Positions 1 through 64,000 of a stretch of DNA of 64,000 nucleotides are shown piece after piece. The stretch covers positions 544,001 through 608,000 of the forward strand of contig JBJOMY010000001.1 of the NCBI GenBank assembly GCA_046052125.1, in the 5' to 3' direction. The notes under the pieces were generated by a model. The model ran no database searches. It was not told where the DNA came from and worked only from the letters and a program-made list of their open reading frames with translations. This DNA is from Cyanobacteriota bacterium (lineage in GTDB: Bacteria; Cyanobacteriota; Cyanobacteriia; PCC-6307; Cyanobiaceae). Each line of letters starts with the position of its first letter. Within the stretch, counting starts at the first letter, position 1. The position numbers were made by a program, and so were the translations under genes.

Positions 1-159
1 ACCGGGTAGCTGCGCCCGCAGGCCCTCCGCCAGCTGGGCAAACTCATTCACTGCCTGCCGGTTGCGGCTGCCATGGCCGCAGATCAACACCCCGATCGGG
101 CCACCCTCGACGCCATGCAGGGTGGCGTTGCAATCAAGCTGCGGCGCGGGGTTGCTCAT
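1..159 (-). CDS. cbiX: Sirohydrochlorin cobaltochelatase CbiX, N-terminal part (runs off the window)
   Basis: Not in the ORF track. Manual translation from ATG at 159 gives MSNPAPQLDCNATLHGVEGGPIGVLICGHGSRNRQAVNEFAQLAEGLRAQLPG; GHGSR is the CbiX/SirB chelatase N-terminal signature. Confidence 0.85.
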   Translation of the reverse strand, partial: MSNPAPQLDCNATLHGVEGGPIGVLICGHGSRNRQAVNEFAQLAEGLRAQLPG

Positions 160-164
160 GGGAG

Positions 165-887
165 GTGATTCCTGAACTGACCCTATTGCCAAGACCTAGG
201 GTGCCTCCAGAGAACAACTCACGCGTGCAGAAGAGCGAAAACAACCGAGCTGGCGAACTGAAGGAGCTGGGCTGGAGCGCTGAAGACGTGCGCCGCTACG
301 AAGAGCTGTGGGAGTACCGGCAGCGCTGGGGCGCGATCAACCTGGAGCGCGACGACCGTCAGTTCCTGCGCAAGGCCGAAGCCGCCCTGCCCAAGATCGT
401 GGCCAAGGGATCCGAAAAGAAGCGCACCCAGGACAAATCCCACTACCGCTGGCTGGCGTTTTATCTCGACGCCATGCAGACCGTGCCGCTTCAGGAGGGT
501 GAAGTGGCGGCCTGGCCGATCGTGCTGCAGGAAGAACTGCGCACGATCGACTACTACCAACCGGTGCTCGGCCTGCCCGACACGCTCAAGGCCAAGGAGC
601 TTCTGCCGATCCGGGAACAGCTCGTGGCACAGGCATCCGCCACCGGCCGCAGCGCCAGCTTCGACTTTGTGGCGCCCCTCGAGGAGCTCAAGAAAACGGA
701 GAAAACCAGCTGGAAGCCCCTGCGCGGGGAGGGCAACACCGACACGAGTTTCCCGGTTCTGTCCTCAGATGCATCCGAAGCCTTCCGCTCCGAAGCCCGC
801 GCCACACTCAGCAGCGCGATCCGCGAGCTGTTCCCGTCCCTGAAGGACACCGACAAGCCCGAGCCTCCCGCCGACTGGATGCCCTAA
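165..887 (+). CDS. Conserved picocyanobacterial hypothetical protein
   Basis: 240-aa ORF with strong GC3 bias and motif ELKELGWSAEDVRRYEELWEYRQRWGAINL. The true start is probably downstream (GTG near 225). Confidence 0.75.
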   Translation: MIPELTLLPRPRVPPENNSRVQKSENNRAGELKELGWSAEDVRRYEELWEYRQRWGAINLERDDRQFLRKAEAALPKIVAKGSEKKRTQDKSHYRWLAFYLDAMQTVPLQEGEVAAWPIVLQEELRTIDYYQPVLGLPDTLKAKELLPIREQLVAQASATGRSASFDFVAPLEELKKTEKTSWKPLRGEGNTDTSFPVLSSDASEAFRSEARATLSSAIRELFPSLKDTDKPEPPADWMP

Positions 888-982
888 CGCAGCAGCCGCA
901 GCCAGGCCCACCAGATCAACGCCACCGGCACCATCGCCAACAGCAACACCTGCACGCTCTGCAGCTGCTCAGGGTTCAACAC
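884..982 (-). CDS. Small single-pass membrane protein (32 aa)
   Basis: Below the ORF-track cutoff: MLNPEQLQSVQVLLLAMVPVALIWWAWLRLLR. Its GTG directly abuts the stop of the upstream gene (TGA-GTG); hydrophobic helix followed by basic residues. Confidence 0.55.
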   Translation of the reverse strand: MLNPEQLQSVQVLLLAMVPVALIWWAWLRLLR

Positions 983-1210
983 TCAGGGCACCGGGCAGGG
1001 CTGTGAGTTGATCAGGATCAAGCCCAGCAAGCCGCACTGCAAGCGGGTGAGGTCGTCGAGGGCATGTTCAACATCCATGGCAAAGCCGGGGTTGTCGGCG
1101 GGCTGCGCCGTGGGAGGCGCCATCTCCAGAGGGGGCGGCAGCGCTTCTGAGCGCGCAGCAGGCGTTGCCGCCAGCAAAGCGAGGCACAGAACCAGAGAAA
1201 AACGGCGCAT
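983..1210 (-). CDS. Small exported hypothetical protein
   Basis: MRRFSLVLCLALLAATPAARS signal-peptide-like N-terminus from ATG 1210, a Pro-rich linker and two C-terminal Cys. Confidence 0.6.
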   Translation of the reverse strand: MRRFSLVLCLALLAATPAARSEALPPPLEMAPPTAQPADNPGFAMDVEHALDDLTRLQCGLLGLILINSQPCPVP

Positions 1211-1260
1211 GTCGGCACACATCCACTGCTCTCGCTCTAGCCATAGCTAGAAGCAACAGG

Positions 1261-1881
1261 ATGAGTGAATCCACGCAACCGGACCGGCAACGGCAAGCGC
1301 TCCTCGAGCTGCTGCGGCAAGAGCCGCGGGGTGCCGCTGATCGACAGCGCCAGAAGGTGTTGCAGCTGATCGAAAGCCTGGAGCAGTCGCAACCGGCCAA
1401 CCTGATAACGGCCGGTGCGCTGCAACAGCTGGAAGGCGTCTGGGAGCTGCGTTGGAGCAGCAGCCGCCAGCCCTATCTGGCCGTAGGCCCTTGGCTGGAC
1501 AACCTGCAACTGCTCGCACCCTCGCAAGGGCGGGGCATGAATCTGCTGCGGCTGCCAGGGCCGCTCGCCTCCTTAGCGGGCATTGCCGTGGAGGCCGCAA
1601 TCGAGGTAGATCGTTGCAACGCGAGGCCTGATCAACCCCCAGAGAGCCAACGGGTGCAGGTGCGCTTTCAACGGGGTGGCTGGTTGGGGCCAGCTGTGGG
1701 GGGTCGCCGGCTGCACTGGCTGCGAAGCGTGAGCCAATCGTTCCCGGCCTGGCTCGACATCACCGTGCTCGATCACGAGCTGCGCATCTGCCGGGGCAAT
1801 GCGGGCACGGTGTTTGCCTTGTTGCGGCGCAACGATCTACAGCTCAACGAGCTGCTCCTCAACGTGCAGTCACTTGACTGA
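1261..1881 (+). CDS. PAP/fibrillin family protein
   Basis: IESLEQSQP...LEGVWELRWSSS and WLDITVLDHELRICRGNAGTVFAL are fibrillin-type motifs; start set at ATG 1261. Confidence 0.85.
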   Translation: MSESTQPDRQRQALLELLRQEPRGAADRQRQKVLQLIESLEQSQPANLITAGALQQLEGVWELRWSSSRQPYLAVGPWLDNLQLLAPSQGRGMNLLRLPGPLASLAGIAVEAAIEVDRCNARPDQPPESQRVQVRFQRGGWLGPAVGGRRLHWLRSVSQSFPAWLDITVLDHELRICRGNAGTVFALLRRNDLQLNELLLNVQSLD

Positions 1882-1883
1882 GG

Positions 1884-2912
1884 TTGAAACAAGCAAATCA
1901 ATCATCAGCAGTAACAACGTACCGCCAACATCAGCCAACCCACAGAGAACAGCAAGAGACCCAGTCCGCATCACTTCCACAAATCACATCTCGCTCGTTC
2001 AAGCTGCCAGATAAGCTGCCGAGGCAGGTGCACTTCAGCGTGGTTGAGCTTCAGGTTCTCGAAGCCCTTGATGGGATCCAGTGGCTCGGAACAGGGGAGC
2101 AAGTGGCCAGCAAATACGCGCTGAGTCAATCAGGGGTCAGCCGAAACTGCAGCAAGGCACTTCGGGTGTTTGAGCTCGAGATGCAGAAGCAGAACGGCGA
2201 GTGGGAAATCCTGGGTGATCAAACCTTTCTGCGCCTGGAGCGGCAGGTGCATCAGCTAGCTCGCCGGAAGGGGCGCCGTCCGCTACGCCTGGAGGCCACC
2301 TATTGGAGTGCGCCAACGCTGTGCACGAACCTGCCTCCTCACTGGATGTTGGGTCGCTCCGACATCGTGGGGATCAAGCGGAATTTCCAACTGCTCGAGG
2401 ACTGCGTGGTGGACGCCTGGCTCGCCGGGCTGCCGGATCTACCTGGCGACGATCACCCTGATCTCACCGCCATGGTGATCACATCGATGCCGGTGTTTTT
2501 CACCTGTGCACCGAATCACCCCCTGCTGCAGCGCCACGACCTGAGCTTCAACGACATCGCCGAATTTCCAACCCTGGCGCTGCCATCTGGCTCCTATCCC
2601 CTGGTGGAAGCCGCTCTGCGCGAGATCGGCCTCTGGGATGACGGCGTTCGCATGACGCGCTACCGGCGCGAACGCTGGGAGGGACGAACGGAAACGGAAC
2701 TGGTGATCGGCTATGGAACGCCCTTGAGCCTGCAGATCAGTGGTGGAGCGCTCTGCCGGCTTCCTCTGGAGCTGCCATTTCGTTCGGGAGATGCGCTGGT
2801 GATCCGCCGCGCCCTCGCCAACGATCCAGCCGTGGCCGCACTGTTCGAGGCTCTGAGCGAGAAGGCGAGGGAGCTGTCCGCCGCAATTCCCGAGATCGAG
2901 GTGCTCCGCTGA
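1884..2912 (+). CDS. LysR-like transcriptional regulator (picocyanobacterial type)
   Basis: HTH-like LEALDGIQWLGTGEQVASKYALSQSGVSRN followed by a substrate-binding-like region (VVDAWL, APNHPLL..LSFNDIAEFPTLALPSGSYP). The real start is probably near 2030. Confidence 0.7.
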   Translation: MKQANQSSAVTTYRQHQPTHREQQETQSASLPQITSRSFKLPDKLPRQVHFSVVELQVLEALDGIQWLGTGEQVASKYALSQSGVSRNCSKALRVFELEMQKQNGEWEILGDQTFLRLERQVHQLARRKGRRPLRLEATYWSAPTLCTNLPPHWMLGRSDIVGIKRNFQLLEDCVVDAWLAGLPDLPGDDHPDLTAMVITSMPVFFTCAPNHPLLQRHDLSFNDIAEFPTLALPSGSYPLVEAALREIGLWDDGVRMTRYRRERWEGRTETELVIGYGTPLSLQISGGALCRLPLELPFRSGDALVIRRALANDPAVAALFEALSEKARELSAAIPEIEVLR

Positions 2913-3028
2913 GCGAGCAAACAGCCGAGGCCAAGCAGCTATGCAACTTTCGACTAGAGCGCCAGAGAGCGTTACCCCAGGGAGCAACACGACCATCCCT
3001 CGACATAGCGAACCAGATAATTCCGGCG

Positions 3029-3568
3029 TTGCATCGCGAGTGGTCACGCTTGGTTTCGGCGGAGTCGCTCGCAGCCCTCGATCATCTGCAATGGCTGCGA
3101 ACCGGTTCCCGTGCCGGTGAGGCGCTGAACTGCAGCCAGTCGCGGATCTGCCGGGCAGCGAAACGCTGCGAAGAGGTTCTCCAGATCCGGCTCACCAAGG
3201 TGGATTCGGAATGGATCACCACGGGAGACACCACACTCCTGGCGGCCGAACGGCATGTGCATCAGCACTACCGCTGGAGCAAGGCTCAGCCGCTACGACT
3301 GGATGGCCATCAAGCCCTGCTCCACGAGCTGAACGCGCTCAAGCCCTTGGGCTGGAGCTGCGGCAATCTCGACAACACCTGCGATCAGCGACTCAGCTAT
3401 TTGATGGAGCAGCGCATTCTTGATGCCTGACTTGGGGTCGATGCAAACAGTGAGTACCAACTGACCATTCAGAGCGACTTTGCGCGCCATCACCGCGCCC
3501 AGTCACTGGCCAATCACCTGAGCGAGCATCTGGGCCGCGCCGTGACCATCATCGAAGCGATCAACTGA
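3029..3568 (+). pseudogene. Short LysR-like paralogue with an internal nonsense codon
   Basis: N-terminus aligns with the upstream LysR-like gene. TGA at 3428-3430 falls where the paralogue has Trp (ILDA*LG vs VVDAWLA), and the frame stays open 45 more codons to TGA 3566-3568. Confidence 0.65.
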
Positions 3569-3670
3569 GCGAGCAGGCGGATCGTCATCACCCAGCACTG
3601 AGGCGCCAGGCAACGGACCGCAAGCCAGAAGCCACTCCCCAAGAGGGACCCCAAAGAACCAAAACGCAAA

Positions 3671-3692
3671 TTCTTTCGTTTTTCTTTCGTTT
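3671..3692. promoter_or_regulatory. Perfect 11-bp tandem direct repeat (TTCTTTCGTTT x2), candidate regulator site
   Basis: Seen directly in the intergenic region upstream of DUF3136/rpaB-like; one-helical-turn periodicity. Confidence 0.4.
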
Positions 3693-3785
3693 ACCGAGCG
3701 GCGCCTTGCGCAGTTGAGGCCCCGACAGGCCGCTCGCGATCGCGTGTATCGCACAACACGCTCAAAACACGCCGAGTGAATTGCT

Positions 3786-3802
3786 ATGCATGGAAACCAT
3801 GC
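3786..3802. promoter_or_regulatory. Inverted repeat GCATGG-AAA-CCATGC overlapping a T-N11-A LysR-type box
   Basis: Palindrome at 3788-3802 with T3787-N11-A3799, about 80 bp upstream of the DUF3136 start and next to LysR-like genes. Confidence 0.4.
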
Positions 3803-3881
3803 GCTGTCAAGGATCAGTTTGCGGATGCATACGCCGTAAAGTCGTACAAACCGGTTTACCGGCGTAGGTTTTCCATTAGTT

Positions 3882-4133
3882 ATGCAGGCTTCTCGCACGA
3901 CGGGACAGCCGTCGCTCACCATTGCGCAGCTTGAAGCAAGCTATCCGGCCTATTGCAAGGCTCTGCGCATGTTGATTCGCGATGGCATTTCACTCGCAAA
4001 AATCAAGCGAACCGTCTGCTGGGATCGACTCGAACTCCTGCACAACACGCTGCCCCGCCAATACCGCGATCCGCTCGTTCATTACACGATGGTGAAGCGC
4101 GACGTGGAATCCAATCAGGCCGCTGCGGCTTAA
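3882..4133 (+). CDS. DUF3136 family protein
   Basis: LTIAQLEASYPAYCKALRMLIRDG...IKRTVCWDRLELLHNTLPRQY matches this picocyanobacterial family pattern. Confidence 0.85.
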   Translation: MQASRTTGQPSLTIAQLEASYPAYCKALRMLIRDGISLAKIKRTVCWDRLELLHNTLPRQYRDPLVHYTMVKRDVESNQAAAA

Positions 4134-4151
4134 TCACGCCGAATCAACACG

Positions 4152-4922
4152 ATGAGCAACCCAGACACCGCACCGCAATCCTTAAACATCCTCATCGCCG
4201 ATGATGAGGCGAACATTCGCCGGATCCTCGAAACGCGGCTTTCGATGGCAGGGCACTCCGTGACTGCCGCTGCCGATGGGGAAGAGGCGCTGGAGCGATT
4301 TCGTGGTCTTGAGCCCGATCTGGTGGTGCTCGACGTGATGATGCCCAAGCTCGATGGCTTTGCCGTGCTCGAGCGGATTCGCGCCCAATCGGAAGTGCCC
4401 GTCATCCTGCTCACGGCTTTGGGCGATGTGGCCGATCGCATCACCGGTTTGCAACTCGGTGCCGACGACTACATGGTGAAACCCTTCAGCCCGAAGGAGC
4501 TGGAGGCGCGCATCCGCTGCGTGATGCGGCGGGCTGCACAAACCAACGCCCAGGGCGGCGCTAGCGGTGGCAGCAGCAGCAACATCGTTGTGGTGGGCGA
4601 TCTGCAGATCGATTTCAATCGCCGGCAGGCCCATCGCGGTGATGAACGCATTCGTCTCACCGGCATGGAGTTCAACCTGCTGGAGCTGTTGATCAGCCGT
4701 TCCGGCGAGGCGATCAGCCGGCTCGACATGCTCGAGCAGGTGTGGGGCTACCGACCCGGCAAAGCCTCAGACAGCCGCGTGGTGGATGTGCATGTGTCAC
4801 GTCTGCGGGCCAAGCTCGAGCACGACCCCGAAAATCCCGAACTGATCCTCACTGCGCGGGGCATGGGCTACATGTTCCAGCGCCTGCAGCAGCGGATCGA
4901 ATCAGCTGCCGCATCCAACTAG
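4152..4922 (+). CDS. rpaB: OmpR-family response regulator, RpaB/Ycf27-like (probably a paralogue)
   Basis: DDEANIRRILETRLSM, DVMMPKLDG, LTALGDVADRITGL, KPFSPKELEARIR and DSRVVDVHVSRLRAKLEHDPENPELILTARG are RpaB-like receiver and wHTH motifs. Confidence 0.8.
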   Translation: MSNPDTAPQSLNILIADDEANIRRILETRLSMAGHSVTAAADGEEALERFRGLEPDLVVLDVMMPKLDGFAVLERIRAQSEVPVILLTALGDVADRITGLQLGADDYMVKPFSPKELEARIRCVMRRAAQTNAQGGASGGSSSNIVVVGDLQIDFNRRQAHRGDERIRLTGMEFNLLELLISRSGEAISRLDMLEQVWGYRPGKASDSRVVDVHVSRLRAKLEHDPENPELILTARGMGYMFQRLQQRIESAAASN

Positions 4923-4923
4923 C

Positions 4924-5133
4924 TCACGCCAGCGACCACTCCAGCTGCTGTGCCGTTTCATTGAGGGCCAACTCCAACACCGCATCGGGCAAGCGTGGCA
5001 GCAGGCAACCAACGGCTGCGGCGCTGCGGTTGAGCAGCTCGGTGGGCAGCAGTTCGGGTGCAAGGCGTTGAGCCAGGGCCACTTGTTCGAGGCAGATCTG
5101 GGTTAAGAGGCGGATATCAATCAATTCAGCCAT
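4924..5133 (-). CDS. Small hypothetical protein
   Basis: 69-aa ATG-started helical ORF convergent on the rpaB-like stop, with GGAG-like RBS upstream. Confidence 0.55.
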   Translation of the reverse strand: MAELIDIRLLTQICLEQVALAQRLAPELLPTELLNRSAAAVGCLLPRLPDAVLELALNETAQQLEWSLA

Positions 5134-5230
5134 TCAGTCTCCGTGACGATGAACACGCTAGGAAGCTGGATTGCCGGCGTAAACGACTCTGGAAGCCTCA
5201 GATTGCAGCTGTTGTGCTGCGGATCTGCTG

Positions 5231-5623
5231 TCAGTTGTGCAATTGAAATGCGGAGCTATGCACCACCCCTGCACCGCTGGCACCCGGCACCGTGACCACC
5301 ATGAGCGACTGTTTGCCTCGCTGGTAGTCGTAGCGGCAAAAGCCCATGCCCGTACCCGAGCAGGAGCTGAGGCTGGCCAGTTGATTGCCCGCAAGCTCCC
5401 TCTCAAAGGGCAACGGCTGGCGATCGGGCTTAGGCCGCCAACCCGCGGCGAGCAGACGCGCATCCAGCTGGGTGACAGGCTCCTGCACCTCGAGCAACGG
5501 TGGGCTGGAAGGAGCGTCTGGACCCGAGCGCACAGCCTGGCTCAAGAGCACCGTCGCCAGGCCAACCGCCAGAGCCGGCCAGAGCCGTTGTGGCCACCTG
5601 CATGGAGCAGCGCTGGAAGCCAT
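5231..5623 (-). CDS. Exported hypothetical protein with CSGTGMGFC motif
   Basis: Hydrophobic N-terminal segment and the Cys pair in LSSCSGTGMGFCRYDY. Confidence 0.6.
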   Translation of the reverse strand: MASSAAPCRWPQRLWPALAVGLATVLLSQAVRSGPDAPSSPPLLEVQEPVTQLDARLLAAGWRPKPDRQPLPFERELAGNQLASLSSCSGTGMGFCRYDYQRGKQSLMVVTVPGASGAGVVHSSAFQLHN

Positions 5624-5720
5624 GGCTGACGGTGAGTGGCGAACCCTCTCGATTAGAGCAATGGCTGGAGCGCAACCAGCCTGCTGCTCAGATTGATTTC
5701 ATGCCATTGAGACCGCTCAC

Positions 5721-6146
5721 TCACTTGCGCTTGTTTCCGTCCTCGTCGTCGTAACCCTTGAGGCTGCGAAACATCAACCCGGCGCCGGCCGCGATCATGA
5801 TGATTTCAACAGTCAGCTGCCAAAGGCTCACCGTGGCCATGCGCATCTGCAGGCTGTTGAGCACACCCACCAACAACGCAGCTGTCGATCCCCAGATCAA
5901 CAACTGACTGAGCCGGCGATAGCCATCCAAAAACAACAGCACCACCCCGATGCCCAGGGGGATCATCAACAACCCCATCCCCGGCGTACCGAAGGGCAGC
6001 GTGTAGCTGCCGTAGGGGTAGCGGGGCGCAGTTCGAACACCGGAGCTGAGAAACACCTGATTCATCAAGGCAAAGGCTCCACCACTGGCAAGCGCGCCGC
6101 CCAGCACGAATTGCACAAAGTCGCCCGAAGGATTGGAATGAGCCAT
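5721..6146 (-). CDS. Integral membrane protein (about 4 TM helices)
   Basis: Four hydrophobic segments and a charged C-terminal tail; GGAG upstream of the ATG. Confidence 0.75.
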   Translation of the reverse strand: MAHSNPSGDFVQFVLGGALASGGAFALMNQVFLSSGVRTAPRYPYGSYTLPFGTPGMGLLMIPLGIGVVLLFLDGYRRLSQLLIWGSTAALLVGVLNSLQMRMATVSLWQLTVEIIMIAAGAGLMFRSLKGYDDEDGNKRK

Positions 6147-6230
6147 CGCTGTTCTCCGATCGCTCTAGTGTCCGCCGACCTCAAGGGGTTGCCATCCCTC
6201 ATCCTGGGGATGGGATAGCGGAGCCTCCAG

Positions 6231-6692
6231 ATGCAGCACCTGCTCCTCCTGGCCTTCCTCCTGCCGTTCCCTTTGTTTCGATCCTCAGGGGAGCGCACCA
6301 ATCAGGCGGCATGGGAGCAGCTGCTCGCCGAATTCAACCGGCGTGGTGTGGCCGTGAGCAGTGATCACCCGCGCTGCAAAGAGCCCAATCTCTATGGCCT
6401 CTACGTGCGAGGCAGCCAGACCGTGGTGGTGTGCAACCGCGGCGACCGCAGCAGCACCCTGCGCCATGAAGGCTGGCACCTTGTGCAAAGCCTCTGCCTA
6501 CAAGATCGCGCCTGGCTGCAAACCGAGGCGATCGAACGCGGCCTCAGCAGCAGCGATCGCGCCGAACTGCAAGCCCTGGTGCAACCGGAGCGCTGGCAAC
6601 GTGAAGCCGAAGCGCGCGTGATGGCGAAGCGCAGCGTGAACGACTACATCCAGGCGATGAACGAGGCCTGCTCAGCTACTCGCCATCGCTGA
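6231..6692 (+). CDS. Exported zincin-like (HEXXH) metallopeptidase-domain protein
   Basis: N-terminal hydrophobic signal, TLRHEGWHLVQ and a downstream Glu in REAEAR. Confidence 0.65.
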   Translation: MQHLLLLAFLLPFPLFRSSGERTNQAAWEQLLAEFNRRGVAVSSDHPRCKEPNLYGLYVRGSQTVVVCNRGDRSSTLRHEGWHLVQSLCLQDRAWLQTEAIERGLSSSDRAELQALVQPERWQREAEARVMAKRSVNDYIQAMNEACSATRHR

Positions 6693-7278
6693 GGAAGGTG
6701 AGCGAACTCGTGGGCACCCACAGCTCGCGGCCCGCCTGGTTGGGGTAGCTCACCCGGCACCAATTGGTCGAGCCGCTGAAGCGACAGCTGAGCTTGTGCA
6801 GCACCTCACCCGACACCCCCATCCCCGCCAGGGGCGCAGCGAAATCCGGCCGCGCATAGAGGGGCACGGTGGGCTTGCCATGGCCGTTGAGCTTCACCGG
6901 GCTGTGGGGCGCATCGTGCGCCGATCCCGCGGCGGGCTTGCTGCCTGCCGTGCTCACGGACGACACGCTGATGCGGTTCTTAAAGCCGCCCTGCTCTTCG
7001 AGGGTGAAGCTGTGGTGGCCACTCATCAACCAGAGCCTTCCCTGTTCATCGCGCATCGGGCGACGATCAGTGGTGGGAGGGCCAGCGGGCACAAAGCGAA
7101 AGATGGCGCTGCCGCTGAAGCTGATCTCAAATCCGCCCTTGCCCCAGGGGGTGATCACACAGCTCTGGTGGCTGGTGTTCATCCAGCAGTCGAGCCGCTC
7201 TCCAGCGCCGACTGGCAGCCAGGGCAAGCCAGAGAGCGCGGCAGCTAAGCCCAGGAGCGATAAACGACGACGTGTCAA
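6676..7278 (-). CDS. Exported protein with C-terminal bacterial SH3-like domain
   Basis: Probable TTG start at 7278 gives MTRRRLSLLGLAAALSG (twin-Arg-like). C-terminal LYARPDF..GEV..C....WCRV.Y....WVP is SH3b-like. Confidence 0.65.
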   Translation of the reverse strand: MTRRRLSLLGLAAALSGLPWLPVGAGERLDCWMNTSHQSCVITPWGKGGFEISFSGSAIFRFVPAGPPTTDRRPMRDEQGRLWLMSGHHSFTLEEQGGFKNRISVSSVSTAGSKPAAGSAHDAPHSPVKLNGHGKPTVPLYARPDFAAPLAGMGVSGEVLHKLSCRFSGSTNWCRVSYPNQAGRELWVPTSSLTFLSDGE

Positions 7279-8057
7279 AAGAGGCGGCGGCTGCGTGCTC
7301 TCATCCTGCCGAGGGTTTGGGCGATCGTCCGGCGTTACGAACAAAACGGCTCGCTCGCATCCCGCTCGGCCCCAGGGCATCCTGTGGACTCACCAACGCA
7401 CCTGGTGTGTTGCCGGCTGTCCTCAAGCCCGTCCTGCCCCGCTTGTCTCAGGCACTGCGCATGGCCGAACGCTTCGGTGAGCGTTGCGGAGCGCCCGTGC
7501 TGATGGCAGGCCTGATTGTGGGCATCGGCGTAGTGGAGCTGGGCTGCGGCCCGCTGGGGCAAACCAGCCGCTTCAGCCTGGAATTGCTGATCCTCTTGGT
7601 GCTGCAATTGGTGGGGCCGGGGGTGGTGGCCTTGATCGCCATGGCGCTACTCATGCCCCGATGGCTGGAGGCATGCCAACACCTTGAACGACGACACGAC
7701 CCATCGGCAGCGGCCAGCGGCTTGGTGGGTGCTGTGCTGCTGTTGCTGTTTCTCACCGCGGCATTGATCGGCGGGGTGCTCGCCAGCCCCCGCGCCGATC
7801 TGGTGGCTGAATTCACGGATGTGATGAGTGGGGTGTTGCTGCCGGATCTGCTACGCGCCACCCTGCGCTCGGCTGTGTTCCTGGCCGTGCTCTGCAGCTG
7901 GTGCCAATGGCAAGGCAGACGGCTACTCAAGCGGGGGCTTTCGGCCACCCTGGTGAGCAGTGATCTGATGATTGAGGGCTTGATGCTGCTGTTGGGGCTG
8001 AAGCTGGTATGGGTGCTGGCCATTGATCCCCTGCGCGTGAGCCTGTCCGCCCAATGA
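7272..8057 (+). CDS. MlaE-like ABC permease / membrane protein
   Basis: Multiple TM segments and LQLVGPGVVALI; overlaps the start of the MlaD-like gene (ATGA). The real start is probably near 7406-7460. Confidence 0.55.
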   Translation: MSKEAAAACSHPAEGLGDRPALRTKRLARIPLGPRASCGLTNAPGVLPAVLKPVLPRLSQALRMAERFGERCGAPVLMAGLIVGIGVVELGCGPLGQTSRFSLELLILLVLQLVGPGVVALIAMALLMPRWLEACQHLERRHDPSAAASGLVGAVLLLLFLTAALIGGVLASPRADLVAEFTDVMSGVLLPDLLRATLRSAVFLAVLCSWCQWQGRRLLKRGLSATLVSSDLMIEGLMLLLGLKLVWVLAIDPLRVSLSAQ

Positions 8058-8854
8058 CCAGCCCCGAGCAAGGCAGCGTGCAACGCGATCGATGGCTCTT
8101 CGTGGGCTCGGGCCTGGTGCTGATCAGCGCGGTGTTGGTGGGCCTTGCCCGCGAACAACACTGGGGCCAGCCCATGGTGGGCTTCCGGCTGATAAGCCAA
8201 GACGCCAGCGGCCTGCGCTCCGGCCAGGAGGTGCGCATCTCCGGCATGCCGGTGGGCCGGGTGGGGCGGTTGCAATTGCAACCCAACGCCGACGTGAGCG
8301 TTGAGCTGCAGGTAGCGCAGCGCTATGCCGCCTTGATCGGCCCCATGAGTGTGGCCCGGCAAGGGCAGGAGGGCTTTGTGGGTGATCACTATTTGGAGAT
8401 CAGCGCCGATCCCCAACCCGCCGGCCAGTCAAGCCCCACCCGCGGCAGGCAGCTGCGCTACGAGCAGGCCATGGAGCTGAGGCCACTCCTGGAGCAGCTG
8501 CAGGCCAGCCTGATCAACACCAACAAACTCACCGGCAACGACCTACCGCACACCCTGCGCGAAGCACGGCGCAGCCTCAGCGAAGTGAACAACCTCGCAG
8601 ACACCCTGCAGCGCGAAAGTGCCGCCACGGGTCCAGATCTGCGCGAGACCCTGCGCCAATTGAGCCGCACCGGTAGCAATGCCGAGCAAACGTCGACCCA
8701 GGCGCGGCAACTGCTCCAGGCCAGCCAGCCGGCGCTGCTTCGCACTCTGGAAGACGTTCAGCAACTGACGCGCACCAGCCAACGGCTGTTGCAGGGCCTG
8801 ATGGGGCTGACAGGCATGGACGAGGACGCCAACCGTCCGCAGCAACAGCCCTGA
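8054..8854 (+). CDS. MlaD/MCE family protein
   Basis: N-terminal TM, DASGLRSGQEVRISGMPVGRV MCE motif, GFVGDHYLEI and a helical C-terminus. Confidence 0.9.
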   Translation: MTSPEQGSVQRDRWLFVGSGLVLISAVLVGLAREQHWGQPMVGFRLISQDASGLRSGQEVRISGMPVGRVGRLQLQPNADVSVELQVAQRYAALIGPMSVARQGQEGFVGDHYLEISADPQPAGQSSPTRGRQLRYEQAMELRPLLEQLQASLINTNKLTGNDLPHTLREARRSLSEVNNLADTLQRESAATGPDLRETLRQLSRTGSNAEQTSTQARQLLQASQPALLRTLEDVQQLTRTSQRLLQGLMGLTGMDEDANRPQQQP

Positions 8855-8869
8855 AGCCCCGCGCGCGAG

Positions 8870-9378
8870 ATGGACATCACCCCCCACATCTCCGATCTGG
8901 CCGCCAGCCGCGAGCAGGTGCACGACCTGATGGCCGAGACCACCACTGTGACCTGCTTTGGCAGCCGGGCGCTGCTGTCGCTGTTTGTTTGCGCGGCTCC
9001 GTTTCCGCAGAGCGTGGTGGCGGCAGTCACCACCGAGGCCGAAGGGCTAGATCGGGTGAAGCAGCATCGGCCGGCCTTCCTCTTCGCCACCGAGCAGCTG
9101 GAAAGCGGCAACGGACTCTCCCTCGTTCGCCAGGCCCACCGAGAGCTCCCGGAACTGCGCACGCTGCTGATCCTGCAAAGCGCATCGCCGCAACTGCTGC
9201 AGGAAGCGCTGGAGGCTGGCTGCAATGGCGTGGTGGTGGAGAGCCATCTAGCTCAGGGAGCGATGGTGGATGCGATTCGCGCCGTGGTGGGTGGCGGGAT
9301 CTACGCCGATCGTCTCGGCGTGGAGGCGTTACGCGCCACCCGTCGCGGCGAAGCGCCAGAGCCCCTCGAAGCCCTCTC
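8870..9378 (+). pseudogene. NarL/LuxR-type response regulator truncated by the IS3 element (receiver-like domain only)
   Basis: Degenerate receiver (EQLESGNGLSLV, EALEAGCNGVV, DAIRAVVGGGIY) ends at PLEALS, exactly where a LuxR HTH would begin. The remainder of the 197-aa ORF is IS sequence. Confidence 0.7.
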
Positions 9379-9393
9379 TGAGGTGGGTGCCTT

Positions 9394-10304
9394 TTATTGG
9401 ACGGTTCTGGCCCCTGAAATCGTTAACTCCAGACGGAAGGAACAGGGTTCAATTTCAGTGTAGACCTCATGGGGAGTTCTGCCTCCCAGAGAGCTGTGTG
9501 GCCTTACATGGCAATACCTCCAGAGGAATCGGGCCAGACTGATCTCAGCCTTCCAGCCATCGCTATAGGCACGTAGATAGACCTCCTCGTATTTGACCGT
9601 GCGCCACAGCCTCTCCACCAAGATGTTGTCGTAGCAGCGCTTTCTGCCTGACCAGCTGATCTTGATCTTCTCGGACTGCAGCCTGGCCACAAAGTCAGAA
9701 GAGGTGAACTGGCAGCCCTGGTCGGAGTGGAAGATCTCTGGTTTGCGGCCACCCTCCAGCGCCATTTCCAGAGCCTTAAGGCAGAACTCTGTGTCAAGGC
9801 TGTACCGCTTCGCGGAAGCCAAGGGCTACGAGAGCTTCCAGCTGAGCACGTTCCTGGAGAAGAGATCCACGATCGCCACCAGATAGAGGAAACCCTTCTG
9901 CAGCGGGATGTAGGTGATGTCGGTGGCCCAGACCTGATCCACAACCGTGACCAGCCGGAGATCCACCAGACAGGGATAGCGCTCCGATGGATCACCTGGA
10001 ATGGTGGTGCGGGGTTTCTGATAGATCGCCCGTAAACCCATGCGGCGCATAAGGTTTCGTACCCGATCGCGGCTGATCGGTATCCGTTCTCGGGCCAGGT
10101 ACTCCACCATCCGGCGGCTACCGCTGCAGGGATCCTCCAGGTAGAGCGCATCGATCCTGGCCATGATCCGCAGCGTCGATTCACGCACCGATATCGGCCG
10201 GTAATAGAGCGTCGATCTGGGCAGGCCCAACAACGCGCATTGCCTGCTGACGCTGAGCTCAGGGTGGTCGTGATCGACCAACTTGCGCAGTTCACGGGCA
10301 TCAG
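9394..10304 (-). pseudogene. IS3 transposase OrfB (DDE integrase core) interrupted by an in-frame TAG
   Basis: WATDITYI, AIVDLFSR, FHSDQGCQFTS and DNILVERLWRTVKYE motifs, split into ORFs 9826..10443 and 9394..9822 in the same frame. Confidence 0.88.
9804..9829. repeat. Very small hairpin-forming insertion (SDR-like) within orfB
   Basis: ACCGCTTCGCGGAAGCCAAGGGCTAC interrupts the expected SWKLS(N)SLDTEFC segment and contains inverted repeats CCGC/GCGG and GCTTC/GAAGC. Confidence 0.6.
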
Positions 10305-10588
10305 AGCAGCTGAGATTTTTTTTTGAGCCACTCCAGCTCCATCTGCAGCTTTCCGATCTGCTGGAACAGCTCGGCCTCTTTTGCCTGGCCTTCCTCCTTG
10401 TCCTTGCTCTTCTTGCCTCGGGTGAATAGCTCACTGGCGCCATCGAGAAGCTGCCGCTTCCACTGGCTCACTTGGATTGGGTGGATGGCGTGGTCAGCGG
10501 CGATCTCCTGAATCGTCTTGCGGCAACTGATCGCCTCCATGGCGACACGGGCCTTGAACTCAGGACTGTGGGTGCGGCGCTTGCTCAT
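10301..10588 (-). CDS. IS3 transposase OrfA
   Basis: RRTHSPEFKARVAMEA HTH and QQIGKLQMELEWLKKK zipper; A9 run (T9 at 10316-10324 on +) at the orfA/orfB overlap is a -1 frameshift site. Confidence 0.9.
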   Translation of the reverse strand: MSKRRTHSPEFKARVAMEAISCRKTIQEIAADHAIHPIQVSQWKRQLLDGASELFTRGKKSKDKEEGQAKEAELFQQIGKLQMELEWLKKKSQLL

Positions 10589-10763
10589 TGGTGGGAGCCC
10601 CGATCAGGGGCGGTACCCCGCCTCAGAGGTTAACGATGGGGCCTGTCCAGAAAAACCAGTCCACCTCAGAGAACCAACAGCTCACACCTGGAACGTTCGG
10701 CCCCAGGTGCCAACGCCAGCAGCTTCGACTAACGACTGCCATTGGAATGTTGATTAACCCATG

Positions 10764-10790
10764 ACCCTCGGGCTCAGCTCGGGGGTTTTT
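10764..10790 (+). terminator. Rho-independent terminator
   Basis: ACCCTCGGGC-TCA-GCTCGGGGGT stem (with G-U pairs) followed by a T-tract. Confidence 0.6.
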
Positions 10791-10909
10791 GGTGTACGCG
10801 CTGATTGACTGGAAGGATCATGGGTTGCTCTCGCTGAACCCATCAGACCCGCCAGGATCACGGGGCCGGCACAACGTTCGCCGTTGCGCTCGGCCACGCG
10901 AGCCAGTGG

Positions 10910-11653
10910 TTATTGGAAGAGAGCATTCAGCAGGTTGCCCAGAGCATTGCCTACAGCGGCGTCGCGATTGCTGGTGCTATTGCGGTTGGAGTTCTCCTGG
11001 GTAGCCACCAGCTTGTAGTCGCCAAAGCGGAAGATGCCGGTGTTGCCGTGATCGATGAAGGTCACGGGCCAGGTGCCACCAAAACCATCGCGGATCTGGA
11101 ACTGCCCGCCCAGCTGCTGGAACACGTAGTTGGTTCCGTTTTGCAGCTGCACCTCATAGCGGCTTTGTCCGCCCTGCATCACCTGCTTGAGCAAACAGGG
11201 GCCGTCGTAGACGCGTTGGCTAGCGCGGCTGAGGCTGCACAGCCCCGTATCGCGTGCCACCTGGGCTTGGCCAGGGCGAAGGTTGCCGCCACTGCCGGCG
11301 CCGAAGAGTTGCTGGGTGAGGCCGGGTGCCACGCGGCTCTGGCTCCAGCCGTCGTTCCAGCAGGTACGCCGGGCCACGCTGCAAGCCTGGCCGGTGCTGA
11401 GGCGGAAATCGCGGCTGTCGCTATTGCTCAGCTGCTTACTCAGATGATTCCCAGCCTTCTTGCCGTAGACGTCGGTGGTGATGCCGATCGAGGGGCCGAA
11501 GCTGTCGTAGCAGGTTTGGCCGACGGAATCGCACACCACGCCCGCACGGGGGTACATCAGCCCTGCGGGTTGCGCCATGGCAACTTGCGTGAGGGCAAGC
11601 GGCAGTGCTGCTGCAACCGTTGCCGCCAGAGGGGAGAGCCGCATCCAGATCAA
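10910..11653 (-). CDS. Exported YcgJ/Fels-1-like domain protein
   Basis: Signal peptide; PRAGVVCDSVGQTCYDSFGPSIGIT...FRLSTGQACSVARRTC Cys pattern, plus a second small beta domain. Confidence 0.65.
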   Translation of the reverse strand: MIWMRLSPLAATVAAALPLALTQVAMAQPAGLMYPRAGVVCDSVGQTCYDSFGPSIGITTDVYGKKAGNHLSKQLSNSDSRDFRLSTGQACSVARRTCWNDGWSQSRVAPGLTQQLFGAGSGGNLRPGQAQVARDTGLCSLSRASQRVYDGPCLLKQVMQGGQSRYEVQLQNGTNYVFQQLGGQFQIRDGFGGTWPVTFIDHGNTGIFRFGDYKLVATQENSNRNSTSNRDAAVGNALGNLLNALFQ

Positions 11654-12101
11654 GGGTCAGATTGTTAGAGAAGCCTAAGGATGAGAGTCAGCCCCGCAGG
11701 GGTTTGTGACCTCTCTTAGCTTTGCTGACAACATGAATGCAGCCGGGGGATGTCATGGCTTGCACGGTTGATTGGGTCGTAGAATAACAATAGTTGGCCA
11801 TGACAATGTTTCACTAATGTCGTGTTCGAGTATGGCGAAGACTGGGCCGGTGAATCCATTTGCGACCTCCTGGTTGTGAGCGGAACGAATCCCACAAGTC
11901 AATAACAGCTTATTGGAAACTTGAGAGATAGATTTTAGGCGGGCTTGTTGGGATGATGTTGAGATGAGCCGAAGGTGCTGTTTTGACTAGGTGTGTTCGC
12001 AGTCGAAGACGCTCGCTAAATAGGACGCGGAGTAAGCACAGGTTTCGCATTGCTTTTCTCGCAGCATCATATGCATATCTTAAATATTATCGAAGGTTGA
12101 C

Positions 12102-12563
12102 TTAGCTTGAGGATGACTGGCGCTCTTTTTCCATTAAAGAGAGGCACTTTGTTGCCAGTTCCAGTGTTAGCCGCAACTGATCAGAGTTGGCGTCGGTAGA
12201 TTCGGGAGAGTCTCCAGGGACAGGCCGCTTAAAAAGAACAAACTCATGAGGGCCAGCCCGATCAATGCCAATGAGCTCCCAGCCATCATGTCCTTGTGTA
12301 TTGAGGAAATGTTGAAGCTGAAAGGCGGGATCATTTTGTTGTGCGGCAATCTGTGCAGCACGGATCTCGGCTTCGGTTGGCTGGTAGAAGTTTGGAAATT
12401 CTTCCTTGAGATACGAGTCGCTGAATGGCTTCTGAGATCTTTGTGGCTGCTCACGTGTGTCCGTTTGGTCCGTAGCGCCAGCAGCCGGGGTGGGTTGAGG
12501 TTCTACAGGATCAATGTTGAGTCTTACAACTTGATATTCCCAGCGAGGCGAGTGCTTGGTCAT
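12102..12563 (-). CDS. DUF4177-like protein with internal low-complexity insert
   Basis: RWEYQVV at the N-terminus and LQHFLNTQGHDGWELIGI...VLFKRP later form the DUF4177-type pattern. Confidence 0.6.
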   Translation of the reverse strand: MTKHSPRWEYQVVRLNIDPVEPQPTPAAGATDQTDTREQPQRSQKPFSDSYLKEEFPNFYQPTEAEIRAAQIAAQQNDPAFQLQHFLNTQGHDGWELIGIDRAGPHEFVLFKRPVPGDSPESTDANSDQLRLTLELATKCLSLMEKERQSSSS

Positions 12564-12698
12564 CGCTTAGCTTCGTATATTTCGGGAATACTAGCAACAC
12601 CGAAAACAGCGCATTGGGCCATCGATTGTCAACAAATACCAAGGCTAGGCGCTAGCCGTGGGCTGTGGCGCTAGAATTGTGATAAGATTGCAGTAGAC

Positions 12699-13460
12699 AT
12701 GAAACTCGTTCGTCTCCTTTTGGGATCCTTCCTTGCTGCGGGAACCCAGCTTCACTCCCCTTCTTGGGCATCAGACGCTGCAGATGTGAAACAGATTTTG
12801 TCAAATATTCCCGTCTTTGTTCCTGTGACTCCAGATGGGAAAATCAAGCAGCTCAAACGAGAGGTTAATAAGAAAGGCGTCGATGTCGTGTTTGCTGCCA
12901 TGTCGCCTACCGCAGCATCACTACTCGTTGATCAAGTTATCCGTCCTGCTGAAGGAAAGGGCGCAAACGACATCACATTGACTGTGATGCCAATTACGCA
13001 GTTTAGGGAGTCTTTTGCTGCCATCAAGGCTGAGGCTATTGGTCCAGTCGAAATGGCCTACGTTCCAGATCCGATGCAGGAAGGCCCGGCGGTCAGCCTG
13101 ATGACTTCACAGGGTGTGAAAAGAGATGTCGCGGTGAATATCGCGCGCTCTCAACCCATCTTCTTCTGCCCGGAGCCACTCCTCACCGTGACGCAGAAGG
13201 TTGCCAATCAAGACCGCACATTTTCACCTTGCGGACAAGATTATGTGCAGATGTCTCTTCTAGTGCTTGGCTCTAATATCAAAGGGAGCAGGCCGGGCCT
13301 GCAAGCTGTCCCGCTTGCTGCACTTGAGGAATCCCTTTTATCTCAACCGGCTGAAAAGATCAAGAGCGTCCTTTTGCTCCCCTCTGCGGCGACCGAACAA
13401 GCCCTTCAGAACAACAGCAAGGGCAACGGTGGCGACGGCCGAGGCTCGACCAAAAAATAA
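12699..13460 (+). CDS. Divergent Tic22-like periplasmic chaperone
   Basis: Signal peptide, then ILSNIPVFVPVTPDG, MAYVPDPMQ..A, PIFF, LQAVPLAAL and VLLLPS, giving the two-fold Tic22 motif order. Confidence 0.65.
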   Translation: MKLVRLLLGSFLAAGTQLHSPSWASDAADVKQILSNIPVFVPVTPDGKIKQLKREVNKKGVDVVFAAMSPTAASLLVDQVIRPAEGKGANDITLTVMPITQFRESFAAIKAEAIGPVEMAYVPDPMQEGPAVSLMTSQGVKRDVAVNIARSQPIFFCPEPLLTVTQKVANQDRTFSPCGQDYVQMSLLVLGSNIKGSRPGLQAVPLAALEESLLSQPAEKIKSVLLLPSAATEQALQNNSKGNGGDGRGSTKK

Positions 13461-13531
13461 TAATTCCTCAATGGCATCTCTTGCCAAAAACGGAGTGCCT
13501 GCTTCAATGGACCTAGCTTGCATCCGCCTCA

Positions 13532-13936
13532 ATGTTCCTTAATCGCGAAAAGCGGCTGGCTAGACGCCAGTTCAGGGATTTTGTCCGTTGGCTCGCGGAT
13601 CAAACACAAGAACGGCGGGCCTTTCTGATGGCGCTTTGCTATCGCGAGAGCCAAGTGAGGGATCTCGTAAGTTTTTTTGGCGCCCTCAGCAAGGAGCAGC
13701 AATATGATTCGTTGATTCGGCTTGGCCTCACGCATGAACAAGCTGAGCAAGCCATTGTCAACGGTGAACTTGTTGCAGCAGACCGGCGTCGCTCGGAACA
13801 ACAGTCTTCCCCCACGGAAGATGCATCACAGCTTGATATGTTAAATCACAGCTCTCTGGATGTACCTCCTGAGCTACTGGAACCGCCTAGGCCGTTAAAA
13901 AAGAGAATTGAAATGAGATCTTCTGTAAATCTCTAA
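13532..13936 (+). CDS. Hypothetical protein
   Basis: 134-aa ATG-started helical ORF downstream of the Tic22-like gene. Confidence 0.6.
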   Translation: MFLNREKRLARRQFRDFVRWLADQTQERRAFLMALCYRESQVRDLVSFFGALSKEQQYDSLIRLGLTHEQAEQAIVNGELVAADRRRSEQQSSPTEDASQLDMLNHSSLDVPPELLEPPRPLKKRIEMRSSVNL

Positions 13937-13961
13937 AGGCTGATGGATTCAGCTTGTGAGA

Positions 13962-14258
13962 TTAGGAATGATAGGGCTTAACCCCTTTCTCAATGATTTG
14001 AGCTTTAATGGTCTCGTAATAAGTCTGCTGGGCAGCCTGAATTTGGCGCAGACGATATTGAAGCTCCTCGGCCTCATGGTTGAAGCGTAGCAAGTCCTTC
14101 AAAAGAGCTTTAACTTCATCAGGAAGACTTTCGGTGTCGTAGCTAACATCATCAACAGTGATGAGGTTTGCTGGGGCATCAAGTTGAGGTTGGTCAAAAG
14201 ATTGATCAAGCGAAGACTCGGTACGTTTTTTTCGTACCGGTTTAGTTTGCTCTGGCAT
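13962..14258 (-). CDS. Small DUF6447-like protein
   Basis: ITVDDVSYDTESLPDEVKALL followed by a coiled coil (LQYRLRQIQAAQQTY); starts 13 bp after the tpsB stop. Confidence 0.7.
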   Translation of the reverse strand: MPEQTKPVRKKRTESSLDQSFDQPQLDAPANLITVDDVSYDTESLPDEVKALLKDLLRFNHEAEELQYRLRQIQAAQQTYYETIKAQIIEKGVKPYHS

Positions 14259-14271
14259 TTGGCGAAAAGAG

Positions 14272-16077
14272 TTAGAAACTTAAGGTAACTCTAAAGAATC
14301 CGTTACCGTTGGAGAAGCCTGTAGAAGCGGCTTGTGTATCACTACTGAATGGTACACCATAGCCAGCGTCGGCGCTTAACCATCCACTGCTAGATGAGAA
14401 GAGCCTGAGGCCCAATCCGGCAGTTGCAACCGATTGAACCCCTGAGAAGCCTGGTTCAGTCTGCTTCAGAGAAACAGACCCTCCATCGACGAAGGCGTAG
14501 GGTTGCAAATAGATATTCTTGATTATATTTGGAAGCATGTACGACAATTCAAGGCTACCTATCACGCCCTGATCGCCAAGAATGGTCACCGATCGATAGC
14601 CCTTACCAAAACTATTGCCACCAAAACCAATCTGCTCCGCAGAGGGTGTTGGCCCCTTAGCAGCTTGGGCCATACCTCGTAGCGACACCTGGAGCATGTT
14701 GTCAGATGTGAGGCTTCGTTGGTATGCCAGGTTAAACTGAGCTGTTGTGAAGTCTAATTGACCGTAGTATGGCTCTGAAGATAAATCTGCAATTTGGATA
14801 TTGTTTACACTTCCCAGCATAGACAGACCTTGGCTGAGCTGAATACTCCCTTGGGATGACCAGTTCTTAGCAACTTTATTAGCTTCTAGCCTAATACGGA
14901 ATGTTCTAAGATTAGTTTCCGTGGAACTCACCTTGACATCGGGAGCCAGGGTGGCATTGGTGCTGTTGAGAAGATCAAGTTGAGCAGTCGTATAAATACT
15001 GGATAAACGATTGAGTTTTAAGGGATATCGGAATGCCCAAGACCCGAAATAACTTTCACCGCCTGTGGTCAGGTCTAAGCCTTGAACCCCTGTGCTGAGT
15101 GGGAAGGAATTGGTCTCGGTGAAGGAAAAACTACCCGAGGTGGTTAGGCCAGATGTACCAAGGGGCAGTGAAGCCGAATAAAACAGAGAAGAAAGACCAT
15201 TATTGACTGGCCATGTATATGAGCCAGACGCTGACATGCCAACAGGTATAGCAAGGACTGGGGTGTCGTAGATGCTTGCTGTGCCACGCACATTTCCAAG
15301 CTGCGACGGCACCCAGTTATCCACACCAAGGGAGGCCTGAAGCTTGTCAGGAATGATCTGCAGAGTGAGAATGCTAGATCCTGTTTCTGATCCAGGACTC
15401 AATACAGAGCCAAGTTTGATACCACCGTTGGCTTCTGCGAGCAGTAGCTGGCGCTCAAGGCGTTGAATCGTTAATGGTCCCCTTGACTGGCCCACGACGG
15501 GTTGCAGGAAAGAAAGGAGCCAGCGCTCCAATGGCCCACCAGGCTGAGTGGCTGTGGTTGATTCAGTGTCGGAGCTACTTTGTGGCTTTTGTTTCTGTTG
15601 AAGCTGGATCGTTTCGATATATCCCTCAAGGATCTGTATCTTGAGCTCACCAGTGGAAATATTCTGCTTGGGAAGCAGGGCAACACTGATGAAATACCCC
15701 TTGGAGCGATAGAGTGCGGTAACCTCCTGGGTGAACTGTTCAATCTCCGCGAACGAAAGCTGCTTATCAATAACTTCAGATGCTAACTTTTGAAGCTCAT
15801 CATTGGACACCTTGGTGTTCCCAAGGAAGATCACCTTCTTGATCAGTACACGCACACCATCATCGGCGCCGGATGTTGGCGGAGCAGATTCAACCTCGGG
15901 AGCAGGCCGTGTTGGAGACAGCTGCGGCTGATTTGGAATAGGCGGTAGATATTCACGCTGCAACACACCAGGATTGAGAACCCCAGGATTGATCTGCGCC
16001 AGGGCAGCGTTGACTGAAAGTGCCAGCACTGAAGCAACAGTGCTGGTGTACAAGAGCTTGTTGGTCACAACCAGCAA
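14272..16077 (-). CDS. TpsB outer-membrane transporter (ShlB/FhaC/HecB, Omp85 superfamily)
   Basis: Signal peptide; POTRA (IKKVIFLGNT...LYRSKGYF...PKQNISTGELKIQILEG); second POTRA (LERQLLL...LSPG); beta-barrel with EQIGFGG..GKGY loop, YAFVDGG and C-terminal Phe. Confidence 0.93.
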   Translation of the reverse strand: MLVVTNKLLYTSTVASVLALSVNAALAQINPGVLNPGVLQREYLPPIPNQPQLSPTRPAPEVESAPPTSGADDGVRVLIKKVIFLGNTKVSNDELQKLASEVIDKQLSFAEIEQFTQEVTALYRSKGYFISVALLPKQNISTGELKIQILEGYIETIQLQQKQKPQSSSDTESTTATQPGGPLERWLLSFLQPVVGQSRGPLTIQRLERQLLLAEANGGIKLGSVLSPGSETGSSILTLQIIPDKLQASLGVDNWVPSQLGNVRGTASIYDTPVLAIPVGMSASGSYTWPVNNGLSSLFYSASLPLGTSGLTTSGSFSFTETNSFPLSTGVQGLDLTTGGESYFGSWAFRYPLKLNRLSSIYTTAQLDLLNSTNATLAPDVKVSSTETNLRTFRIRLEANKVAKNWSSQGSIQLSQGLSMLGSVNNIQIADLSSEPYYGQLDFTTAQFNLAYQRSLTSDNMLQVSLRGMAQAAKGPTPSAEQIGFGGNSFGKGYRSVTILGDQGVIGSLELSYMLPNIIKNIYLQPYAFVDGGSVSLKQTEPGFSGVQSVATAGLGLRLFSSSSGWLSADAGYGVPFSSDTQAASTGFSNGNGFFRVTLSF

Positions 16078-16110
16078 AAATGCGAATCGTTAAATCAGAG
16101 AAGAGAAACT

Positions 16111-16398
16111 TTAATCCTGATACTCGTTCGATTCCTCAATCCGATATGGCTCGATATTATTGTCTTTAATTTCTTTTTCGATGGTGGCGATGTAAGCCTG
16201 CTGGCTGAGTTGGGCTTGCCTGAGCTTGAACTGCAGCTCATTCACCTCACGCGCAATTCGCATGAGATCGTCGACAAGAATTTTGATAGAGTCGGGTGCC
16301 TCCAACATGTTGTAGGAGCGACCGTCAAGCGTCAGAAGGGGCGGTGTCTGATCTTGGGACTGCTCTTGGGACTGCTCTTGGCTTAGCTCTTGATCCAT
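16111..16398 (-). CDS. Small DUF6447-like protein (paralogue of 13962..14258)
   Basis: LTLDGRSYNMLEAPDSIKILVDDLMR...LQFKLRQAQLSQQAY aligns with the other copy; start set at ATG 16398 (MDQELSQ). Confidence 0.7.
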   Translation of the reverse strand: MDQELSQEQSQEQSQDQTPPLLTLDGRSYNMLEAPDSIKILVDDLMRIAREVNELQFKLRQAQLSQQAYIATIEKEIKDNNIEPYRIEESNEYQD

Positions 16399-16657
16399 GG
16401 CAGAAAAATCTTTTGCAAATAATACCAGTTGACTTTTCATGACGCAACGATTTGAATACCGTCTTGATTCCCTCGCAATCGTCAGTAGCCCTGCCAATAA
16501 CTCAGTCGCAGACCTTAATAATCTTGATGGGGATGAGGCGGCGCTCAGGGCTCGTTGACGACGGATGAAGCGTTGTGCCTGTCCTGGTTATTGCATAATG
16601 CGATGAGTCTTAGGAATATCTGTTATCGGCATGAGTCCAGGTCTGGATTCATGCTGT

Positions 16658-19600
16658 TTACCGGTTCTCGTTGATTTTATCGGCTGTGGCGATACGACCG
16701 AGGCGTGACTTGATTAAACTTGAAATCTTTTCTCTGCCTACAAAGTTATCGAGAACAGCTCTGAGGAAACCCGGAATAACATCTTTCTCTGGCCTCTCGA
16801 CAGATTCGCCAATGGCATCCAGGTCCTGGAGTGGAGTAATGGCTTGCGTTTGCTGATCCCTCGGGGTGCCATCACCTGTGCTTCTAATGTCACCATCAGG
16901 CTCGACGAGAATCACCTCGCTGCTTTTGATAGTGGTTTCAGGTCGAGTCGAAGTTGTGCTGAGTGCTGCATCCGATTCCGATGAATCGCTGGGTTCGGGT
17001 TGTTGGGGCAATCCGGTTTCGTCATTTGATGCAGCCTCTAGAGATTGTGTATTCGTCTGTGATTCCCTGCTCTCGTTTGGTCCCTGCAGCTGGATGCTGC
17101 CATCTGCCGCTATTTCTGCATTGACGTTGAGAGACGGGTAAGCGATCTCTGCAGCGATGCCAATTTGTGATGGATCATACGTGTACTCGCTAATGTTCGG
17201 AACGATCACAAGGGCAATCGTTGACAAGCCCTGCCCAGCAACATCGTTGTCTATGGGTGTGAATGCGGGATTGGTTAGATTGGTGAAAGCGATCGACCCT
17301 TCACCGGTTGAGATCTCAATGGAAATTGGGGTGTTGTAAGTGCTCTGAACGCCGCTGGATAACGTGACGAAGGACTCGATGGACATATCCTGATCGGCTA
17401 TCAAGACCGGCTTACCGCCGGTGTCTGAGACAGGGAGAGGCAGGATAGACGCAGTGGCGCTTGCTTGATCCGTGATCAGGTAATTGAGATAATCAGTACC
17501 TCCATAAGTGGATGTGAGCGTCACTGATTTTGCTGTACCTACGTCCGAATCGCTGAAGGTCCCGGTTGCATCTAACGTGACGTCATCACCAGCGATCATG
17601 CCGCCCGAAACGAGCACTGCATTGGTCACCCCAGCTGTGCTGACGGTGGCATCAGTGGTGCCGTCATAGGTTTTGTCGGCAGCGGTGATGCCGCTGATGG
17701 TGAGCGCTTTCGCCGTGATGGTGGCCGTTAATCCAGTGGTCGGAGCGAGGCTGTAATTGGAGCCAAGACCACCATTGTTGCCATCGGCCAACACATAGGT
17801 GGCTGTTGCTGTTCTTGCACCAACATTTTTGCTATCAAACACACCAGTAGTGCTTGCGAGGTTCACTGTTTGATTGCCCTCAAATCCAGTGAGCGTCCCT
17901 GGCGTGATTGTCGCCGTTGTGGTGCCGTTGTATTCCCTGCCTGCTGCGGTGCTGTTCGTGATCGTCAGCGCCTTCGGTGTGATCGTGGCGTCGTTCAGGC
18001 TGAGGCTTGTTGTATTGAGCTGATAGTCGCTCAGTGCTCCACTGCCACCAGTGATGCTGGCCAGCGCGATACTGGTGAGATTCAGCTGGCTGGCACCCAC
18101 CACGTTGGCATTGTTGTAGGCCGCGCCATAGCTGAGAGTTGCTGAATCACCGCTCACTAAGCCGGAAAGCTGCCAATTAGGCACAAAGCCGGTGCCAGCT
18201 GTTGTGCCGTCGTAGATCTTGCTTGCGCTGGTGTTGTTCAGGGAGGCTGTAACGGGAGCCGCTGTGATCGTCACGGCTGCATTGGTGGCATTCAGCGTGG
18301 GCAACACATAGTTCGTAGCTAAACCGCCGCCGCTGCCATCGGCCAGGGTGATGGCGTTGATGAACTTGCCGGTGGTGGCCACATGAGAATTCGACGCCGT
18401 AGCTCCGCTGTAAGTCAGGGTTTCACCGCTCACGCCGGTTGCAATGGTGACGGCTCCGGCGAGATCCGTGCTGCCGTTGTAGACCTTAGTGGCGGAGAGT
18501 GTGACGGTTTTGGGTGCGATGGTGGCCGCTAACCCCGTGGATTGAGCGAGGCTGTAATTGGAGGCCAATCCACCATTGCTGCCATCGGTCAACACATAGG
18601 TGGCTGTTGCTGTTCTTGCTCCGGCATCTTTGCTATCAAACACACCAGTGGCGGTCGCCAGCGCGACTGTTTCGCTGCCGACAAATCCAGTGATCGTGCC
18701 CGGGGTGATCACCGCCGTTGTGGTGCCGTCGTATTCCCTGCCTGCTGCGGCGCTGTTTGTAATGGTCAGCGCCTTGGGTGTGATCGAGGCTGACAATGCA
18801 TTGATGGACGGATTCGTAGCTAGCTGATAATTGCTGGCACTTGTTCCAGTTAAGGTGAAACCGCTGGCCGTCACCGTTTGCGGTTGAACGCTGCCGCCTG
18901 CGCCGCGCGACACATTCTCACTTGCAAATTGGGCCGAGTAGATTGCAATCGCGAGCTGATCATTTGAGATCCGGCCTGTGAACGTTGCTCCTGATGTATC
19001 GAGTGTGGCCGTATTTGTCCGGTTGTAAACCTTGTCTTGAGCAACCAGCCCACCGATAGCGCTGATGGTGGCGGGTGTGATCGAAGCGCTAAGGCTGAGG
19101 CTGGATGTATTGAGCTGATAGTCGCTCAGTGATCCGCTGCCACCACTGATGCTAGCCAGAGCAAGGCTGCTGAGATTCAGCTGACTGGCACCCACAACAT
19201 TGGCATTGTTATAGGCCGCGCTGTAGTTGATAGTCGCTGAATCACCGGAGGCAAACCCGAGGAGCTGCCAGCTGGGCGTAAAACCAGTGGCTGCTGTAGT
19301 GCCGTCGTAGATTTTGGTCGCGCTGGCGTTCGTGAGTGCGGCGGTAATGGGTGCCGCTGTGATCGTCACGGCGGCATTGGTTGCATTCAGCGTTGGCAAC
19401 ACATAGTTCGTAGCCAACTCACCGCCACTGCCATTAGCCAGGGTGATGGCGCTGATGAACTTGCCGGCAGTGGCTACATGAGAATCCGACGCTGTTGCAC
19501 CGCTGTAGCTAAGGGTTTCACCATTCACCCCGGTTGTGATCGTCACGTCTCCGGTGAGATCCGTGCTGCCGTCGTAGACCTTGCTGGCGGAGAGTGTGAC

Positions 19601-22600
19601 GGTTCTGGCTGTAATGCTGGCCGTTGTTGTGGGCTGACTGCTGATGGCGTAGTTGCCAACATCAGCGCCGCCATAGCTGGATGTGAGGTTGACGTTTAGG
19701 GGCGTGGAGGCAACATTTTTACTGGCGAAGGAACCAGTGGCACTCACCGTGACCACATCACCATTCACCATCCCGCCAGCGACTAGCACTGCATTGGTCA
19801 CCCCAGCTGTGCTGACGGTGGCATTGGCGGTGCCGTCATAGGTTTTGTCGGCAGCGGTGATGCCGCTGATGGTGAGCGCTTTCGCCGTGATGGTGGCCGT
19901 TAATCCAGTGGTCGGAGCGAGGCTGTAATTGGAGGCCAATTCACCATTAGTGCCGTTGGCCAACACATAGGTGGCTGTCGCTGTTCTTGCGCCAATATTT
20001 TTGCTGTCAAACACACCAGTGGCGCTTGCGAGGGTCACTGTTTGATTGCCCTCAAATCCAGTGATCGTGCCCGGGGTGATCACCGCCGTTGTGGTGCCGT
20101 TGTATTCCCTGCCTGCTGCGGCGCTGTTCGTGATCGTCAGTGCCTTGGGTGTGATCGAGGCTGACAATGCATTGATGGACAGGTTCTGAGCCAGCTGGTA
20201 GTTACTGGCACTTGCTCCAGTTAAGGAGAAACCGCTGGCTGTCACCGTTTGCGGTTGAACGCTGTCGCCTGCGCCGCGCGACACATTCTCACTTGCAAAT
20301 TGGGCGGCATAGCTGTTGATCGCGAGCTGATCATTTGAGATCCGGCCTGTGAACGTTGCTCCTGATGTATCGAGTGTGGCCGTATTTGTCCGGTTGTAAA
20401 CCTTGTCTTGAGCAACCAGCCCACCGATAGCGCTGATGGTGGCGGGTGTGATCGAAGCGCTAAGGCTGAGGCTGGATGTATTGAGCTGATAGTCGCTCAG
20501 TGATCCGCTGCCACCACTGATGCTAGCCAGAGCAAGGCTGCTGAGATTCAGCTGGTTAGCACCCACCACATTGGCATTGTTATAGGCCGCGCTATAGCTG
20601 AGTGTTGCTGAATCACCGGAGGCAAACCCGAGGAGCTGCCAACTGGGCGTAAAACCATTGGCTGCTGTAGTGCCGTCGTAGATCTTAGTTGCGCTGCTGT
20701 TCGTAAGTGTCGCTGTAATGGGTGCCGCTGTGATCGTCACGGCGGCATTGGTTGCATTCAGCGTTGGCAACACATAGTTCGTAGCCAACTCACCGCCACT
20801 GCCATTAGCCAGGGTGATGGCGCTGATGAACTTGCCGGCGGTGGCCACATGAGAATCCGACGCCGTAGCTCCGCTGTAGCTGAGCGTTTCACCGATCACG
20901 CCGGTTGTGATGGTCACGGCTCCAGTGAGATCTGTGCTGCCGTTGTAGGTCTTGCTGGCTGAGAGTGTGACAGTTCTGGCTGTGATGCTGGCCGTTGTTG
21001 TGGGCTGACTGGTGATGGTGTAGTTGCCAAGATCAGCGCCGCCATAGCTGGATGTGAGGTTGACGGTGATGGGTGTGGAGGCAACATCTTTACTGGCGAA
21101 GGAACCAGTGGCACTCACCGTGACCACATCACCATTCACCATCCCGCCAGCGACTAGCACTGCATTGGTCACCCCAGCTGTGCTAACGATGGCATCAGTG
21201 GTGCCGTCATAGGTTTTGTTGGCAGCGGTGATGCCGCTGATGGTGAGCGCTTTCGCCGTGATGGTTGCCGTTAATCCAGTGGTCGGAGCGAGGCTGTAAT
21301 TGGAGGCCAATTCACCATTAGTGCCGTTGGCCAACACATAGGTGGCTGTTGCTGTTCTTGCACCAACATTTTTGCTGTCAAACACACCAGTGGCGCTTGC
21401 GAGGGTCACTGTTTGATTGCCCTCAAATCCAGTGATCGTGCCCGGGGTGATCACCGCCGTTGTGGTGCCGTCGTATTCCCTGCCTGCTGCGGTGCTGTTT
21501 GTAATGGTCAGTGCCTTGGGAGTGATCGTGGCGTTGTTCAGGCTGAGGCTTGTTGTATTGAGTTGATAGTCGCTCAGTGCTCCACTGCCACCAGTAATGC
21601 TGGCGAGGGAAAGGTTGCTGACATTCAGCTGACTGGCACCCACCACGTTGGCATTGTTGTAGGCAGCTGTATAGCTGAGAGTTGCTGAATCACCGCTCAC
21701 TAAGCCAGAGATCTGCCAACTGGGCACAAAGTCGGTGGCTGATGTTGACCCGTCGTAGATCTTGGTTGCGCTGCTGTTCGTAAGTGTCGCTGTAATGGGT
21801 GCCGCTGTGATCGTCACGGCGGCATTGGTGGCATCCAGCGCCGGCAACACATAGTTCGTAGCTAAACCGCCGCCGCTGCCATTGGCCAGGCTGATGGCGC
21901 TGATGAACTTGCCGGTGGTGGCCACATGAGAATTCGACGCCGTAGCTCCGCTGTAAGTCAGGGTTTCACCGCTCACGCCGGTTGTGATGGTCACGGCTCC
22001 AGTGAGATCCGTACTGCCGTTGTAGGTCTTGCTGGCGGAGAGTGTGACGGTTCGGGGTGCGATGGTCGCCGTTAATCCTGTGGTCGGAGCGAGGCTGTAG
22101 TTGGAGGCCAGTCCACCATTGTTGCCGTCGGCTAACGCATACGTGGCTGTAGCTGTTCTTGCTCCAGCGTCTCTGCCATCAAACACACCAGTGGCGCTCG
22201 CCAGCGTGACTGTTTCGTTGCCAACAAAGTCGGATAGGGTTCCTGGCGTGATTGTCGCCGTTGTGGTGCCGTCGTAGGCCCTGCCTGCGGCCGTGGTGCC
22301 GCTGATTGAAAGCGCCTTGGGTGTGATAGAGGCGTTGAGGTTCAGGCTGGATGTCGTGAGCTGATAGTCGCTGAGTGCTCCATTGCCACCAGTGATGCTG
22401 GAGAGGGAAAGGCCGGTGAGATTCAGCTGGTTAGCGCCCACCACGTTGGCATTGTTGTAGGCCGCGCTGTAACTGAGGGCTGCAGTATCACCAGTTAGCA
22501 ATCCAGAGAATTGCCAACTGGGCACGAAGCTAGTGGCTGTTGTTGTGCCGTCGTAGATCTTGCTTGCGCTGCTGTTCGTGAGCGCCGCTGTAACGGGTGC

Positions 22601-25600
22601 CGCTGTGATCGTCACGGCGGCATTGGTGGAATTCAGCGTTGGCAACACATAGTTCGCAGCTAATCCGCCACCGCTGCCATCGGCCAGGGTGATGGCGCTG
22701 ATGAACTTGCCGGCAGTGGCTACATGAGAATCCGACGCTGTTGCACCGCTGTAGCTAAGGGTTTCACCATTCACCCCGGTTGTGATCGTCACGTCTCCGG
22801 TGAGATCCGTGCTGCCGTCGTAGACCTTGCTGGCGGAGAGTGTGACGGTTCTGGCTGTAATGCTGGCCGTTGTTGTGGGCTGACTGGTGATGGTGTAGTT
22901 GCCAAGATCAGCGCCGCCATAGCTGGATGTGAGGTTGACGTTTAGGGGCGTGGAGGCAACATCTTTACTGGCGAAGGAACCAGTGGCACTCACCGTGATG
23001 TCATCACCGGCAATCATGCCGCCAGAAACGAGCACAGCATTGGTGACACCAGCTGTGCTGACTGCGGCGTTGGTGTTGCCGTCATAGGTTTTGTCGGCAG
23101 CGGTGATCCCGCTGATCGTCAGCGGCTTTGGTGTGATGTTGGCTGACAATGCATTGACGGACAGATTCTGAGCCAGCTGGTAATTGCTGGCACTTGCTCC
23201 AGTTAAGGTGAAACCGCTGGCTGTAACCGTTTGCGGTTGAACGCTGCCGCCTGTGCCGCGCGACACATTCTCGCTTGCAAATTGGGCGGCATAGCTGTTG
23301 ATCGCGAGCTGATCATTTGAGATCCGGCCTGTGAACGTTGCTCCTGATGTATCGAGTGTGGCCGTATTTGTCTGGTTGTAAACCTTGTTTTGAGCAACCA
23401 GTCCACCGATGGCGCTGATGGTTGCGGGTGTGATCGAAGCGCTAAGGCTGAGGTTGGATGTATTGAGCTGATAGTCGCTCAGTGTTCCGCTGCCGCCAGT
23501 GATGGTGGCGAGGGCAAGGCTGGTGAGATTCAGCTGGTTAGCACCCACCACGTTGGCATTGTTGTAGGCCGCGCTGTAGCTGATGGTTGCTGAATCACCG
23601 GCTGCAAATCCAGAAAGCTGCCAACTGGGCGTAAAACCGCTGGCTGATGTTGTGCCGTCGTAGATCTTGCTTGCGCTGGTGTTGTTCAGGGAGGCTGTAA
23701 TGGGTGCCGCTGTGATCGTCACGGCGGCATTGGTGGCATCCAGCGCCGGCAACACATAGTTCGTAGCTAAACCGCCGCCGCTGCCATTGGCCAGGCTGAT
23801 GGCGCTGATGAACTTGCCGGTGGTGGCCACATGAGAATCCGACGCCGTAGCTCCGCTGTAAGTCAGGGTTTCACCGCTCACGCCGGTTGCAATGCTCACG
23901 GCTCCAGTGAGATCCGTGCTGCCGTTGTAGACCTTGCTGGCGGAGAGACTGACGGTTTTAGCTGTAATAGTGGCCGCCAACCCCGTGGATGGAGCGAGGC
24001 TGTAATTGGATGCCAATCCACCATTGGTGCCGTTGGCTAACACGTAGGTGGCTGTAGCTGTTCTAGCTCCGGCATCCTTGCTATCAAACACACCAGTGGC
24101 GCTTGCCAGCGCGACTGTTTCGTTGCCGACAAAGCCGGATAGGGTTCCTGGCGTGATTGTTGCCGTTGTGGTGCCGTCGTAGGCCCTGCCTGCGGCCGTG
24201 GTGCCGCTGATTGAAAGTGCCTTGGGTGTGATTGAGGCGTTTAGGTTCAGGCTGGATGTACTGAGCTGATAGTCGCTACTGAACGCGCCACTAGTAGCAC
24301 TGATGCTAGCCAGGGCAAGGTTGGTGAGATTTAGTTGGCTAGCACCCAGCACGTTGGCATTGTTGTAGGCAGCGCTATAGCTGAGAGTTGCGGTATCACC
24401 GTTTAGCAATCCAGAGAGCTGCCAACTGGGCACAAAGTCGGTGGCTGATGTTGAGCCGTCGTAGATCTTGCTTACGCTGGTGTTATTCAGGGAGGCTGTA
24501 ACGGGTGCCGCTGTGATCGTCACGGGAGCGTTGGTTGCATTCAGCGTTGGCAACACATAGTTCGCAGCTAAGCCACCGCCGCCGCCGTTGGCCAGGGTGA
24601 TGGCGCTGATGGTTTTGCCAGCGGTGGTCACATGAGAATCCGACGCCGTTGCACCGCTGTAGGTGAGCGTTTCAGTAGCCACACCGGTTGTAATCGTCAC
24701 GTCTCCGGTGAGATCCGTGTTGCCGTCGTACACCTTGCTGGCGGAGAGTGTGACCGTTCTGGCTGTGATGCTGGCGGTTGTCGTTGACTGCCCTGTAATG
24801 CTGTAGTTGGCTGCGTCATCGCCACCAGTGCTGGAGGTGAGGTTGACGGTTTGACCGGACGCTACGTTTTTGCTGGTGAATGAGCCAGTGGCATTCACTG
24901 TGACCACATCGCCTGTCACGATCCCGTTAGCAGCAACCCCAGCTGTGCTGACAGTTGCTGTGGTGTTGCCGTCATAAACCTTATCGGCAGCGGTGATCCC
25001 GCTGATCGTCAGCGCCTTGGGCGTGATGGCGAACCGATTGTTCGGATCATTCACAAGCACTTTTCCAAGGTCGTTCGTGAGGCCGCTCACATAGACAAGC
25101 GGTGAGGTGCCAACAACCGCGTTATTGGATGTTGACTTGGCTCCGTTGAACTGCCAGGTAGCTGTTCCAGTGATGGTTCCAAGTGCTGCGCCTGATACAA
25201 GCTGGTAGTTACTATTCCGGTAGGTCAGTGTGTTCTCACTGATCACGGGAAGATTGCCGTAGACCGTCGACGTTAATGGTGCAACCACAAAGACAACATC
25301 TTGGCGGTAAATTGCAGTGAGGCCAGTTCCAACCGGTGCGGTGTAGTTCTTGGTGACTTCGTCGCTGTTGAAGCGAAGGTTGACGAGCGATGTTGTCGAG
25401 CCGACAAGAGCATCCAGGTAGCTACTGCCTTGATTCGCGTAACGACCGGAATACAGCAAACCAGTACCTCCGCTGCCAACGTTTGCGGATCCGCCTGCTG
25501 CAACAATGATGTCTCCACTCACTGCAACGCCTGCACTCGCGGTGACACCTGCATTCAAGAGCAATGCAGGTGCGGTCAGAGAGTTGGAAGTGCTGGTGGT

Positions 25601-28600
25601 CTTCACCGGGGCAGACAACGTGAGATCACCTGTATCGGTGGTCACAGTGATGCGTTCAGTTGATGTGATCCCACTCAGTGACCCAACGGTGCCAACGGTC
25701 AGAGCGCCCTCATTTTTGAAGGTAATCTGACGACCTGTTGAAATAGCAATCTTGTCTACATCATTCAAACCAGAGGGCATGACTGGTCCATCTGAGATGA
25801 CCATTAACTCACTCGCAGTAATTTTGCCAGAACCAGACAGGCCCGTTGTCGATTGAGTTGGGTTGTTCGTCGTTATAGAGATGCGTCCTGTTGCCGTTAT
25901 TGGGCTGTTAAGGGTCAAACTTGCCGTATTGAGCGTGAGGTTGCTGCCGGTAAGGCCGCTGCCAGCAATTGTTAAAGCACCTGTGGTGTTAATCGTTGTT
26001 GATCCGGTGCCGCCAAGCGTGTTGCCGATGGTGAGAGCGCTATCGCCACGATTCCAAACCAGATTCGCATTGTTCGTGATGCTGCCCGTTACGCCTGCAC
26101 TGCTGCTTTCCCCAACGCCGAGCTGCAGAGTTCCCGCATTGATCGTCGTATTGGTGATGGTATTGGCTTCTAGCAGGGTTGTGGTTCCTGTGCCATTCTG
26201 CGTCAACGACGAGGCAGTGATTGCTTTTTGAAAGGTCATATCACCAGAGCCAATGATATTGACGGTGCTCATGGGAGGAGTGCCATTCGTTGTAATTGCT
26301 TTACTTATTGTCGCTGCAACATTGCTTGGGTTATTGAACGCGACTGAGCCTGTTCCATTCGCGAAATATATTTGGCTCTCAAATGTCGGGTCCTTGTCCA
26401 GGTTGATCTGCAGTCCACCACTGTAGATATTGGTAGCACCGGTGTAGCTGGGCTTCTCAAGAATTGTTGTTCCGCTGCCCCGCTGATTAACTACTCCAAT
26501 CCCGATGATCTCGTTGGTGATGGTGAGGTTGTTGCTGCTGTTCAGGTTGAGGTTGTTGAGGGCACTAGTCATGTTGACTATGCCTGTTCCGAGCGCATTC
26601 GCAGCGGTTATCTCTATGTTCCCAGTTTTAATAGTAGTGCCGCCGCTATATGTATTTGATCCAGTAAGAGTGACTTGGCCGCTAATATCGATAACGACGG
26701 ATCCAGTACCGCTGATGTTCTGATCAAAAGTAAGGGGGCCAGCGCGATTTATAGTCAATGTACCGTTGTTGATAACGGCTCCGCTGCCGATGGCTCCCCA
26801 GGTAAAAGAAGCGTTGGATCCTACTTGCAGTGTTCCGGCTTGGATCGTTGTTGTCCCGGTATTGGTATTGCTGCCGGTGAGTGTAAGTGTCCCAGCGCCT
26901 AGCTTTGTAATACTTCCATCACCCGTTAGAGTGGCTCCCCACGTAACAGTCCTCCCGTCCGGGATGTCGATCTTGTAGGCGTTTGATCCTGTTGACGTGT
27001 TGAACCTAGATGAATTGTCAGTTGAGTTTGCATAAAGCAGCGTACCGCCACGGAAGCTGATCGTTCCGCTTGAGCTAAGGGCATTGGAACTATATACGCC
27101 AATTATTCCTGAATTGAGAACTGTGCCCCCTGTATACGTGTTGTTGCCACTTAGCGTCTGCGTGCCTGTGCCGCTCATGGTCACGGCCCCGCTGCCTGAA
27201 ATGACCCCGGAGTAATGCGTGCTAGACGTGAGCGCCCCACCCAGGTTGGTGCCGCCCACATTGAAGGTGAGCCCTCCTGCGCTGATGGAGATCGCACCCG
27301 ATCCGGTTACTGCACCCGTTGTGGTTTTCAGTTCTAGGCCGCCCGCGCCCGAGCGGGTGATGTTATTGGTGAGGATGATGTTCCGGTAGGCATCTAGGGT
27401 GAGTTTGTTGGCGGTACTGCTGCTGAAATTCGTTGCAACGGTGATATCACCGGCTTGTGTTCCGGCTGAGCCGGCTCCACCGGTTCTCACCGTGACGTTC
27501 GAGCTATTCAGTGCCGTCGTGAGGGTGTAATCATCGACCACTGCCGAATCAGCAGTGGCTGTGAACGATCCATCCACTCCTGCCTGCGTTGCTGACTTGA
27601 TGGTGATGTTGTAGGGGTCCAGCAACCACAGGCCCGTTTCACCCGCTGCTGCTGTTGTATCCACGCGGATGTCATCCACCTTCAGGTCGTAGCCGGAGGT
27701 TTCGATGCGGCCGCCGTTACCGCCCGCCGTCCCGCCTCTGGCAAGCAGCGTGCCCGACACCGTTGTGACGCTCTGCGGGTTCTGGATATCACTCCAGGCC
27801 ACCACGGTGCCGCCATCGCCGCGTTGCAGGGCCGATGCATCGAGGAGTGCCCCTTGGGCAATGGTGGTGGTGATGGCCTGACGTACGGCTGGGTTGCTGT
27901 TTTGCCAGCTGCCGCCGATCTGGATCAAACCACCTGCTGTTGCACCTGTGGCATCCACCACAGCCGTTGAGCCCAGATTGATGGCATTACCCACAACCGT
28001 GATGGCACCGCCCTTGAGGCCATCGTTGGCACGGATGACCCCTTGAATGTCAACGCTGCTGCCAGCCAGCTCAACGCTTTGCGCTGCGCTGAGCGTGGCG
28101 GCTTTGCCAACTTCAATGTTGCCGCCGCTGATCAGGCTGAGGTTTTGGCCTGATTGCAGCACTTCATGCACAACAATCGATCCGGTGTGTGCTGCATCGC
28201 CAATGGTGAGTTGGCTAACGGGGGCCGCCTTGATGGCTTCAAGTGTGGTGCCGCTGAGGGTGAGCGCTGGTGAGGAAGCAGCCGCGCTGGGCTGGGGAGC
28301 GCCCACTTGAATGGCCAGGTTGGGTGCGCTTGTGGTGATTTGCAGCTGGCTGGATTGGCCCAGATCAAGGGCCACTTGGATGGGTTTGGCAATCTCGATC
28401 TCCGCTGCCGAGAGCCGGATCGATGGAGCGGCGAGGAAGAGGTTGCCTTGGAAATTGAGCTTTTGGGCAACGCTGATATCACCCCTGATCTCAATGCGCG
28501 TGGGGGCTAACACCTCAAGGCTGTTCAGCCCTGTAAAGCCACTGAGGGTGATGTTGCCTGTGTTCGCGAAGTTGCAGGATGTGGAGCAGGCCTCGATCAC

Positions 28601-30658
28601 GAGGTTCTGGCCAGCAAAGTTGAGAGCACTGGCCTGATCGATCGTGAGATCAAGCCCGTCGAGATACAACCGCTTGATGGGTGTGATTGATGCCGTTGGC
28701 GCAGCGGGGGTGCTGATCTGCGCTGCGCTGGCCTGGGTCGCAACCTGCAGCTCTGTGGCCTGCTCCACCTGGGCGATGGTCTCGGCTTCTTTGTCGTCGT
28801 CTGCGGCTGTGGTGGATGGCGCTGCAGCCTCTGGCTCTGGAGCGGGGGCCGCCTGGCTGAGCGGCTCTGTAGGGCTTGGTGAGCTGGTGGTTTGAGCCGT
28901 GTTGGCCTGGTTGGCTGCCACCACCAAGCTTCCAGAGCTGGGCTGATCGGTGGAGATGGCCTCTGCGCCTTGGATCTCGCCTTTGGCTTCCACCGTGACG
29001 GTGGAGCCTTCGTTCACCGCTTGTTGGAGCGATTCAGCGCTGATCGTGCTGGTTGCTTCTGTTGGCGCTGCTGTTGCGCTCTCCTCTGTTGTTGAGGCGA
29101 TGTCTGTGCTGCTTGCTTCGGGGGTGGGTTCTTCAGGAGGGGTGTCTTCCGTTGCGGCTTCTTCTGTGGAGGTGATCGTTACCTCCTCGGGATCCAGCAA
29201 CCACTGGCCCGCTTGCCCTTTTGGTGCCGCGGTGCTGACGCGCCCTGTGACGTTGAGCAGTTTGGCGGAACTGGTTTCAACAAAACCACCATTGCCGCCA
29301 TTGGCGCCACCGCGTGCAGTGATGGTGCCGTGCATGTCGGTGCGTTCGTCACTCCAGACGATCACGCGACCGCCATCACCGTTGTCGATGGCATCGGCAC
29401 TGATCGAGCTGGCTTGATCGATCAGGACGGACTTGGCATTGAGAAGTTGAGGATTTACTCCTCGTTGATCACCACCGATTCTGATCCGGCCACCACCACG
29501 GGTGCCGCTCACGCTGAGAACCGCACCGACCAGTTCGATCTGATCACCGAGAACGTCAATCGTTCCGTCGTAGAAGCGGTTGACCTCGTCGTTGGCTTGG
29601 CCCTGGGCAAAGAGACTGCTGGGGGCCAGGCTCACGCCTTGTAGATGAACAGAAGCGTCAGCAGCGCTGACGGCGTGGTCGCGGAAGGCCGTTTTCGACG
29701 ACTCTGGCGCCTCAATGAGATGTTGCGCTTCCAGGGTGCCCTGGAGCTTCACCTGTTTGCCGGCAACCGTGATGGCTCCGGCGGGTGCACTGATCGCTTC
29801 TCCATCCAGCAACTCCTCCACGGAGTTGGCCTGAACAAGACCGCCGACGTTGACGACGGAGGTGAGTGCTCCACCGAGGTGTGACGCACCGATCCAGATG
29901 GCTCCGCCTGGAGCCTGGATCGTGCCTTGCTGATTGATCAGCGAATTGAGAACTTCATCACTCACCGCCAGAGTGATCAAGCCATCGCCATTCACATCCA
30001 GCGTGGCGCTCTGGCCGCTGGCCAGCACCACCGTGCCCATGCGGGCACTGATCAGGCCCTCGTTGCTGATGTTGGCGCCCACCAGGGCTGCCAGGCCACC
30101 TTCTGCAACGCTGATGCTGCCTTGGTTGAGGATTTGGCCTTCTGCGGGCCCGCTGGTGGGTTTCCACAGGCGCAGAGGGCCGCCCGAGAGGAACTGCTCA
30201 GGGTTGGCATCCAGCGTGGAGGCCATGAAGCTGGCCGTGTTCACGCTGCCGGAGGGTCCGATCAACAGGCCCTGCGGGTTCAGCAGGATCACCCCGCCGT
30301 TGGCCTTCAGCAGGCCATCAATTTTTGACGGCCCTAGGCCGCCAACCACCCGGCCCAGAAACAGCGACTTGGCGTCCGGCTGCTGGATGAGCACCCGCTC
30401 GTTGGCGCGGATGTTGAAGCTGTTGAAATCGACCGCCCCACGCCGCTGCTGCTGGCGGATCTGGAGGGTGGCCGGATCAGGGTTCGAGAACTCGATGCCA
30501 CCACCGCGCACGCGTGCGCCATCGGGCAGGGCGAAGCACGGCGCAGCCGAAAACGCTGCAATGGCCGCCATCGCACCCGTTTGCACCACAAGCGCAGCCG
30601 CGTCGCGGCCAGTGGGTCGGGCCTTTCCGGCCAGATCGCTTGCAGTGCCAGATGCCAC
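16658..30658 (-). CDS. Giant filamentous-haemagglutinin-type TpsA exoprotein 1 (4666 aa; TPS domain, PATR repeats, YDG repeat array)
   Basis: Signal ..APCFA|LPDG; TPS domain (DFNSFNI, LLNPQG); two ETS..WLLDP modules; a few KxGxGTLTLxGxNT repeats; 28 KxYDG-type modules. Confidence 0.93.
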   Translation of the reverse strand: MASGTASDLAGKARPTGRDAAALVVQTGAMAAIAAFSAAPCFALPDGARVRGGGIEFSNPDPATLQIRQQQRRGAVDFNSFNIRANERVLIQQPDAKSLFLGRVVGGLGPSKIDGLLKANGGVILLNPQGLLIGPSGSVNTASFMASTLDANPEQFLSGGPLRLWKPTSGPAEGQILNQGSISVAEGGLAALVGANISNEGLISARMGTVVLASGQSATLDVNGDGLITLAVSDEVLNSLINQQGTIQAPGGAIWIGASHLGGALTSVVNVGGLVQANSVEELLDGEAISAPAGAITVAGKQVKLQGTLEAQHLIEAPESSKTAFRDHAVSAADASVHLQGVSLAPSSLFAQGQANDEVNRFYDGTIDVLGDQIELVGAVLSVSGTRGGGRIRIGGDQRGVNPQLLNAKSVLIDQASSISADAIDNGDGGRVIVWSDERTDMHGTITARGGANGGNGGFVETSSAKLLNVTGRVSTAAPKGQAGQWLLDPEEVTITSTEEAATEDTPPEEPTPEASSTDIASTTEESATAAPTEATSTISAESLQQAVNEGSTVTVEAKGEIQGAEAISTDQPSSGSLVVAANQANTAQTTSSPSPTEPLSQAAPAPEPEAAAPSTTAADDDKEAETIAQVEQATELQVATQASAAQISTPAAPTASITPIKRLYLDGLDLTIDQASALNFAGQNLVIEACSTSCNFANTGNITLSGFTGLNSLEVLAPTRIEIRGDISVAQKLNFQGNLFLAAPSIRLSAAEIEIAKPIQVALDLGQSSQLQITTSAPNLAIQVGAPQPSAAASSPALTLSGTTLEAIKAAPVSQLTIGDAAHTGSIVVHEVLQSGQNLSLISGGNIEVGKAATLSAAQSVELAGSSVDIQGVIRANDGLKGGAITVVGNAINLGSTAVVDATGATAGGLIQIGGSWQNSNPAVRQAITTTIAQGALLDASALQRGDGGTVVAWSDIQNPQSVTTVSGTLLARGGTAGGNGGRIETSGYDLKVDDIRVDTTAAAGETGLWLLDPYNITIKSATQAGVDGSFTATADSAVVDDYTLTTALNSSNVTVRTGGAGSAGTQAGDITVATNFSSSTANKLTLDAYRNIILTNNITRSGAGGLELKTTTGAVTGSGAISISAGGLTFNVGGTNLGGALTSSTHYSGVISGSGAVTMSGTGTQTLSGNNTYTGGTVLNSGIIGVYSSNALSSSGTISFRGGTLLYANSTDNSSRFNTSTGSNAYKIDIPDGRTVTWGATLTGDGSITKLGAGTLTLTGSNTNTGTTTIQAGTLQVGSNASFTWGAIGSGAVINNGTLTINRAGPLTFDQNISGTGSVVIDISGQVTLTGSNTYSGGTTIKTGNIEITAANALGTGIVNMTSALNNLNLNSSNNLTITNEIIGIGVVNQRGSGTTILEKPSYTGATNIYSGGLQINLDKDPTFESQIYFANGTGSVAFNNPSNVAATISKAITTNGTPPMSTVNIIGSGDMTFQKAITASSLTQNGTGTTTLLEANTITNTTINAGTLQLGVGESSSAGVTGSITNNANLVWNRGDSALTIGNTLGGTGSTTINTTGALTIAGSGLTGSNLTLNTASLTLNSPITATGRISITTNNPTQSTTGLSGSGKITASELMVISDGPVMPSGLNDVDKIAISTGRQITFKNEGALTVGTVGSLSGITSTERITVTTDTGDLTLSAPVKTTSTSNSLTAPALLLNAGVTASAGVAVSGDIIVAAGGSANVGSGGTGLLYSGRYANQGSSYLDALVGSTTSLVNLRFNSDEVTKNYTAPVGTGLTAIYRQDVVFVVAPLTSTVYGNLPVISENTLTYRNSNYQLVSGAALGTITGTATWQFNGAKSTSNNAVVGTSPLVYVSGLTNDLGKVLVNDPNNRFAITPKALTISGITAADKVYDGNTTATVSTAGVAANGIVTGDVVTVNATGSFTSKNVASGQTVNLTSSTGGDDAANYSITGQSTTTASITARTVTLSASKVYDGNTDLTGDVTITTGVATETLTYSGATASDSHVTTAGKTISAITLANGGGGGLAANYVLPTLNATNAPVTITAAPVTASLNNTSVSKIYDGSTSATDFVPSWQLSGLLNGDTATLSYSAAYNNANVLGASQLNLTNLALASISATSGAFSSDYQLSTSSLNLNASITPKALSISGTTAAGRAYDGTTTATITPGTLSGFVGNETVALASATGVFDSKDAGARTATATYVLANGTNGGLASNYSLAPSTGLAATITAKTVSLSASKVYNGSTDLTGAVSIATGVSGETLTYSGATASDSHVATTGKFISAISLANGSGGGLATNYVLPALDATNAAVTITAAPITASLNNTSASKIYDGTTSASGFTPSWQLSGFAAGDSATISYSAAYNNANVVGANQLNLTSLALATITGGSGTLSDYQLNTSNLSLSASITPATISAIGGLVAQNKVYNQTNTATLDTSGATFTGRISNDQLAINSYAAQFASENVSRGTGGSVQPQTVTASGFTLTGASASNYQLAQNLSVNALSANITPKPLTISGITAADKTYDGNTNAAVSTAGVTNAVLVSGGMIAGDDITVSATGSFASKDVASTPLNVNLTSSYGGADLGNYTITSQPTTTASITARTVTLSASKVYDGSTDLTGDVTITTGVNGETLSYSGATASDSHVATAGKFISAITLADGSGGGLAANYVLPTLNSTNAAVTITAAPVTAALTNSSASKIYDGTTTATSFVPSWQFSGLLTGDTAALSYSAAYNNANVVGANQLNLTGLSLSSITGGNGALSDYQLTTSSLNLNASITPKALSISGTTAAGRAYDGTTTATITPGTLSDFVGNETVTLASATGVFDGRDAGARTATATYALADGNNGGLASNYSLAPTTGLTATIAPRTVTLSASKTYNGSTDLTGAVTITTGVSGETLTYSGATASNSHVATTGKFISAISLANGSGGGLATNYVLPALDATNAAVTITAAPITATLTNSSATKIYDGSTSATDFVPSWQISGLVSGDSATLSYTAAYNNANVVGASQLNVSNLSLASITGGSGALSDYQLNTTSLSLNNATITPKALTITNSTAAGREYDGTTTAVITPGTITGFEGNQTVTLASATGVFDSKNVGARTATATYVLANGTNGELASNYSLAPTTGLTATITAKALTISGITAANKTYDGTTDAIVSTAGVTNAVLVAGGMVNGDVVTVSATGSFASKDVASTPITVNLTSSYGGADLGNYTITSQPTTTASITARTVTLSASKTYNGSTDLTGAVTITTGVIGETLSYSGATASDSHVATAGKFISAITLANGSGGELATNYVLPTLNATNAAVTITAAPITATLTNSSATKIYDGTTAANGFTPSWQLLGFASGDSATLSYSAAYNNANVVGANQLNLSSLALASISGGSGSLSDYQLNTSSLSLSASITPATISAIGGLVAQDKVYNRTNTATLDTSGATFTGRISNDQLAINSYAAQFASENVSRGAGDSVQPQTVTASGFSLTGASASNYQLAQNLSINALSASITPKALTITNSAAAGREYNGTTTAVITPGTITGFEGNQTVTLASATGVFDSKNIGARTATATYVLANGTNGELASNYSLAPTTGLTATITAKALTISGITAADKTYDGTANATVSTAGVTNAVLVAGGMVNGDVVTVSATGSFASKNVASTPLNVNLTSSYGGADVGNYAISSQPTTTASITARTVTLSASKVYDGSTDLTGDVTITTGVNGETLSYSGATASDSHVATAGKFISAITLANGSGGELATNYVLPTLNATNAAVTITAAPITAALTNASATKIYDGTTAATGFTPSWQLLGFASGDSATINYSAAYNNANVVGASQLNLSSLALASISGGSGSLSDYQLNTSSLSLSASITPATISAIGGLVAQDKVYNRTNTATLDTSGATFTGRISNDQLAIAIYSAQFASENVSRGAGGSVQPQTVTASGFTLTGTSASNYQLATNPSINALSASITPKALTITNSAAAGREYDGTTTAVITPGTITGFVGSETVALATATGVFDSKDAGARTATATYVLTDGSNGGLASNYSLAQSTGLAATIAPKTVTLSATKVYNGSTDLAGAVTIATGVSGETLTYSGATASNSHVATTGKFINAITLADGSGGGLATNYVLPTLNATNAAVTITAAPVTASLNNTSASKIYDGTTAGTGFVPNWQLSGLVSGDSATLSYGAAYNNANVVGASQLNLTSIALASITGGSGALSDYQLNTTSLSLNDATITPKALTITNSTAAGREYNGTTTATITPGTLTGFEGNQTVNLASTTGVFDSKNVGARTATATYVLADGNNGGLGSNYSLAPTTGLTATITAKALTISGITAADKTYDGTTDATVSTAGVTNAVLVSGGMIAGDDVTLDATGTFSDSDVGTAKSVTLTSTYGGTDYLNYLITDQASATASILPLPVSDTGGKPVLIADQDMSIESFVTLSSGVQSTYNTPISIEISTGEGSIAFTNLTNPAFTPIDNDVAGQGLSTIALVIVPNISEYTYDPSQIGIAAEIAYPSLNVNAEIAADGSIQLQGPNESRESQTNTQSLEAASNDETGLPQQPEPSDSSESDAALSTTSTRPETTIKSSEVILVEPDGDIRSTGDGTPRDQQTQAITPLQDLDAIGESVERPEKDVIPGFLRAVLDNFVGREKISSLIKSRLGRIATADKINENR
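17445..25020 (-). repeat. Array of 28 YDG-type modules of five sequence classes in TpsA1
   Basis: Near-identical nucleotide blocks recur, e.g. shadow ORFs 18871/20242 (1371-nt period) and 19478/22724. Confidence 0.9.
29728..30647 (-). repeat. Copy 1 of the near-identical c.0.9-kb tpsA 5' region
   Basis: Matches 59638-60558 almost base for base; shadow ORFs 29958..30167 and 59869..60078 are identical. Confidence 0.92.
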
Positions 30659-30694
30659 TGAATTAGCCAGAATGCGATTTCAGCATACCTGGTA

Positions 30695-30710
30695 TGTATC
30701 ATCAGTTACA
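30695..30710. promoter_or_regulatory. NtcA-type binding site upstream of tpsA1
   Basis: TGTATCATCAGTTACA is a full TGTA-N8-TACA, 36 nt from the GTG at 30658. Confidence 0.65.
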
Positions 30711-30897
30711 ACAGCTGCGCACCATTTTTGGGCCGGTTTTCTCGAGCCCACCCTGTGACTGCACGAAACGTGATCCAATGACAATTCGCGCCATAGAGGC
30801 AAGAATTTACGTATGTACTGATTAAGTCTGCAGTTTCATTAGGATTGCTCTTGCGGACCCTTCTACGCCGTGCTTGCAAGCTCTTCCAAGCAATCGA

Positions 30898-31713
30898 TTA
30901 TGGCGCCTGTGATCCTGCAAGCACGCCCTGAACGAAGTGCTTATTGCGCTTTGCAGAGTCCATTCCTGTGAGTAGCGTTGGGTGAGCAAGAACTTCAATG
31001 CTGCTCACGGCTGCATCGCTTTCCTTCTTCAGGGCATTGATCATTTTCCATAATGGAACGGCCACAACTGTGATTGATTGCTGATCAGCGCGTTCTTTCA
31101 GGATTGCCAACAGGGTAGACACGCTGAAACTGCACGGAATAAACTTTTTGCCGCTGGAGCGACGATGCACTGTCGTGCCTTTGTCCTCAGCGTAAATGGC
31201 AGGTACTGGGCAGAAGACTGGAACGTCGCTTCCGATTTCTTCAGCGGCTTCCTTGCTGCTTAGGCCCTGCTGTTGAAGCAAGCGTATCGCAGCGTCTCGT
31301 TCGGCGCTGTCTGGGATGATGCTTGCTCCAAGTGATGGAAGCTGCGCGCGATAGCTCTTCCATCTCTGCAAGAAGTAGTTCAGAGTCGTGGGCGTGAAGC
31401 GGAGTTTTCCTTCAGCCGATGGATCCGTCGATGCACGAATCGCTTCCCTCACCTCGTCCAAGCCTGTGGTAGAGACCGCTGCATAGATCTTCGGTGCAGA
31501 CGATTTGTTGGCTGGGGTAATGATGACTGGGGCACCTGTCTGATCGATCGCCGTGAGCACGAAAATTCTGTCGAGCTTCTCGTCCATGACCTCCGGTGTG
31601 GCTGCTATAGACCTCAGTGGTGCATGCGTGGCTCCCAAAACCAAGAGCAAAACTGAGCCAGCGAATTGCCTCAGCGATCTGAGTGAGGGAGCCGTTGATT
31701 GTGATCGTTGCAT
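30898..31713 (-). CDS. Divergent Tic22-like periplasmic chaperone
   Basis: Signal peptide; EKLDRIFVLTAIDQTGAPVII, IIPDSAERDAAIRLLQQQG, DVPVF, KFIPCSFS and VVAVPLWKMINAL. Starts 5 bp after the tpsA2 stop. Confidence 0.7.
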   Translation of the reverse strand: MQRSQSTAPSLRSLRQFAGSVLLLVLGATHAPLRSIAATPEVMDEKLDRIFVLTAIDQTGAPVIITPANKSSAPKIYAAVSTTGLDEVREAIRASTDPSAEGKLRFTPTTLNYFLQRWKSYRAQLPSLGASIIPDSAERDAAIRLLQQQGLSSKEAAEEIGSDVPVFCPVPAIYAEDKGTTVHRRSSGKKFIPCSFSVSTLLAILKERADQQSITVVAVPLWKMINALKKESDAAVSSIEVLAHPTLLTGMDSAKRNKHFVQGVLAGSQAP

Positions 31714-31718
31714 GGCCG

Positions 31719-34700
31719 TTAATCCCCCTTGGTGCCCTTATCGGCTCTGGCGATGCGCCCGAGCTGTGTCTTGAAGAAGCGTGAAACCTGCATTCGGGTT
31801 GTCAAGCTATTGCGCATCGCCCTGAGGAAGCTGGGAACCACATTCTGATCAGGGCGTTCATTGGAGTTGCGAATGGCATCCTGTTCCTGCAGCGGGGTTA
31901 CATCCCGACCCGGCTCATTGTTGGGTGTGCCATCACCTGTGCTCTTGATCTCACCGTCTGGCTCAACAAGAATCACTTGGCTGCTGTCGATGGCGGGTTC
32001 TGCACTGATCTGACTTGCACCCGGCAGCTGTTCTTGCGCCGTCGATGCTTCATTGCTTCCTGCCGCTTCCGTGCCACCCAGCTGTTCACTCAAAGTCGTG
32101 GAAGGTCCCTCAGTGGAAGGCGCAGATGCTGGCCCGCTGATCGTTCCCTCGAGTTCGATGTTCCCATTGGCTGCGATCTCGCTAGAGATGTTCAGTGAGG
32201 GATAGGCGATCTCAACCGCGATCCCGATCTGCGATGGCGCCCAATTGTAGCCATCGACACTCGGCACTGTAACGAGCGCAATGGTGGAGGGGCCCTGCCC
32301 CGCTATGGAATTGCCGGTTGGGTCGTAGGCGGCGTCGGCCGGATCATTGAACGGCATTGACATGTAGTCGCTCCAGCTTCCTGTGCTGGCGATCGCCACT
32401 GAGGCTGGTGTGTTGGATACGGTCTGAACACCACTGGAAATGGTGACGAAGGTTTCTGCGGCAATCGAGCCAATTGTTCCGGGCGTTGGCCGATAGGTTC
32501 CATCGTTGCCGTTGTTTGCGTTGGAGCCACCGGCTCCATTCTTTCCTCCTCCAGTTGAGCTGCCGCCGCCACCGCCGCCGCTGGGAGCGACTGGCACGAC
32601 AATGGATGTCCGACCTGCAACATTCAGCGGAGCTGTGGTTGTCACAGGCCCGTTTGCTGTGGCGCTGAAATCTCCGCCTGCACTGATTCGCCCAAGCTCA
32701 ATGCCGTTGGAATCCTTGATGGTGATATCCCCGGCATCGAGATTGACTGGACCGCGGAAGTCATTGCCTGCATTGCCCAGCAGTAAATCACCGGATGCCG
32801 TGATCTCAGTCGTTCCCCCAACTCTGATCACGCCAGATCCGATTTGGGTGACATCACCACCTGAAGTCAGCGAGAAGGTGCCGTCGGCATCAACGTTGGC
32901 AAGCTGAAGGTCATTGCTATCAGCGATGGCGATATTGACGGCATCGAGGTTGACCGGCCCCTGGAAGTCGTTTCCAGCGTTGGAGAGGTTGAGGCTGCCG
33001 GGTGTGGAGAAGGAGCTGACGCCAGCGATGTCGAGAGCGGTGCCAGCGACTTGGGTGACATCACCGCCTGATGTCAGGGAGAAGGTGCCATCGGCATCAA
33101 CGTTGCCAAGCTGAAGGTCATTGCTATCAGCGATGGCGATATTGAGGGCATCGAGGTTGACCGGCCCCTGGAAGTCGTTTCCAGCGTTGGAGAGGTTGAG
33201 GCTGCCGGGTGTGGAGAAGGAGCTGTCGCCAGCGATGTCGAGAGCGGTGCCAGCGACTTGGGTGACATCACCGAGTGATGTCAGGGAGAAGGTGCCACCG
33301 GCATCAATGTTCCCGAGGATTGTGGCCAGTGAATTATGGATCTGAATGTCATCGCCGCTGGCGGTAATCGCCCCAGTGAAGGCATTGAGCTGATCAAGAA
33401 GGTTGATGTCTGCCGATGTTGAGAAGTTGCTGGTTCCAGCAACAATCAACGGCCCAGACTGGGTGATGTCTCCCCCCGCATTGACACTGAAGTTGCCGGT
33501 GCTGGTCGTCGTGCCAAGCGTGATGCCATTGCTGTCGCCAAGGGCAATGTCATTGCCGCTGGCCGAGACGGCTCCACCAAAGTTGTTGCTGGTGCTGCTC
33601 AGGTTGATGTCATCTCCGGCTGTGAGGTTCGTCGCGCCAGAGGCAATGATCGTTCCGCTACCGCTCTGGGTGATGTCGCCAGTGGTGGCCGTGAGGGTGA
33701 GATCCTCAGACGTAATCGTGCCTGTTGCGGTGATATCGCCATTCGCTGCGGTTACCGACAGCGAAGCCGGATCGCTTGAATTGCCCGTTGCAGTGATCGT
33801 GCCGAGGATTGTGGCTAGAGAGTTATAGATCTGAATGTCATTGCCGCTGGCGCTAATCGCCCCAGTGAAGGCATTGAGCTGATTGAGAAGGGTGATATCC
33901 GCCAATGTTGAGAAGTTGCTGGTTCCAGCAACAATCAACGGCCCAGACTGGGTGATGTCTCCGCCCGCATTGACACTGAAGTTGCCGGTGCTGGTCGTCG
34001 TGCCAAGTGTGATGCCATTGCTGTCGCCAAGGGCAATGTCATTGCCGCTGGCCGAGACGGCTCCACCAAAGTTGTTGCTGGTGCTGCTCAGGTTGATGTC
34101 ATCTCCGGCTGTGAGGTTCGTCGCGCCAGAGGCAATGATCGTTCCGCTACCGCTCTGGGTGATGTCGCCAGTGGTGGCCGTGAGGGTGAGATCCTCAGAC
34201 GTAATCGTGCCTGTTGCGGTGATATCGCCATTCGCTGCGGTTACCGACAGCGAAGCCGGATCGCTTGAATTGCCCGTTGCAGTGATCGTGCCGAGGATTG
34301 TGGCTAGAGAGTTATAGATCTGAATGTCATTGCCGCTGGCGCTAATCGCCCCAGTGAAGGCATTGAGCTGATTGAGAAGGGTGATATCCGCCAATGTTGA
34401 GAAGTTGCTGGTTCCAGCAACAATCAACGGCCCAGACTGGGTGATGTCTCCGCCCGCATTGACACTGAAGTTGCCGGTGCTGGTCGTCGTGCCAAGTGTG
34501 ATGCCATTGCTGTCGCCAAGGGCAATGTCATTGCCGCTGGCCGAGACGGCTCCACCAAAGTTGTTGCTGGTGCTGCTCAGGTTGATGTCATCTCCGGCTG
34601 TGAGGTTCGTCGCGCCAGAGGCAATGATCGTTCCGCTACCGCTCTGGGTGATGTCGCCAGTGGTGGCCGTGAGGGTGAGATCCTCAGACGTAATCGTGCC

Positions 34701-37700
34701 TGTTGCGGTGATATCGCCATTCGCTGCGGTTACCGACAGCGAAGCCGGATCGCTTGAATTGCCCGTTGCAGTGATCGTGCCGAGGATTGTGGCTAGAGAG
34801 TTATAGATCTGAATGTCATTGCCGCTGGCGCTAATCGCCCCAGTGAAGGCATTGAGCTGATTGAGAAGGGTGATATCCGCCAATGTTGAGAAGTTGCTGG
34901 TTCCAGCAACAATCAACGGCCCAGACTGGGTGATGTCTCCGCCCGCATTGACACTGAAGTTGCCGGTGCTGGTCGTCGTGCCAAGTGTGATGCCATTGCT
35001 GTCGCCAAGGGCAATGTCATTGCCGCTGGCCGAGACGGCTCCACCAAAGTTGTTGCTGGTGCTGCTCAGGTTGATGTCATCTCCGGCTGTGAGGTTCGTC
35101 GCGCCAGAGGCAATGATCGTTCCGCTACCGCTCTGGGTGATGTCGCCAGTGGTCGCCGTGAGGGTGAGATCCTCAGACGTAATCGTGCCTGTTGCAGTGA
35201 TATCACCATTCGCTGCCGTTACCGACAGCGAAGCCGGATCGCCTGTATTGCCTGTTGCAGTGATCGTGCCGAGGATTGTGGTCAGAGAGTTATAGATCTG
35301 AATGTCGTTGCCGCTGGCGCTAATCGCCCCCGGGAAGGCGTTTTGCTGATTGAGGAGGGTGATATCTGCTGGTGTTGAGAAATTGCTGGTGCCAGCAATA
35401 ATCAGCGGCCCAGACTGGGTGATGTTTCCGCCCGCGTTGAGATTGAGGTTGCCGGTGGTTGTGATGGAGCCGAGTGTAATGCCATTCAGATCGGCAATGG
35501 CAATGTCGTCTGCATTCAGGTTGAGCGAACCTGTGAAATTGTTTGAGGAACTGGCGAGAGAAATATCAGATGTTGTGCTGATGCTGGTCACGCCGCCTAC
35601 GGAGAGCTGTGCAGTGCCGCTTTGCATAACCGGTGTCGATCCGGCGGTGATGGTGAGATTGTTGCCAACACTCAAGTTGCCAGTGCCACTCTGACTAAAT
35701 GTGCCCGTAATGAACAGGTCTGATGGCGTCGATAGGGCACCGCCACTCTGCGTCAATGTGGCCAGTTGTATGGCTCCACTGCTCGCTAGCAATCCGCCAC
35801 TTTGATTAAGGGAGTTCAACGAAATTCCACCGGATCCCACCTGCAGACTGCCGCCTGATTGGACTAGAGACCCGCCACCACTAATTGATGTAAGTGTGAT
35901 GGGGCCGGTCGCGGCAGGCGAAACGGCTGATGTGCCCAATGTTGCTTGAATGCCACTGGGGAGGATCACATTGGCAACGTTGGCCAGATCAGGAACAGCG
36001 CCCCCTGCCCAATTCAATGGATCAAGCCAATCTCCGGTTGCAGGTCCGGTCCATGTGACGGAGGCAAGCTGGGTGATGGAAGCTGCTGACGTTACTTGGT
36101 TGGTGATCTGATAATTGCCGGCATCAGCTCCGCTATAGGTGGAGCTAGTCAGAGTGACGGTTTTGCCTGGTGCAACGTTCTTGTCACTAAAGACACCGGT
36201 CGGCGTCACGGTGACCGCGTCACCAGCGAACCAGCCTGTGGCTGCTGTTGTGTCGAAGCTGGCTGTGGTTGAGCCGTCGTAAACCTTGTCGAGCGCTCTG
36301 ATTCCGCTGATCGTGATCGCTTTGGGAGTGATCGTGGCTGTGGTTGTGAGCTGGTTGTTAATCCGATAGTTGCCAACGTCCGCTCCGCTGTAGCTCGCAG
36401 GCCCGAGATCGACCGTTTTGTTGGTGCCTACAGCCTTGGTGGCAAAGGCGCCGGTAGTGCTCACAAGCACGCTGTCGCCGGTTAGCCAGCCAGCGGCGTT
36501 GGTTGTCGTAATCGTGGCTGAAGTTGTGGCGTCGTATTCTTTGCCTGCGGCAGTGATGCCACCGATTGTGATCTCTCTTTGGCCCACTTGTAGAGAGCCA
36601 AGCAATGTTACGGTCCCGCTGAAGTTGCCACCATTCGTGAGGCTGAGATTGCGTGTTGACAGGTCGTATCCGCCAACGTTTAGATACCTACCGGTGCTCA
36701 GTGACGGATTGGAGATGGCGATATCAAAGACCGCGGACGAGCTGCCGTCGTTCACCGTTATTGTGTTGCCGGTGAGACCAATCTGGTTGCCCGTCAAGGA
36801 AACAATGGACGTATTGTCTGCGGCGAGATAGCTGACTGAGTTGATGCTGTAACTGGGCGCATCGCCATAGGTTGTCGACGAGTTATTCAGTTTCACCAAG
36901 AGCGAATTGGCCGGCACCACGGTGTAGGTGGCGGGGCTGTACGTTATCGAGTAGTTATTTGAGGTCTGGCCGCTAACCGAGAGGGTGTAGTTACCCGCCT
37001 GAGTGTTGCTGGCATTACTGCTGTAAGCCAAAGAACCAGCGAGCACGCTGGATGTTTCACCGTTCACAAAACCGGTGTAGCGCACGCCTGCACTACTGAG
37101 ATTCAGCGCTTGCTGATAGAACGTGGCGTTGTCGTTGGCCGCGATGGTGAGCGGCGCCTGCGTGATTGTTCCGGACCCGTTGGACCAATTTAAGGTGTAA
37201 TTGCCTGCATCAGCGCCGGCTAGAGCAACATTGCCCCGAACAACATCGACGGAGCCTGCATCCTTGGCGAAAAACTGCGCAGCACCGTTCAAGCTGACTG
37301 CGTCTGAGAGAAGGACGCCTGCCAGCGGCCCGTAACCGGGGAGATCAGATGCCCCTAATGCAACCGTGCCGTCATAGACCTTGGTCAGTCCGCTGCTTCC
37401 AGATACGGAGAGTGTTGCTTTGTTGATTGTTGCCGTCGCTGATGCTTGATCAGCAATGAGGTAGTTCGCAATGTCGTCGCCGCTATATGTGGAGCTCAGG
37501 AGTACGGTTTTGCCAATTGCTGCGTTCTTATCGGAGAAGACGCCTGTAGCAGAGACGCTGACAGCATCACCTGCGAGCCACCCGCTGGCGAAGCCCACAT
37601 CCACAGAAGCGGCGGTTGTAGCGTCATAGGTCTTATCGGAAGCAGTTATTCCACTAATTGTGATTGCCCTCGGGGCAATTGTCGCGGTTGTCGAAGTCTG

Positions 37701-40700
37701 ACTGGTAATCAGATAGTTGTCAAGGTCATTGCCTGAGTACGTCGTTGACAGGCTTACGGTTTTTCCGGCTCCGGCATTCTTGTTGTCAAAATTACCACTC
37801 GCCGAAACTACAATATTGTCACCGAGTAGCCACCCGGTGGCGCCTTGAGTGTTGACTGTGGCGAGAGTGTTCCCGTCATAGGTTTTGTCGGCTGCAGTAA
37901 TGCCGCTGATCGTGATCGCTTTGGGTGTAATGGCGCCATAGAGTTGTTGGCTGCCCAGTTGGTAATTGCTGGCCAAAGCACTCGGCACGCCATCTACCGA
38001 AGGTGCATCGTTGAGCGTGTAAGTCACGGTGGCAAGGCGTGCACCTGCATTCGAACTATCAAATGTTGCAGAGGCCACAGATACGCTGATGCCTTCACCT
38101 GTCACTACACCGACCAGATTCCCGGGTGTGACCGTGGCAACCGTCGACCGGTCGTAAACCTTGTCTGTGACGAGAGAGCCGAAGATCTGAAGACTCTTTG
38201 GTGTAATGGTGCCGCTGAGAGTGGAGCCTGCGAGGGTGTAATTCGAGGCCTTACCACCGTTGCTCCCGTTGGCCAGTGTGTAATTGGTGGTTACGGCGTG
38301 AGTGCCGGCATTTTTGCTGGCGAATTGAGCGTCAACCTGGCTAATGCTCAAGGTTTCAGCGCCGACCATGCCAGAAAGTTGACCAGGTGTTACAACGGCG
38401 ATCTGAGTGCCGTCGTAAGCCTTTGTTGTGACTGTACCTGGTGTGATGGATAGCGCTCGCGGCGTAATCGATGCCGTCAGGGTGAGACCAGGATCGGCAA
38501 GCACAAAGTTGGAGGCTGATCCTGCCTGCGCACCAACTCCATCAACCAGTGTGAGTGTGTAGCTGACCGGGATGCTGTTTCCCGCATCGGCCGTGTTGAA
38601 AGCACCGCTAGCTGTAACGCCGAGGGTCTCACCCAGGGTTCCTTCTAGGGTTCCGAGCGTCAGTGTTGCTGCGGTTGTTCCGTCGTAGGTTTTGTCTGCA
38701 GCCGTGAGTGAGCTGAGGCTGAGGGTTGCGGGAGTGATGCGTGAGCTGAGAATCTCCCCTGCCAAGACGTAGTTACTGGCGAGGCCCGAGGCGTTAACCC
38801 CGTCACTTAACGAATAAGTCGTGGTGACATCGCGATAACCGGCATCCTTGCTGCTGAATACGCCACTAGCCACAACCTGCAACGATTCACCAGCCACCAC
38901 GTTATTGAGGGTGCCAGGATTCACCGCGGCATTGGTTGTTCCGTCATAGCTCCTCTCAACGGCTTGGCTACCACTGATCGTGAGCACGCGCTCAGTGATT
39001 GAGGCTTGTAGTCCGGTTGGGTTGGCCAGGCTGTAATTGCTCGCTAAACCTGATCCATCCACGAGTTGATAGGTGCCAGTAACCGCTTGAACACCCACCA
39101 CATTGGTGTTCGCGAATGTGCCAGTGGCCGTCACACCCAGTGTTTCGTTGCCTACAAGGCCTGCCAACTGCCCAGGTGTGATGCTGGCTGTCGTTGTTCC
39201 GTCGTATTGACGGCTCGCTGCTGATGTGCCTGAGATCGAGAGGGCCTTGGTTGTGATCAGACCATTCACCAGGTTCGACGCCAGGCTGTAGTTGCTGGCC
39301 AGACCTCCGTTAGCCCCATCGGCCAGTGCGTAGGAGACGGATGCCGTGGTTGTGCCGGCATTCGCACTGGTGTAGAACGCCGATTGAACCGACGCCGTCA
39401 CTTCTTCAGTGCCAACAAAACCTGCAAGAGAGCCCAGGTTCACGCTTGCATCACGAGTGCCGTCATAGGCGCGGCCCACAGCTGTGGAGTCAATCGACCA
39501 ATTGAGAGCTTTGGGCGTGATGGCGGCAGTGATCACATCAGAAGCCAAGCTGTAATTGGTAGCCCCGTTGCCACTCAGGCTGTAAGTCACGGTGGCCTGT
39601 CGGGTTCCTGCGTTGGCGCTGTCGAAGAGGGCTGATTGAATGGCAGCGGTTACCGACTCGCCGCCCACGAAGCCAGTGAGCGTGCCGAGGCTGGCCGTTG
39701 CAATGGTTGTCCCGTCATAGACGCGCCCCACAACGGACGTTGGCGTGGCGAACGACAGTCCCTTCGCTGTGATGGTTGCGTTTGCCGATCCTGCGAAACT
39801 AGGCAGTGTGTAGTTGGTGGCGACGGTATTGCCGCCCCCAGTGAGGGTATAGGTGAAATCAGCTGTCTGTAGGCCGGCATTGGCGCTGCGGAAGGAGCCG
39901 GTCGCTGTTACAGCAATACTTTCACCTGAAAGCACACCAGAAACCGTGCCAGGGGTAATTGTGGCCGCAGTTGTGCCGTCATAAACCTTGCCGTCAACCG
40001 TTGCAGTGCCGAGGATGAGCTCCTTCGGAGTAATCAGAGCGCTGAGCCTGTCGCCTGCGAGGGTGTAGTTGGAGGCCAGTCCGCCGCCTGTGCCGTTGGC
40101 CAGGGAGTAACTGACGGTGGCGGTTTGCATGCCTGCATTGGCACTGTCGAAGACAGCCGACTGAACGGCAGCAGTGACTGTTTGTCCGGTGACAAACCCA
40201 CTGAGGGTGCCCACGCTGACCGTGGCATTTCTTGTGCCGTCGTAGGTGCGAGCGGCTGCGTTGCTGCCACTGATGCTGAGCACGCGTGGCGTGATTACAC
40301 CGTCGTTCCCCGTGAGGGTGTTGGAGGCGAGGTAGTAGTTGGCGGCATCATCGCCGCTCAAGGCAAGCCCGGAATAGCTGTAGGCGCGGTTGGTGCCGGC
40401 GTCTGGACCGCTGAAACTGCCGGCTGGGCCAGCCGTTGGTGCCACCACATCATTGGTGAGCACACCACTCAGGCTCACAGCCGATGTCGAAGCAGCAGTT
40501 GTGCCGTCATACATCTTGGTGGGTGCGGTAACACTGGCCTGCACCAACTTCGGAGCGATGGTGAGCTTGCCCACATACACAGGTCCGCCGGGATCAACGT
40601 TGGCTCGCCCGGTCTGTGTGAAGGTTGTGGCGGTGACGTCGTAATTGCCAACCGTGAGATTCCCCGAGTTTGACATCGGACCAACGGCACCAAGACGGAA

Positions 40701-43700
40701 GGTGAATGAACCCCCTGCCCCATCGTTGTAGGTGTAGGTGTATTCGCCCGATGATGTTGTTGCTTGAGTGAGATCGTAAAGCCTGCTATCGGCGGCAAGG
40801 TATTGAACGCTTGTTGGCGCCAGCGAGATGATCGATCCGAAGGTTTGCGTTTCGTTGGCCGTTTTGATCAACAACCGATTGGCAGCCACGATGGTGTAGG
40901 TGCCATTCTCATAGCTGATCTCATAGTTACTCGATGTGAGCCCCGAGGGAGTCAGGGTGTAATTGCCGGCTGAGTTGAACTCAACTCCCTGCTGGCGCGT
41001 AAAGCTGAGCGCTCCCCCTAGGACTGAACCGGTTTCACCCGCCACCAGGCCGGTGTAGCTCACACCGTTGTATCCAGACGGCTCGGTTTGGGTCACAAAA
41101 CGAGCGTCGTTATTCGCCGTCACCGTGAGAGCTTTTTTGGTGATTGTGCCGCTGCCGTCGGTCCAATTCAGGGTGTAATTGTGTGCGCTGCTGCCTGTGA
41201 GTGCGAGAGTTCCCACCTGCACAGCTCTTTGCCCGCCGTCTTTGCTGTCAAAACGTGCAAGCCCGCTGAGCTCCACCACATCACCCGTTAACACACCACC
41301 CAGCGCGCCATAGGCCGTTGCTCCGCCAGGCAACGCGGTTGTTCCGTCGTACACCTTCGTCAGGCCGGTGGCGCCGCTCAGGCTGAGTGGAGCCCTGGCG
41401 ATGTTGACGGTGGACGTCGATGCGTTGGAGCTGAGGGTGTAGTTCGCCGCATCGGCACCAGCCAGGCTGAGGCCGGTGATGGTCACGAGTTTGCCGGTTC
41501 CGGCATCCGCGTTGGCCATCGTGCCGTTCCCACCCAGCGCCAGCAGTACATCTCCAAGCGCAGCACCGTTAAACACGGCAGTGGCCTGGTTGAGAGCTAC
41601 ATCGTTGTTTTGGTTGTAGGTGCGATCCACACTGCTGATGCCAGTGATGGAGATTGCTTTGGGCGTGATATCAGCCGTGAGCGAGAGCGTGGTTGCGGTT
41701 AGCTGGTAGTTGCCGGCATCAGCTCCTCCAAGCGTCATGTTGGACACGCTCACGGCCTTCGCTGCGCCCACGGTCTTGTCGCTGAAGCTGGCCGTGTAGG
41801 TGCCGATGGTGAGTGAATCAGCACCGAGCTTGTTAGTGAAACCGGCGTTGCTGAGATTGAGCGTCGCCGTGACGCCACCGTCGTAGACACGGTTGTTGGC
41901 GCTCACACCCGTGACCGCACTGATGGTGACGGGTGTAATGCTTGCCGCACTCGTCACCGGGGCGTCGAGTGTGTAGTTCGGGGCGGCGCTCCCGCCAAGG
42001 GAAGCACCGGTCACCGTCACGGTGCGGTTCGTTCCCACAGCCTTGTCGGCAAAGCTGGCTGTGCCGCCCGTGAGCGTGAGATTCGATCCGTCCAGGTTGC
42101 CCGTGAGGACGGCACCGGTCAAACCAACCGTGGCAACTGCAGTGCCGTCGTACACACGATCTGTGGCTGTAACGCCGCTTACTGCTGTGATCGGTCGCGG
42201 CGTGATGTTGCCTGAGGTGCTGAGTGTTCCGCCGGCAAAGCTGTAGTTACCAGCATCCGCGCCTGTCAGCGATAGGGAGGTGAAGGTCACCCCGATGTTG
42301 TCGCCCACTGTGGCCTGGTTGAACGTGCCAACGCCGCTCACGCTGAGCACGTCGTTTCCTTGGCGGTTGTTGTAAACAGCTTGCGAGAAATCAACCGTGG
42401 CGGTGTTGGTGGCGTCATACACCTTGTTGGCAGCCCGCAGATTGCTCACCTGCAACGCCAGCGGTGTGATGTTCGCTGTCACGGTGGGTAGAGCACTGGC
42501 CAGTTGGTAGTTTCCAGCGTCATTGCCGGTGATGGCTGCACCGGTGAACGTCACCGTTTTGCCAACACCAACGTTTTTGTCGCCAAAGGATTGGCCTGTG
42601 AAACTGAGGGTGACAGCATCCCCGGAGAACAGATCGGCGAAGCTGTAGCCGCTCAGCTGGGCAGCTGTTGTGCCGTCGTACGTCCTGTTGGCGGCGCTGA
42701 TGCTGCCGATGGTGAGTGTGGCCTTGGTGATCTCGGCATTTGCTGTTGCCGTGTTGTCGGCCAGCGTGTAGTTGGCAGCGTCTGTGCCTCCAAGACTCAG
42801 GCCGCTGATCGTCACATGTTTGTTTGTGCCAACGTGTTGATCACTGAATGCACCCGTCGCTGTGGCAACGCTCAACACGTCGCCGGGGGCGATTCCGGCA
42901 AAGCTGGCACCAGCGGTGTTGAGGGTGGCGGCGGTGCTGTCGTTGTACACCTTGTTGTTGGCCGTGATGCCGCTGATGGCCGTGATCGATGCCCTGCTCA
43001 CATCAGCGGTGAGCGTTGTGGGGATTGCGCCGGAGCCGAGTTGATAGTTGCCGGCTGAAATCCCGCCGAGGCTGAGGCTATTGATTGTGATCGCTTTGCC
43101 TGTTTCAGCGTTCTTATTAGCGAAGCTGGCGTTGTAGCTGCCCACGCTGAGACCGTCTCCATCGATCAGGCCTGTGAATGTGGCTGATGCGGTGTTGAGC
43201 TGGGCCGCGGTTGTGGCGTTATAAGTGCGGTTAACGCCGCTCAGGTTGCCGATGGCCGTGATCGTGGCCTTCGTAATGTCGGCTGTGGTGGACGTTGTTG
43301 TACTTGCGAGTTGGTAGTTACCAACGTCGGTACCGCCCAAGGTGAGGCCGCTGATTGCCACCGTGCGGCCTGCTCCTGCGTTCACATTGGTGAAGGCGCC
43401 GTTGGCGCTGCTGATTGTGAGGTGATCGCCGCTGATCAGTCCAGCCAACACAGCAGTGGTGAGATCCAGGTTGGCTGCACCCGTGCGGTCGTACACCTTG
43501 GGTGATGCTGCAATCCCCGTCACCCCTGTGATGGTGGCTTTGCTGATTGCAGCGGTGGTGGTTAGCGTGCCTCCGCTGTAGGTGTAGTTGCCAGCATCAG
43601 CGCCGCCGAGGGTGAGGTTGTTGAAGGTGACGGTTTGCGTGCCGACATTCTTCGTGGCGAATGTGCCGTTTGAGCTCACAGAAACGGTGTCGCCCGCGAT

Positions 43701-46700
43701 GAGGCCATTGAAGGTGGCCCCGGCCGTGTTCACGGTGGCTGTTCTTGTGCGGTCGTAGACCTTGTCTGCAGCGGTTAGGCCTGAGATGGTGAGATTTTTC
43801 GGCGTGATCACACCATCGGTTCCCGAAATGCTGGTGGTGGTGATGTAGTAGTTGGCGGCATCAGCGCCGCCCAGCCTGATGCTGGCCGCCGTGTAGCTCT
43901 TGCCAGTGCCTGCGTTTTTGTCGCTGAAATAGTTATCGGATGCGAAGCTCACCACATCGGTGGCCACCAGGCCTGTGGCCGTGATGGGCAGGGCGCCAAG
44001 CGACTGGGTTCCGTCGTAGACCTTGCTGGGAGCGGTGCTGAGTACAGGACTTGTGAGCTGCTTGGGGCTGATGGTGACGTTGCCCAGGATCAAGGGCGTG
44101 CCATCAAAATTATTGCTACCGGTCTGCGTGAACGATCCTGTGGTGATGGCGTAGTTGCCTGCCTGGATCTGTTGCGCTGTGGATAGGGCAGGGTTTGCAA
44201 CAGCCAGCGAGACGGTGGAGGAGCCGCCTGCAATATCCGTGACAACGAAATCCGAGCCCGAAGGGTTCACCGTCAAGGTGTGAAGCGTTGTTGTACCCCC
44301 AGATATCGTCACGTACTGCGCTGAAGACACCTGAAGCGCCGGAGTGCTGCCGTAGGTGTTGGTGGCATTCACCGGTGCGGTGCGAATCACCAGTTCACCA
44401 GCGGGAACAATGGTGAAGTTGCCGGCTTGGTAGTTGAAGGCGTAATTGTTGCTGGACAGCCCCGATGCCTGGAGCTTGCCGGCATAGGAACCCGCCGGAT
44501 CTTCTGTGCTGTTGGCTCCAGTTAAACCGCTGCGATCACGGGTGACGGTGAGGCCAGTGAGATTGAGCGCGCTGGTGGTTTCGCCATTCACAAAGCCGCT
44601 GTATCGAACGCCGGCATACCCTGTGGAACCGTTGGCGGCCACTGGATCATTGAGGGTGACGAACTTGGCGTCGTCGTTCGCTGTCACGGTGAGCGTGGCT
44701 TTGTTGATCGTGGCGGTGCTCGGCGCCCAGGTGAAGGTGTAGTTGCCTGAATCGGCACCCGTGAGGTAAGCACCCCCTTGGTTCACAGACACAGTGCCTG
44801 CGTCTTTGCTGCTGAAGATCGCCTGGCCAGCACCCGTGACGACGTCGGCCACTCCGTTAATCGATACGATCCCATCCAGCGTGCCAAGGCCATTGCCTGA
44901 GGTGATCGCCGTGGTGCCGTCATAGGTTTTGCTCAGCCCCGTGGCGCCGTTGAAGGTGAGTGTCTTCCTGGTGATGGCGGCAGTGGTTGTTGTCTGATCG
45001 ATGACTGTGTAGTTGCCCACATCTGTGCCACCGAACGTGTTCACCAGAAACACGGTTTTGCCTGTGCCTACGTTCTTGTCGCTGAAGGTGGCAACACTGC
45101 TAACGGTGAGCTGATCGCCGCTCACCATATTGGTGAAGCTGGCTGAGCCTGTGTTGGCGCTGCCAGCGGTGGTGCCGTCGTACACCTTGTCGGCTGCTGA
45201 CAGCACCAGTGTGGCCGTGCGCGGTGTAATCGAGCCGGACACGTTGCTCGAGGTTGGTGTTTGATTCACGGCGTAGCCGTACACCGGCTTGTTTCCGGTG
45301 GCATTTCCGGAATCACCCGACTGGAAGTAGATCGCACCCGGGGTGATGACCTTCCCTGTGCCAACGTTTTTATCTGCGAATGTTCCTTCACCCACCAGCA
45401 GGATGCTGGAGTCTCCATCCACCATGCCGCTGGCGGTGTAGTTGATATTGCCTAGGGCGATGTTGACGTTGCCGTCGTACACCTTGGTTGCCGTGCCTCC
45501 AATCGCCGCGGTGAGCACGGGCTGATAGGTGTATTCGAAGCCATTGCGTCCGTCTACGGGCAATCCAACATCGCCAGTGACGCCATAGCGCTTGTAGTCG
45601 AACACCAAGCCACCGCGTTGATCGGCAGTGCCGCCATTGAGGCCAAAGGGATCGGCGTTGGTGCTGCGTACGGTCCACGATTTGCCACCGCCAGCCAGTA
45701 AGGCATTGGCACCGGCCAGGTTGTCGAAACGAGCGCCCTGCAGGGCAATCGCTCCACCTGTGCTGCTGATCAGGGAACTGGACGGAAGGGTGAGGGCTCC
45801 ACCGGCCATCAGTCTCACGCTGCCGCTGGACCTGATCCCGTTCGTGATCGTGAGGCCTTGCGTGATGCTGCCGAGGGTGAGATCACCAGCGGTGCGCAGA
45901 TCGAGGTTGCCCACATTCACCGAGGCAATCACCGGCACGCTGTTGTTGAGATTCAGGGCGGTGAAGTTGCCCCCGCCCAGCAGCGATAGCTGTCCGGGCA
46001 CCGTGAGCACGCCATCAATGGTGATGCCGCCGCCGCTGCTCGAGCTGAAGGTTGCGGCATTGGTGGCCGTAACCGAACCGGTGATCTGGCCCGTTCCACT
46101 ACTGCTCAACAACACCGGCGTGTCGCCCTGCGCGGTGAGGGTGATGCTGCTGTTGGTGGATTGGCTTCCCTTGAGATCGAGGGCAGCGCCTGCGGCCACG
46201 GTGATTGTGCCGGTGCCGAAGGCTTGGCTGGCGCCGAAGGTGGCTGTGCCCGCCGTCACGCTGGTGGCGCCGCTGAAGCCTGCATTGCTAGAGGCGAGGG
46301 TGGCCGACCAGCCGGAAGCGTCGATCAACAGCGAACCGCTACCACTGAGGGTGCCGTTGATCGTTGTATTGGCGCCAGGCCTGATCACCAGTGCGGCGTT
46401 GTTCACGATGTTGGCGCCACCAAGGGTTCCGCTGGACACGGTGTTGCCGAGCTGCAGGGTGCCCGCTTGCACCGTCACGGTGGAGGGGCTGGTGAGACCC
46501 AGGTCTTGGAGGATGGTGATCGTGCCGCTGCCGGCCTTCACCAAATCACCGGTGCCCACCACCGTGGGATTGAGCACATACGACGAGTTGTCGCCGCCGA
46601 TGATCAAGGTGCTGGCGAGGCGAATCGTGCCGGTGCCAGCCACCCGGTGCACGGTTTCAGTTTTGCCGTTGAGGAAGAATTCACCGCCGTTGGCAATCGT

Positions 46701-49700
46701 GAGCAGGCTGGCGTTGGGGATCACCTCATTGGCACCCAGGATCAACTTGCCGCCATCCACCCAGGTGGAGCCGCTGTAAGTGTTGGCACCCGAGAGGGTG
46801 AGATCGCCGCCCAGGAGCCGCAGCGCGCCGGTGCCAGACACCAGGCCCGAGAAACTGCTGGCTTGGCCGGAAGCGCGGCTGAATTCCAGCGTTGCGTTGT
46901 TGGCTAGAGCGATGGCGTTGCCGTTGAGGCTGCCGGTGGTGCCGTTGTCGCCGATGCGCAGGCTGCCGGTGTCCACGCTCACAGTGCCGCTGAAGGTGCC
47001 ATCGCCAACCAGGGTGAGCCTGCCGGCACCGGTTTTGATCAGCCCACCGGTGCCAGCCAGATGGGGCTGGATGCTCTGGCTGTTGGCGTTGCTGGCCGTA
47101 ATCCCCGCCGTGGTGAGGGTGCCGGCCGTGCCCAACACCGACGAGTCTGTGAGCAACAGGGTGCCGATCCTGTCGCTGAAGCCCGCCAAATCAAACGTGG
47201 CATTGGTCACGCTCACCGGCAGGGAGTCCGCCAATGCTCCGGACACGCCCAAGGCGAGCGTGCCGGCGGTGACGCTGAGGCCACCGGTGAAGGTGGACGC
47301 GCCCGCCAGGGTGAGGGTGCCGCTGCCGGTTTTGGCGAGATTGCCGCCAGCACCTGAGATCACACCCGAATAGCTGGTGGACGTGTTGAGGCCGCCCACG
47401 CTCAAGGTGCCTGTGCCCAAGGTGATCCCAGTGGTGCCGGCGATGGACCCCGCGGTTTCGGTGCGGTTGTTCACGTCGAATACGCCACCACTGAGCACCA
47501 GGGCGCTGAGGTTGGGGAGCTGTTCGTCGGCCGCCAAGCGCAGGATGCCGCCGCTGATGGTGGTGATGCCGGTGTAGCTGTTGGCACCCACGGCGCCACC
47601 GAAGCTCACCGTGCCAGTTCCGGCCTTCTTCAGGCCGCCGGCACCGCTGATCAGCGCGTTGACATCGCGGTTGGTGCCGTCACCGAAGGTGAGAACGTTG
47701 CCGGAGGCGAGGGTGACGAAGGAGCCGGTTGCACCAGCCAGCGAACCGATCGTGTCGGTGCTGCGCACGTCAAAGGTTGCGTTCGCGCTCACGCTCACCA
47801 CCGTGCTGTCGCTGAGGGTGCCGCTCAGGCGCAGGGTGCCGGCCTCGATGTTGGTGGCACCGGTGTAGGCGTGGGTGCCCGAGACGATCTGCACACCGTC
47901 TCCTTTCTTGCTCAGCGCGAGGGTGCTGTCTGTGATGTTGCCGCTGTAGGTGGCAGTGGCGTTGGTGACGCCAATGTTGTTGGCGATGCCGATCTGCAGA
48001 GTGGTAGCGCCACTACCGCCGCTGCGCTTGATTTCGCCACTGCCGGTGAGCGCATCGATGATGACTCCATTGGCATTGTTGTAATCGAAAAGGTTGAGGT
48101 TGGCGCTGCTGGCGATATCGAGGCTGGCCTCGTTTGACGTCCAATCACTCACTGAACCATTGGCCAGGCGTAGCTCACCCTTGAGCAGCTTGATCCAGCC
48201 GCCGGCACTGAGATCAATCGTGCCGCCATATGAACCATGGAGATAACCAACGGAGCTCGTGGTGGCGCCATCGCGTTCGAGCGTGCCGGCACCGCGGTAG
48301 GTGATCCCGGCCGTGTTGGTGAACGTGTTGAGGTTGCCGCTCAGGGTGAGGGTGGCGCCTGAAGCGATGTCCACCGTTGGCGTTTCGGTGGAGCTGCCGC
48401 CGAACACCAACTTGCCGGCATTCACCTGCGTGCCCACGTTGTAGGTGTTGGTGGTGTGGCTCAAGGTGGTGGTGCCACTGCCGTCTTGGATCAGCAGGCC
48501 GGTGTTGTTGGCGGGATTACTGCCCTTGGTGACGGCCTGGCTCACGCTGTAGGCGTTGCTGCGGTTGAACACGAGGCTGCCACCGGTGAGCTGCACCTCG
48601 GTGCTGCTGGAGCCCAGTTGACCGGTGGTGCCTCCCGCGCCGATCTGCAGCACGCCGCCCTTGACCTGGGTAACACCGGAATAGGTGTTCGCACCGGTGA
48701 AGATCTGCGTGCCGCTGCCCACCTTGATTACATTTTGAAGCTTGTGATTGTTGGCCGCGTCATAGTCTTGGATCACACCACTAAAGGTGCCGCTGCCGCC
48801 GGCGATGCCGATGGTGGGGCTCGACGAGAGGCCACTCCAGCCTGACCTCCAGGTGCCGCCGCCCGTGAGGGCGTCAATAATCACATTGTTTTCTACACTT
48901 GAGAAAGTGGCACCCGAGGCGATATTGAGCGATGCTTTGTTGTCGGTCCATACTTCGTTGTTGTAACTACCGGCGACAAACTCGCCGCCTTGTACATCAA
49001 TCCAACTGCCTGGGCCAAGGTTGAATGTGGCTGCGGTTGTACCCCACTGAATCTTGCCGGCACCCGTTTTACGCAAGGTGCCGTTGCCGCTGACGCTGAG
49101 GTTGTAAGCCAGATCGCGAGTTCCTGAGCCCACGTTGAACTCCAGAACCCCTCGTGTGCCGGCAGCGTCGTTGGCATTGAGGGTGACGCCGGATGTGCGT
49201 GGAGAAACATTGCCCGAGCCATTCGTATCGAAATCGAAGGCCAGGGTGCCATCGTTCACCGTGGTGCTGCCACCGTAGGAATAGGGATTCGTGGTGTTGA
49301 GGAGCCGGAGCGTTCCTGCACCATCCTTCACGATGTTGAGCTTGGAGGTGCCGGGTGTGCCTGCTTTATCGCGAACGTTGCCCGTGAAGGCAACATCCTG
49401 GGCTTGGGTGATGGTGAGGGTTCCATTGGCAAGATTATCGAGATTCCAATGGTTTTGAATGTTGGCGCGCCAGTTGTTGCTGTTGCTGCCCTGCAGGATG
49501 TTGCCGATCACCTGCGAGGTGCCCATGATGTTTGTTTCAGCCCAGCCTGATGAGCGGCTGTCAAACACCAGGTTCACATTGGAGCCGAGCTGATTGTTGG
49601 CTCCAAACTCCAGGAAGGCATCAGCGCCGTTGACTTCCGAGATGATCGAAATATTGCTCGTGGCTGCCGTGTTGGTGTAGAGCGCGCGCCCATTTGGGTT

Positions 49701-52700
49701 GGCCAGACGCAAACGACCCGAGATCAAGTTGGTGTAGCCGGTGTAGCTGCTGGAGCCAGTGAGTGTCACCAACGACGCCGTACTGTCGGTGGTGCTTGGG
49801 TTGAAGGCGCGGAACTCCAGGCCATGGGAGCCGCCGCTCTCCGAGATCGAGCTGGCAATGCTCACGTTGGCATTCGTGCTCCACATCCCGATCCGGGCGT
49901 TGCCCGTGAGCACGATCTGGCCATTGAGCTGCAGGGTGCCGTTGTTATCCAGGCGTAGGGCGCCCAGGCCATTCACACCTTTATTGGTGGCTGCTGCCTC
50001 CAGCCAGCCCTCGCCCTCGAGCTTGATGCGGCTGTTGATGGTGGGCGAGCTGGGGAACCAGAGCTGGCCCCCTTGCTTCACAATCACCCAGGGGTTGTTG
50101 GTGCCGATGTTGGCCTGCGCGTCGACCCGCAGACGGGCCTTGTCCACCGTGATCGTGGCATCAACGCCGATGCTGTTGGTGCCGTTGTAGTCGTAGTGGC
50201 TTTGGCCGGAGACCCCCGTGCCGCGGAAGATCACATTGCCGATGCCTGTGATGTTGTGGTTGATGGATACATCGTTATTGCGGAAATATTCGAGCGTTGA
50301 GGATGTACTCGTCAGGTTGACGGTGTTCCGGGAATCAAGGCTGCCAACGCCATTGCCATCGCCGATCTGCAGGGTGCCTGCGTGGATGGTGATGCCACCG
50401 GTGCTGTAGGTGTCGGTGGTGATGGTGAGCTTGCCGGATCCATATTTCTCCAGGGCAAGCGATGGTTTGGTGCCACCAGATGTGGGTGTTGCGTTGCTGT
50501 CTCTGCCAGCGGAATCACGATAGGCGTCCCGCAGATAGCCCTTGAACTCGAGATCCCTGGTTTGGTTGAAAATCAGCCTGGCCGCTCCAACACCTGTATC
50601 GTGGGCCGCTGACTCCACGTTTTGTAGCACTGCCCATCCCGGGTTCGCTCCAGTGGAGATATTGCCAATCGTCTGCGTCGTTCCGCGCAGTGTCATATAC
50701 GCAAATGGGTTTTGCGTGTCAAACGTGACATCCACATCAGCACCAAGCTGGTTGTCAGCGCCAAACTCCAGCTGGGCCCACACGTTGGGGAAGGTCCATC
50801 CTGTGCTGTTGACCTTGTGGTTAATCACCACCTCACCGCCGCCAGCTCCGGTGTAAAGCGCTGGTCCGTTGGTGTTGGCCAAACGCAAGATGCCGTCGCC
50901 CACAATCGTTTGGCCGGTGTAGGTGCTGGCCCCGGTGAGCAGCATCCGGCCTGGGCCCCACTTCTCCAGGGCAAAGCTGCCGCCCTGCTCAGAGATCACA
51001 CCGCCGATCGTTCCCCATCCCGTGTCGCCCCACACACCAATACGGGCGTTGGCGGTCAAGATGGCGTTGCCGCTGAACAGAGCTGAGTTGTCGATGCGCA
51101 GCGCGCCCAGTTGCCCAACGCTTTCCTGCCAGCCATCCCCAGCGAGATAGACCGTGTTGGCCAGGCCAGCTGCGCCGAAGGCCTGCGAACCTTCGGCTGT
51201 GAGATACAGCTGACCAGTGTTTTCCACCCTGACGATACCGGTGCCGAAGGCGCCGGCATTCGTCACGGTGAGCCTGGTTTGCGGCTTGGAGATCACCGTG
51301 CCGCTGAAATTGGGGCTCGCCAAGCTGAGCTTGTAGCCACCTTGAGTTGACGTGGCCGTGCCCGTGAATTCCACCTGGCCCGAGCCGCTGAGGGTGTTGG
51401 ACACCACGCGGCTGCTTGCATCACTCTTGTAGGTGAGCAGTGCACCGGCGCCCACATTCACATCGCCGCCAATGGAGCCGGTGGAACCGCTGGAATTGCC
51501 GATGTAAAGCTGCCGATTCGCGGCAATCGTGGTTTGCCCGCTGAAGGTGTTGTTATTGGAAAGGGTGAGCAGACCTTCACCTTGCTGAATCAGCGTGCCG
51601 CTCCCGCTCACAACACCCGCCAGGGTTTGCGCCGACGAGGTGTCAAAGCGCAGGGTGGCGCCGCTGGCCACAGACACACTGCCGTTGAGAGTGCCGCTGT
51701 TGAATCGGCCGCTGCTGGTGAGTTTGAATTCACCGGCATTGATCGAAAGACTCTTGGAGAAACCGTGATTCACGGCTCCATCCAGGGTGAAGGTGCCGGT
51801 GCCCACCTTGGTGATCGCACCCACCAGGCCTGTCACCGTGCCGGAGAACGTTGATGTGGCGTCGCTTTCACCCACCACCAGGGTGGGGAGCGTGGCATTG
51901 GTATAACTCGCACCGCTGACGGTGCCGGAGCCTGTGAGGTTGCGGATCCGGTACTGGGGCAGATCCCAGAGGTCAAAGGTTGCGCCAGAGGCAACATTCA
52001 CATCCACTTTGTTGTTGGTGGCGGTGTCATTCCAGCCCCAACCGAAATAGAGCCTGCCCTCTTGCACATCAATCTTGGAGCCGGCAGCAAGCGCCCAGGT
52101 GTCGGCGTCGTCGGTGCTGATCCCCAGGGTGGCGCTGCCCTTCTTGATGATCGTGCCGCCACCGGTCCAGGTGACTCCGCTTGTCCCTGTCCAGAACGCC
52201 CGCTGCGATCCGGTGAGATTTGAGTCGGTCCCACCGCCGGTCCAGCTGGTGGCACCCGTATCAAATTCAAGGGTTGTGCCACTGGCGATATCCATCGCTG
52301 TGGTTTGCGATGTGCCGCCTGTGATCTTGAGGGTGCCGCCATCAAGATCCGTGCGGCCGGTGTAGGTGTTCGAACCTGACAAGGTGACGACACTCGTTGC
52401 GCCATCAATCAACAGATTGCCGCCCGTGCCGCTGATGGCGCCAGAGAACGCTTGCGTGCCGCCCGCCTTGTAGCGCAAGGTTGAACCATTGCCGAGGCTG
52501 ATGGCTCCCGCATAGGCACCGCCGCCGAGATTGCCTCCTGGAAGAATCTCCAGATCACCAGCGCTCACCGTGGTGGAGCCAGTGAACAGCGAGGCTCCAG
52601 CCAGCGCCAGGGTGCCACTGCCACTTTTGCTGAGGCTGCCTGTTGTGGCAGGCGTGCCACCGCTGAACGTGAGGCTGCCCGAGGGTAGATCGATCGTGCC

Positions 52701-55700
52701 GCTGCCGCCGGCAGCGATGCTGAAGCCACGGTTGGAGGTGGCCGAAGCAGAGCCGGTGTAGCGGAGCGAGCCACCGTTGAACAGCAGGTTGGCTGCATCA
52801 GCCGTGGAGGCACCGAGCGCTGAAGCGGCCCCAGCATTAGCCACGCTGCTCACCGCCAACACGCCGCCCGCGAGGCCGGTGCCACCGGTGTAGGTGTTGA
52901 GGCCTGAGAGGGTGAGGGTGCCGTTCCAGGTTTTCCAGAGGCGGCTCGTTGTGGCCCCGGAAATCACCCCGGTGATGGACGCTGCATCACTGCTGCTGTA
53001 GGTGCCCACATCGGCATCCGCCGTGAGCGCAACCGTGCCAGCCCATGAGGCGCCGTTGTCCAAGCGCAAGGCTCCCAATCGGCCAGTCCCTTCGTTCCAC
53101 CCCTGGCCAGCGATGCTCAGCGCTGTGGTGATCGGCGTGGTGGTGTACACGAACACACCGGAGCCGCTGGCCACATTCAGCGTTGCTGTGCCGAGGCCTA
53201 TATCAGTGCCCAGTTTGAGGCGGGTGTTATCGCTGATGCGCATCGCGCCACTGAAGCTGGCATTGCTGCGGGTGAGATCAAAATCACCGACGTTGATCGT
53301 GTTGATCCCTTTGAGTTGAACCGTGCCTGCGCCCGCCAGCTCGGGTGTGAGCGTGACTGACGTGTCGTTGACGTAGGTAAACGTGCTCCCGGCAGCCACC
53401 GTGATCTTGTTCAGCCCCAGAGTGGTATTGCCGTTCGCGCTGGGGTCGTCATCGATGTTGTAAACAAACTCACCAGCATTCACCGTCAGGTTGCCGCCTT
53501 GAAGGTGATTGGTATGAGAACTGGATGTCTTAAACGTCAGCGTGGCGCTACCATTTTTAACTAGATTGAGCTCAGATCCGGATCCGCTCCAGTTCCGGCG
53601 GAATGATCCGGTATAAGTCGCGTCTGTCGTTTGATTCACCGTGAGTGTGGCCGTTTTATTGCTGACACTGTTTTGAAGCTGAATTAAGTTGCGCTGCTGG
53701 CCACCGGCGTCCAGTAGATTTCCAATCGTCTGGCTGAAGCCGTCGAGAGCAAATTCGTTGTACCAGCCGCCGGTATAGGAGGTGCCATCGAAGCTCACAT
53801 TCACATTGGAGCCGAGCTGGTTAGCGGCAAGCGTGTGCACGCCAACGAAATAACCGCCAGAGGTATTGGAGCCTGTTGAGTTGTCGTTATTGATCCGCAC
53901 CGTGCCACTGGGGCGTTCCGTGCTGCCCGTGGGGGCGTTGTATAACGCGGGGCCGGTTTGATTGTTGAGATAGAGCTTGCCGCCGCGGATCACGGTGTCG
54001 CCACCGAAGGTGTTGGCAGCTGTGAGCGTGAGGCCGTAGTAGCCGGTTTTCTCTAGGCCGAAGCTGTTGACGCCGTCGTCGATGACGCCGCTGATCGCGA
54101 GGTTGCCTGCTCCACTGGTGTGGATCCGGGCGTTGTTGGCCAGGGTGATCGGTCCGCTGAGGGTGACGAGGTTGCTGGAAGAATGGCGAATCGCCCCCAG
54201 CTGTGAACCGTCCGGCTCCTTCCAGCCGCTACCGGCCAGCAGGATTGGGGCCGAGAAGGTGCCAGTGACGGCGGAGGAGAAAAACAGCTGGCCACCGGTT
54301 CGCACATCGATGGTGGAGGCGTTGCCGAGTGTGCCCCCAGTCGTCACATCAAAGCGGGCCTTGTCGACCACCACCGTGCCTGCGGCCGAGAGAGAATTGG
54401 TGCCGTAATAGCTATACGACGATTGCCCATTGGCGCCCGTACCTTTCAGGATCACCGTGCCATCGCCGCTCCAGTTGTTGTTGATGGAATACGGATTGGT
54501 GCTGCGGTGATAGGTGAGAGTTGTGCCAGCAGCAAGGCTCACGGGGGCTGAACCAATCCGGCCATGGTCTGATCCATCACCCACGGTGACCGTGCCGGCC
54601 TGCACATCGAGGCCGCCGGTGAAGTTCATGCCATCGTTCTTTGACGATGTGTGCAGGAACAGCAAATCGCCGCTCCCCCGCTTCACGATCTTCAGGGGGT
54701 TATTGGTGCCGTTGCTATCCTGATCGCGCACCCACGCATTCAAAATTGAATTGTCATTGCCTGTGAGGGTGAGGGTGCCCTGGCTGCGGCCGCTCACAAC
54801 CGTGCCATCAGATCCAATGTTCTGAAGGATGAGTGACCCCTGCGCGCTGCTCGAGCCGCTGATGATTTGCTTGAGCGACTGATTCGTTCCGCGCAGATCA
54901 AAGCGCGTCCAATTACCCGCGGCGTTTGCCGAGGTGAGCACCAAGCCATCGGCAAACTGGTTGTCGCGCATCATGCGCAGGTTGGACGCGTTTGCCGTGT
55001 TGTTGCCCAGAGTGATGTTGGTGGCAATCGCCGGCCCACTGGCGGAATTCAGCCACACGGTTCCGTTCTCGAGTGTGAACCCACCACTGAAGGTGTTAAC
55101 GCCGCTGAGCGTGAGCTCTCCGCTACCCGATTTCACGAAGCGGCCGGCGCCCGACATCACACCGGAATAGGTTGTCGATGCGCTGTCGTCGGAGGTCAGC
55201 GTGACGCCCGAGAGGATCTGCACATTGCCGCCGCCTTGCAGATAGGCGATCTTGTGGGTATTGGCGGCGATGTAGGTCGCCCCCGTGGCCACCGTGGTTT
55301 CGGTGCCATCGCCGGCGCTTGGATACTGCGTGCCGCTCACCTTCAAGGTGCCGGCGTTGACATACGTGGCGCCGTAATAGGTGTTGTTTCCCGCCAATTC
55401 CAGCTGACCGAGGCCAGACTTGGTCAGCGTGCCGTGGGTTCCGTTGGTGTGGATCGGCGCGGAGACGAGGGCCGAGGCGTTTTGCGCCACGTCAAAGGTG
55501 ATATTGAGGCCATCGTTGCGGAGCCTGAAATCACCTGAGCCACCACCAGGCAGGATCTCGGAGATGGCACCTGATGTTGTCGGTGCCTTGATATTGAAGG
55601 TCAGGCCCATCACCTGCGTGTTATTGCCCATGTAGAACTTGCCGCCGGTCATCTCGACCGTGAAGTTGTTCCACATGTGCTGCTGCAGCGCATTATCGGC

Positions 55701-58700
55701 CCGGCCCACTTGGCCGCCTTCGTTGACGGTGATCGCTTCGATGGCAGAGTTGCCGATCCAGCCGAAGGAATTGGCAACAGCCCAATCGAGGATGCCGCCG
55801 CTATTCACAATCACTCTGCTGCTGTTGAGTGTGCCGGCGCCGCTACCGTCGAAGCGATCCAACGAGAGGGTGCCCCCATTGATCGTGGTGGTGCCCGTGT
55901 AGTCGCTCCAGTTGGTGAGATTGAGGGTGCCGGTGCCGTTTTTAACCAGCCCACCAGTGCCGCGGATGTTGCCCGCGAAGCTGCGATTGCTCGTTTGATT
56001 CAGCGTGAGCGTACCGCTGCCCAGCTGGATGGAGCCGCCTGTGCCCGACAGCTTGCCCATGGAGTGGCTGACGCTGTTGAGATCGAGCAAGCCACCATTG
56101 ACGATGAGATCGCCTCCGGATGGGAGGCTGCTGCCGGCTCCAGAAAGCGCGAGGGTGCCTGAAGACACGGTCGTGGAGCCGTTGTAGGTGAGCTGGTTCG
56201 AGAACGTCTGAGTGCCAGATCCTTTCGTCTTGGCGATGGAGCCTTGACCTTGAATCACACCGGCAAAGGTGCTGTTTGCGTTGTCGCCCAGCGTCAAGGT
56301 GGCGTTGTTGCTGAGGTTGACGACTGTGTTGGTTGGGCTACCTGTGTTATGCCCCAGCAAACCGATCGAGATATTGCCGCCGATGTTTAGCGTCGTGCCG
56401 GCATCCATGCGCACATCGGAGTCGACGTTGAGGCTCCAATTCGTGCCGCTGAGCTCGAGCGTGCCACCACGGAGAACGTAGTCGCCGAAGTTCCCCTGGG
56501 CACCAGAGAAGGTCTGCTTACCAGCCCCGGCCTTTTCGATCCACAGATTCCAATCAACAATGCCTGAATAGGTGTAGTTGGCAGCGCTGGTTGAATTGGT
56601 GATGTAGATCGCCTTGTTGCCGCCGGCGCCATAGGTGTTCTGCAGGAGGCCGCCACCAGTTAATCCTGAGATGTAGACGTTTTCGCTGTATGTGTCGAAG
56701 GTTGTTCCAGAGTCAATCTGAAGCACGCCTTGGTTGTTGCGCCAGTTGTCCCGCGTGTAGTTATGGCTTACTTGCCCCTCCGCCACCTGAAACAGGCCGT
56801 CGCTGGCTTGGCTCACGATGAAGCGGCGATCGTTCCAGCCCATCTCCAGGCTAAACGTGCCCGTTTTTTTAACGGTGCCGGAGCCATTGAGTGTTAATGA
56901 GCGACCAGATTCGAGGTAGGTTTGATTGCTGGAATTGCCCGCTGTTGCCGCGAGCTCCAGCACGGCACCGCTGTTCACCGTGATCGTCTGGTCGCCATTC
57001 GCCCAGCGGAAGCGGTTGGTGCCCTCGGCCGAGCCAGGCACAAGTCGCAGCGTGCCCGCTTGAACTGTTGTGCCGCCCGTCATGTCGCCACGACCGGCCA
57101 AGGTTTGTGTGCCGGTACCGCTCTTGATCAGGGTCCCGCTGCCGGTGATGTCGCCGCTGTAGCTCCCGGATCCGCCCACATTGAAGATGACATTTCCTCC
57201 GCCGACGGAGATTTCACCTGATCCAAGTACTGCACCCGTTGTGGTTTTCAGTTCCAGGCAGTCCCTCCTGTCACACACGCGAAGGATCCTGGCATTGATG
57301 TTGATGTTCCGGTAGGCATCGAGGGTGAGTTTGTTGTTGCTACCGCTGGTGAAAGCCGTTGCAAGGGTGATATCACCTGCTTGTGTTCCGGCTGAGCCGG
57401 CTCCACCGGTGCTCACCGTGACGTTCGAGCTACCTAGAGCGTTTGTGAGGGTGGTGACATTGACCACTGCCGAATCAGCAGTGCCTGTGAACGATCCATC
57501 CACTCCTGCCTGCGTTCCTTCGCTGATGGTGATGTTGTAGGGATCGAGCAACCACAGGCCCGTTTCACCCGCTGCCGCCGTTGTGTCCACGCGGATGTCA
57601 TCCACCTTCAGGTCGTAGCCGGAGGTTTCGATGCGGCCGCCGTTACCGCCTGCCGCACCACCTTTGGCCAGCAGCGTGCCCGACACCGTGGTGACGCTGT
57701 TGGCTTTGGTGATGTCGCTCCAGGCGACGATCGTGCCGCCGTCACCCAGGCGTGTGGCCGATGCATCCACTACCGCACCGCTGGCGATGGTGGTGGTAGT
57801 GGCCTGGCGCACGCTCGGGTTGCTGTTTTGCCAGCTGCCGCCGATCTGGATGGTGCCGCCCGCTGTTTCGCCCTTGGCATTCAGGGTGGCTGCCGAGCCA
57901 ACATTGATGGCATCAGCCACGATGGTGATGGCACCGCCTCTGGTGCCGTTGGTGGCTTGTATGGCTCCCTGGATGTCGACGTTGCTACCTGCAATGTCGA
58001 TCCTTTCGCCAGCTTTCAGAGATCCTGACTGGCTGACCTCTACTGAGCCAGTGCTGACCAGTGCCAGGTTTTGCGCCGAGCGCAACTCCTGATGCACCAC
58101 GATCGAGCCGTTGTGCGCGGCATCACCGATGGTGAGCTTGCTCACCGGTGCCTGATTGATCGCCTCAAGCGTTGAACCGCTCAGGGTGAGTGTGCCGAGG
58201 GTGGGGAGTGCACCGGCCTGGGCCGCACCGATTTGAATCGCCTGCTGTGGTGCGCTTGAGGTGATCTGCAGCTGACTCGACGGCCCCAGATCCAGGGCCA
58301 CCTGGATCGGCTTGGCGATCTCAATGTCTGCAGCGCTCAGCCTGATCGATGGCGCTGAGAGGAAGAGATTGCCTTGGAAGTTCAACCGGTTGGCCACACT
58401 GATGTCGCCCCGTAGGTCGATCCGCGTGGGTGCCAGCACCTCAAGGCTGTTCAAGCCCGAGAAGCCGAGGAAGGTGATGTTGCCCGTGCTCGGGAAGCTG
58501 CAGGTGGTGGAGCAGGCCTCAATCACGAGGTCTTGGCCGGCAAAGTTGAGCGCACTGGCCTGATCGATCGTGAGATCAAGCCCGTCGAGATACAACCGCT
58601 TGATGGTTGTGATTGATGCCGTTGGCGCAGCGGGGGTGCTGATCTGCGCTGCGGTGGCCTGGGTCGCAACCTGCTGCTCTGTGGCCTGCTCCACCTGGGC

Positions 58701-60578
58701 GATGGCCTCGGCTTCTTTGTCGTCCTCTGCGGCTGTGGTGGCTGGCGCTGCAGCCTCTGACTCTGGAGCGGGGGCCGCCTGGCTAAGCGGCTCTGTAGGG
58801 CTTGGTGAGCTGGTGGTTTGAGCCGTGTTGGCCTGGTTGGCTGCCACCACCAAGCTTCCAGCGCTGGGCTGATCGGTGGAGATGGCCTCTGCACCTTGAA
58901 TTTCGCCTTTGGCTTCCACCGTGACGGTGGAGCCCTCGTTCACGGCTTGTTGGAGCGATTCAGCACTGATCGTGCTGGTTGCTTCTGTTGGGGCTGCTGT
59001 TGCGCTCTCCTCTGTTGTTGATTCGCTGTCTGCGCTGGTTGCTTCTGTGGTGGTTGCTGCCGTTGCCGCTTGTTCGGTGGAGGTGATTTCCACCTCTTCT
59101 GGATCAAGCAACCACTGGCCCGCTTGGCCTTTTGGTGCAGCGGTGGTCACCCGACCGGTGACGTTGAGCAGCTTGGCCGAGCTGGTTTCCACAAAACCAC
59201 CATCACCGCCCTCAGCCCCACCAACGGCGCTGATGGAGCCGTGCATGTCGGTGCGCTCGTCGCTCCAGACGATCACGCGGCCACCATCGCCCTGTTTAAC
59301 CGCATCAGCGCTGATTCGGCTGTTGTGGTCGATCAGCACAGCTTTGGCGTTGGGGAGTGCCGCATTGGCACCGCGTTGATCACCGCCGATGCGGATCTGG
59401 CCACCACCACTGGTGCCGTTAACGCTGAGGACAGCGCCAATCAGCTGAATGTTTTCTCCGAGGATGTCGATGCTGCCGTCGTAGAAGCGGCTCACATCAC
59501 CACTGCTCGATCCCTGTGAAAACAGGCTGCCCGGCTGCAGGCTCACCCCTTTGAGTGCAACAGCTGCATCGCCCGCCGCGACGGTGTGATCGCTGAAGGC
59601 TGTCTTCGACTGATCGGATTTTGAAACGAGGTTTTGTGCTTCCAGGGTGCCCTGGAGCTTCACCTGTTTGCCGGCAACCGTGATCGCTCCGGCCGGTGCA
59701 CTCACCGCTTCTCCGCCGAGCAACTCCGCCATGGAGTTGGCCTGAACAAGACCGCCGACGTTGACGACGGAGGTGAGCGCCCCGCCCAGGTGGGACGCAC
59801 CGATCCAGATGTCTCCGCCTGGAGCCTGGATCGTGCCTTGCTGATTGATCAGCGAATTGAGAACTTCATCACTCACCGCCAGAGTGATCAAGCCATCGCC
59901 ATTCACATCCAGCGTGGCGCTCTGGCCGCTGGCCAGCACCACCGTGCCCATGCGGGCACTGATCAGGCCCTCGTTGCTGATGTTGGCGCCCACCAGGGCT
60001 GCCAGGCCACCTTCTGCAACGCTGATGCTGCCTTGGTTGAGGATTTGGCCTTCTGCGGGCCCGCTGGTGGGTTTCCACAGGCGCAGAGGGCCGCCCGAGA
60101 GGAACTGCTCAGGGTTGGCATCCAGCGTGGAGGCCATGAAGCTGGCCGTGTTCACGCTGCCGGAGGGTCCGATCAACAGGCCCTGCGGGTTCAGCAGGAT
60201 CACCCCGCCGTTGGCCTTCAGCAGGCCATCAATTTTTGACGGCCCTAGGCCGCCAACCACCCGGCCCAGAAACAGCGACTTGGCGTCCGGCTGCTGGATG
60301 AGCACCCGCTCGTTGGCGCGGATGTTGAAGCTGTTGAAATCGACCGCCCCACGCCGCTGCTGCTGGCGGATCTGGAGGGTGGCCGGATCAGGGTTCGAGA
60401 ACTCGATGCCACCACCGCGCACGCGTGCGCCATCGGGCAGGGCGAAGCACGGCGCAGCCGAAAACGCTGCAATGGCCGCCATCGCACCGGTTTGCACCAC
60501 AAGCGCAGCCGCGTCGCGGCCACTGGGTCGGGCCTTTCCGGCCAGATCGCTTGCAGTGGCGGGTGTTTCCGGTGCCAA
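31719..60578 (-). CDS. Giant filamentous-haemagglutinin-type TpsA exoprotein 2 (9619 aa; TPS domain, long PATR region, YDG and MBG-like repeats, tandem beta-helix repeats)
   Basis: Uninterrupted 28.9-kb ORF with the same signal and TPS domain as TpsA1. Many KxGxGTLTLxGxNTYxG repeats (c.46200-57150), KxYDG repeats (c.36070-45500) and three LTVTAND...YxG(F/L)VxGET MBG-like units. Confidence 0.93.
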   Translation of the reverse strand: MAPETPATASDLAGKARPSGRDAAALVVQTGAMAAIAAFSAAPCFALPDGARVRGGGIEFSNPDPATLQIRQQQRRGAVDFNSFNIRANERVLIQQPDAKSLFLGRVVGGLGPSKIDGLLKANGGVILLNPQGLLIGPSGSVNTASFMASTLDANPEQFLSGGPLRLWKPTSGPAEGQILNQGSISVAEGGLAALVGANISNEGLISARMGTVVLASGQSATLDVNGDGLITLAVSDEVLNSLINQQGTIQAPGGDIWIGASHLGGALTSVVNVGGLVQANSMAELLGGEAVSAPAGAITVAGKQVKLQGTLEAQNLVSKSDQSKTAFSDHTVAAGDAAVALKGVSLQPGSLFSQGSSSGDVSRFYDGSIDILGENIQLIGAVLSVNGTSGGGQIRIGGDQRGANAALPNAKAVLIDHNSRISADAVKQGDGGRVIVWSDERTDMHGSISAVGGAEGGDGGFVETSSAKLLNVTGRVTTAAPKGQAGQWLLDPEEVEITSTEQAATAATTTEATSADSESTTEESATAAPTEATSTISAESLQQAVNEGSTVTVEAKGEIQGAEAISTDQPSAGSLVVAANQANTAQTTSSPSPTEPLSQAAPAPESEAAAPATTAAEDDKEAEAIAQVEQATEQQVATQATAAQISTPAAPTASITTIKRLYLDGLDLTIDQASALNFAGQDLVIEACSTTCSFPSTGNITFLGFSGLNSLEVLAPTRIDLRGDISVANRLNFQGNLFLSAPSIRLSAADIEIAKPIQVALDLGPSSQLQITSSAPQQAIQIGAAQAGALPTLGTLTLSGSTLEAINQAPVSKLTIGDAAHNGSIVVHQELRSAQNLALVSTGSVEVSQSGSLKAGERIDIAGSNVDIQGAIQATNGTRGGAITIVADAINVGSAATLNAKGETAGGTIQIGGSWQNSNPSVRQATTTTIASGAVVDASATRLGDGGTIVAWSDITKANSVTTVSGTLLAKGGAAGGNGGRIETSGYDLKVDDIRVDTTAAAGETGLWLLDPYNITISEGTQAGVDGSFTGTADSAVVNVTTLTNALGSSNVTVSTGGAGSAGTQAGDITLATAFTSGSNNKLTLDAYRNININARILRVCDRRDCLELKTTTGAVLGSGEISVGGGNVIFNVGGSGSYSGDITGSGTLIKSGTGTQTLAGRGDMTGGTTVQAGTLRLVPGSAEGTNRFRWANGDQTITVNSGAVLELAATAGNSSNQTYLESGRSLTLNGSGTVKKTGTFSLEMGWNDRRFIVSQASDGLFQVAEGQVSHNYTRDNWRNNQGVLQIDSGTTFDTYSENVYISGLTGGGLLQNTYGAGGNKAIYITNSTSAANYTYSGIVDWNLWIEKAGAGKQTFSGAQGNFGDYVLRGGTLELSGTNWSLNVDSDVRMDAGTTLNIGGNISIGLLGHNTGSPTNTVVNLSNNATLTLGDNANSTFAGVIQGQGSIAKTKGSGTQTFSNQLTYNGSTTVSSGTLALSGAGSSLPSGGDLIVNGGLLDLNSVSHSMGKLSGTGGSIQLGSGTLTLNQTSNRSFAGNIRGTGGLVKNGTGTLNLTNWSDYTGTTTINGGTLSLDRFDGSGAGTLNSSRVIVNSGGILDWAVANSFGWIGNSAIEAITVNEGGQVGRADNALQQHMWNNFTVEMTGGKFYMGNNTQVMGLTFNIKAPTTSGAISEILPGGGSGDFRLRNDGLNITFDVAQNASALVSAPIHTNGTHGTLTKSGLGQLELAGNNTYYGATYVNAGTLKVSGTQYPSAGDGTETTVATGATYIAANTHKIAYLQGGGNVQILSGVTLTSDDSASTTYSGVMSGAGRFVKSGSGELTLSGVNTFSGGFTLENGTVWLNSASGPAIATNITLGNNTANASNLRMMRDNQFADGLVLTSANAAGNWTRFDLRGTNQSLKQIISGSSSAQGSLILQNIGSDGTVVSGRSQGTLTLTGNDNSILNAWVRDQDSNGTNNPLKIVKRGSGDLLFLHTSSKNDGMNFTGGLDVQAGTVTVGDGSDHGRIGSAPVSLAAGTTLTYHRSTNPYSINNNWSGDGTVILKGTGANGQSSYSYYGTNSLSAAGTVVVDKARFDVTTGGTLGNASTIDVRTGGQLFFSSAVTGTFSAPILLAGSGWKEPDGSQLGAIRHSSSNLVTLSGPITLANNARIHTSGAGNLAISGVIDDGVNSFGLEKTGYYGLTLTAANTFGGDTVIRGGKLYLNNQTGPALYNAPTGSTERPSGTVRINNDNSTGSNTSGGYFVGVHTLAANQLGSNVNVSFDGTSYTGGWYNEFALDGFSQTIGNLLDAGGQQRNLIQLQNSVSNKTATLTVNQTTDATYTGSFRRNWSGSGSELNLVKNGSATLTFKTSSSHTNHLQGGNLTVNAGEFVYNIDDDPSANGNTTLGLNKITVAAGSTFTYVNDTSVTLTPELAGAGTVQLKGINTINVGDFDLTRSNASFSGAMRISDNTRLKLGTDIGLGTATLNVASGSGVFVYTTTPITTALSIAGQGWNEGTGRLGALRLDNGASWAGTVALTADADVGTYSSSDAASITGVISGATTSRLWKTWNGTLTLSGLNTYTGGTGLAGGVLAVSSVANAGAASALGASTADAANLLFNGGSLRYTGSASATSNRGFSIAAGGSGTIDLPSGSLTFSGGTPATTGSLSKSGSGTLALAGASLFTGSTTVSAGDLEILPGGNLGGGAYAGAISLGNGSTLRYKAGGTQAFSGAISGTGGNLLIDGATSVVTLSGSNTYTGRTDLDGGTLKITGGTSQTTAMDIASGTTLEFDTGATSWTGGGTDSNLTGSQRAFWTGTSGVTWTGGGTIIKKGSATLGISTDDADTWALAAGSKIDVQEGRLYFGWGWNDTATNNKVDVNVASGATFDLWDLPQYRIRNLTGSGTVSGASYTNATLPTLVVGESDATSTFSGTVTGLVGAITKVGTGTFTLDGAVNHGFSKSLSINAGEFKLTSSGRFNSGTLNGSVSVASGATLRFDTSSAQTLAGVVSGSGTLIQQGEGLLTLSNNNTFSGQTTIAANRQLYIGNSSGSTGSIGGDVNVGAGALLTYKSDASSRVVSNTLSGSGQVEFTGTATSTQGGYKLSLASPNFSGTVISKPQTRLTVTNAGAFGTGIVRVENTGQLYLTAEGSQAFGAAGLANTVYLAGDGWQESVGQLGALRIDNSALFSGNAILTANARIGVWGDTGWGTIGGVISEQGGSFALEKWGPGRMLLTGASTYTGQTIVGDGILRLANTNGPALYTGAGGGEVVINHKVNSTGWTFPNVWAQLEFGADNQLGADVDVTFDTQNPFAYMTLRGTTQTIGNISTGANPGWAVLQNVESAAHDTGVGAARLIFNQTRDLEFKGYLRDAYRDSAGRDSNATPTSGGTKPSLALEKYGSGKLTITTDTYSTGGITIHAGTLQIGDGNGVGSLDSRNTVNLTSTSSTLEYFRNNDVSINHNITGIGNVIFRGTGVSGQSHYDYNGTNSIGVDATITVDKARLRVDAQANIGTNNPWVIVKQGGQLWFPSSPTINSRIKLEGEGWLEAAATNKGVNGLGALRLDNNGTLQLNGQIVLTGNARIGMWSTNANVSIASSISESGGSHGLEFRAFNPSTTDSTASLVTLTGSSSYTGYTNLISGRLRLANPNGRALYTNTAATSNISIISEVNGADAFLEFGANNQLGSNVNLVFDSRSSGWAETNIMGTSQVIGNILQGSNSNNWRANIQNHWNLDNLANGTLTITQAQDVAFTGNVRDKAGTPGTSKLNIVKDGAGTLRLLNTTNPYSYGGSTTVNDGTLAFDFDTNGSGNVSPRTSGVTLNANDAAGTRGVLEFNVGSGTRDLAYNLSVSGNGTLRKTGAGKIQWGTTAATFNLGPGSWIDVQGGEFVAGSYNNEVWTDNKASLNIASGATFSSVENNVIIDALTGGGTWRSGWSGLSSSPTIGIAGGSGTFSGVIQDYDAANNHKLQNVIKVGSGTQIFTGANTYSGVTQVKGGVLQIGAGGTTGQLGSSSTEVQLTGGSLVFNRSNAYSVSQAVTKGSNPANNTGLLIQDGSGTTTLSHTTNTYNVGTQVNAGKLVFGGSSTETPTVDIASGATLTLSGNLNTFTNTAGITYRGAGTLERDGATTSSVGYLHGSYGGTIDLSAGGWIKLLKGELRLANGSVSDWTSNEASLDIASSANLNLFDYNNANGVIIDALTGSGEIKRSGGSGATTLQIGIANNIGVTNATATYSGNITDSTLALSKKGDGVQIVSGTHAYTGATNIEAGTLRLSGTLSDSTVVSVSANATFDVRSTDTIGSLAGATGSFVTLASGNVLTFGDGTNRDVNALISGAGGLKKAGTGTVSFGGAVGANSYTGITTISGGILRLAADEQLPNLSALVLSGGVFDVNNRTETAGSIAGTTGITLGTGTLSVGGLNTSTSYSGVISGAGGNLAKTGSGTLTLAGASTFTGGLSVTAGTLALGVSGALADSLPVSVTNATFDLAGFSDRIGTLLLTDSSVLGTAGTLTTAGITASNANSQSIQPHLAGTGGLIKTGAGRLTLVGDGTFSGTVSVDTGSLRIGDNGTTGSLNGNAIALANNATLEFSRASGQASSFSGLVSGTGALRLLGGDLTLSGANTYSGSTWVDGGKLILGANEVIPNASLLTIANGGEFFLNGKTETVHRVAGTGTIRLASTLIIGGDNSSYVLNPTVVGTGDLVKAGSGTITILQDLGLTSPSTVTVQAGTLQLGNTVSSGTLGGANIVNNAALVIRPGANTTINGTLSGSGSLLIDASGWSATLASSNAGFSGATSVTAGTATFGASQAFGTGTITVAAGAALDLKGSQSTNSSITLTAQGDTPVLLSSSGTGQITGSVTATNAATFSSSSGGGITIDGVLTVPGQLSLLGGGNFTALNLNNSVPVIASVNVGNLDLRTAGDLTLGSITQGLTITNGIRSSGSVRLMAGGALTLPSSSLISSTGGAIALQGARFDNLAGANALLAGGGKSWTVRSTNADPFGLNGGTADQRGGLVFDYKRYGVTGDVGLPVDGRNGFEYTYQPVLTAAIGGTATKVYDGNVNIALGNINYTASGMVDGDSSILLVGEGTFADKNVGTGKVITPGAIYFQSGDSGNATGNKPVYGYAVNQTPTSSNVSGSITPRTATLVLSAADKVYDGTTAGSANTGSASFTNMVSGDQLTVSSVATFSDKNVGTGKTVFLVNTFGGTDVGNYTVIDQTTTTAAITRKTLTFNGATGLSKTYDGTTAITSGNGLGTLDGIVSINGVADVVTGAGQAIFSSKDAGTVSVNQGGAYLTGADSGNYTFTWAPSTATINKATLTVTANDDAKFVTLNDPVAANGSTGYAGVRYSGFVNGETTSALNLTGLTVTRDRSGLTGANSTEDPAGSYAGKLQASGLSSNNYAFNYQAGNFTIVPAGELVIRTAPVNATNTYGSTPALQVSSAQYVTISGGTTTLHTLTVNPSGSDFVVTDIAGGSSTVSLAVANPALSTAQQIQAGNYAITTGSFTQTGSNNFDGTPLILGNVTISPKQLTSPVLSTAPSKVYDGTQSLGALPITATGLVATDVVSFASDNYFSDKNAGTGKSYTAASIRLGGADAANYYITTTSISGTDGVITPKNLTISGLTAADKVYDRTRTATVNTAGATFNGLIAGDTVSVSSNGTFATKNVGTQTVTFNNLTLGGADAGNYTYSGGTLTTTAAISKATITGVTGIAASPKVYDRTGAANLDLTTAVLAGLISGDHLTISSANGAFTNVNAGAGRTVAISGLTLGGTDVGNYQLASTTTSTTADITKATITAIGNLSGVNRTYNATTAAQLNTASATFTGLIDGDGLSVGSYNASFANKNAETGKAITINSLSLGGISAGNYQLGSGAIPTTLTADVSRASITAISGITANNKVYNDSTAATLNTAGASFAGIAPGDVLSVATATGAFSDQHVGTNKHVTISGLSLGGTDAANYTLADNTATANAEITKATLTIGSISAANRTYDGTTAAQLSGYSFADLFSGDAVTLSFTGQSFGDKNVGVGKTVTFTGAAITGNDAGNYQLASALPTVTANITPLALQVSNLRAANKVYDATNTATVDFSQAVYNNRQGNDVLSVSGVGTFNQATVGDNIGVTFTSLSLTGADAGNYSFAGGTLSTSGNITPRPITAVSGVTATDRVYDGTAVATVGLTGAVLTGNLDGSNLTLTGGTASFADKAVGTNRTVTVTGASLGGSAAPNYTLDAPVTSAASITPVTISAVTGVSANNRVYDGGVTATLNLSNAGFTNKLGADSLTIGTYTASFSDKTVGAAKAVSVSNMTLGGADAGNYQLTATTLSLTADITPKAISITGISSVDRTYNQNNDVALNQATAVFNGAALGDVLLALGGNGTMANADAGTGKLVTITGLSLAGADAANYTLSSNASTSTVNIARAPLSLSGATGLTKVYDGTTALPGGATAYGALGGVLTGDVVELSGLARFDSKDGGQRAVQVGTLALTGSSAHNYTLNWTDGSGTITKKALTVTANNDARFVTQTEPSGYNGVSYTGLVAGETGSVLGGALSFTRQQGVEFNSAGNYTLTPSGLTSSNYEISYENGTYTIVAANRLLIKTANETQTFGSIISLAPTSVQYLAADSRLYDLTQATTSSGEYTYTYNDGAGGSFTFRLGAVGPMSNSGNLTVGNYDVTATTFTQTGRANVDPGGPVYVGKLTIAPKLVQASVTAPTKMYDGTTAASTSAVSLSGVLTNDVVAPTAGPAGSFSGPDAGTNRAYSYSGLALSGDDAANYYLASNTLTGNDGVITPRVLSISGSNAAARTYDGTRNATVSVGTLSGFVTGQTVTAAVQSAVFDSANAGMQTATVSYSLANGTGGGLASNYTLAGDRLSALITPKELILGTATVDGKVYDGTTAATITPGTVSGVLSGESIAVTATGSFRSANAGLQTADFTYTLTGGGNTVATNYTLPSFAGSANATITAKGLSFATPTSVVGRVYDGTTIATASLGTLTGFVGGESVTAAIQSALFDSANAGTRQATVTYSLSGNGATNYSLASDVITAAITPKALNWSIDSTAVGRAYDGTRDASVNLGSLAGFVGTEEVTASVQSAFYTSANAGTTTASVSYALADGANGGLASNYSLASNLVNGLITTKALSISGTSAASRQYDGTTTASITPGQLAGLVGNETLGVTATGTFANTNVVGVQAVTGTYQLVDGSGLASNYSLANPTGLQASITERVLTISGSQAVERSYDGTTNAAVNPGTLNNVVAGESLQVVASGVFSSKDAGYRDVTTTYSLSDGVNASGLASNYVLAGEILSSRITPATLSLSSLTAADKTYDGTTAATLTLGTLEGTLGETLGVTASGAFNTADAGNSIPVSYTLTLVDGVGAQAGSASNFVLADPGLTLTASITPRALSITPGTVTTKAYDGTQIAVVTPGQLSGMVGAETLSISQVDAQFASKNAGTHAVTTNYTLANGSNGGKASNYTLAGSTLSGTITPKSLQIFGSLVTDKVYDRSTVATVTPGNLVGVVTGEGISVSVASATFDSSNAGARLATVTYTLNDAPSVDGVPSALASNYQLGSQQLYGAITPKAITISGITAADKTYDGNTLATVNTQGATGWLLGDNIVVSASGNFDNKNAGAGKTVSLSTTYSGNDLDNYLITSQTSTTATIAPRAITISGITASDKTYDATTAASVDVGFASGWLAGDAVSVSATGVFSDKNAAIGKTVLLSSTYSGDDIANYLIADQASATATINKATLSVSGSSGLTKVYDGTVALGASDLPGYGPLAGVLLSDAVSLNGAAQFFAKDAGSVDVVRGNVALAGADAGNYTLNWSNGSGTITQAPLTIAANDNATFYQQALNLSSAGVRYTGFVNGETSSVLAGSLAYSSNASNTQAGNYTLSVSGQTSNNYSITYSPATYTVVPANSLLVKLNNSSTTYGDAPSYSINSVSYLAADNTSIVSLTGNQIGLTGNTITVNDGSSSAVFDIAISNPSLSTGRYLNVGGYDLSTRNLSLTNGGNFSGTVTLLGSLQVGQREITIGGITAAGKEYDATTSATITTTNAAGWLTGDSVLVSTTGAFATKAVGTNKTVDLGPASYSGADVGNYRINNQLTTTATITPKAITISGIRALDKVYDGSTTASFDTTAATGWFAGDAVTVTPTGVFSDKNVAPGKTVTLTSSTYSGADAGNYQITNQVTSAASITQLASVTWTGPATGDWLDPLNWAGGAVPDLANVANVILPSGIQATLGTSAVSPAATGPITLTSISGGGSLVQSGGSLQVGSGGISLNSLNQSGGLLASSGAIQLATLTQSGGALSTPSDLFITGTFSQSGTGNLSVGNNLTITAGSTPVMQSGTAQLSVGGVTSISTTSDISLASSSNNFTGSLNLNADDIAIADLNGITLGSITTTGNLNLNAGGNITQSGPLIIAGTSNFSTPADITLLNQQNAFPGAISASGNDIQIYNSLTTILGTITATGNTGDPASLSVTAANGDITATGTITSEDLTLTATTGDITQSGSGTIIASGATNLTAGDDINLSSTSNNFGGAVSASGNDIALGDSNGITLGTTTSTGNFSVNAGGDITQSGPLIVAGTSNFSTLADITLLNQLNAFTGAISASGNDIQIYNSLATILGTITATGNSSDPASLSVTAANGDITATGTITSEDLTLTATTGDITQSGSGTIIASGATNLTAGDDINLSSTSNNFGGAVSASGNDIALGDSNGITLGTTTSTGNFSVNAGGDITQSGPLIVAGTSNFSTLADITLLNQLNAFTGAISASGNDIQIYNSLATILGTITATGNSSDPASLSVTAANGDITATGTITSEDLTLTATTGDITQSGSGTIIASGATNLTAGDDINLSSTSNNFGGAVSASGNDIALGDSNGITLGTTTSTGNFSVNAGGDITQSGPLIVAGTSNFSTLADITLLNQLNAFTGAISASGNDIQIYNSLATILGTITATGNSSDPASLSVTAANGDITATGTITSEDLTLTATTGDITQSGSGTIIASGATNLTAGDDINLSSTSNNFGGAVSASGNDIALGDSNGITLGTTTSTGNFSVNAGGDITQSGPLIVAGTSNFSTSADINLLDQLNAFTGAITASGDDIQIHNSLATILGNIDAGGTFSLTSLGDVTQVAGTALDIAGDSSFSTPGSLNLSNAGNDFQGPVNLDALNIAIADSNDLQLGNVDADGTFSLTSGGDVTQVAGTALDIAGVSSFSTPGSLNLSNAGNDFQGPVNLDAVNIAIADSNDLQLANVDADGTFSLTSGGDVTQIGSGVIRVGGTTEITASGDLLLGNAGNDFRGPVNLDAGDITIKDSNGIELGRISAGGDFSATANGPVTTTAPLNVAGRTSIVVPVAPSGGGGGGSSTGGGKNGAGGSNANNGNDGTYRPTPGTIGSIAAETFVTISSGVQTVSNTPASVAIASTGSWSDYMSMPFNDPADAAYDPTGNSIAGQGPSTIALVTVPSVDGYNWAPSQIGIAVEIAYPSLNISSEIAANGNIELEGTISGPASAPSTEGPSTTLSEQLGGTEAAGSNEASTAQEQLPGASQISAEPAIDSSQVILVEPDGEIKSTGDGTPNNEPGRDVTPLQEQDAIRNSNERPDQNVVPSFLRAMRNSLTTRMQVSRFFKTQLGRIARADKGTKGD
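32845..33310 (-). repeat. 207-nt (69-aa) tandem repeat, two copies plus partial
   Basis: GACATCACC..TGA.GTCAG.GAGAAGGTGCC recurs near 32850, 33057 and 33264. Confidence 0.85.
33312..35500 (-). repeat. 489-nt (163-aa) near-perfect tandem repeat, four copies plus partial
   Basis: Shadow ORFs start at 33883, 34372, 34861 and 35350 (period 489) with identical or near-identical translations. Confidence 0.93.
59638..60558 (-). repeat. Copy 2 of the near-identical tpsA 5' region
   Basis: Matches 29728-30647. Confidence 0.92.
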
Positions 60579-60586
60579 GCCGTTTG

Positions 60587-60601
60587 GTATCTGTGGTTAC
60601 A
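60587..60601. promoter_or_regulatory. NtcA-type binding site upstream of tpsA2
   Basis: GTATCTGTGGTTACA is GTA-N8-TACA, 8 nt from the TTG at 60578. Confidence 0.6.
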
Positions 60602-60751
60602 TACTAGAGGCTGCCTCAGGCTCTTGCTAGCCCTCACCCGTTGCAGCCTGCAAACGAGTTTGTTCAATATTGTGAACACGCAAGCGATCAGGGGTCGACT
60701 ACCTGTCAATTGTGGGACGCACGAGCCTGACAACAGGGAGTTTGCTAGTAG

Positions 60752-61480
60752 ATGCTTGGGCTAATGCAATCACCTTCGGCGTCAATAAGCACGGTGAAGC
60801 GCCAGCATTTCTCGGATATCCTCAACTCGTGGCTAGCTGTTAATTGTTGGACATCATCTGACTTTGCACTCTTAACTCGGGCATTTTGCTTTCCCTCTAG
60901 AGATTTGTCGGCGAGAGTTATTGATTCTATTTTGACTGGATCAAGGCTCGAGCTTATGCCCATTCACTTTCAGGCCTTTGCAGCCGTCGAGCTCGGTCTT
61001 CGGCAGCGTGAGACAGGTGTAATACAGCTTAGGTCTGACGTTGATCTCCTGTGTGGTTATACAACTTCCTTGTGCCGTGATGATTCTGCTGTTAAAGCCA
61101 GCTGGTGGTTTGCCCTTTACTGCGGCGAGACTTGGGCACTGCAGATGATCGATCAAGATCTGGTCAGCCAGCCTTCGAGCTTGTCTCCACTCATCAAGCG
61201 GTTTCCTGGATACATGAGGTCGGAGTTTGCACGGAATGGGCTCGATCCAGTTTCCCACGTGAAGCAGGCTGCCCAGGTTCTGAATGGTTCAAGCTCTTTG
61301 AAGGCGAGCCGCTACATTGACTGGGCACTGGATTACTGCACTCTCACTGAAAAAGAGGCCCGATTGGCATTTCCTTTCAGTTTAATGCTCCTCTCCTCGA
61401 TAGGGCACACGTGTGATTCATTACATCAGGCGCGACTGAGGCTCGAGCCTGATGTTCGTCGGCCTGCTTTGGCCGCATAA
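60752..61480 (+). CDS. Hypothetical protein, divergent from tpsA2
   Basis: 242-aa ORF with more AT-rich codon usage; no recognisable motif. Confidence 0.6.
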   Translation: MLGLMQSPSASISTVKRQHFSDILNSWLAVNCWTSSDFALLTRAFCFPSRDLSARVIDSILTGSRLELMPIHFQAFAAVELGLRQRETGVIQLRSDVDLLCGYTTSLCRDDSAVKASWWFALYCGETWALQMIDQDLVSQPSSLSPLIKRFPGYMRSEFARNGLDPVSHVKQAAQVLNGSSSLKASRYIDWALDYCTLTEKEARLAFPFSLMLLSSIGHTCDSLHQARLRLEPDVRRPALAA

Positions 61481-61519
61481 ACCTCGCGTCACTTATTCGG
61501 GTCTGCTGCTAAGTTTCTG

Positions 61520-61849
61520 ATGGCTTTATATCAGTGGCATGCGGCAACATCTCAGAATTGCTTGCTGACACTGTTTGCGGATCGGCTTGTGGAACTGAGC
61601 TTCGAGGTCGTTCCCTCAGTTTCCCATTCTGATCAGGTTTATGCGATTGGCTCTCCTGCCTGCCAAATGAATCGATGCTCCAATGTTAGGTGGACAGATC
61701 GCCATGCGGGTGAATTCCAGATTGATCTCATCAGTGACGAGCCTTTTTTGCTGGAAGGATCATGCTGTGAACTGGTATCTGTAACTCTTCAAAAGATTTT
61801 CCCACCAATCCAAGCCCGTGCCGCGTATTCAGAACCGATTGCCGGTTAA
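61520..61849 (+). CDS. Hypothetical protein
   Basis: 109-aa ATG-started ORF following 60752..61480. Confidence 0.5.
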   Translation: MALYQWHAATSQNCLLTLFADRLVELSFEVVPSVSHSDQVYAIGSPACQMNRCSNVRWTDRHAGEFQIDLISDEPFLLEGSCCELVSVTLQKIFPPIQARAAYSEPIAG

Positions 61850-62105
61850 TGATCAGATCCGTCAGCTAGAACTTGACATTCGTCTGCCGCGGCAGTTTCT
61901 GCTCAACCTCATGCGGCACCGCGGGTTTGCGTTGATCGTGTCTGCCATGGTTGTACTGCTCTCATCTGCATTGATCCATCCGCATCTGGTCTTCGTGGGT
62001 GTGCCCGCTTTCGCTGTGCTCATGGCGTCTGGGGTTTCAGCAGTCCAAGAGCAGAGAAAGCGAGGGGGTGTTGCGTCCCCCCTCAATTTAATCACCCTTG
62101 GCTAA
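61818..62105 (+). CDS. Small membrane protein
   Basis: Two hydrophobic segments followed by a basic tail. Confidence 0.5.
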   Translation: MPRIQNRLPVNDQIRQLELDIRLPRQFLLNLMRHRGFALIVSAMVVLLSSALIHPHLVFVGVPAFAVLMASGVSAVQEQRKRGGVASPLNLITLG

Positions 62106-62185
62106 GATCGTGAAGCGTTGATGCGATCACGACCACGGAAGACTAGTAGGCAGAACTCTCGTTAGTGTCTCTAGAGCCATTGTAT

Positions 62186-62488
62186 TCAGAGGCCTAGGTA
62201 GCGCATCTGGTAGAGCGCGATGTTGTGCTCTACCAGCCACCGGTTGATCTCCGGCAGCATCTGCATTGGAGTTTCGATTTGCAGGGAGCGTGTACTGGGC
62301 TCGCGTGCCAGCGCCAGGGTTTGGGCTGTGATCTGCGTATGCGGTAGCTGGTTGAGCTGAGTGAGATAGGAGGCCAATTCGGAGCTGCCAGCGCCGATCA
62401 CCAACAACACCCTGTGGGCGGTTTCTGAGTAATCGCGGCTGAGCTGTTCGAGTTCAGCGACGAAGTGCTCTTCTTGCGGTGCTGCCAT
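62186..62488 (-). CDS. Hypothetical protein
   Basis: GC3-biased ORF from ATG 62488 (MAAPQEEH); alpha/beta pattern ending PEINRWLVEHNIALYQM. Confidence 0.55.
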   Translation of the reverse strand: MAAPQEEHFVAELEQLSRDYSETAHRVLLVIGAGSSELASYLTQLNQLPHTQITAQTLALAREPSTRSLQIETPMQMLPEINRWLVEHNIALYQMRYLGL

Positions 62489-62731
62489 TGGTTCAGTATC
62501 GCCGGTGCTACAGGGCTTGGGCTTAAGGGTGAGGCGTGCAACGCCATACACCAGATCGGTGGGCTGGCTTGGCGGGACCAGTTAATCGGGATCAGTGCCA
62601 TGGTGTCCCTAAGGCAGGTTGTCCACCGTGTCATCTGGATTCAACGGTGAGCACACCGATCACCGCCATGCCCGGTGGTCTTCAGCGGACCAGCCGCTGA
62701 TCGTGGGGCCATTTCGGTCCCCATCAGCAAC

Positions 62732-63064
62732 TCATTCGCCGTCACCCAGGAACGTCAGGGATCCGGCTGGGACCCAGAGATTGCGGCCGGTTTGACCGGG
62801 ATAGCCAACCCGGCACCAGGTGAGATCGCCACTGGCTTTGCAGCCCAGTTTGTTCACTACTTCACCGGAGACACCCATGCCGCTGATCGGTGCACCGAAA
62901 TCGGGCCGTGCGTAGAGCGTCACCGTGGACTGCCCATTTCCATTGAGCTTCACTTTGCTCTGGCCCTCTGCTTCAGCAGCGGAAGCCAGCGACACGGCTG
63001 AAACACCGCTCAGCAGAAGGACAGCTGCCAGTCGTAAACGGAGACCCACGTTCTGATTGTTCAT
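62732..63064 (-). CDS. Exported SH3b-like protein (paralogue of the C-terminus of 6676..7278)
   Basis: Signal peptide then VKLNGNG..TV.LYARPDF.AP..GMGVSGEV..KL.C...G...WCRV.YP.Q.GR.LWVP..SLTFL.DGE. Confidence 0.8.
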   Translation of the reverse strand: MNNQNVGLRLRLAAVLLLSGVSAVSLASAAEAEGQSKVKLNGNGQSTVTLYARPDFGAPISGMGVSGEVVNKLGCKASGDLTWCRVGYPGQTGRNLWVPAGSLTFLGDGE

Positions 63065-63262
63065 CGCAGCGCCATTCTGACAAGCCGCGCAGTTGTTACC
63101 CCGTGACGTGCCGGGATCTGGGGTGCTCTTCTTTTTCGTAGTGATACTTCAGGCACCACCATGAGAGTTAGAAGTAGACCACTGAGCGAACAGACGCTCC
63201 AGTCGCTCGCTTCACAATGCGAGAGGTCTACGCCAAGCTAAGCAAAGACTCCATGCCAAACC

Positions 63263-63622
63263 ATGCTCACTCGACCAATCCTGATCCTGACGGTGGCGTC
63301 ATCGGGTTGCGCCGCCCTGGCCGCTTCCGCGCAACCTTTTCAGCTAGCACCTGAATCAACAGTGCACTACACCTGTGCCGGCGGCAACCACGTTGTGGCT
63401 CGCTACAGCGGGCTCAGTGATGGGAGCCTGAACTTTGTGCGGTTGACCCTTCCTAAGGGTCAACAAATCACCTTGCCTCAGGTTGCTTCTGGTTCGGGAG
63501 CACGCTTCAGCGCTGATCAGGATGTGACCTGGTGGAGCAAGGGAACAGGGGGATTCCTGCAGCGGCGAGATGCGAATGGGCAATGGCAAATCAGCCTGGA
63601 TTCCTGCGTCCAGCAGCGCTGA
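63263..63622 (+). CDS. MliC/PliC family lysozyme-inhibitor-like protein
   Basis: Signal peptide; VHYTC, LPQVASGSGARFS, WWSKG and a C-terminal Cys. Confidence 0.85.
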   Translation: MLTRPILILTVASSGCAALAASAQPFQLAPESTVHYTCAGGNHVVARYSGLSDGSLNFVRLTLPKGQQITLPQVASGSGARFSADQDVTWWSKGTGGFLQRRDANGQWQISLDSCVQQR

Positions 63623-63645
63623 TGCTCCTCAACTAGCCCCTGTCG

Positions 63646-63984
63646 TCAGTCGACCTTGGTGACGTTTCCCTTCCCGTCCACGTAACAGGCACCCTTCAGT
63701 GCCGAGCCGTCGGGGAAGGGGCGCTCCCAGTTGTAAATCAAGCCATACTGCTTGATGTCTTTGAGTGTCATCTCGCCAGCATCAATGCTCGAGCGAGTGG
63801 TGGCGCTCAAGCTGACGCGAATATCAGCCATGGAGGCATTGGATACACGTTCTGCAATAGCGTTTTTGCAGTTGCGACCCCACGCTCCAATGCGAGCTTC
63901 AATCTGGGCTGATGGGTCTGCGGCGAGAGCGGGCACAGCGGCGCCTGCCAATGCGACGATCAGACCCAGGGATGCAAGACGCAT
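63646..63984 (-). CDS. Small exported hypothetical protein
   Basis: Sec signal MRLASLGLIVALAGAAVPALA; Cys pair and C-terminal GACYVDGKGNV hairpin. Confidence 0.7.
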   Translation of the reverse strand: MRLASLGLIVALAGAAVPALAADPSAQIEARIGAWGRNCKNAIAERVSNASMADIRVSLSATTRSSIDAGEMTLKDIKQYGLIYNWERPFPDGSALKGACYVDGKGNVTKVD

Positions 63985-64000
63985 TGTTGTTCACACTAGA

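Follow-up and report, generated by a model that had tools for sequence, protein, structure and literature searches.

Type Vb or two-partner secretion (TPS) is represented by FhaB/FhaC of Bordetella and ShlA/ShlB of Serratia, in which a TpsA exoprotein and a TpsB transporter are encoded by adjacent genes. Classical TPS systems rely on general periplasmic chaperones like DegP and Par27 that are not encoded at the locus, and general chaperones are usually taken to be all that type V systems require. The TPS loci HMW1ABC and EtpBAC carry a third gene, which codes for a cytoplasmic glycosyltransferase. In contact-dependent inhibition loci, cdiI follows cdiA. Proteins of thousands to tens of thousands of residues must pass the periplasm without folding or degradation, in a manner that is poorly understood. 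The known Omp85 partner in cyanobacteria is Tic22 and not the proteobacterial chaperone set, and Tic22 of Anabaena has a link to the biogenesis of outer-membrane proteins. The accessible part of PMC4811774 describes cross-linking of a cyanobacterial Tic22-like protein to Omp85 and binding of Tic22 by the POTRA domains of Toc75. Giant surface proteins of marine Synechococcus, like SwmB with 10,791 aa, are proposed in the accessible sections of PMC9387257 to function in motility and grazer defence.

We analyzed a stretch of 64,000 nucleotides (the window) from a Vulcanococcus-type freshwater picocyanobacterium. It contains a secretion locus located in an island of low G+C content (0.49-0.58, compared to 0.60-0.64 in the flanks). 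The ORF calls place six genes in one row on the minus strand, in the order tpsA2, Tic22-like gene A, tpsA1, small gene 1, tpsB and small gene 2, separated by 5, 239, 160, 33 and 13 bases (Table 1). TpsA and TpsB genes are thus linked on the same strand as in type Vb systems, with tpsA1 and tpsB separated by 160 + 33 bases and one small gene. Tic22-like gene B is located 0.5 kb from this row on the plus strand. It runs convergently to small gene 2, which makes a single shared transcript impossible for these two genes. Order, sizes and strands agree with the original prediction, including the second Tic22-like gene at 0.5 kb, and so does the occurrence of substrates, Tic22-like genes and small genes in pairs. 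A further ORF inside the predicted span, encoding 153 aa, shows only sub-threshold matches (DUF4177, 0.0039; Sp36, 1.4e-6, 28 bits with a cut-off of 50), is unrelated to the two small proteins and has no paralog in the genome.

Table 1. Genes of the secretion locus and one neighbouring ORF, with their positions in the window.
Feature	Position	Strand	Basis
tpsA2, giant TpsA exoprotein	31719..60578	-	ORF, 9,619 aa from TTG start
Tic22-like gene A (P0001), paralog clade I	30898..31713	-	ORF, 271 aa
tpsA1, giant TpsA exoprotein	16658..30658	-	ORF, 4,666 aa
small gene 1 (P0003), DUF6447-like, hydrophilic, coiled-coil C-terminus	16111..16497	-	ORF, up to 128 aa
tpsB, Omp85-superfamily TpsB transporter	14272..16077	-	ORF, 601 aa
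small gene 2 (P0004), DUF6447-like	13962..14258	-	ORF, 98 aa
Tic22-like gene B (P0002), paralog clade III	12699..13460	+	ORF, 253 aa
153-aa ORF, no shown link to the system	12102..12563	-	ORF inside the originally predicted span

No tRNA genes were found in the window, and flanking ORFs match only YcgJ and MliC; an integration site was therefore not recognized. At positions 12000-17000 and 30500-32000, scans for promoters and terminators gave nothing usefully above shuffled sequence. Metatranscriptome contigs from 4 runs of 4 studies cover 25-29 of the 30 bins of positions 12001-32000 with at least 95% identity; such contigs from RNA libraries are no proof of transcription.

Judged from domain content, the island encodes a type Vb secretion system with one ShlB/FhaC-type TpsB and two giant adhesin-like TpsA proteins, as had been predicted. 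Both giants carry the N-terminal TPS secretion domain of type Vb substrates, recognized by TIGR01901 (filamentous hemagglutinin N-terminal domain; cut-off 29.1 bits) at residues 80-153 of TpsA2 (4.1e-16, 58.7 bits) and in TpsA1 (1.4e-15, 56.9 bits); the Pfam TPS model PF05860 gave no match at E<=0.01 in either of them. The TpsB protein shows the ShlB-type POTRA domain and the Omp85-superfamily barrel of a type Vb transporter (POTRA_2, 5.6e-21, 74.6 bits; ShlB, 1.3e-20, 74.5 bits; both above cut-off) and is the sole ShlB match across the genome. Other TPS-type proteins than TpsA1 and TpsA2 were not found in this genome. Both giants are repetitive, with PATR (19x), YDG (29x), DUF5649 (14x) and MBG_2 (3x) repeats in TpsA2 and YDG (25x) and PATR (4x) repeats in TpsA1. 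The first ~1,180 residues of both proteins, including the TPS domain, are 81% identical, and the DNA at 27252-30647 is 85% identical to that at 57172-60558. With N-termini this similar, the single TpsB can plausibly handle both giant substrates.

P0001 has no Pfam or NCBIfam match, and the Tic22 family PF04278 matches neither P0001 nor P0002 at E<=0.01; a six-frame search of the genome recovered neither of them at E<=10. The similarity to Tic22 is seen at the level of structure and profiles. Foldseek with the AF2 model of P0001 (pLDDT 73) gave significant matches to Tic22 chains only (4ev1, 2.6e-11; 4e6z, 8.8e-10; 8xks_I; 8xqw_Q), and the low-confidence model of P0002 (pLDDT 48) found the same four chains at 2.4e-5 to 2.5e-4. 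The two proteins are 21% identical to each other (E 2e-6), and the profiles of their families align over 220 columns (hhalign probability 95.9, E 6e-9). A joint profile of 16 paralogs matches Anabaena Tic22 (4ev1) over its full length (positions 38-266, 1.5e-7). The P0001-family profile also recovers both Pfam-positive Tic22 genes of the genome (1.2e-16 and 5.3e-4). One Tic22-like paralog, the third of this genome, is located on contig C7 and just passes PF04278 (23.9 bits, cut-off 23). A canonical Tic22 is retained on contig C3. According to models and profiles, P0001 and P0002 have the Tic22 fold and are extra paralogs diverged from housekeeping Tic22; the two predicted Tic22-like proteins were therefore correctly recognized, although they score below the Pfam cut-off.

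Relatives of P0001 are rare, with only 8 among 5.8 billion clusters. In a phylogenetic tree, the Tic22-like paralogs form three clades apart from canonical Tic22, two of which include TPS-linked members, and P0002 falls among the Tic22-like genes from autotransporter loci. All three clades have two invariant cysteines in FCPxP...PC motifs, compatible with a disulfide in the periplasm. Both P0001 and P0002 begin with a hydrophobic segment that, judged by eye and by hydropathy, is a putative signal peptide. A complex prediction for the periplasmic part of TpsB (residues 29-245) with P0001 (residues 38-260) scored 0.00 against a mark of 0.32, a result that counts neither for nor against pairing.

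The small proteins share 42% identity over 66 residues (E 2e-18). PF20045 (DUF6447) matches both below its 27-bit cut-off (small gene 1: 8e-4, 19.6 bits; small gene 2: 1.4e-3, 18.8 bits), and in a search of the genome its three small genes scored 19.9, 16.9 and 13 bits compared to 140 bits for the true member. The nearest Atlas clusters of the small gene 2 product are DUF6447 clusters, and by eye the small proteins and DUF6447 have in common a motif PPxLTxDGxxY...LPD followed by a coiled coil. On these similarities the small proteins are distant DUF6447 relatives, which agrees with their predicted identity. They are hydrophilic, and neither a hydrophobic segment nor an export signal was seen in them (hydropathy, by eye). 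The literature searched contained no publication on DUF6447. A phage link of the small genes was considered, since the Atlas clusters near P0004 are partly viral, and was rejected: tblastn of canonical DUF6447 against 50,697 phage records found nothing, and a search of PHROGs gave one weak match of unknown function.

Canonical DUF6447 genes are located directly after an ABC exporter gene in the window genome and in the genomes G422 and G341, and an overlap of canonical DUF6447 with the 3' end of an ABC exporter gene was seen. In G341 a DUF6447 relative closes a PPIase-ABC-HlyD row. Three further relatives are located just upstream of ORFs of 780-818 aa. Two of these three ORFs match Reprolysin-type metallopeptidases, one of them also Calx-beta, and the third has no Pfam match; two of the three loci adjoin hybrid two-component regulators.

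For recurrence of the locus, profile searches were applied to 300 other sampled genomes of the same family, which are related, so that their loci are not independent events. ShlB-type TpsB occurs in 84 of the 300 genomes. Small or Tic22-like genes adjoin it on its contig at a single locus, that of G614, a complete picocyanobacterial genome; adjacency was counted from PF03865 coordinates, as phmmer with the window TpsB misses most divergent TpsBs. The G614 locus comprises tpsB, a tandem small gene, a TpsA frame of 20,437 aa (TIGR01901, 7.9e-18) and a Tic22-like gene. Its TpsB is the closest relative found of the window TpsB (phmmer 9.6e-67), and the giant is 46% identical to TpsA2 over 456 aa in the TPS region and 31-40% identical in the body. 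This frame was missed by phmmer and hmmsearch with the window TPS region and recovered by NCBIfam and BLAST, which makes negative results of these phmmer and hmmsearch scans on giant frames unreliable. Gene order differs between window and G614; in both, a Tic22-like gene directly follows a tpsA and not tpsB. A remnant of a TPS locus with a Tic22-like gene was found on G603:C30. The genome with the next-closest TpsB, G578, has a TpsA recognized by the Pfam TPS model and no accessory gene in 8 kb upstream, the downstream side being off the contig. Locus searches with overly strict seeds found 4 P0001-family loci in metagenome contigs (two near-identical, one short, one weak) and 1 locus in genome contigs with the small-protein alignment. 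The original prediction had proposed an extended TpsB system for surface filaments with a possible function in aggregation, adhesion or grazer shielding, for which accessory genes should co-occur with tpsB. This stands for G614 and the remnant, and it fails for the other TpsB loci of the 300 genomes. Since most TpsB loci have no accessories beside them, TPS secretion does not generally need them.

The same two gene families also flank glycine-rich giants. The Tic22-like/small pair was found beside such giants in the window genome and in G011, G333, G601, G614, G626 and G636. In the window genome it is the third such pair, on contig C7, where the giant has at least 2,431 aa and a signal peptide and runs off the contig. 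All glycine-rich giant copies have a conserved N-terminal hydrophobic leader (N-termini read by eye, two of them also checked with NCBIfam), and the G333 giant of 10,689 aa has an autotransporter barrel at its C-terminus (TIGR01414, 5.3e-15, 55.4 bits with a cut-off of 16). It thus combines signal peptide and barrel on one polypeptide, as in type Va secretion, and from these sequence features the glycine-rich giants linked to the accessories are type Va autotransporters. No ShlB match was found in G626 and G636, and contrary to the original prediction the accessories are not specific to a TpsB machine.

Tic22-like matches in the 300 genomes are bimodal, with 14 loci in 13 genomes at E<=1.3e-37 and the remainder, read from their scores as housekeeping Tic22, at E>=2e-12. 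Five of the 14 strong loci are beside a glycine-rich giant with a small gene nearby (G333, G601, G614a, G626 and G636); the small gene is adjacent in four of them and located 29 kb away across the giant in G636. Two belong to a TPS locus or remnant (G614b and G603:C30), four have no giant nearby and three are on contigs too short to tell. The glycine-rich giant is present in 3 of 225 sampled genomes, all of which carry the pair. In this search, the pair is adjacent at 4 of 5 matched giant N-termini, including the C7 copy of the window genome, and for the giant on G601:C31 no pair was recorded. The Tic22-like family flanks the autotransporters on their N-terminal side. The convergent arrangement of small gene 2 and Tic22-like gene B is also found in autotransporter loci, and the spacing is kept between a few bases and about 70 bases. 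At least five Tic22-like paralogs (G473, G616, G543, G533 and G006) lack any giant or type V neighbour within ~7 kb, and these orphans adjoin peroxidases, amylases, PLD, ParA and an integrase.

The better reading of these data is that the Tic22-like and DUF6447-like genes form a lineage-specific accessory module of giant type V passengers, which is not TpsB-specific. We found no published description of such a module. As an overall explanation, a type Vb island with two accessory families that serve the export of giant type V proteins, including its mechanism, appears on balance somewhat probable. From gene identities, Tic22 fold, paralogy and recurrent linkage, we infer the localization, the binding partners and any effect of the accessories on secretion. 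The Tic22-like protein would hold the unfolded giant passenger in the periplasm after Sec export and would then deliver it to the POTRA domains of an Omp85-type partner. This partner would be TpsB for TpsA proteins and BamA or their own barrel for autotransporters, and the delivery step would mirror the action of housekeeping Tic22 for Omp85 and Toc75. The DUF6447-like protein may act on the cytoplasmic side by keeping the precursor export-competent or by coupling it to the exporter; a cytoplasmic export role is suggested by the position of canonical DUF6447 genes behind those of ABC/HlyD exporters. The most specific form of this proposal, a chaperone relay reserved for giant type V substrates and made of dedicated Tic22 paralogs and a DUF6447-like cytoplasmic partner, with the Tic22-like protein docking on the TpsB POTRA domains in TPS loci, is tentative and seems possible rather than probable.

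The accessory genes could also be ordinary island cargo which hitch-hikes near the giants without a role in secretion. The low G+C content of the island would fit this, as would the orphan paralogs beside unrelated genes, the lack of accessories at most TpsB loci and the different gene order in window and G614. However, the linkage recurs in at least nine loci of three genera, with two secretion classes and three Tic22-like clades, the convergent layout is conserved at close spacing, and every genome with a glycine-rich giant in the 225-genome sample carries the pair. In addition, a periplasmic chaperone fold suits neighbours that must cross the periplasm unfolded, and we consider mere cargo unlikely. 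A role closer to that of Tic22 itself would be that the paralogs aid the insertion of TpsB and autotransporter barrels into the outer membrane instead of chaperoning the passengers. A barrel is present in both linked secretion classes, and Anabaena Tic22 has its tie to outer-membrane protein biogenesis. The cross-link of a cyanobacterial Tic22-like protein to Omp85, from the accessible part of PMC4811774, points in the same direction. On the other hand, apart from the G614 locus, TpsB in the 84 genomes has no such paralog beside it, the only type V neighbours of the paralogs were giants of thousands of residues, and the Tic22-like gene follows tpsA and not tpsB in the window and in G614. This role therefore appears improbable.

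For the small proteins, an alternative is that they control the expression of large secreted proteins, in an anti-sigma-like or translational manner, and have no part in export. They are hydrophilic coiled-coil proteins lacking an export signal, and three relatives lie directly upstream of large ORFs, in two cases beside hybrid two-component regulators. In the family searches they matched neither a DNA-binding nor a known regulator family, though, and the positions of canonical DUF6447 at the 3' end of an ABC exporter gene and of a relative after ABC-HlyD point to export machinery; regulation is thus a rather remote explanation. The layout also resembles contact-dependent inhibition, with the gene after each giant tpsA encoding an immunity protein against a C-terminal TpsA toxin. 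Position is all that speaks for this, namely a short gene 5 bases after tpsA2 and 3 bases after the G614 giants. The 271-aa protein, however, has the Tic22 fold and starts with a hydrophobic export signal, and the same family flanks autotransporters on their N-terminal side. The domain search found no toxin family in either giant, and the last 399 residues of each, compared to solved structures, matched no toxin but only an antibody fragment (7e-4). Having found neither a C-terminal toxin nor a cytoplasmic immunity gene, we reject membership in CdiBAI; novel toxin domains could escape the search, and an immunity function is hardly credible.

As part of an accessory module of giant type V passengers, the linked Tic22-fold paralog is a concrete candidate for a dedicated periplasmic holdase. 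If this is true, type V secretion would gain its first periplasmic chaperone encoded at the locus, and the passage of proteins of 5,000 to 20,000 residues through the periplasm would become easier to understand. Docking on the TpsB POTRA domains would then represent a counterpart, in a free-living bacterium, of the Tic22-Toc75 hand-over in chloroplasts, and a pairing of Tic22 with TpsB would bear on the origin of the Toc75-Tic22 import step. The repeated position of DUF6447 beside exporters and large secreted proteins offers a first functional hypothesis for this family. In the accessible sections of PMC9387257, the giant surface proteins of picocyanobacteria are considered relevant to grazing and aggregation.

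Compared to SwmB-type giants, the giants described here are alike by description, as giant repetitive surface proteins encoded in picocyanobacterial islands; the accessible sections of that source (PMC9387257) mention neither Tic22-like or DUF6447-like neighbours nor a type V mechanism. The small proteins share the motif of Pfam DUF6447 and score below its cut-off, whereas the true member is encoded elsewhere in the genome, after an ABC exporter. Like HMW1ABC and EtpBAC, the window has extra accessory genes in a TPS locus; here their products are a predicted periplasmic protein of chaperone fold and a small protein with a coiled coil. The window copies resemble housekeeping Tic22 of Anabaena (4ev1) in their fold, their full-length profile match and their N-terminal export signal, and differ from it as extra paralogs below the Pfam cut-off which are linked to giant type V genes instead of being single-copy housekeeping genes. 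With chloroplast Toc75-Tic22 the locus has in common the scheme of an Omp85-superfamily POTRA channel and a Tic22-family chaperone between two membranes, as far as described in the accessible parts of PMC4811774 and PMC12895209. In contrast, transport would be reversed, with export instead of import, and the partner would be TpsB or an autotransporter. FhaB/FhaC and ShlA/ShlB share with the window the TpsA with a TPS domain, the ShlB-type TpsB and the adjacent genes on one strand; the window differs by two giant substrates per TpsB and by the Tic22-fold and DUF6447-like genes that are encoded at the locus itself.

The gene layout in the original prediction matched the ORF list exactly; the ORF at 12102-12563, which lay within its span, proved unrelated to the small genes by Pfam/NCBIfam searches and a genome scan. 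From tpsA2 to small gene 2 on the minus strand, the intergenic distances are 5, 239, 160, 33 and 13 bases, in this order. The G+C content of the locus falls to 0.49-0.58, compared with 0.60-0.64 in the left flank, and no tRNA was found in the 64-kb window. Tic22-like gene B and small gene 2 converge across a gap of 500 bases, which contains an ORF without assigned family; in other loci, convergent Tic22-like and small genes lie from a few to about 70 bases apart. The flanks encode a YcgJ-family and an MliC lysozyme-inhibitor-like protein, and their remaining ORFs are mostly without a Pfam family.

Features of the island and of the loci compared with it (window positions unless a contig or locus is named)
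Feature	Coordinates	Strand	Length	Remark
tpsA2	31719-60578	-	9,619 aa	ORF list
Tic22-like A (P0001)	30898-31713	-	271 aa	ORF list
tpsA1	16658-30658	-	4,666 aa	ORF list
small gene 1 (P0003)	16111-16497	-	128 aa	ORF list
tpsB	14272-16077	-	601 aa	ORF list
small gene 2 (P0004)	13962-14258	-	98 aa	ORF list
Tic22-like B (P0002)	12699-13460	+	253 aa	ORF list
Convergent gap	13461-13961
ORF in convergent gap	13532-13936	+	134 aa
YcgJ-family protein	10910-11653			9.4e-25
MliC-like protein	63242-63619			6.1e-16
Canonical DUF6447, window genome	G000:C1:471258-473281 (L045:5259-7282)			140 bits
DUF6447 relatives upstream of 780-818-aa ORFs (G637, G673, G603:C33)	L069:7702-10795; L070:7624-10678; L061:5383-8256
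Giant, window genome C7	G000:C7:73155-80447 (L013:11156-18448)		>=2,431 aa	extends past contig end
Giant, G333	G333:C1:1046227-1078296		10,689 aa
YadA-like protein, G333	L038:5721-6995		424 aa	1.2e-10
G614 tpsB		-	616 aa	phmmer 9.6e-67 to window tpsB
G614 small gene		-		single frame, two tandem DUF6447-like modules
G614 giant frames	G614:C1:861752-923062 (L047-L050)	-
G614 giant		-	20,437 aa (open frame)	TIGR01901 7.9e-18
G614 second giant frame		-	6,349 aa	overlaps 20,437-aa frame
G614 Tic22-like gene		-		three bases past 6,349-aa frame
Tic22-like paralogs next to ParA (genus g207)	L065:9003-13842 (G543:C56); L060:8520-11452 (G603:C30)

The claim of two giant TpsA substrates and one TpsB transporter of two-partner secretion (TPS, type Vb) was borne out. 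The filamentous-hemagglutinin N-terminal (TPS) domain TIGR01901 was detected above cut-off in tpsA2 (4.1e-16) and tpsA1 (1.4e-15); the Pfam model PF05860 did not reach an E-value of 0.01 on either giant. The bodies of both are made up of YDG, PATR, DUF5649 and MBG_2 repeat arrays (Pfam), an architecture which appears adhesin-like. Pfam detected no toxin family in either giant, and among solved structures the last 399 residues of each matched no toxin. The tpsB product contains ShlB-type POTRA and ShlB barrel domains (Pfam) and is the sole ShlB match in the 2.64-Mb genome, where tpsA1 and tpsA2 are the only TPS-type proteins in the genome scan. The two giants share 81% identity across the first ~1,180 residues and 85% DNA identity across 3.4 kb, past which no more blastn similarity was found at E<=1e-20. 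Such a pattern is as expected if a single transporter serves both substrates and their compatibility with it is maintained.

Six metatranscriptome runs contain 28-43% of the sampled words of window 12102-17000. For four of these runs, which come from four studies, the contigs cover 25-29 of the 30 bins that make up window 12001-32000 at >=95% identity, and some span the junction of Tic22-like A with tpsA2 and the convergent gap. These contigs are a hint of expression, DNA carry-over being possible in RNA libraries. In the YDG array of tpsA1 (17675-24717), contig joints omit 1,887, 2,440 and 268 bases, which suggests repeat-number variants in environmental relatives or assembly collapse.

The designation Tic22-like is right as a statement of fold and distant homology, although formal Pfam membership does not hold: neither protein matched Pfam or NCBIfam, and PF04278, searched against the genome in all six frames, returned two other genes only, on contigs C3 and C7. 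Tic22-like A has 8 relatives in total among 5.8 billion clusters. Its AlphaFold model, built from these relatives (pLDDT 73), matched four Tic22 chains as the only significant hits in Foldseek, namely Anabaena 4ev1 (2.6e-11), Plasmodium 4e6z and the Tic22 chains of 8xks and 8xqw. The model of Tic22-like B is poor (pLDDT 48) but found the same four chains and nothing further below 1e-3. Profile-to-profile, the two families align over 220 columns (probability 95.9); the profile of A matched the two Tic22 genes that Pfam detects in this genome, and a joint profile of 16 paralogs matched the 4ev1 sequence over its full length (1.5e-7). All 16 aligned paralogs share two invariant cysteines, set in FCPxP...PC motifs. 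Both N-termini have a charged start followed by a hydrophobic segment, read as a putative signal peptide.

The small genes form a homologous pair (42% identity) whose products are hydrophilic along their whole length and end in a coiled-coil-like stretch, ELQ(F/Y)(R/K)LRQxQxxQQxY; the predicted kinship with DUF6447 held only below the cut-off. The true DUF6447 gene of the genome lies elsewhere on contig C1 and overlaps the 3' end of an ABC exporter gene. It directly follows the exporter here and in two further genomes (G422, G341), but not in G285. In G341, a DUF6447 relative ends a row of PPIase, ABC (980 aa) and HlyD genes. Relatives in three loci stand immediately upstream of 780-818-aa ORFs, of which those of G637 and G603:C33 match Reprolysin-type metallopeptidase, the latter also Calx-beta; the G673 ORF (L070) has no Pfam match. 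Judged from these gene contexts, their common theme is probably the export of large proteins. The DUF6447-like genes of L069 and L061 adjoin hybrid two-component regulators. The Atlas clusters nearest to small gene 2 include DUF6447 clusters of mostly viral (Uroviricota) members; tblastn with the canonical DUF6447 found nothing in 50,697 phage records.

When 400 other cyanobacterial genomes were sampled across the class, good matches to the small proteins came only from the family of the window genome and one other family. Among 300 other genomes of the family, 10 matched the small-protein profile at E<=1e-5 and 84 had ShlB. Matches to the Tic22-like profile were bimodal: 14 loci, from 13 genomes, had E<=1.3e-37, and all others had E>=2e-12. 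As a group, the weak matches are read as housekeeping Tic22, because the Pfam-positive C3 copy of the window genome scores there (4.2e-9). Gene neighbourhoods were inspected for each of the 14 strong loci. Five adjoin a glycine-rich giant with a small gene nearby (G333, G601, G614a, G626, G636), adjacent and convergent in four and 29 kb off, across the giant, in G636. Another two (G614b, G603:C30) are TPS loci. Around four (G473, G616, G543, G533), neither a giant nor any type V gene occurs within about 7 kb, and three lie on contigs too short to judge (G488, G539, G638). G006, from the genus sample, carries one further orphan paralog. In genus g207 a Tic22-like paralog adjoins ParA, in G603:C30 also LuxR-type (GerE) genes; in G543 it adjoins a phage-type integrase where G603 has its TPS remnant, which suggests a mobile or recombining region.

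The complete genome G614 holds a second TPS instance, with tpsB, small gene, giant frames and Tic22-like gene in that order on the minus strand. Its giant shares 46% identity with the window TpsA in the TPS region and 31-40% across body segments. The overlapping frames may be parts of a single tpsA, exceeding 26,000 codons, that is split by a frameshift or by an error in the assembly; such a gene would rank among the largest bacterial genes. G603:C30 seems to retain a remnant of this layout: a Tic22-like gene, two small genes and a TPS fragment of 141 aa (1.9e-12). The accessories recur at tpsB in G614. Of all ShlB matches in the family sample, that of G614 alone has a match to the small or Tic22-like profile near it on the contig. 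Next to the next-closest TpsB (G578), which adjoins a TpsA with Pfam TPS, no accessory genes were found in 8 kb upstream; the contig ends on the downstream side.

The same pair of Tic22-like and small gene accompanies the glycine-rich giants. On C7 of the window genome, a Tic22-like gene (2.6e-46 to the family of Tic22-like B), which passes Pfam Tic22, converges with a third small gene at 4 bases and adjoins an open frame with a hydrophobic leader and glycine-rich repeats. This frame matched no Pfam or NCBIfam family, and a TPS domain is absent from the first 800 residues. The same trio is present in G011, of the same genus. The glycine-rich giants share a leader (ALLPAFLL...SVLAQTQ) and QSIGGGGG-type repeats and have no Pfam family. 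The G333 giant carries, within its C-terminal 799 residues, a match to the autotransporter beta-barrel TIGR01414 that is well above cut-off (5.3e-15). The conserved leader and this barrel mark the glycine-rich giants as probable classical type Va autotransporters. The complete genomes G626 and G636 contain giant and pair and have no ShlB match. The N-terminus of the giant was found in 3 of 225 other genomes (G333, G601 twice, G614), all three with the pair; including the C7 copy, the pair is adjacent to four of five N-termini, and the second G601 copy has none among the profile matches. Just downstream of the G333 giant lies a protein with a YadA-like membrane anchor, followed by polysaccharide and glycosyltransferase genes.

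A tree of 29 Tic22-like rows, midpoint-rooted for drawing only and omitting the near-identical P0006, P0007, P0014 and P0015 as well as P0010 and the G638 fragment, resolved three well-supported paralog clades, separate from canonical Tic22, of which the C3 row has a very long branch. Clade I comprises Tic22-like A and metagenome relatives, clade II G614b, G603 and the orphans, and clade III Tic22-like B with every autotransporter-linked copy. By this placement, the convergent pair module of the type Va loci is present in the window as Tic22-like B with small gene 2. Tic22-like A belongs to another clade than B, and by the clade pattern Tic22 paralogs became associated with giant type V proteins at least twice.

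The analysis shows the gene identities, the folds, the paralogy and a repeated linkage to giant type V proteins of two classes. The Tic22-like proteins could act as periplasmic holdases of unfolded giant passengers and hand these to the POTRA domains of an Omp85-type partner, and the small proteins may act on the cytoplasmic side of export. A cyanobacterial Tic22-like protein is reported to cross-link to Omp85, and Tic22 to be bound by Toc75 POTRA domains (PMC4811774). Giant proteins of Synechococcus islands were already known (PMC9387257). Full-text literature searches, judged from abstracts, returned no description of Tic22 paralogs tied to type V loci; abstracts on Tic22 with two-partner secretion or autotransporters concerned only Omp85/TAM evolution and barrel assembly, and those on Tic22 with hemagglutinin unrelated work. 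DUF6447 gave no result in a full-text search. The extended TPS system of the original prediction is supported as regards accessory genes at a TPS locus, but the module is not exclusive to TPS. The known part is an ordinary TPS core, and the new part is an undescribed, lineage-restricted accessory module held in common with giant autotransporters.
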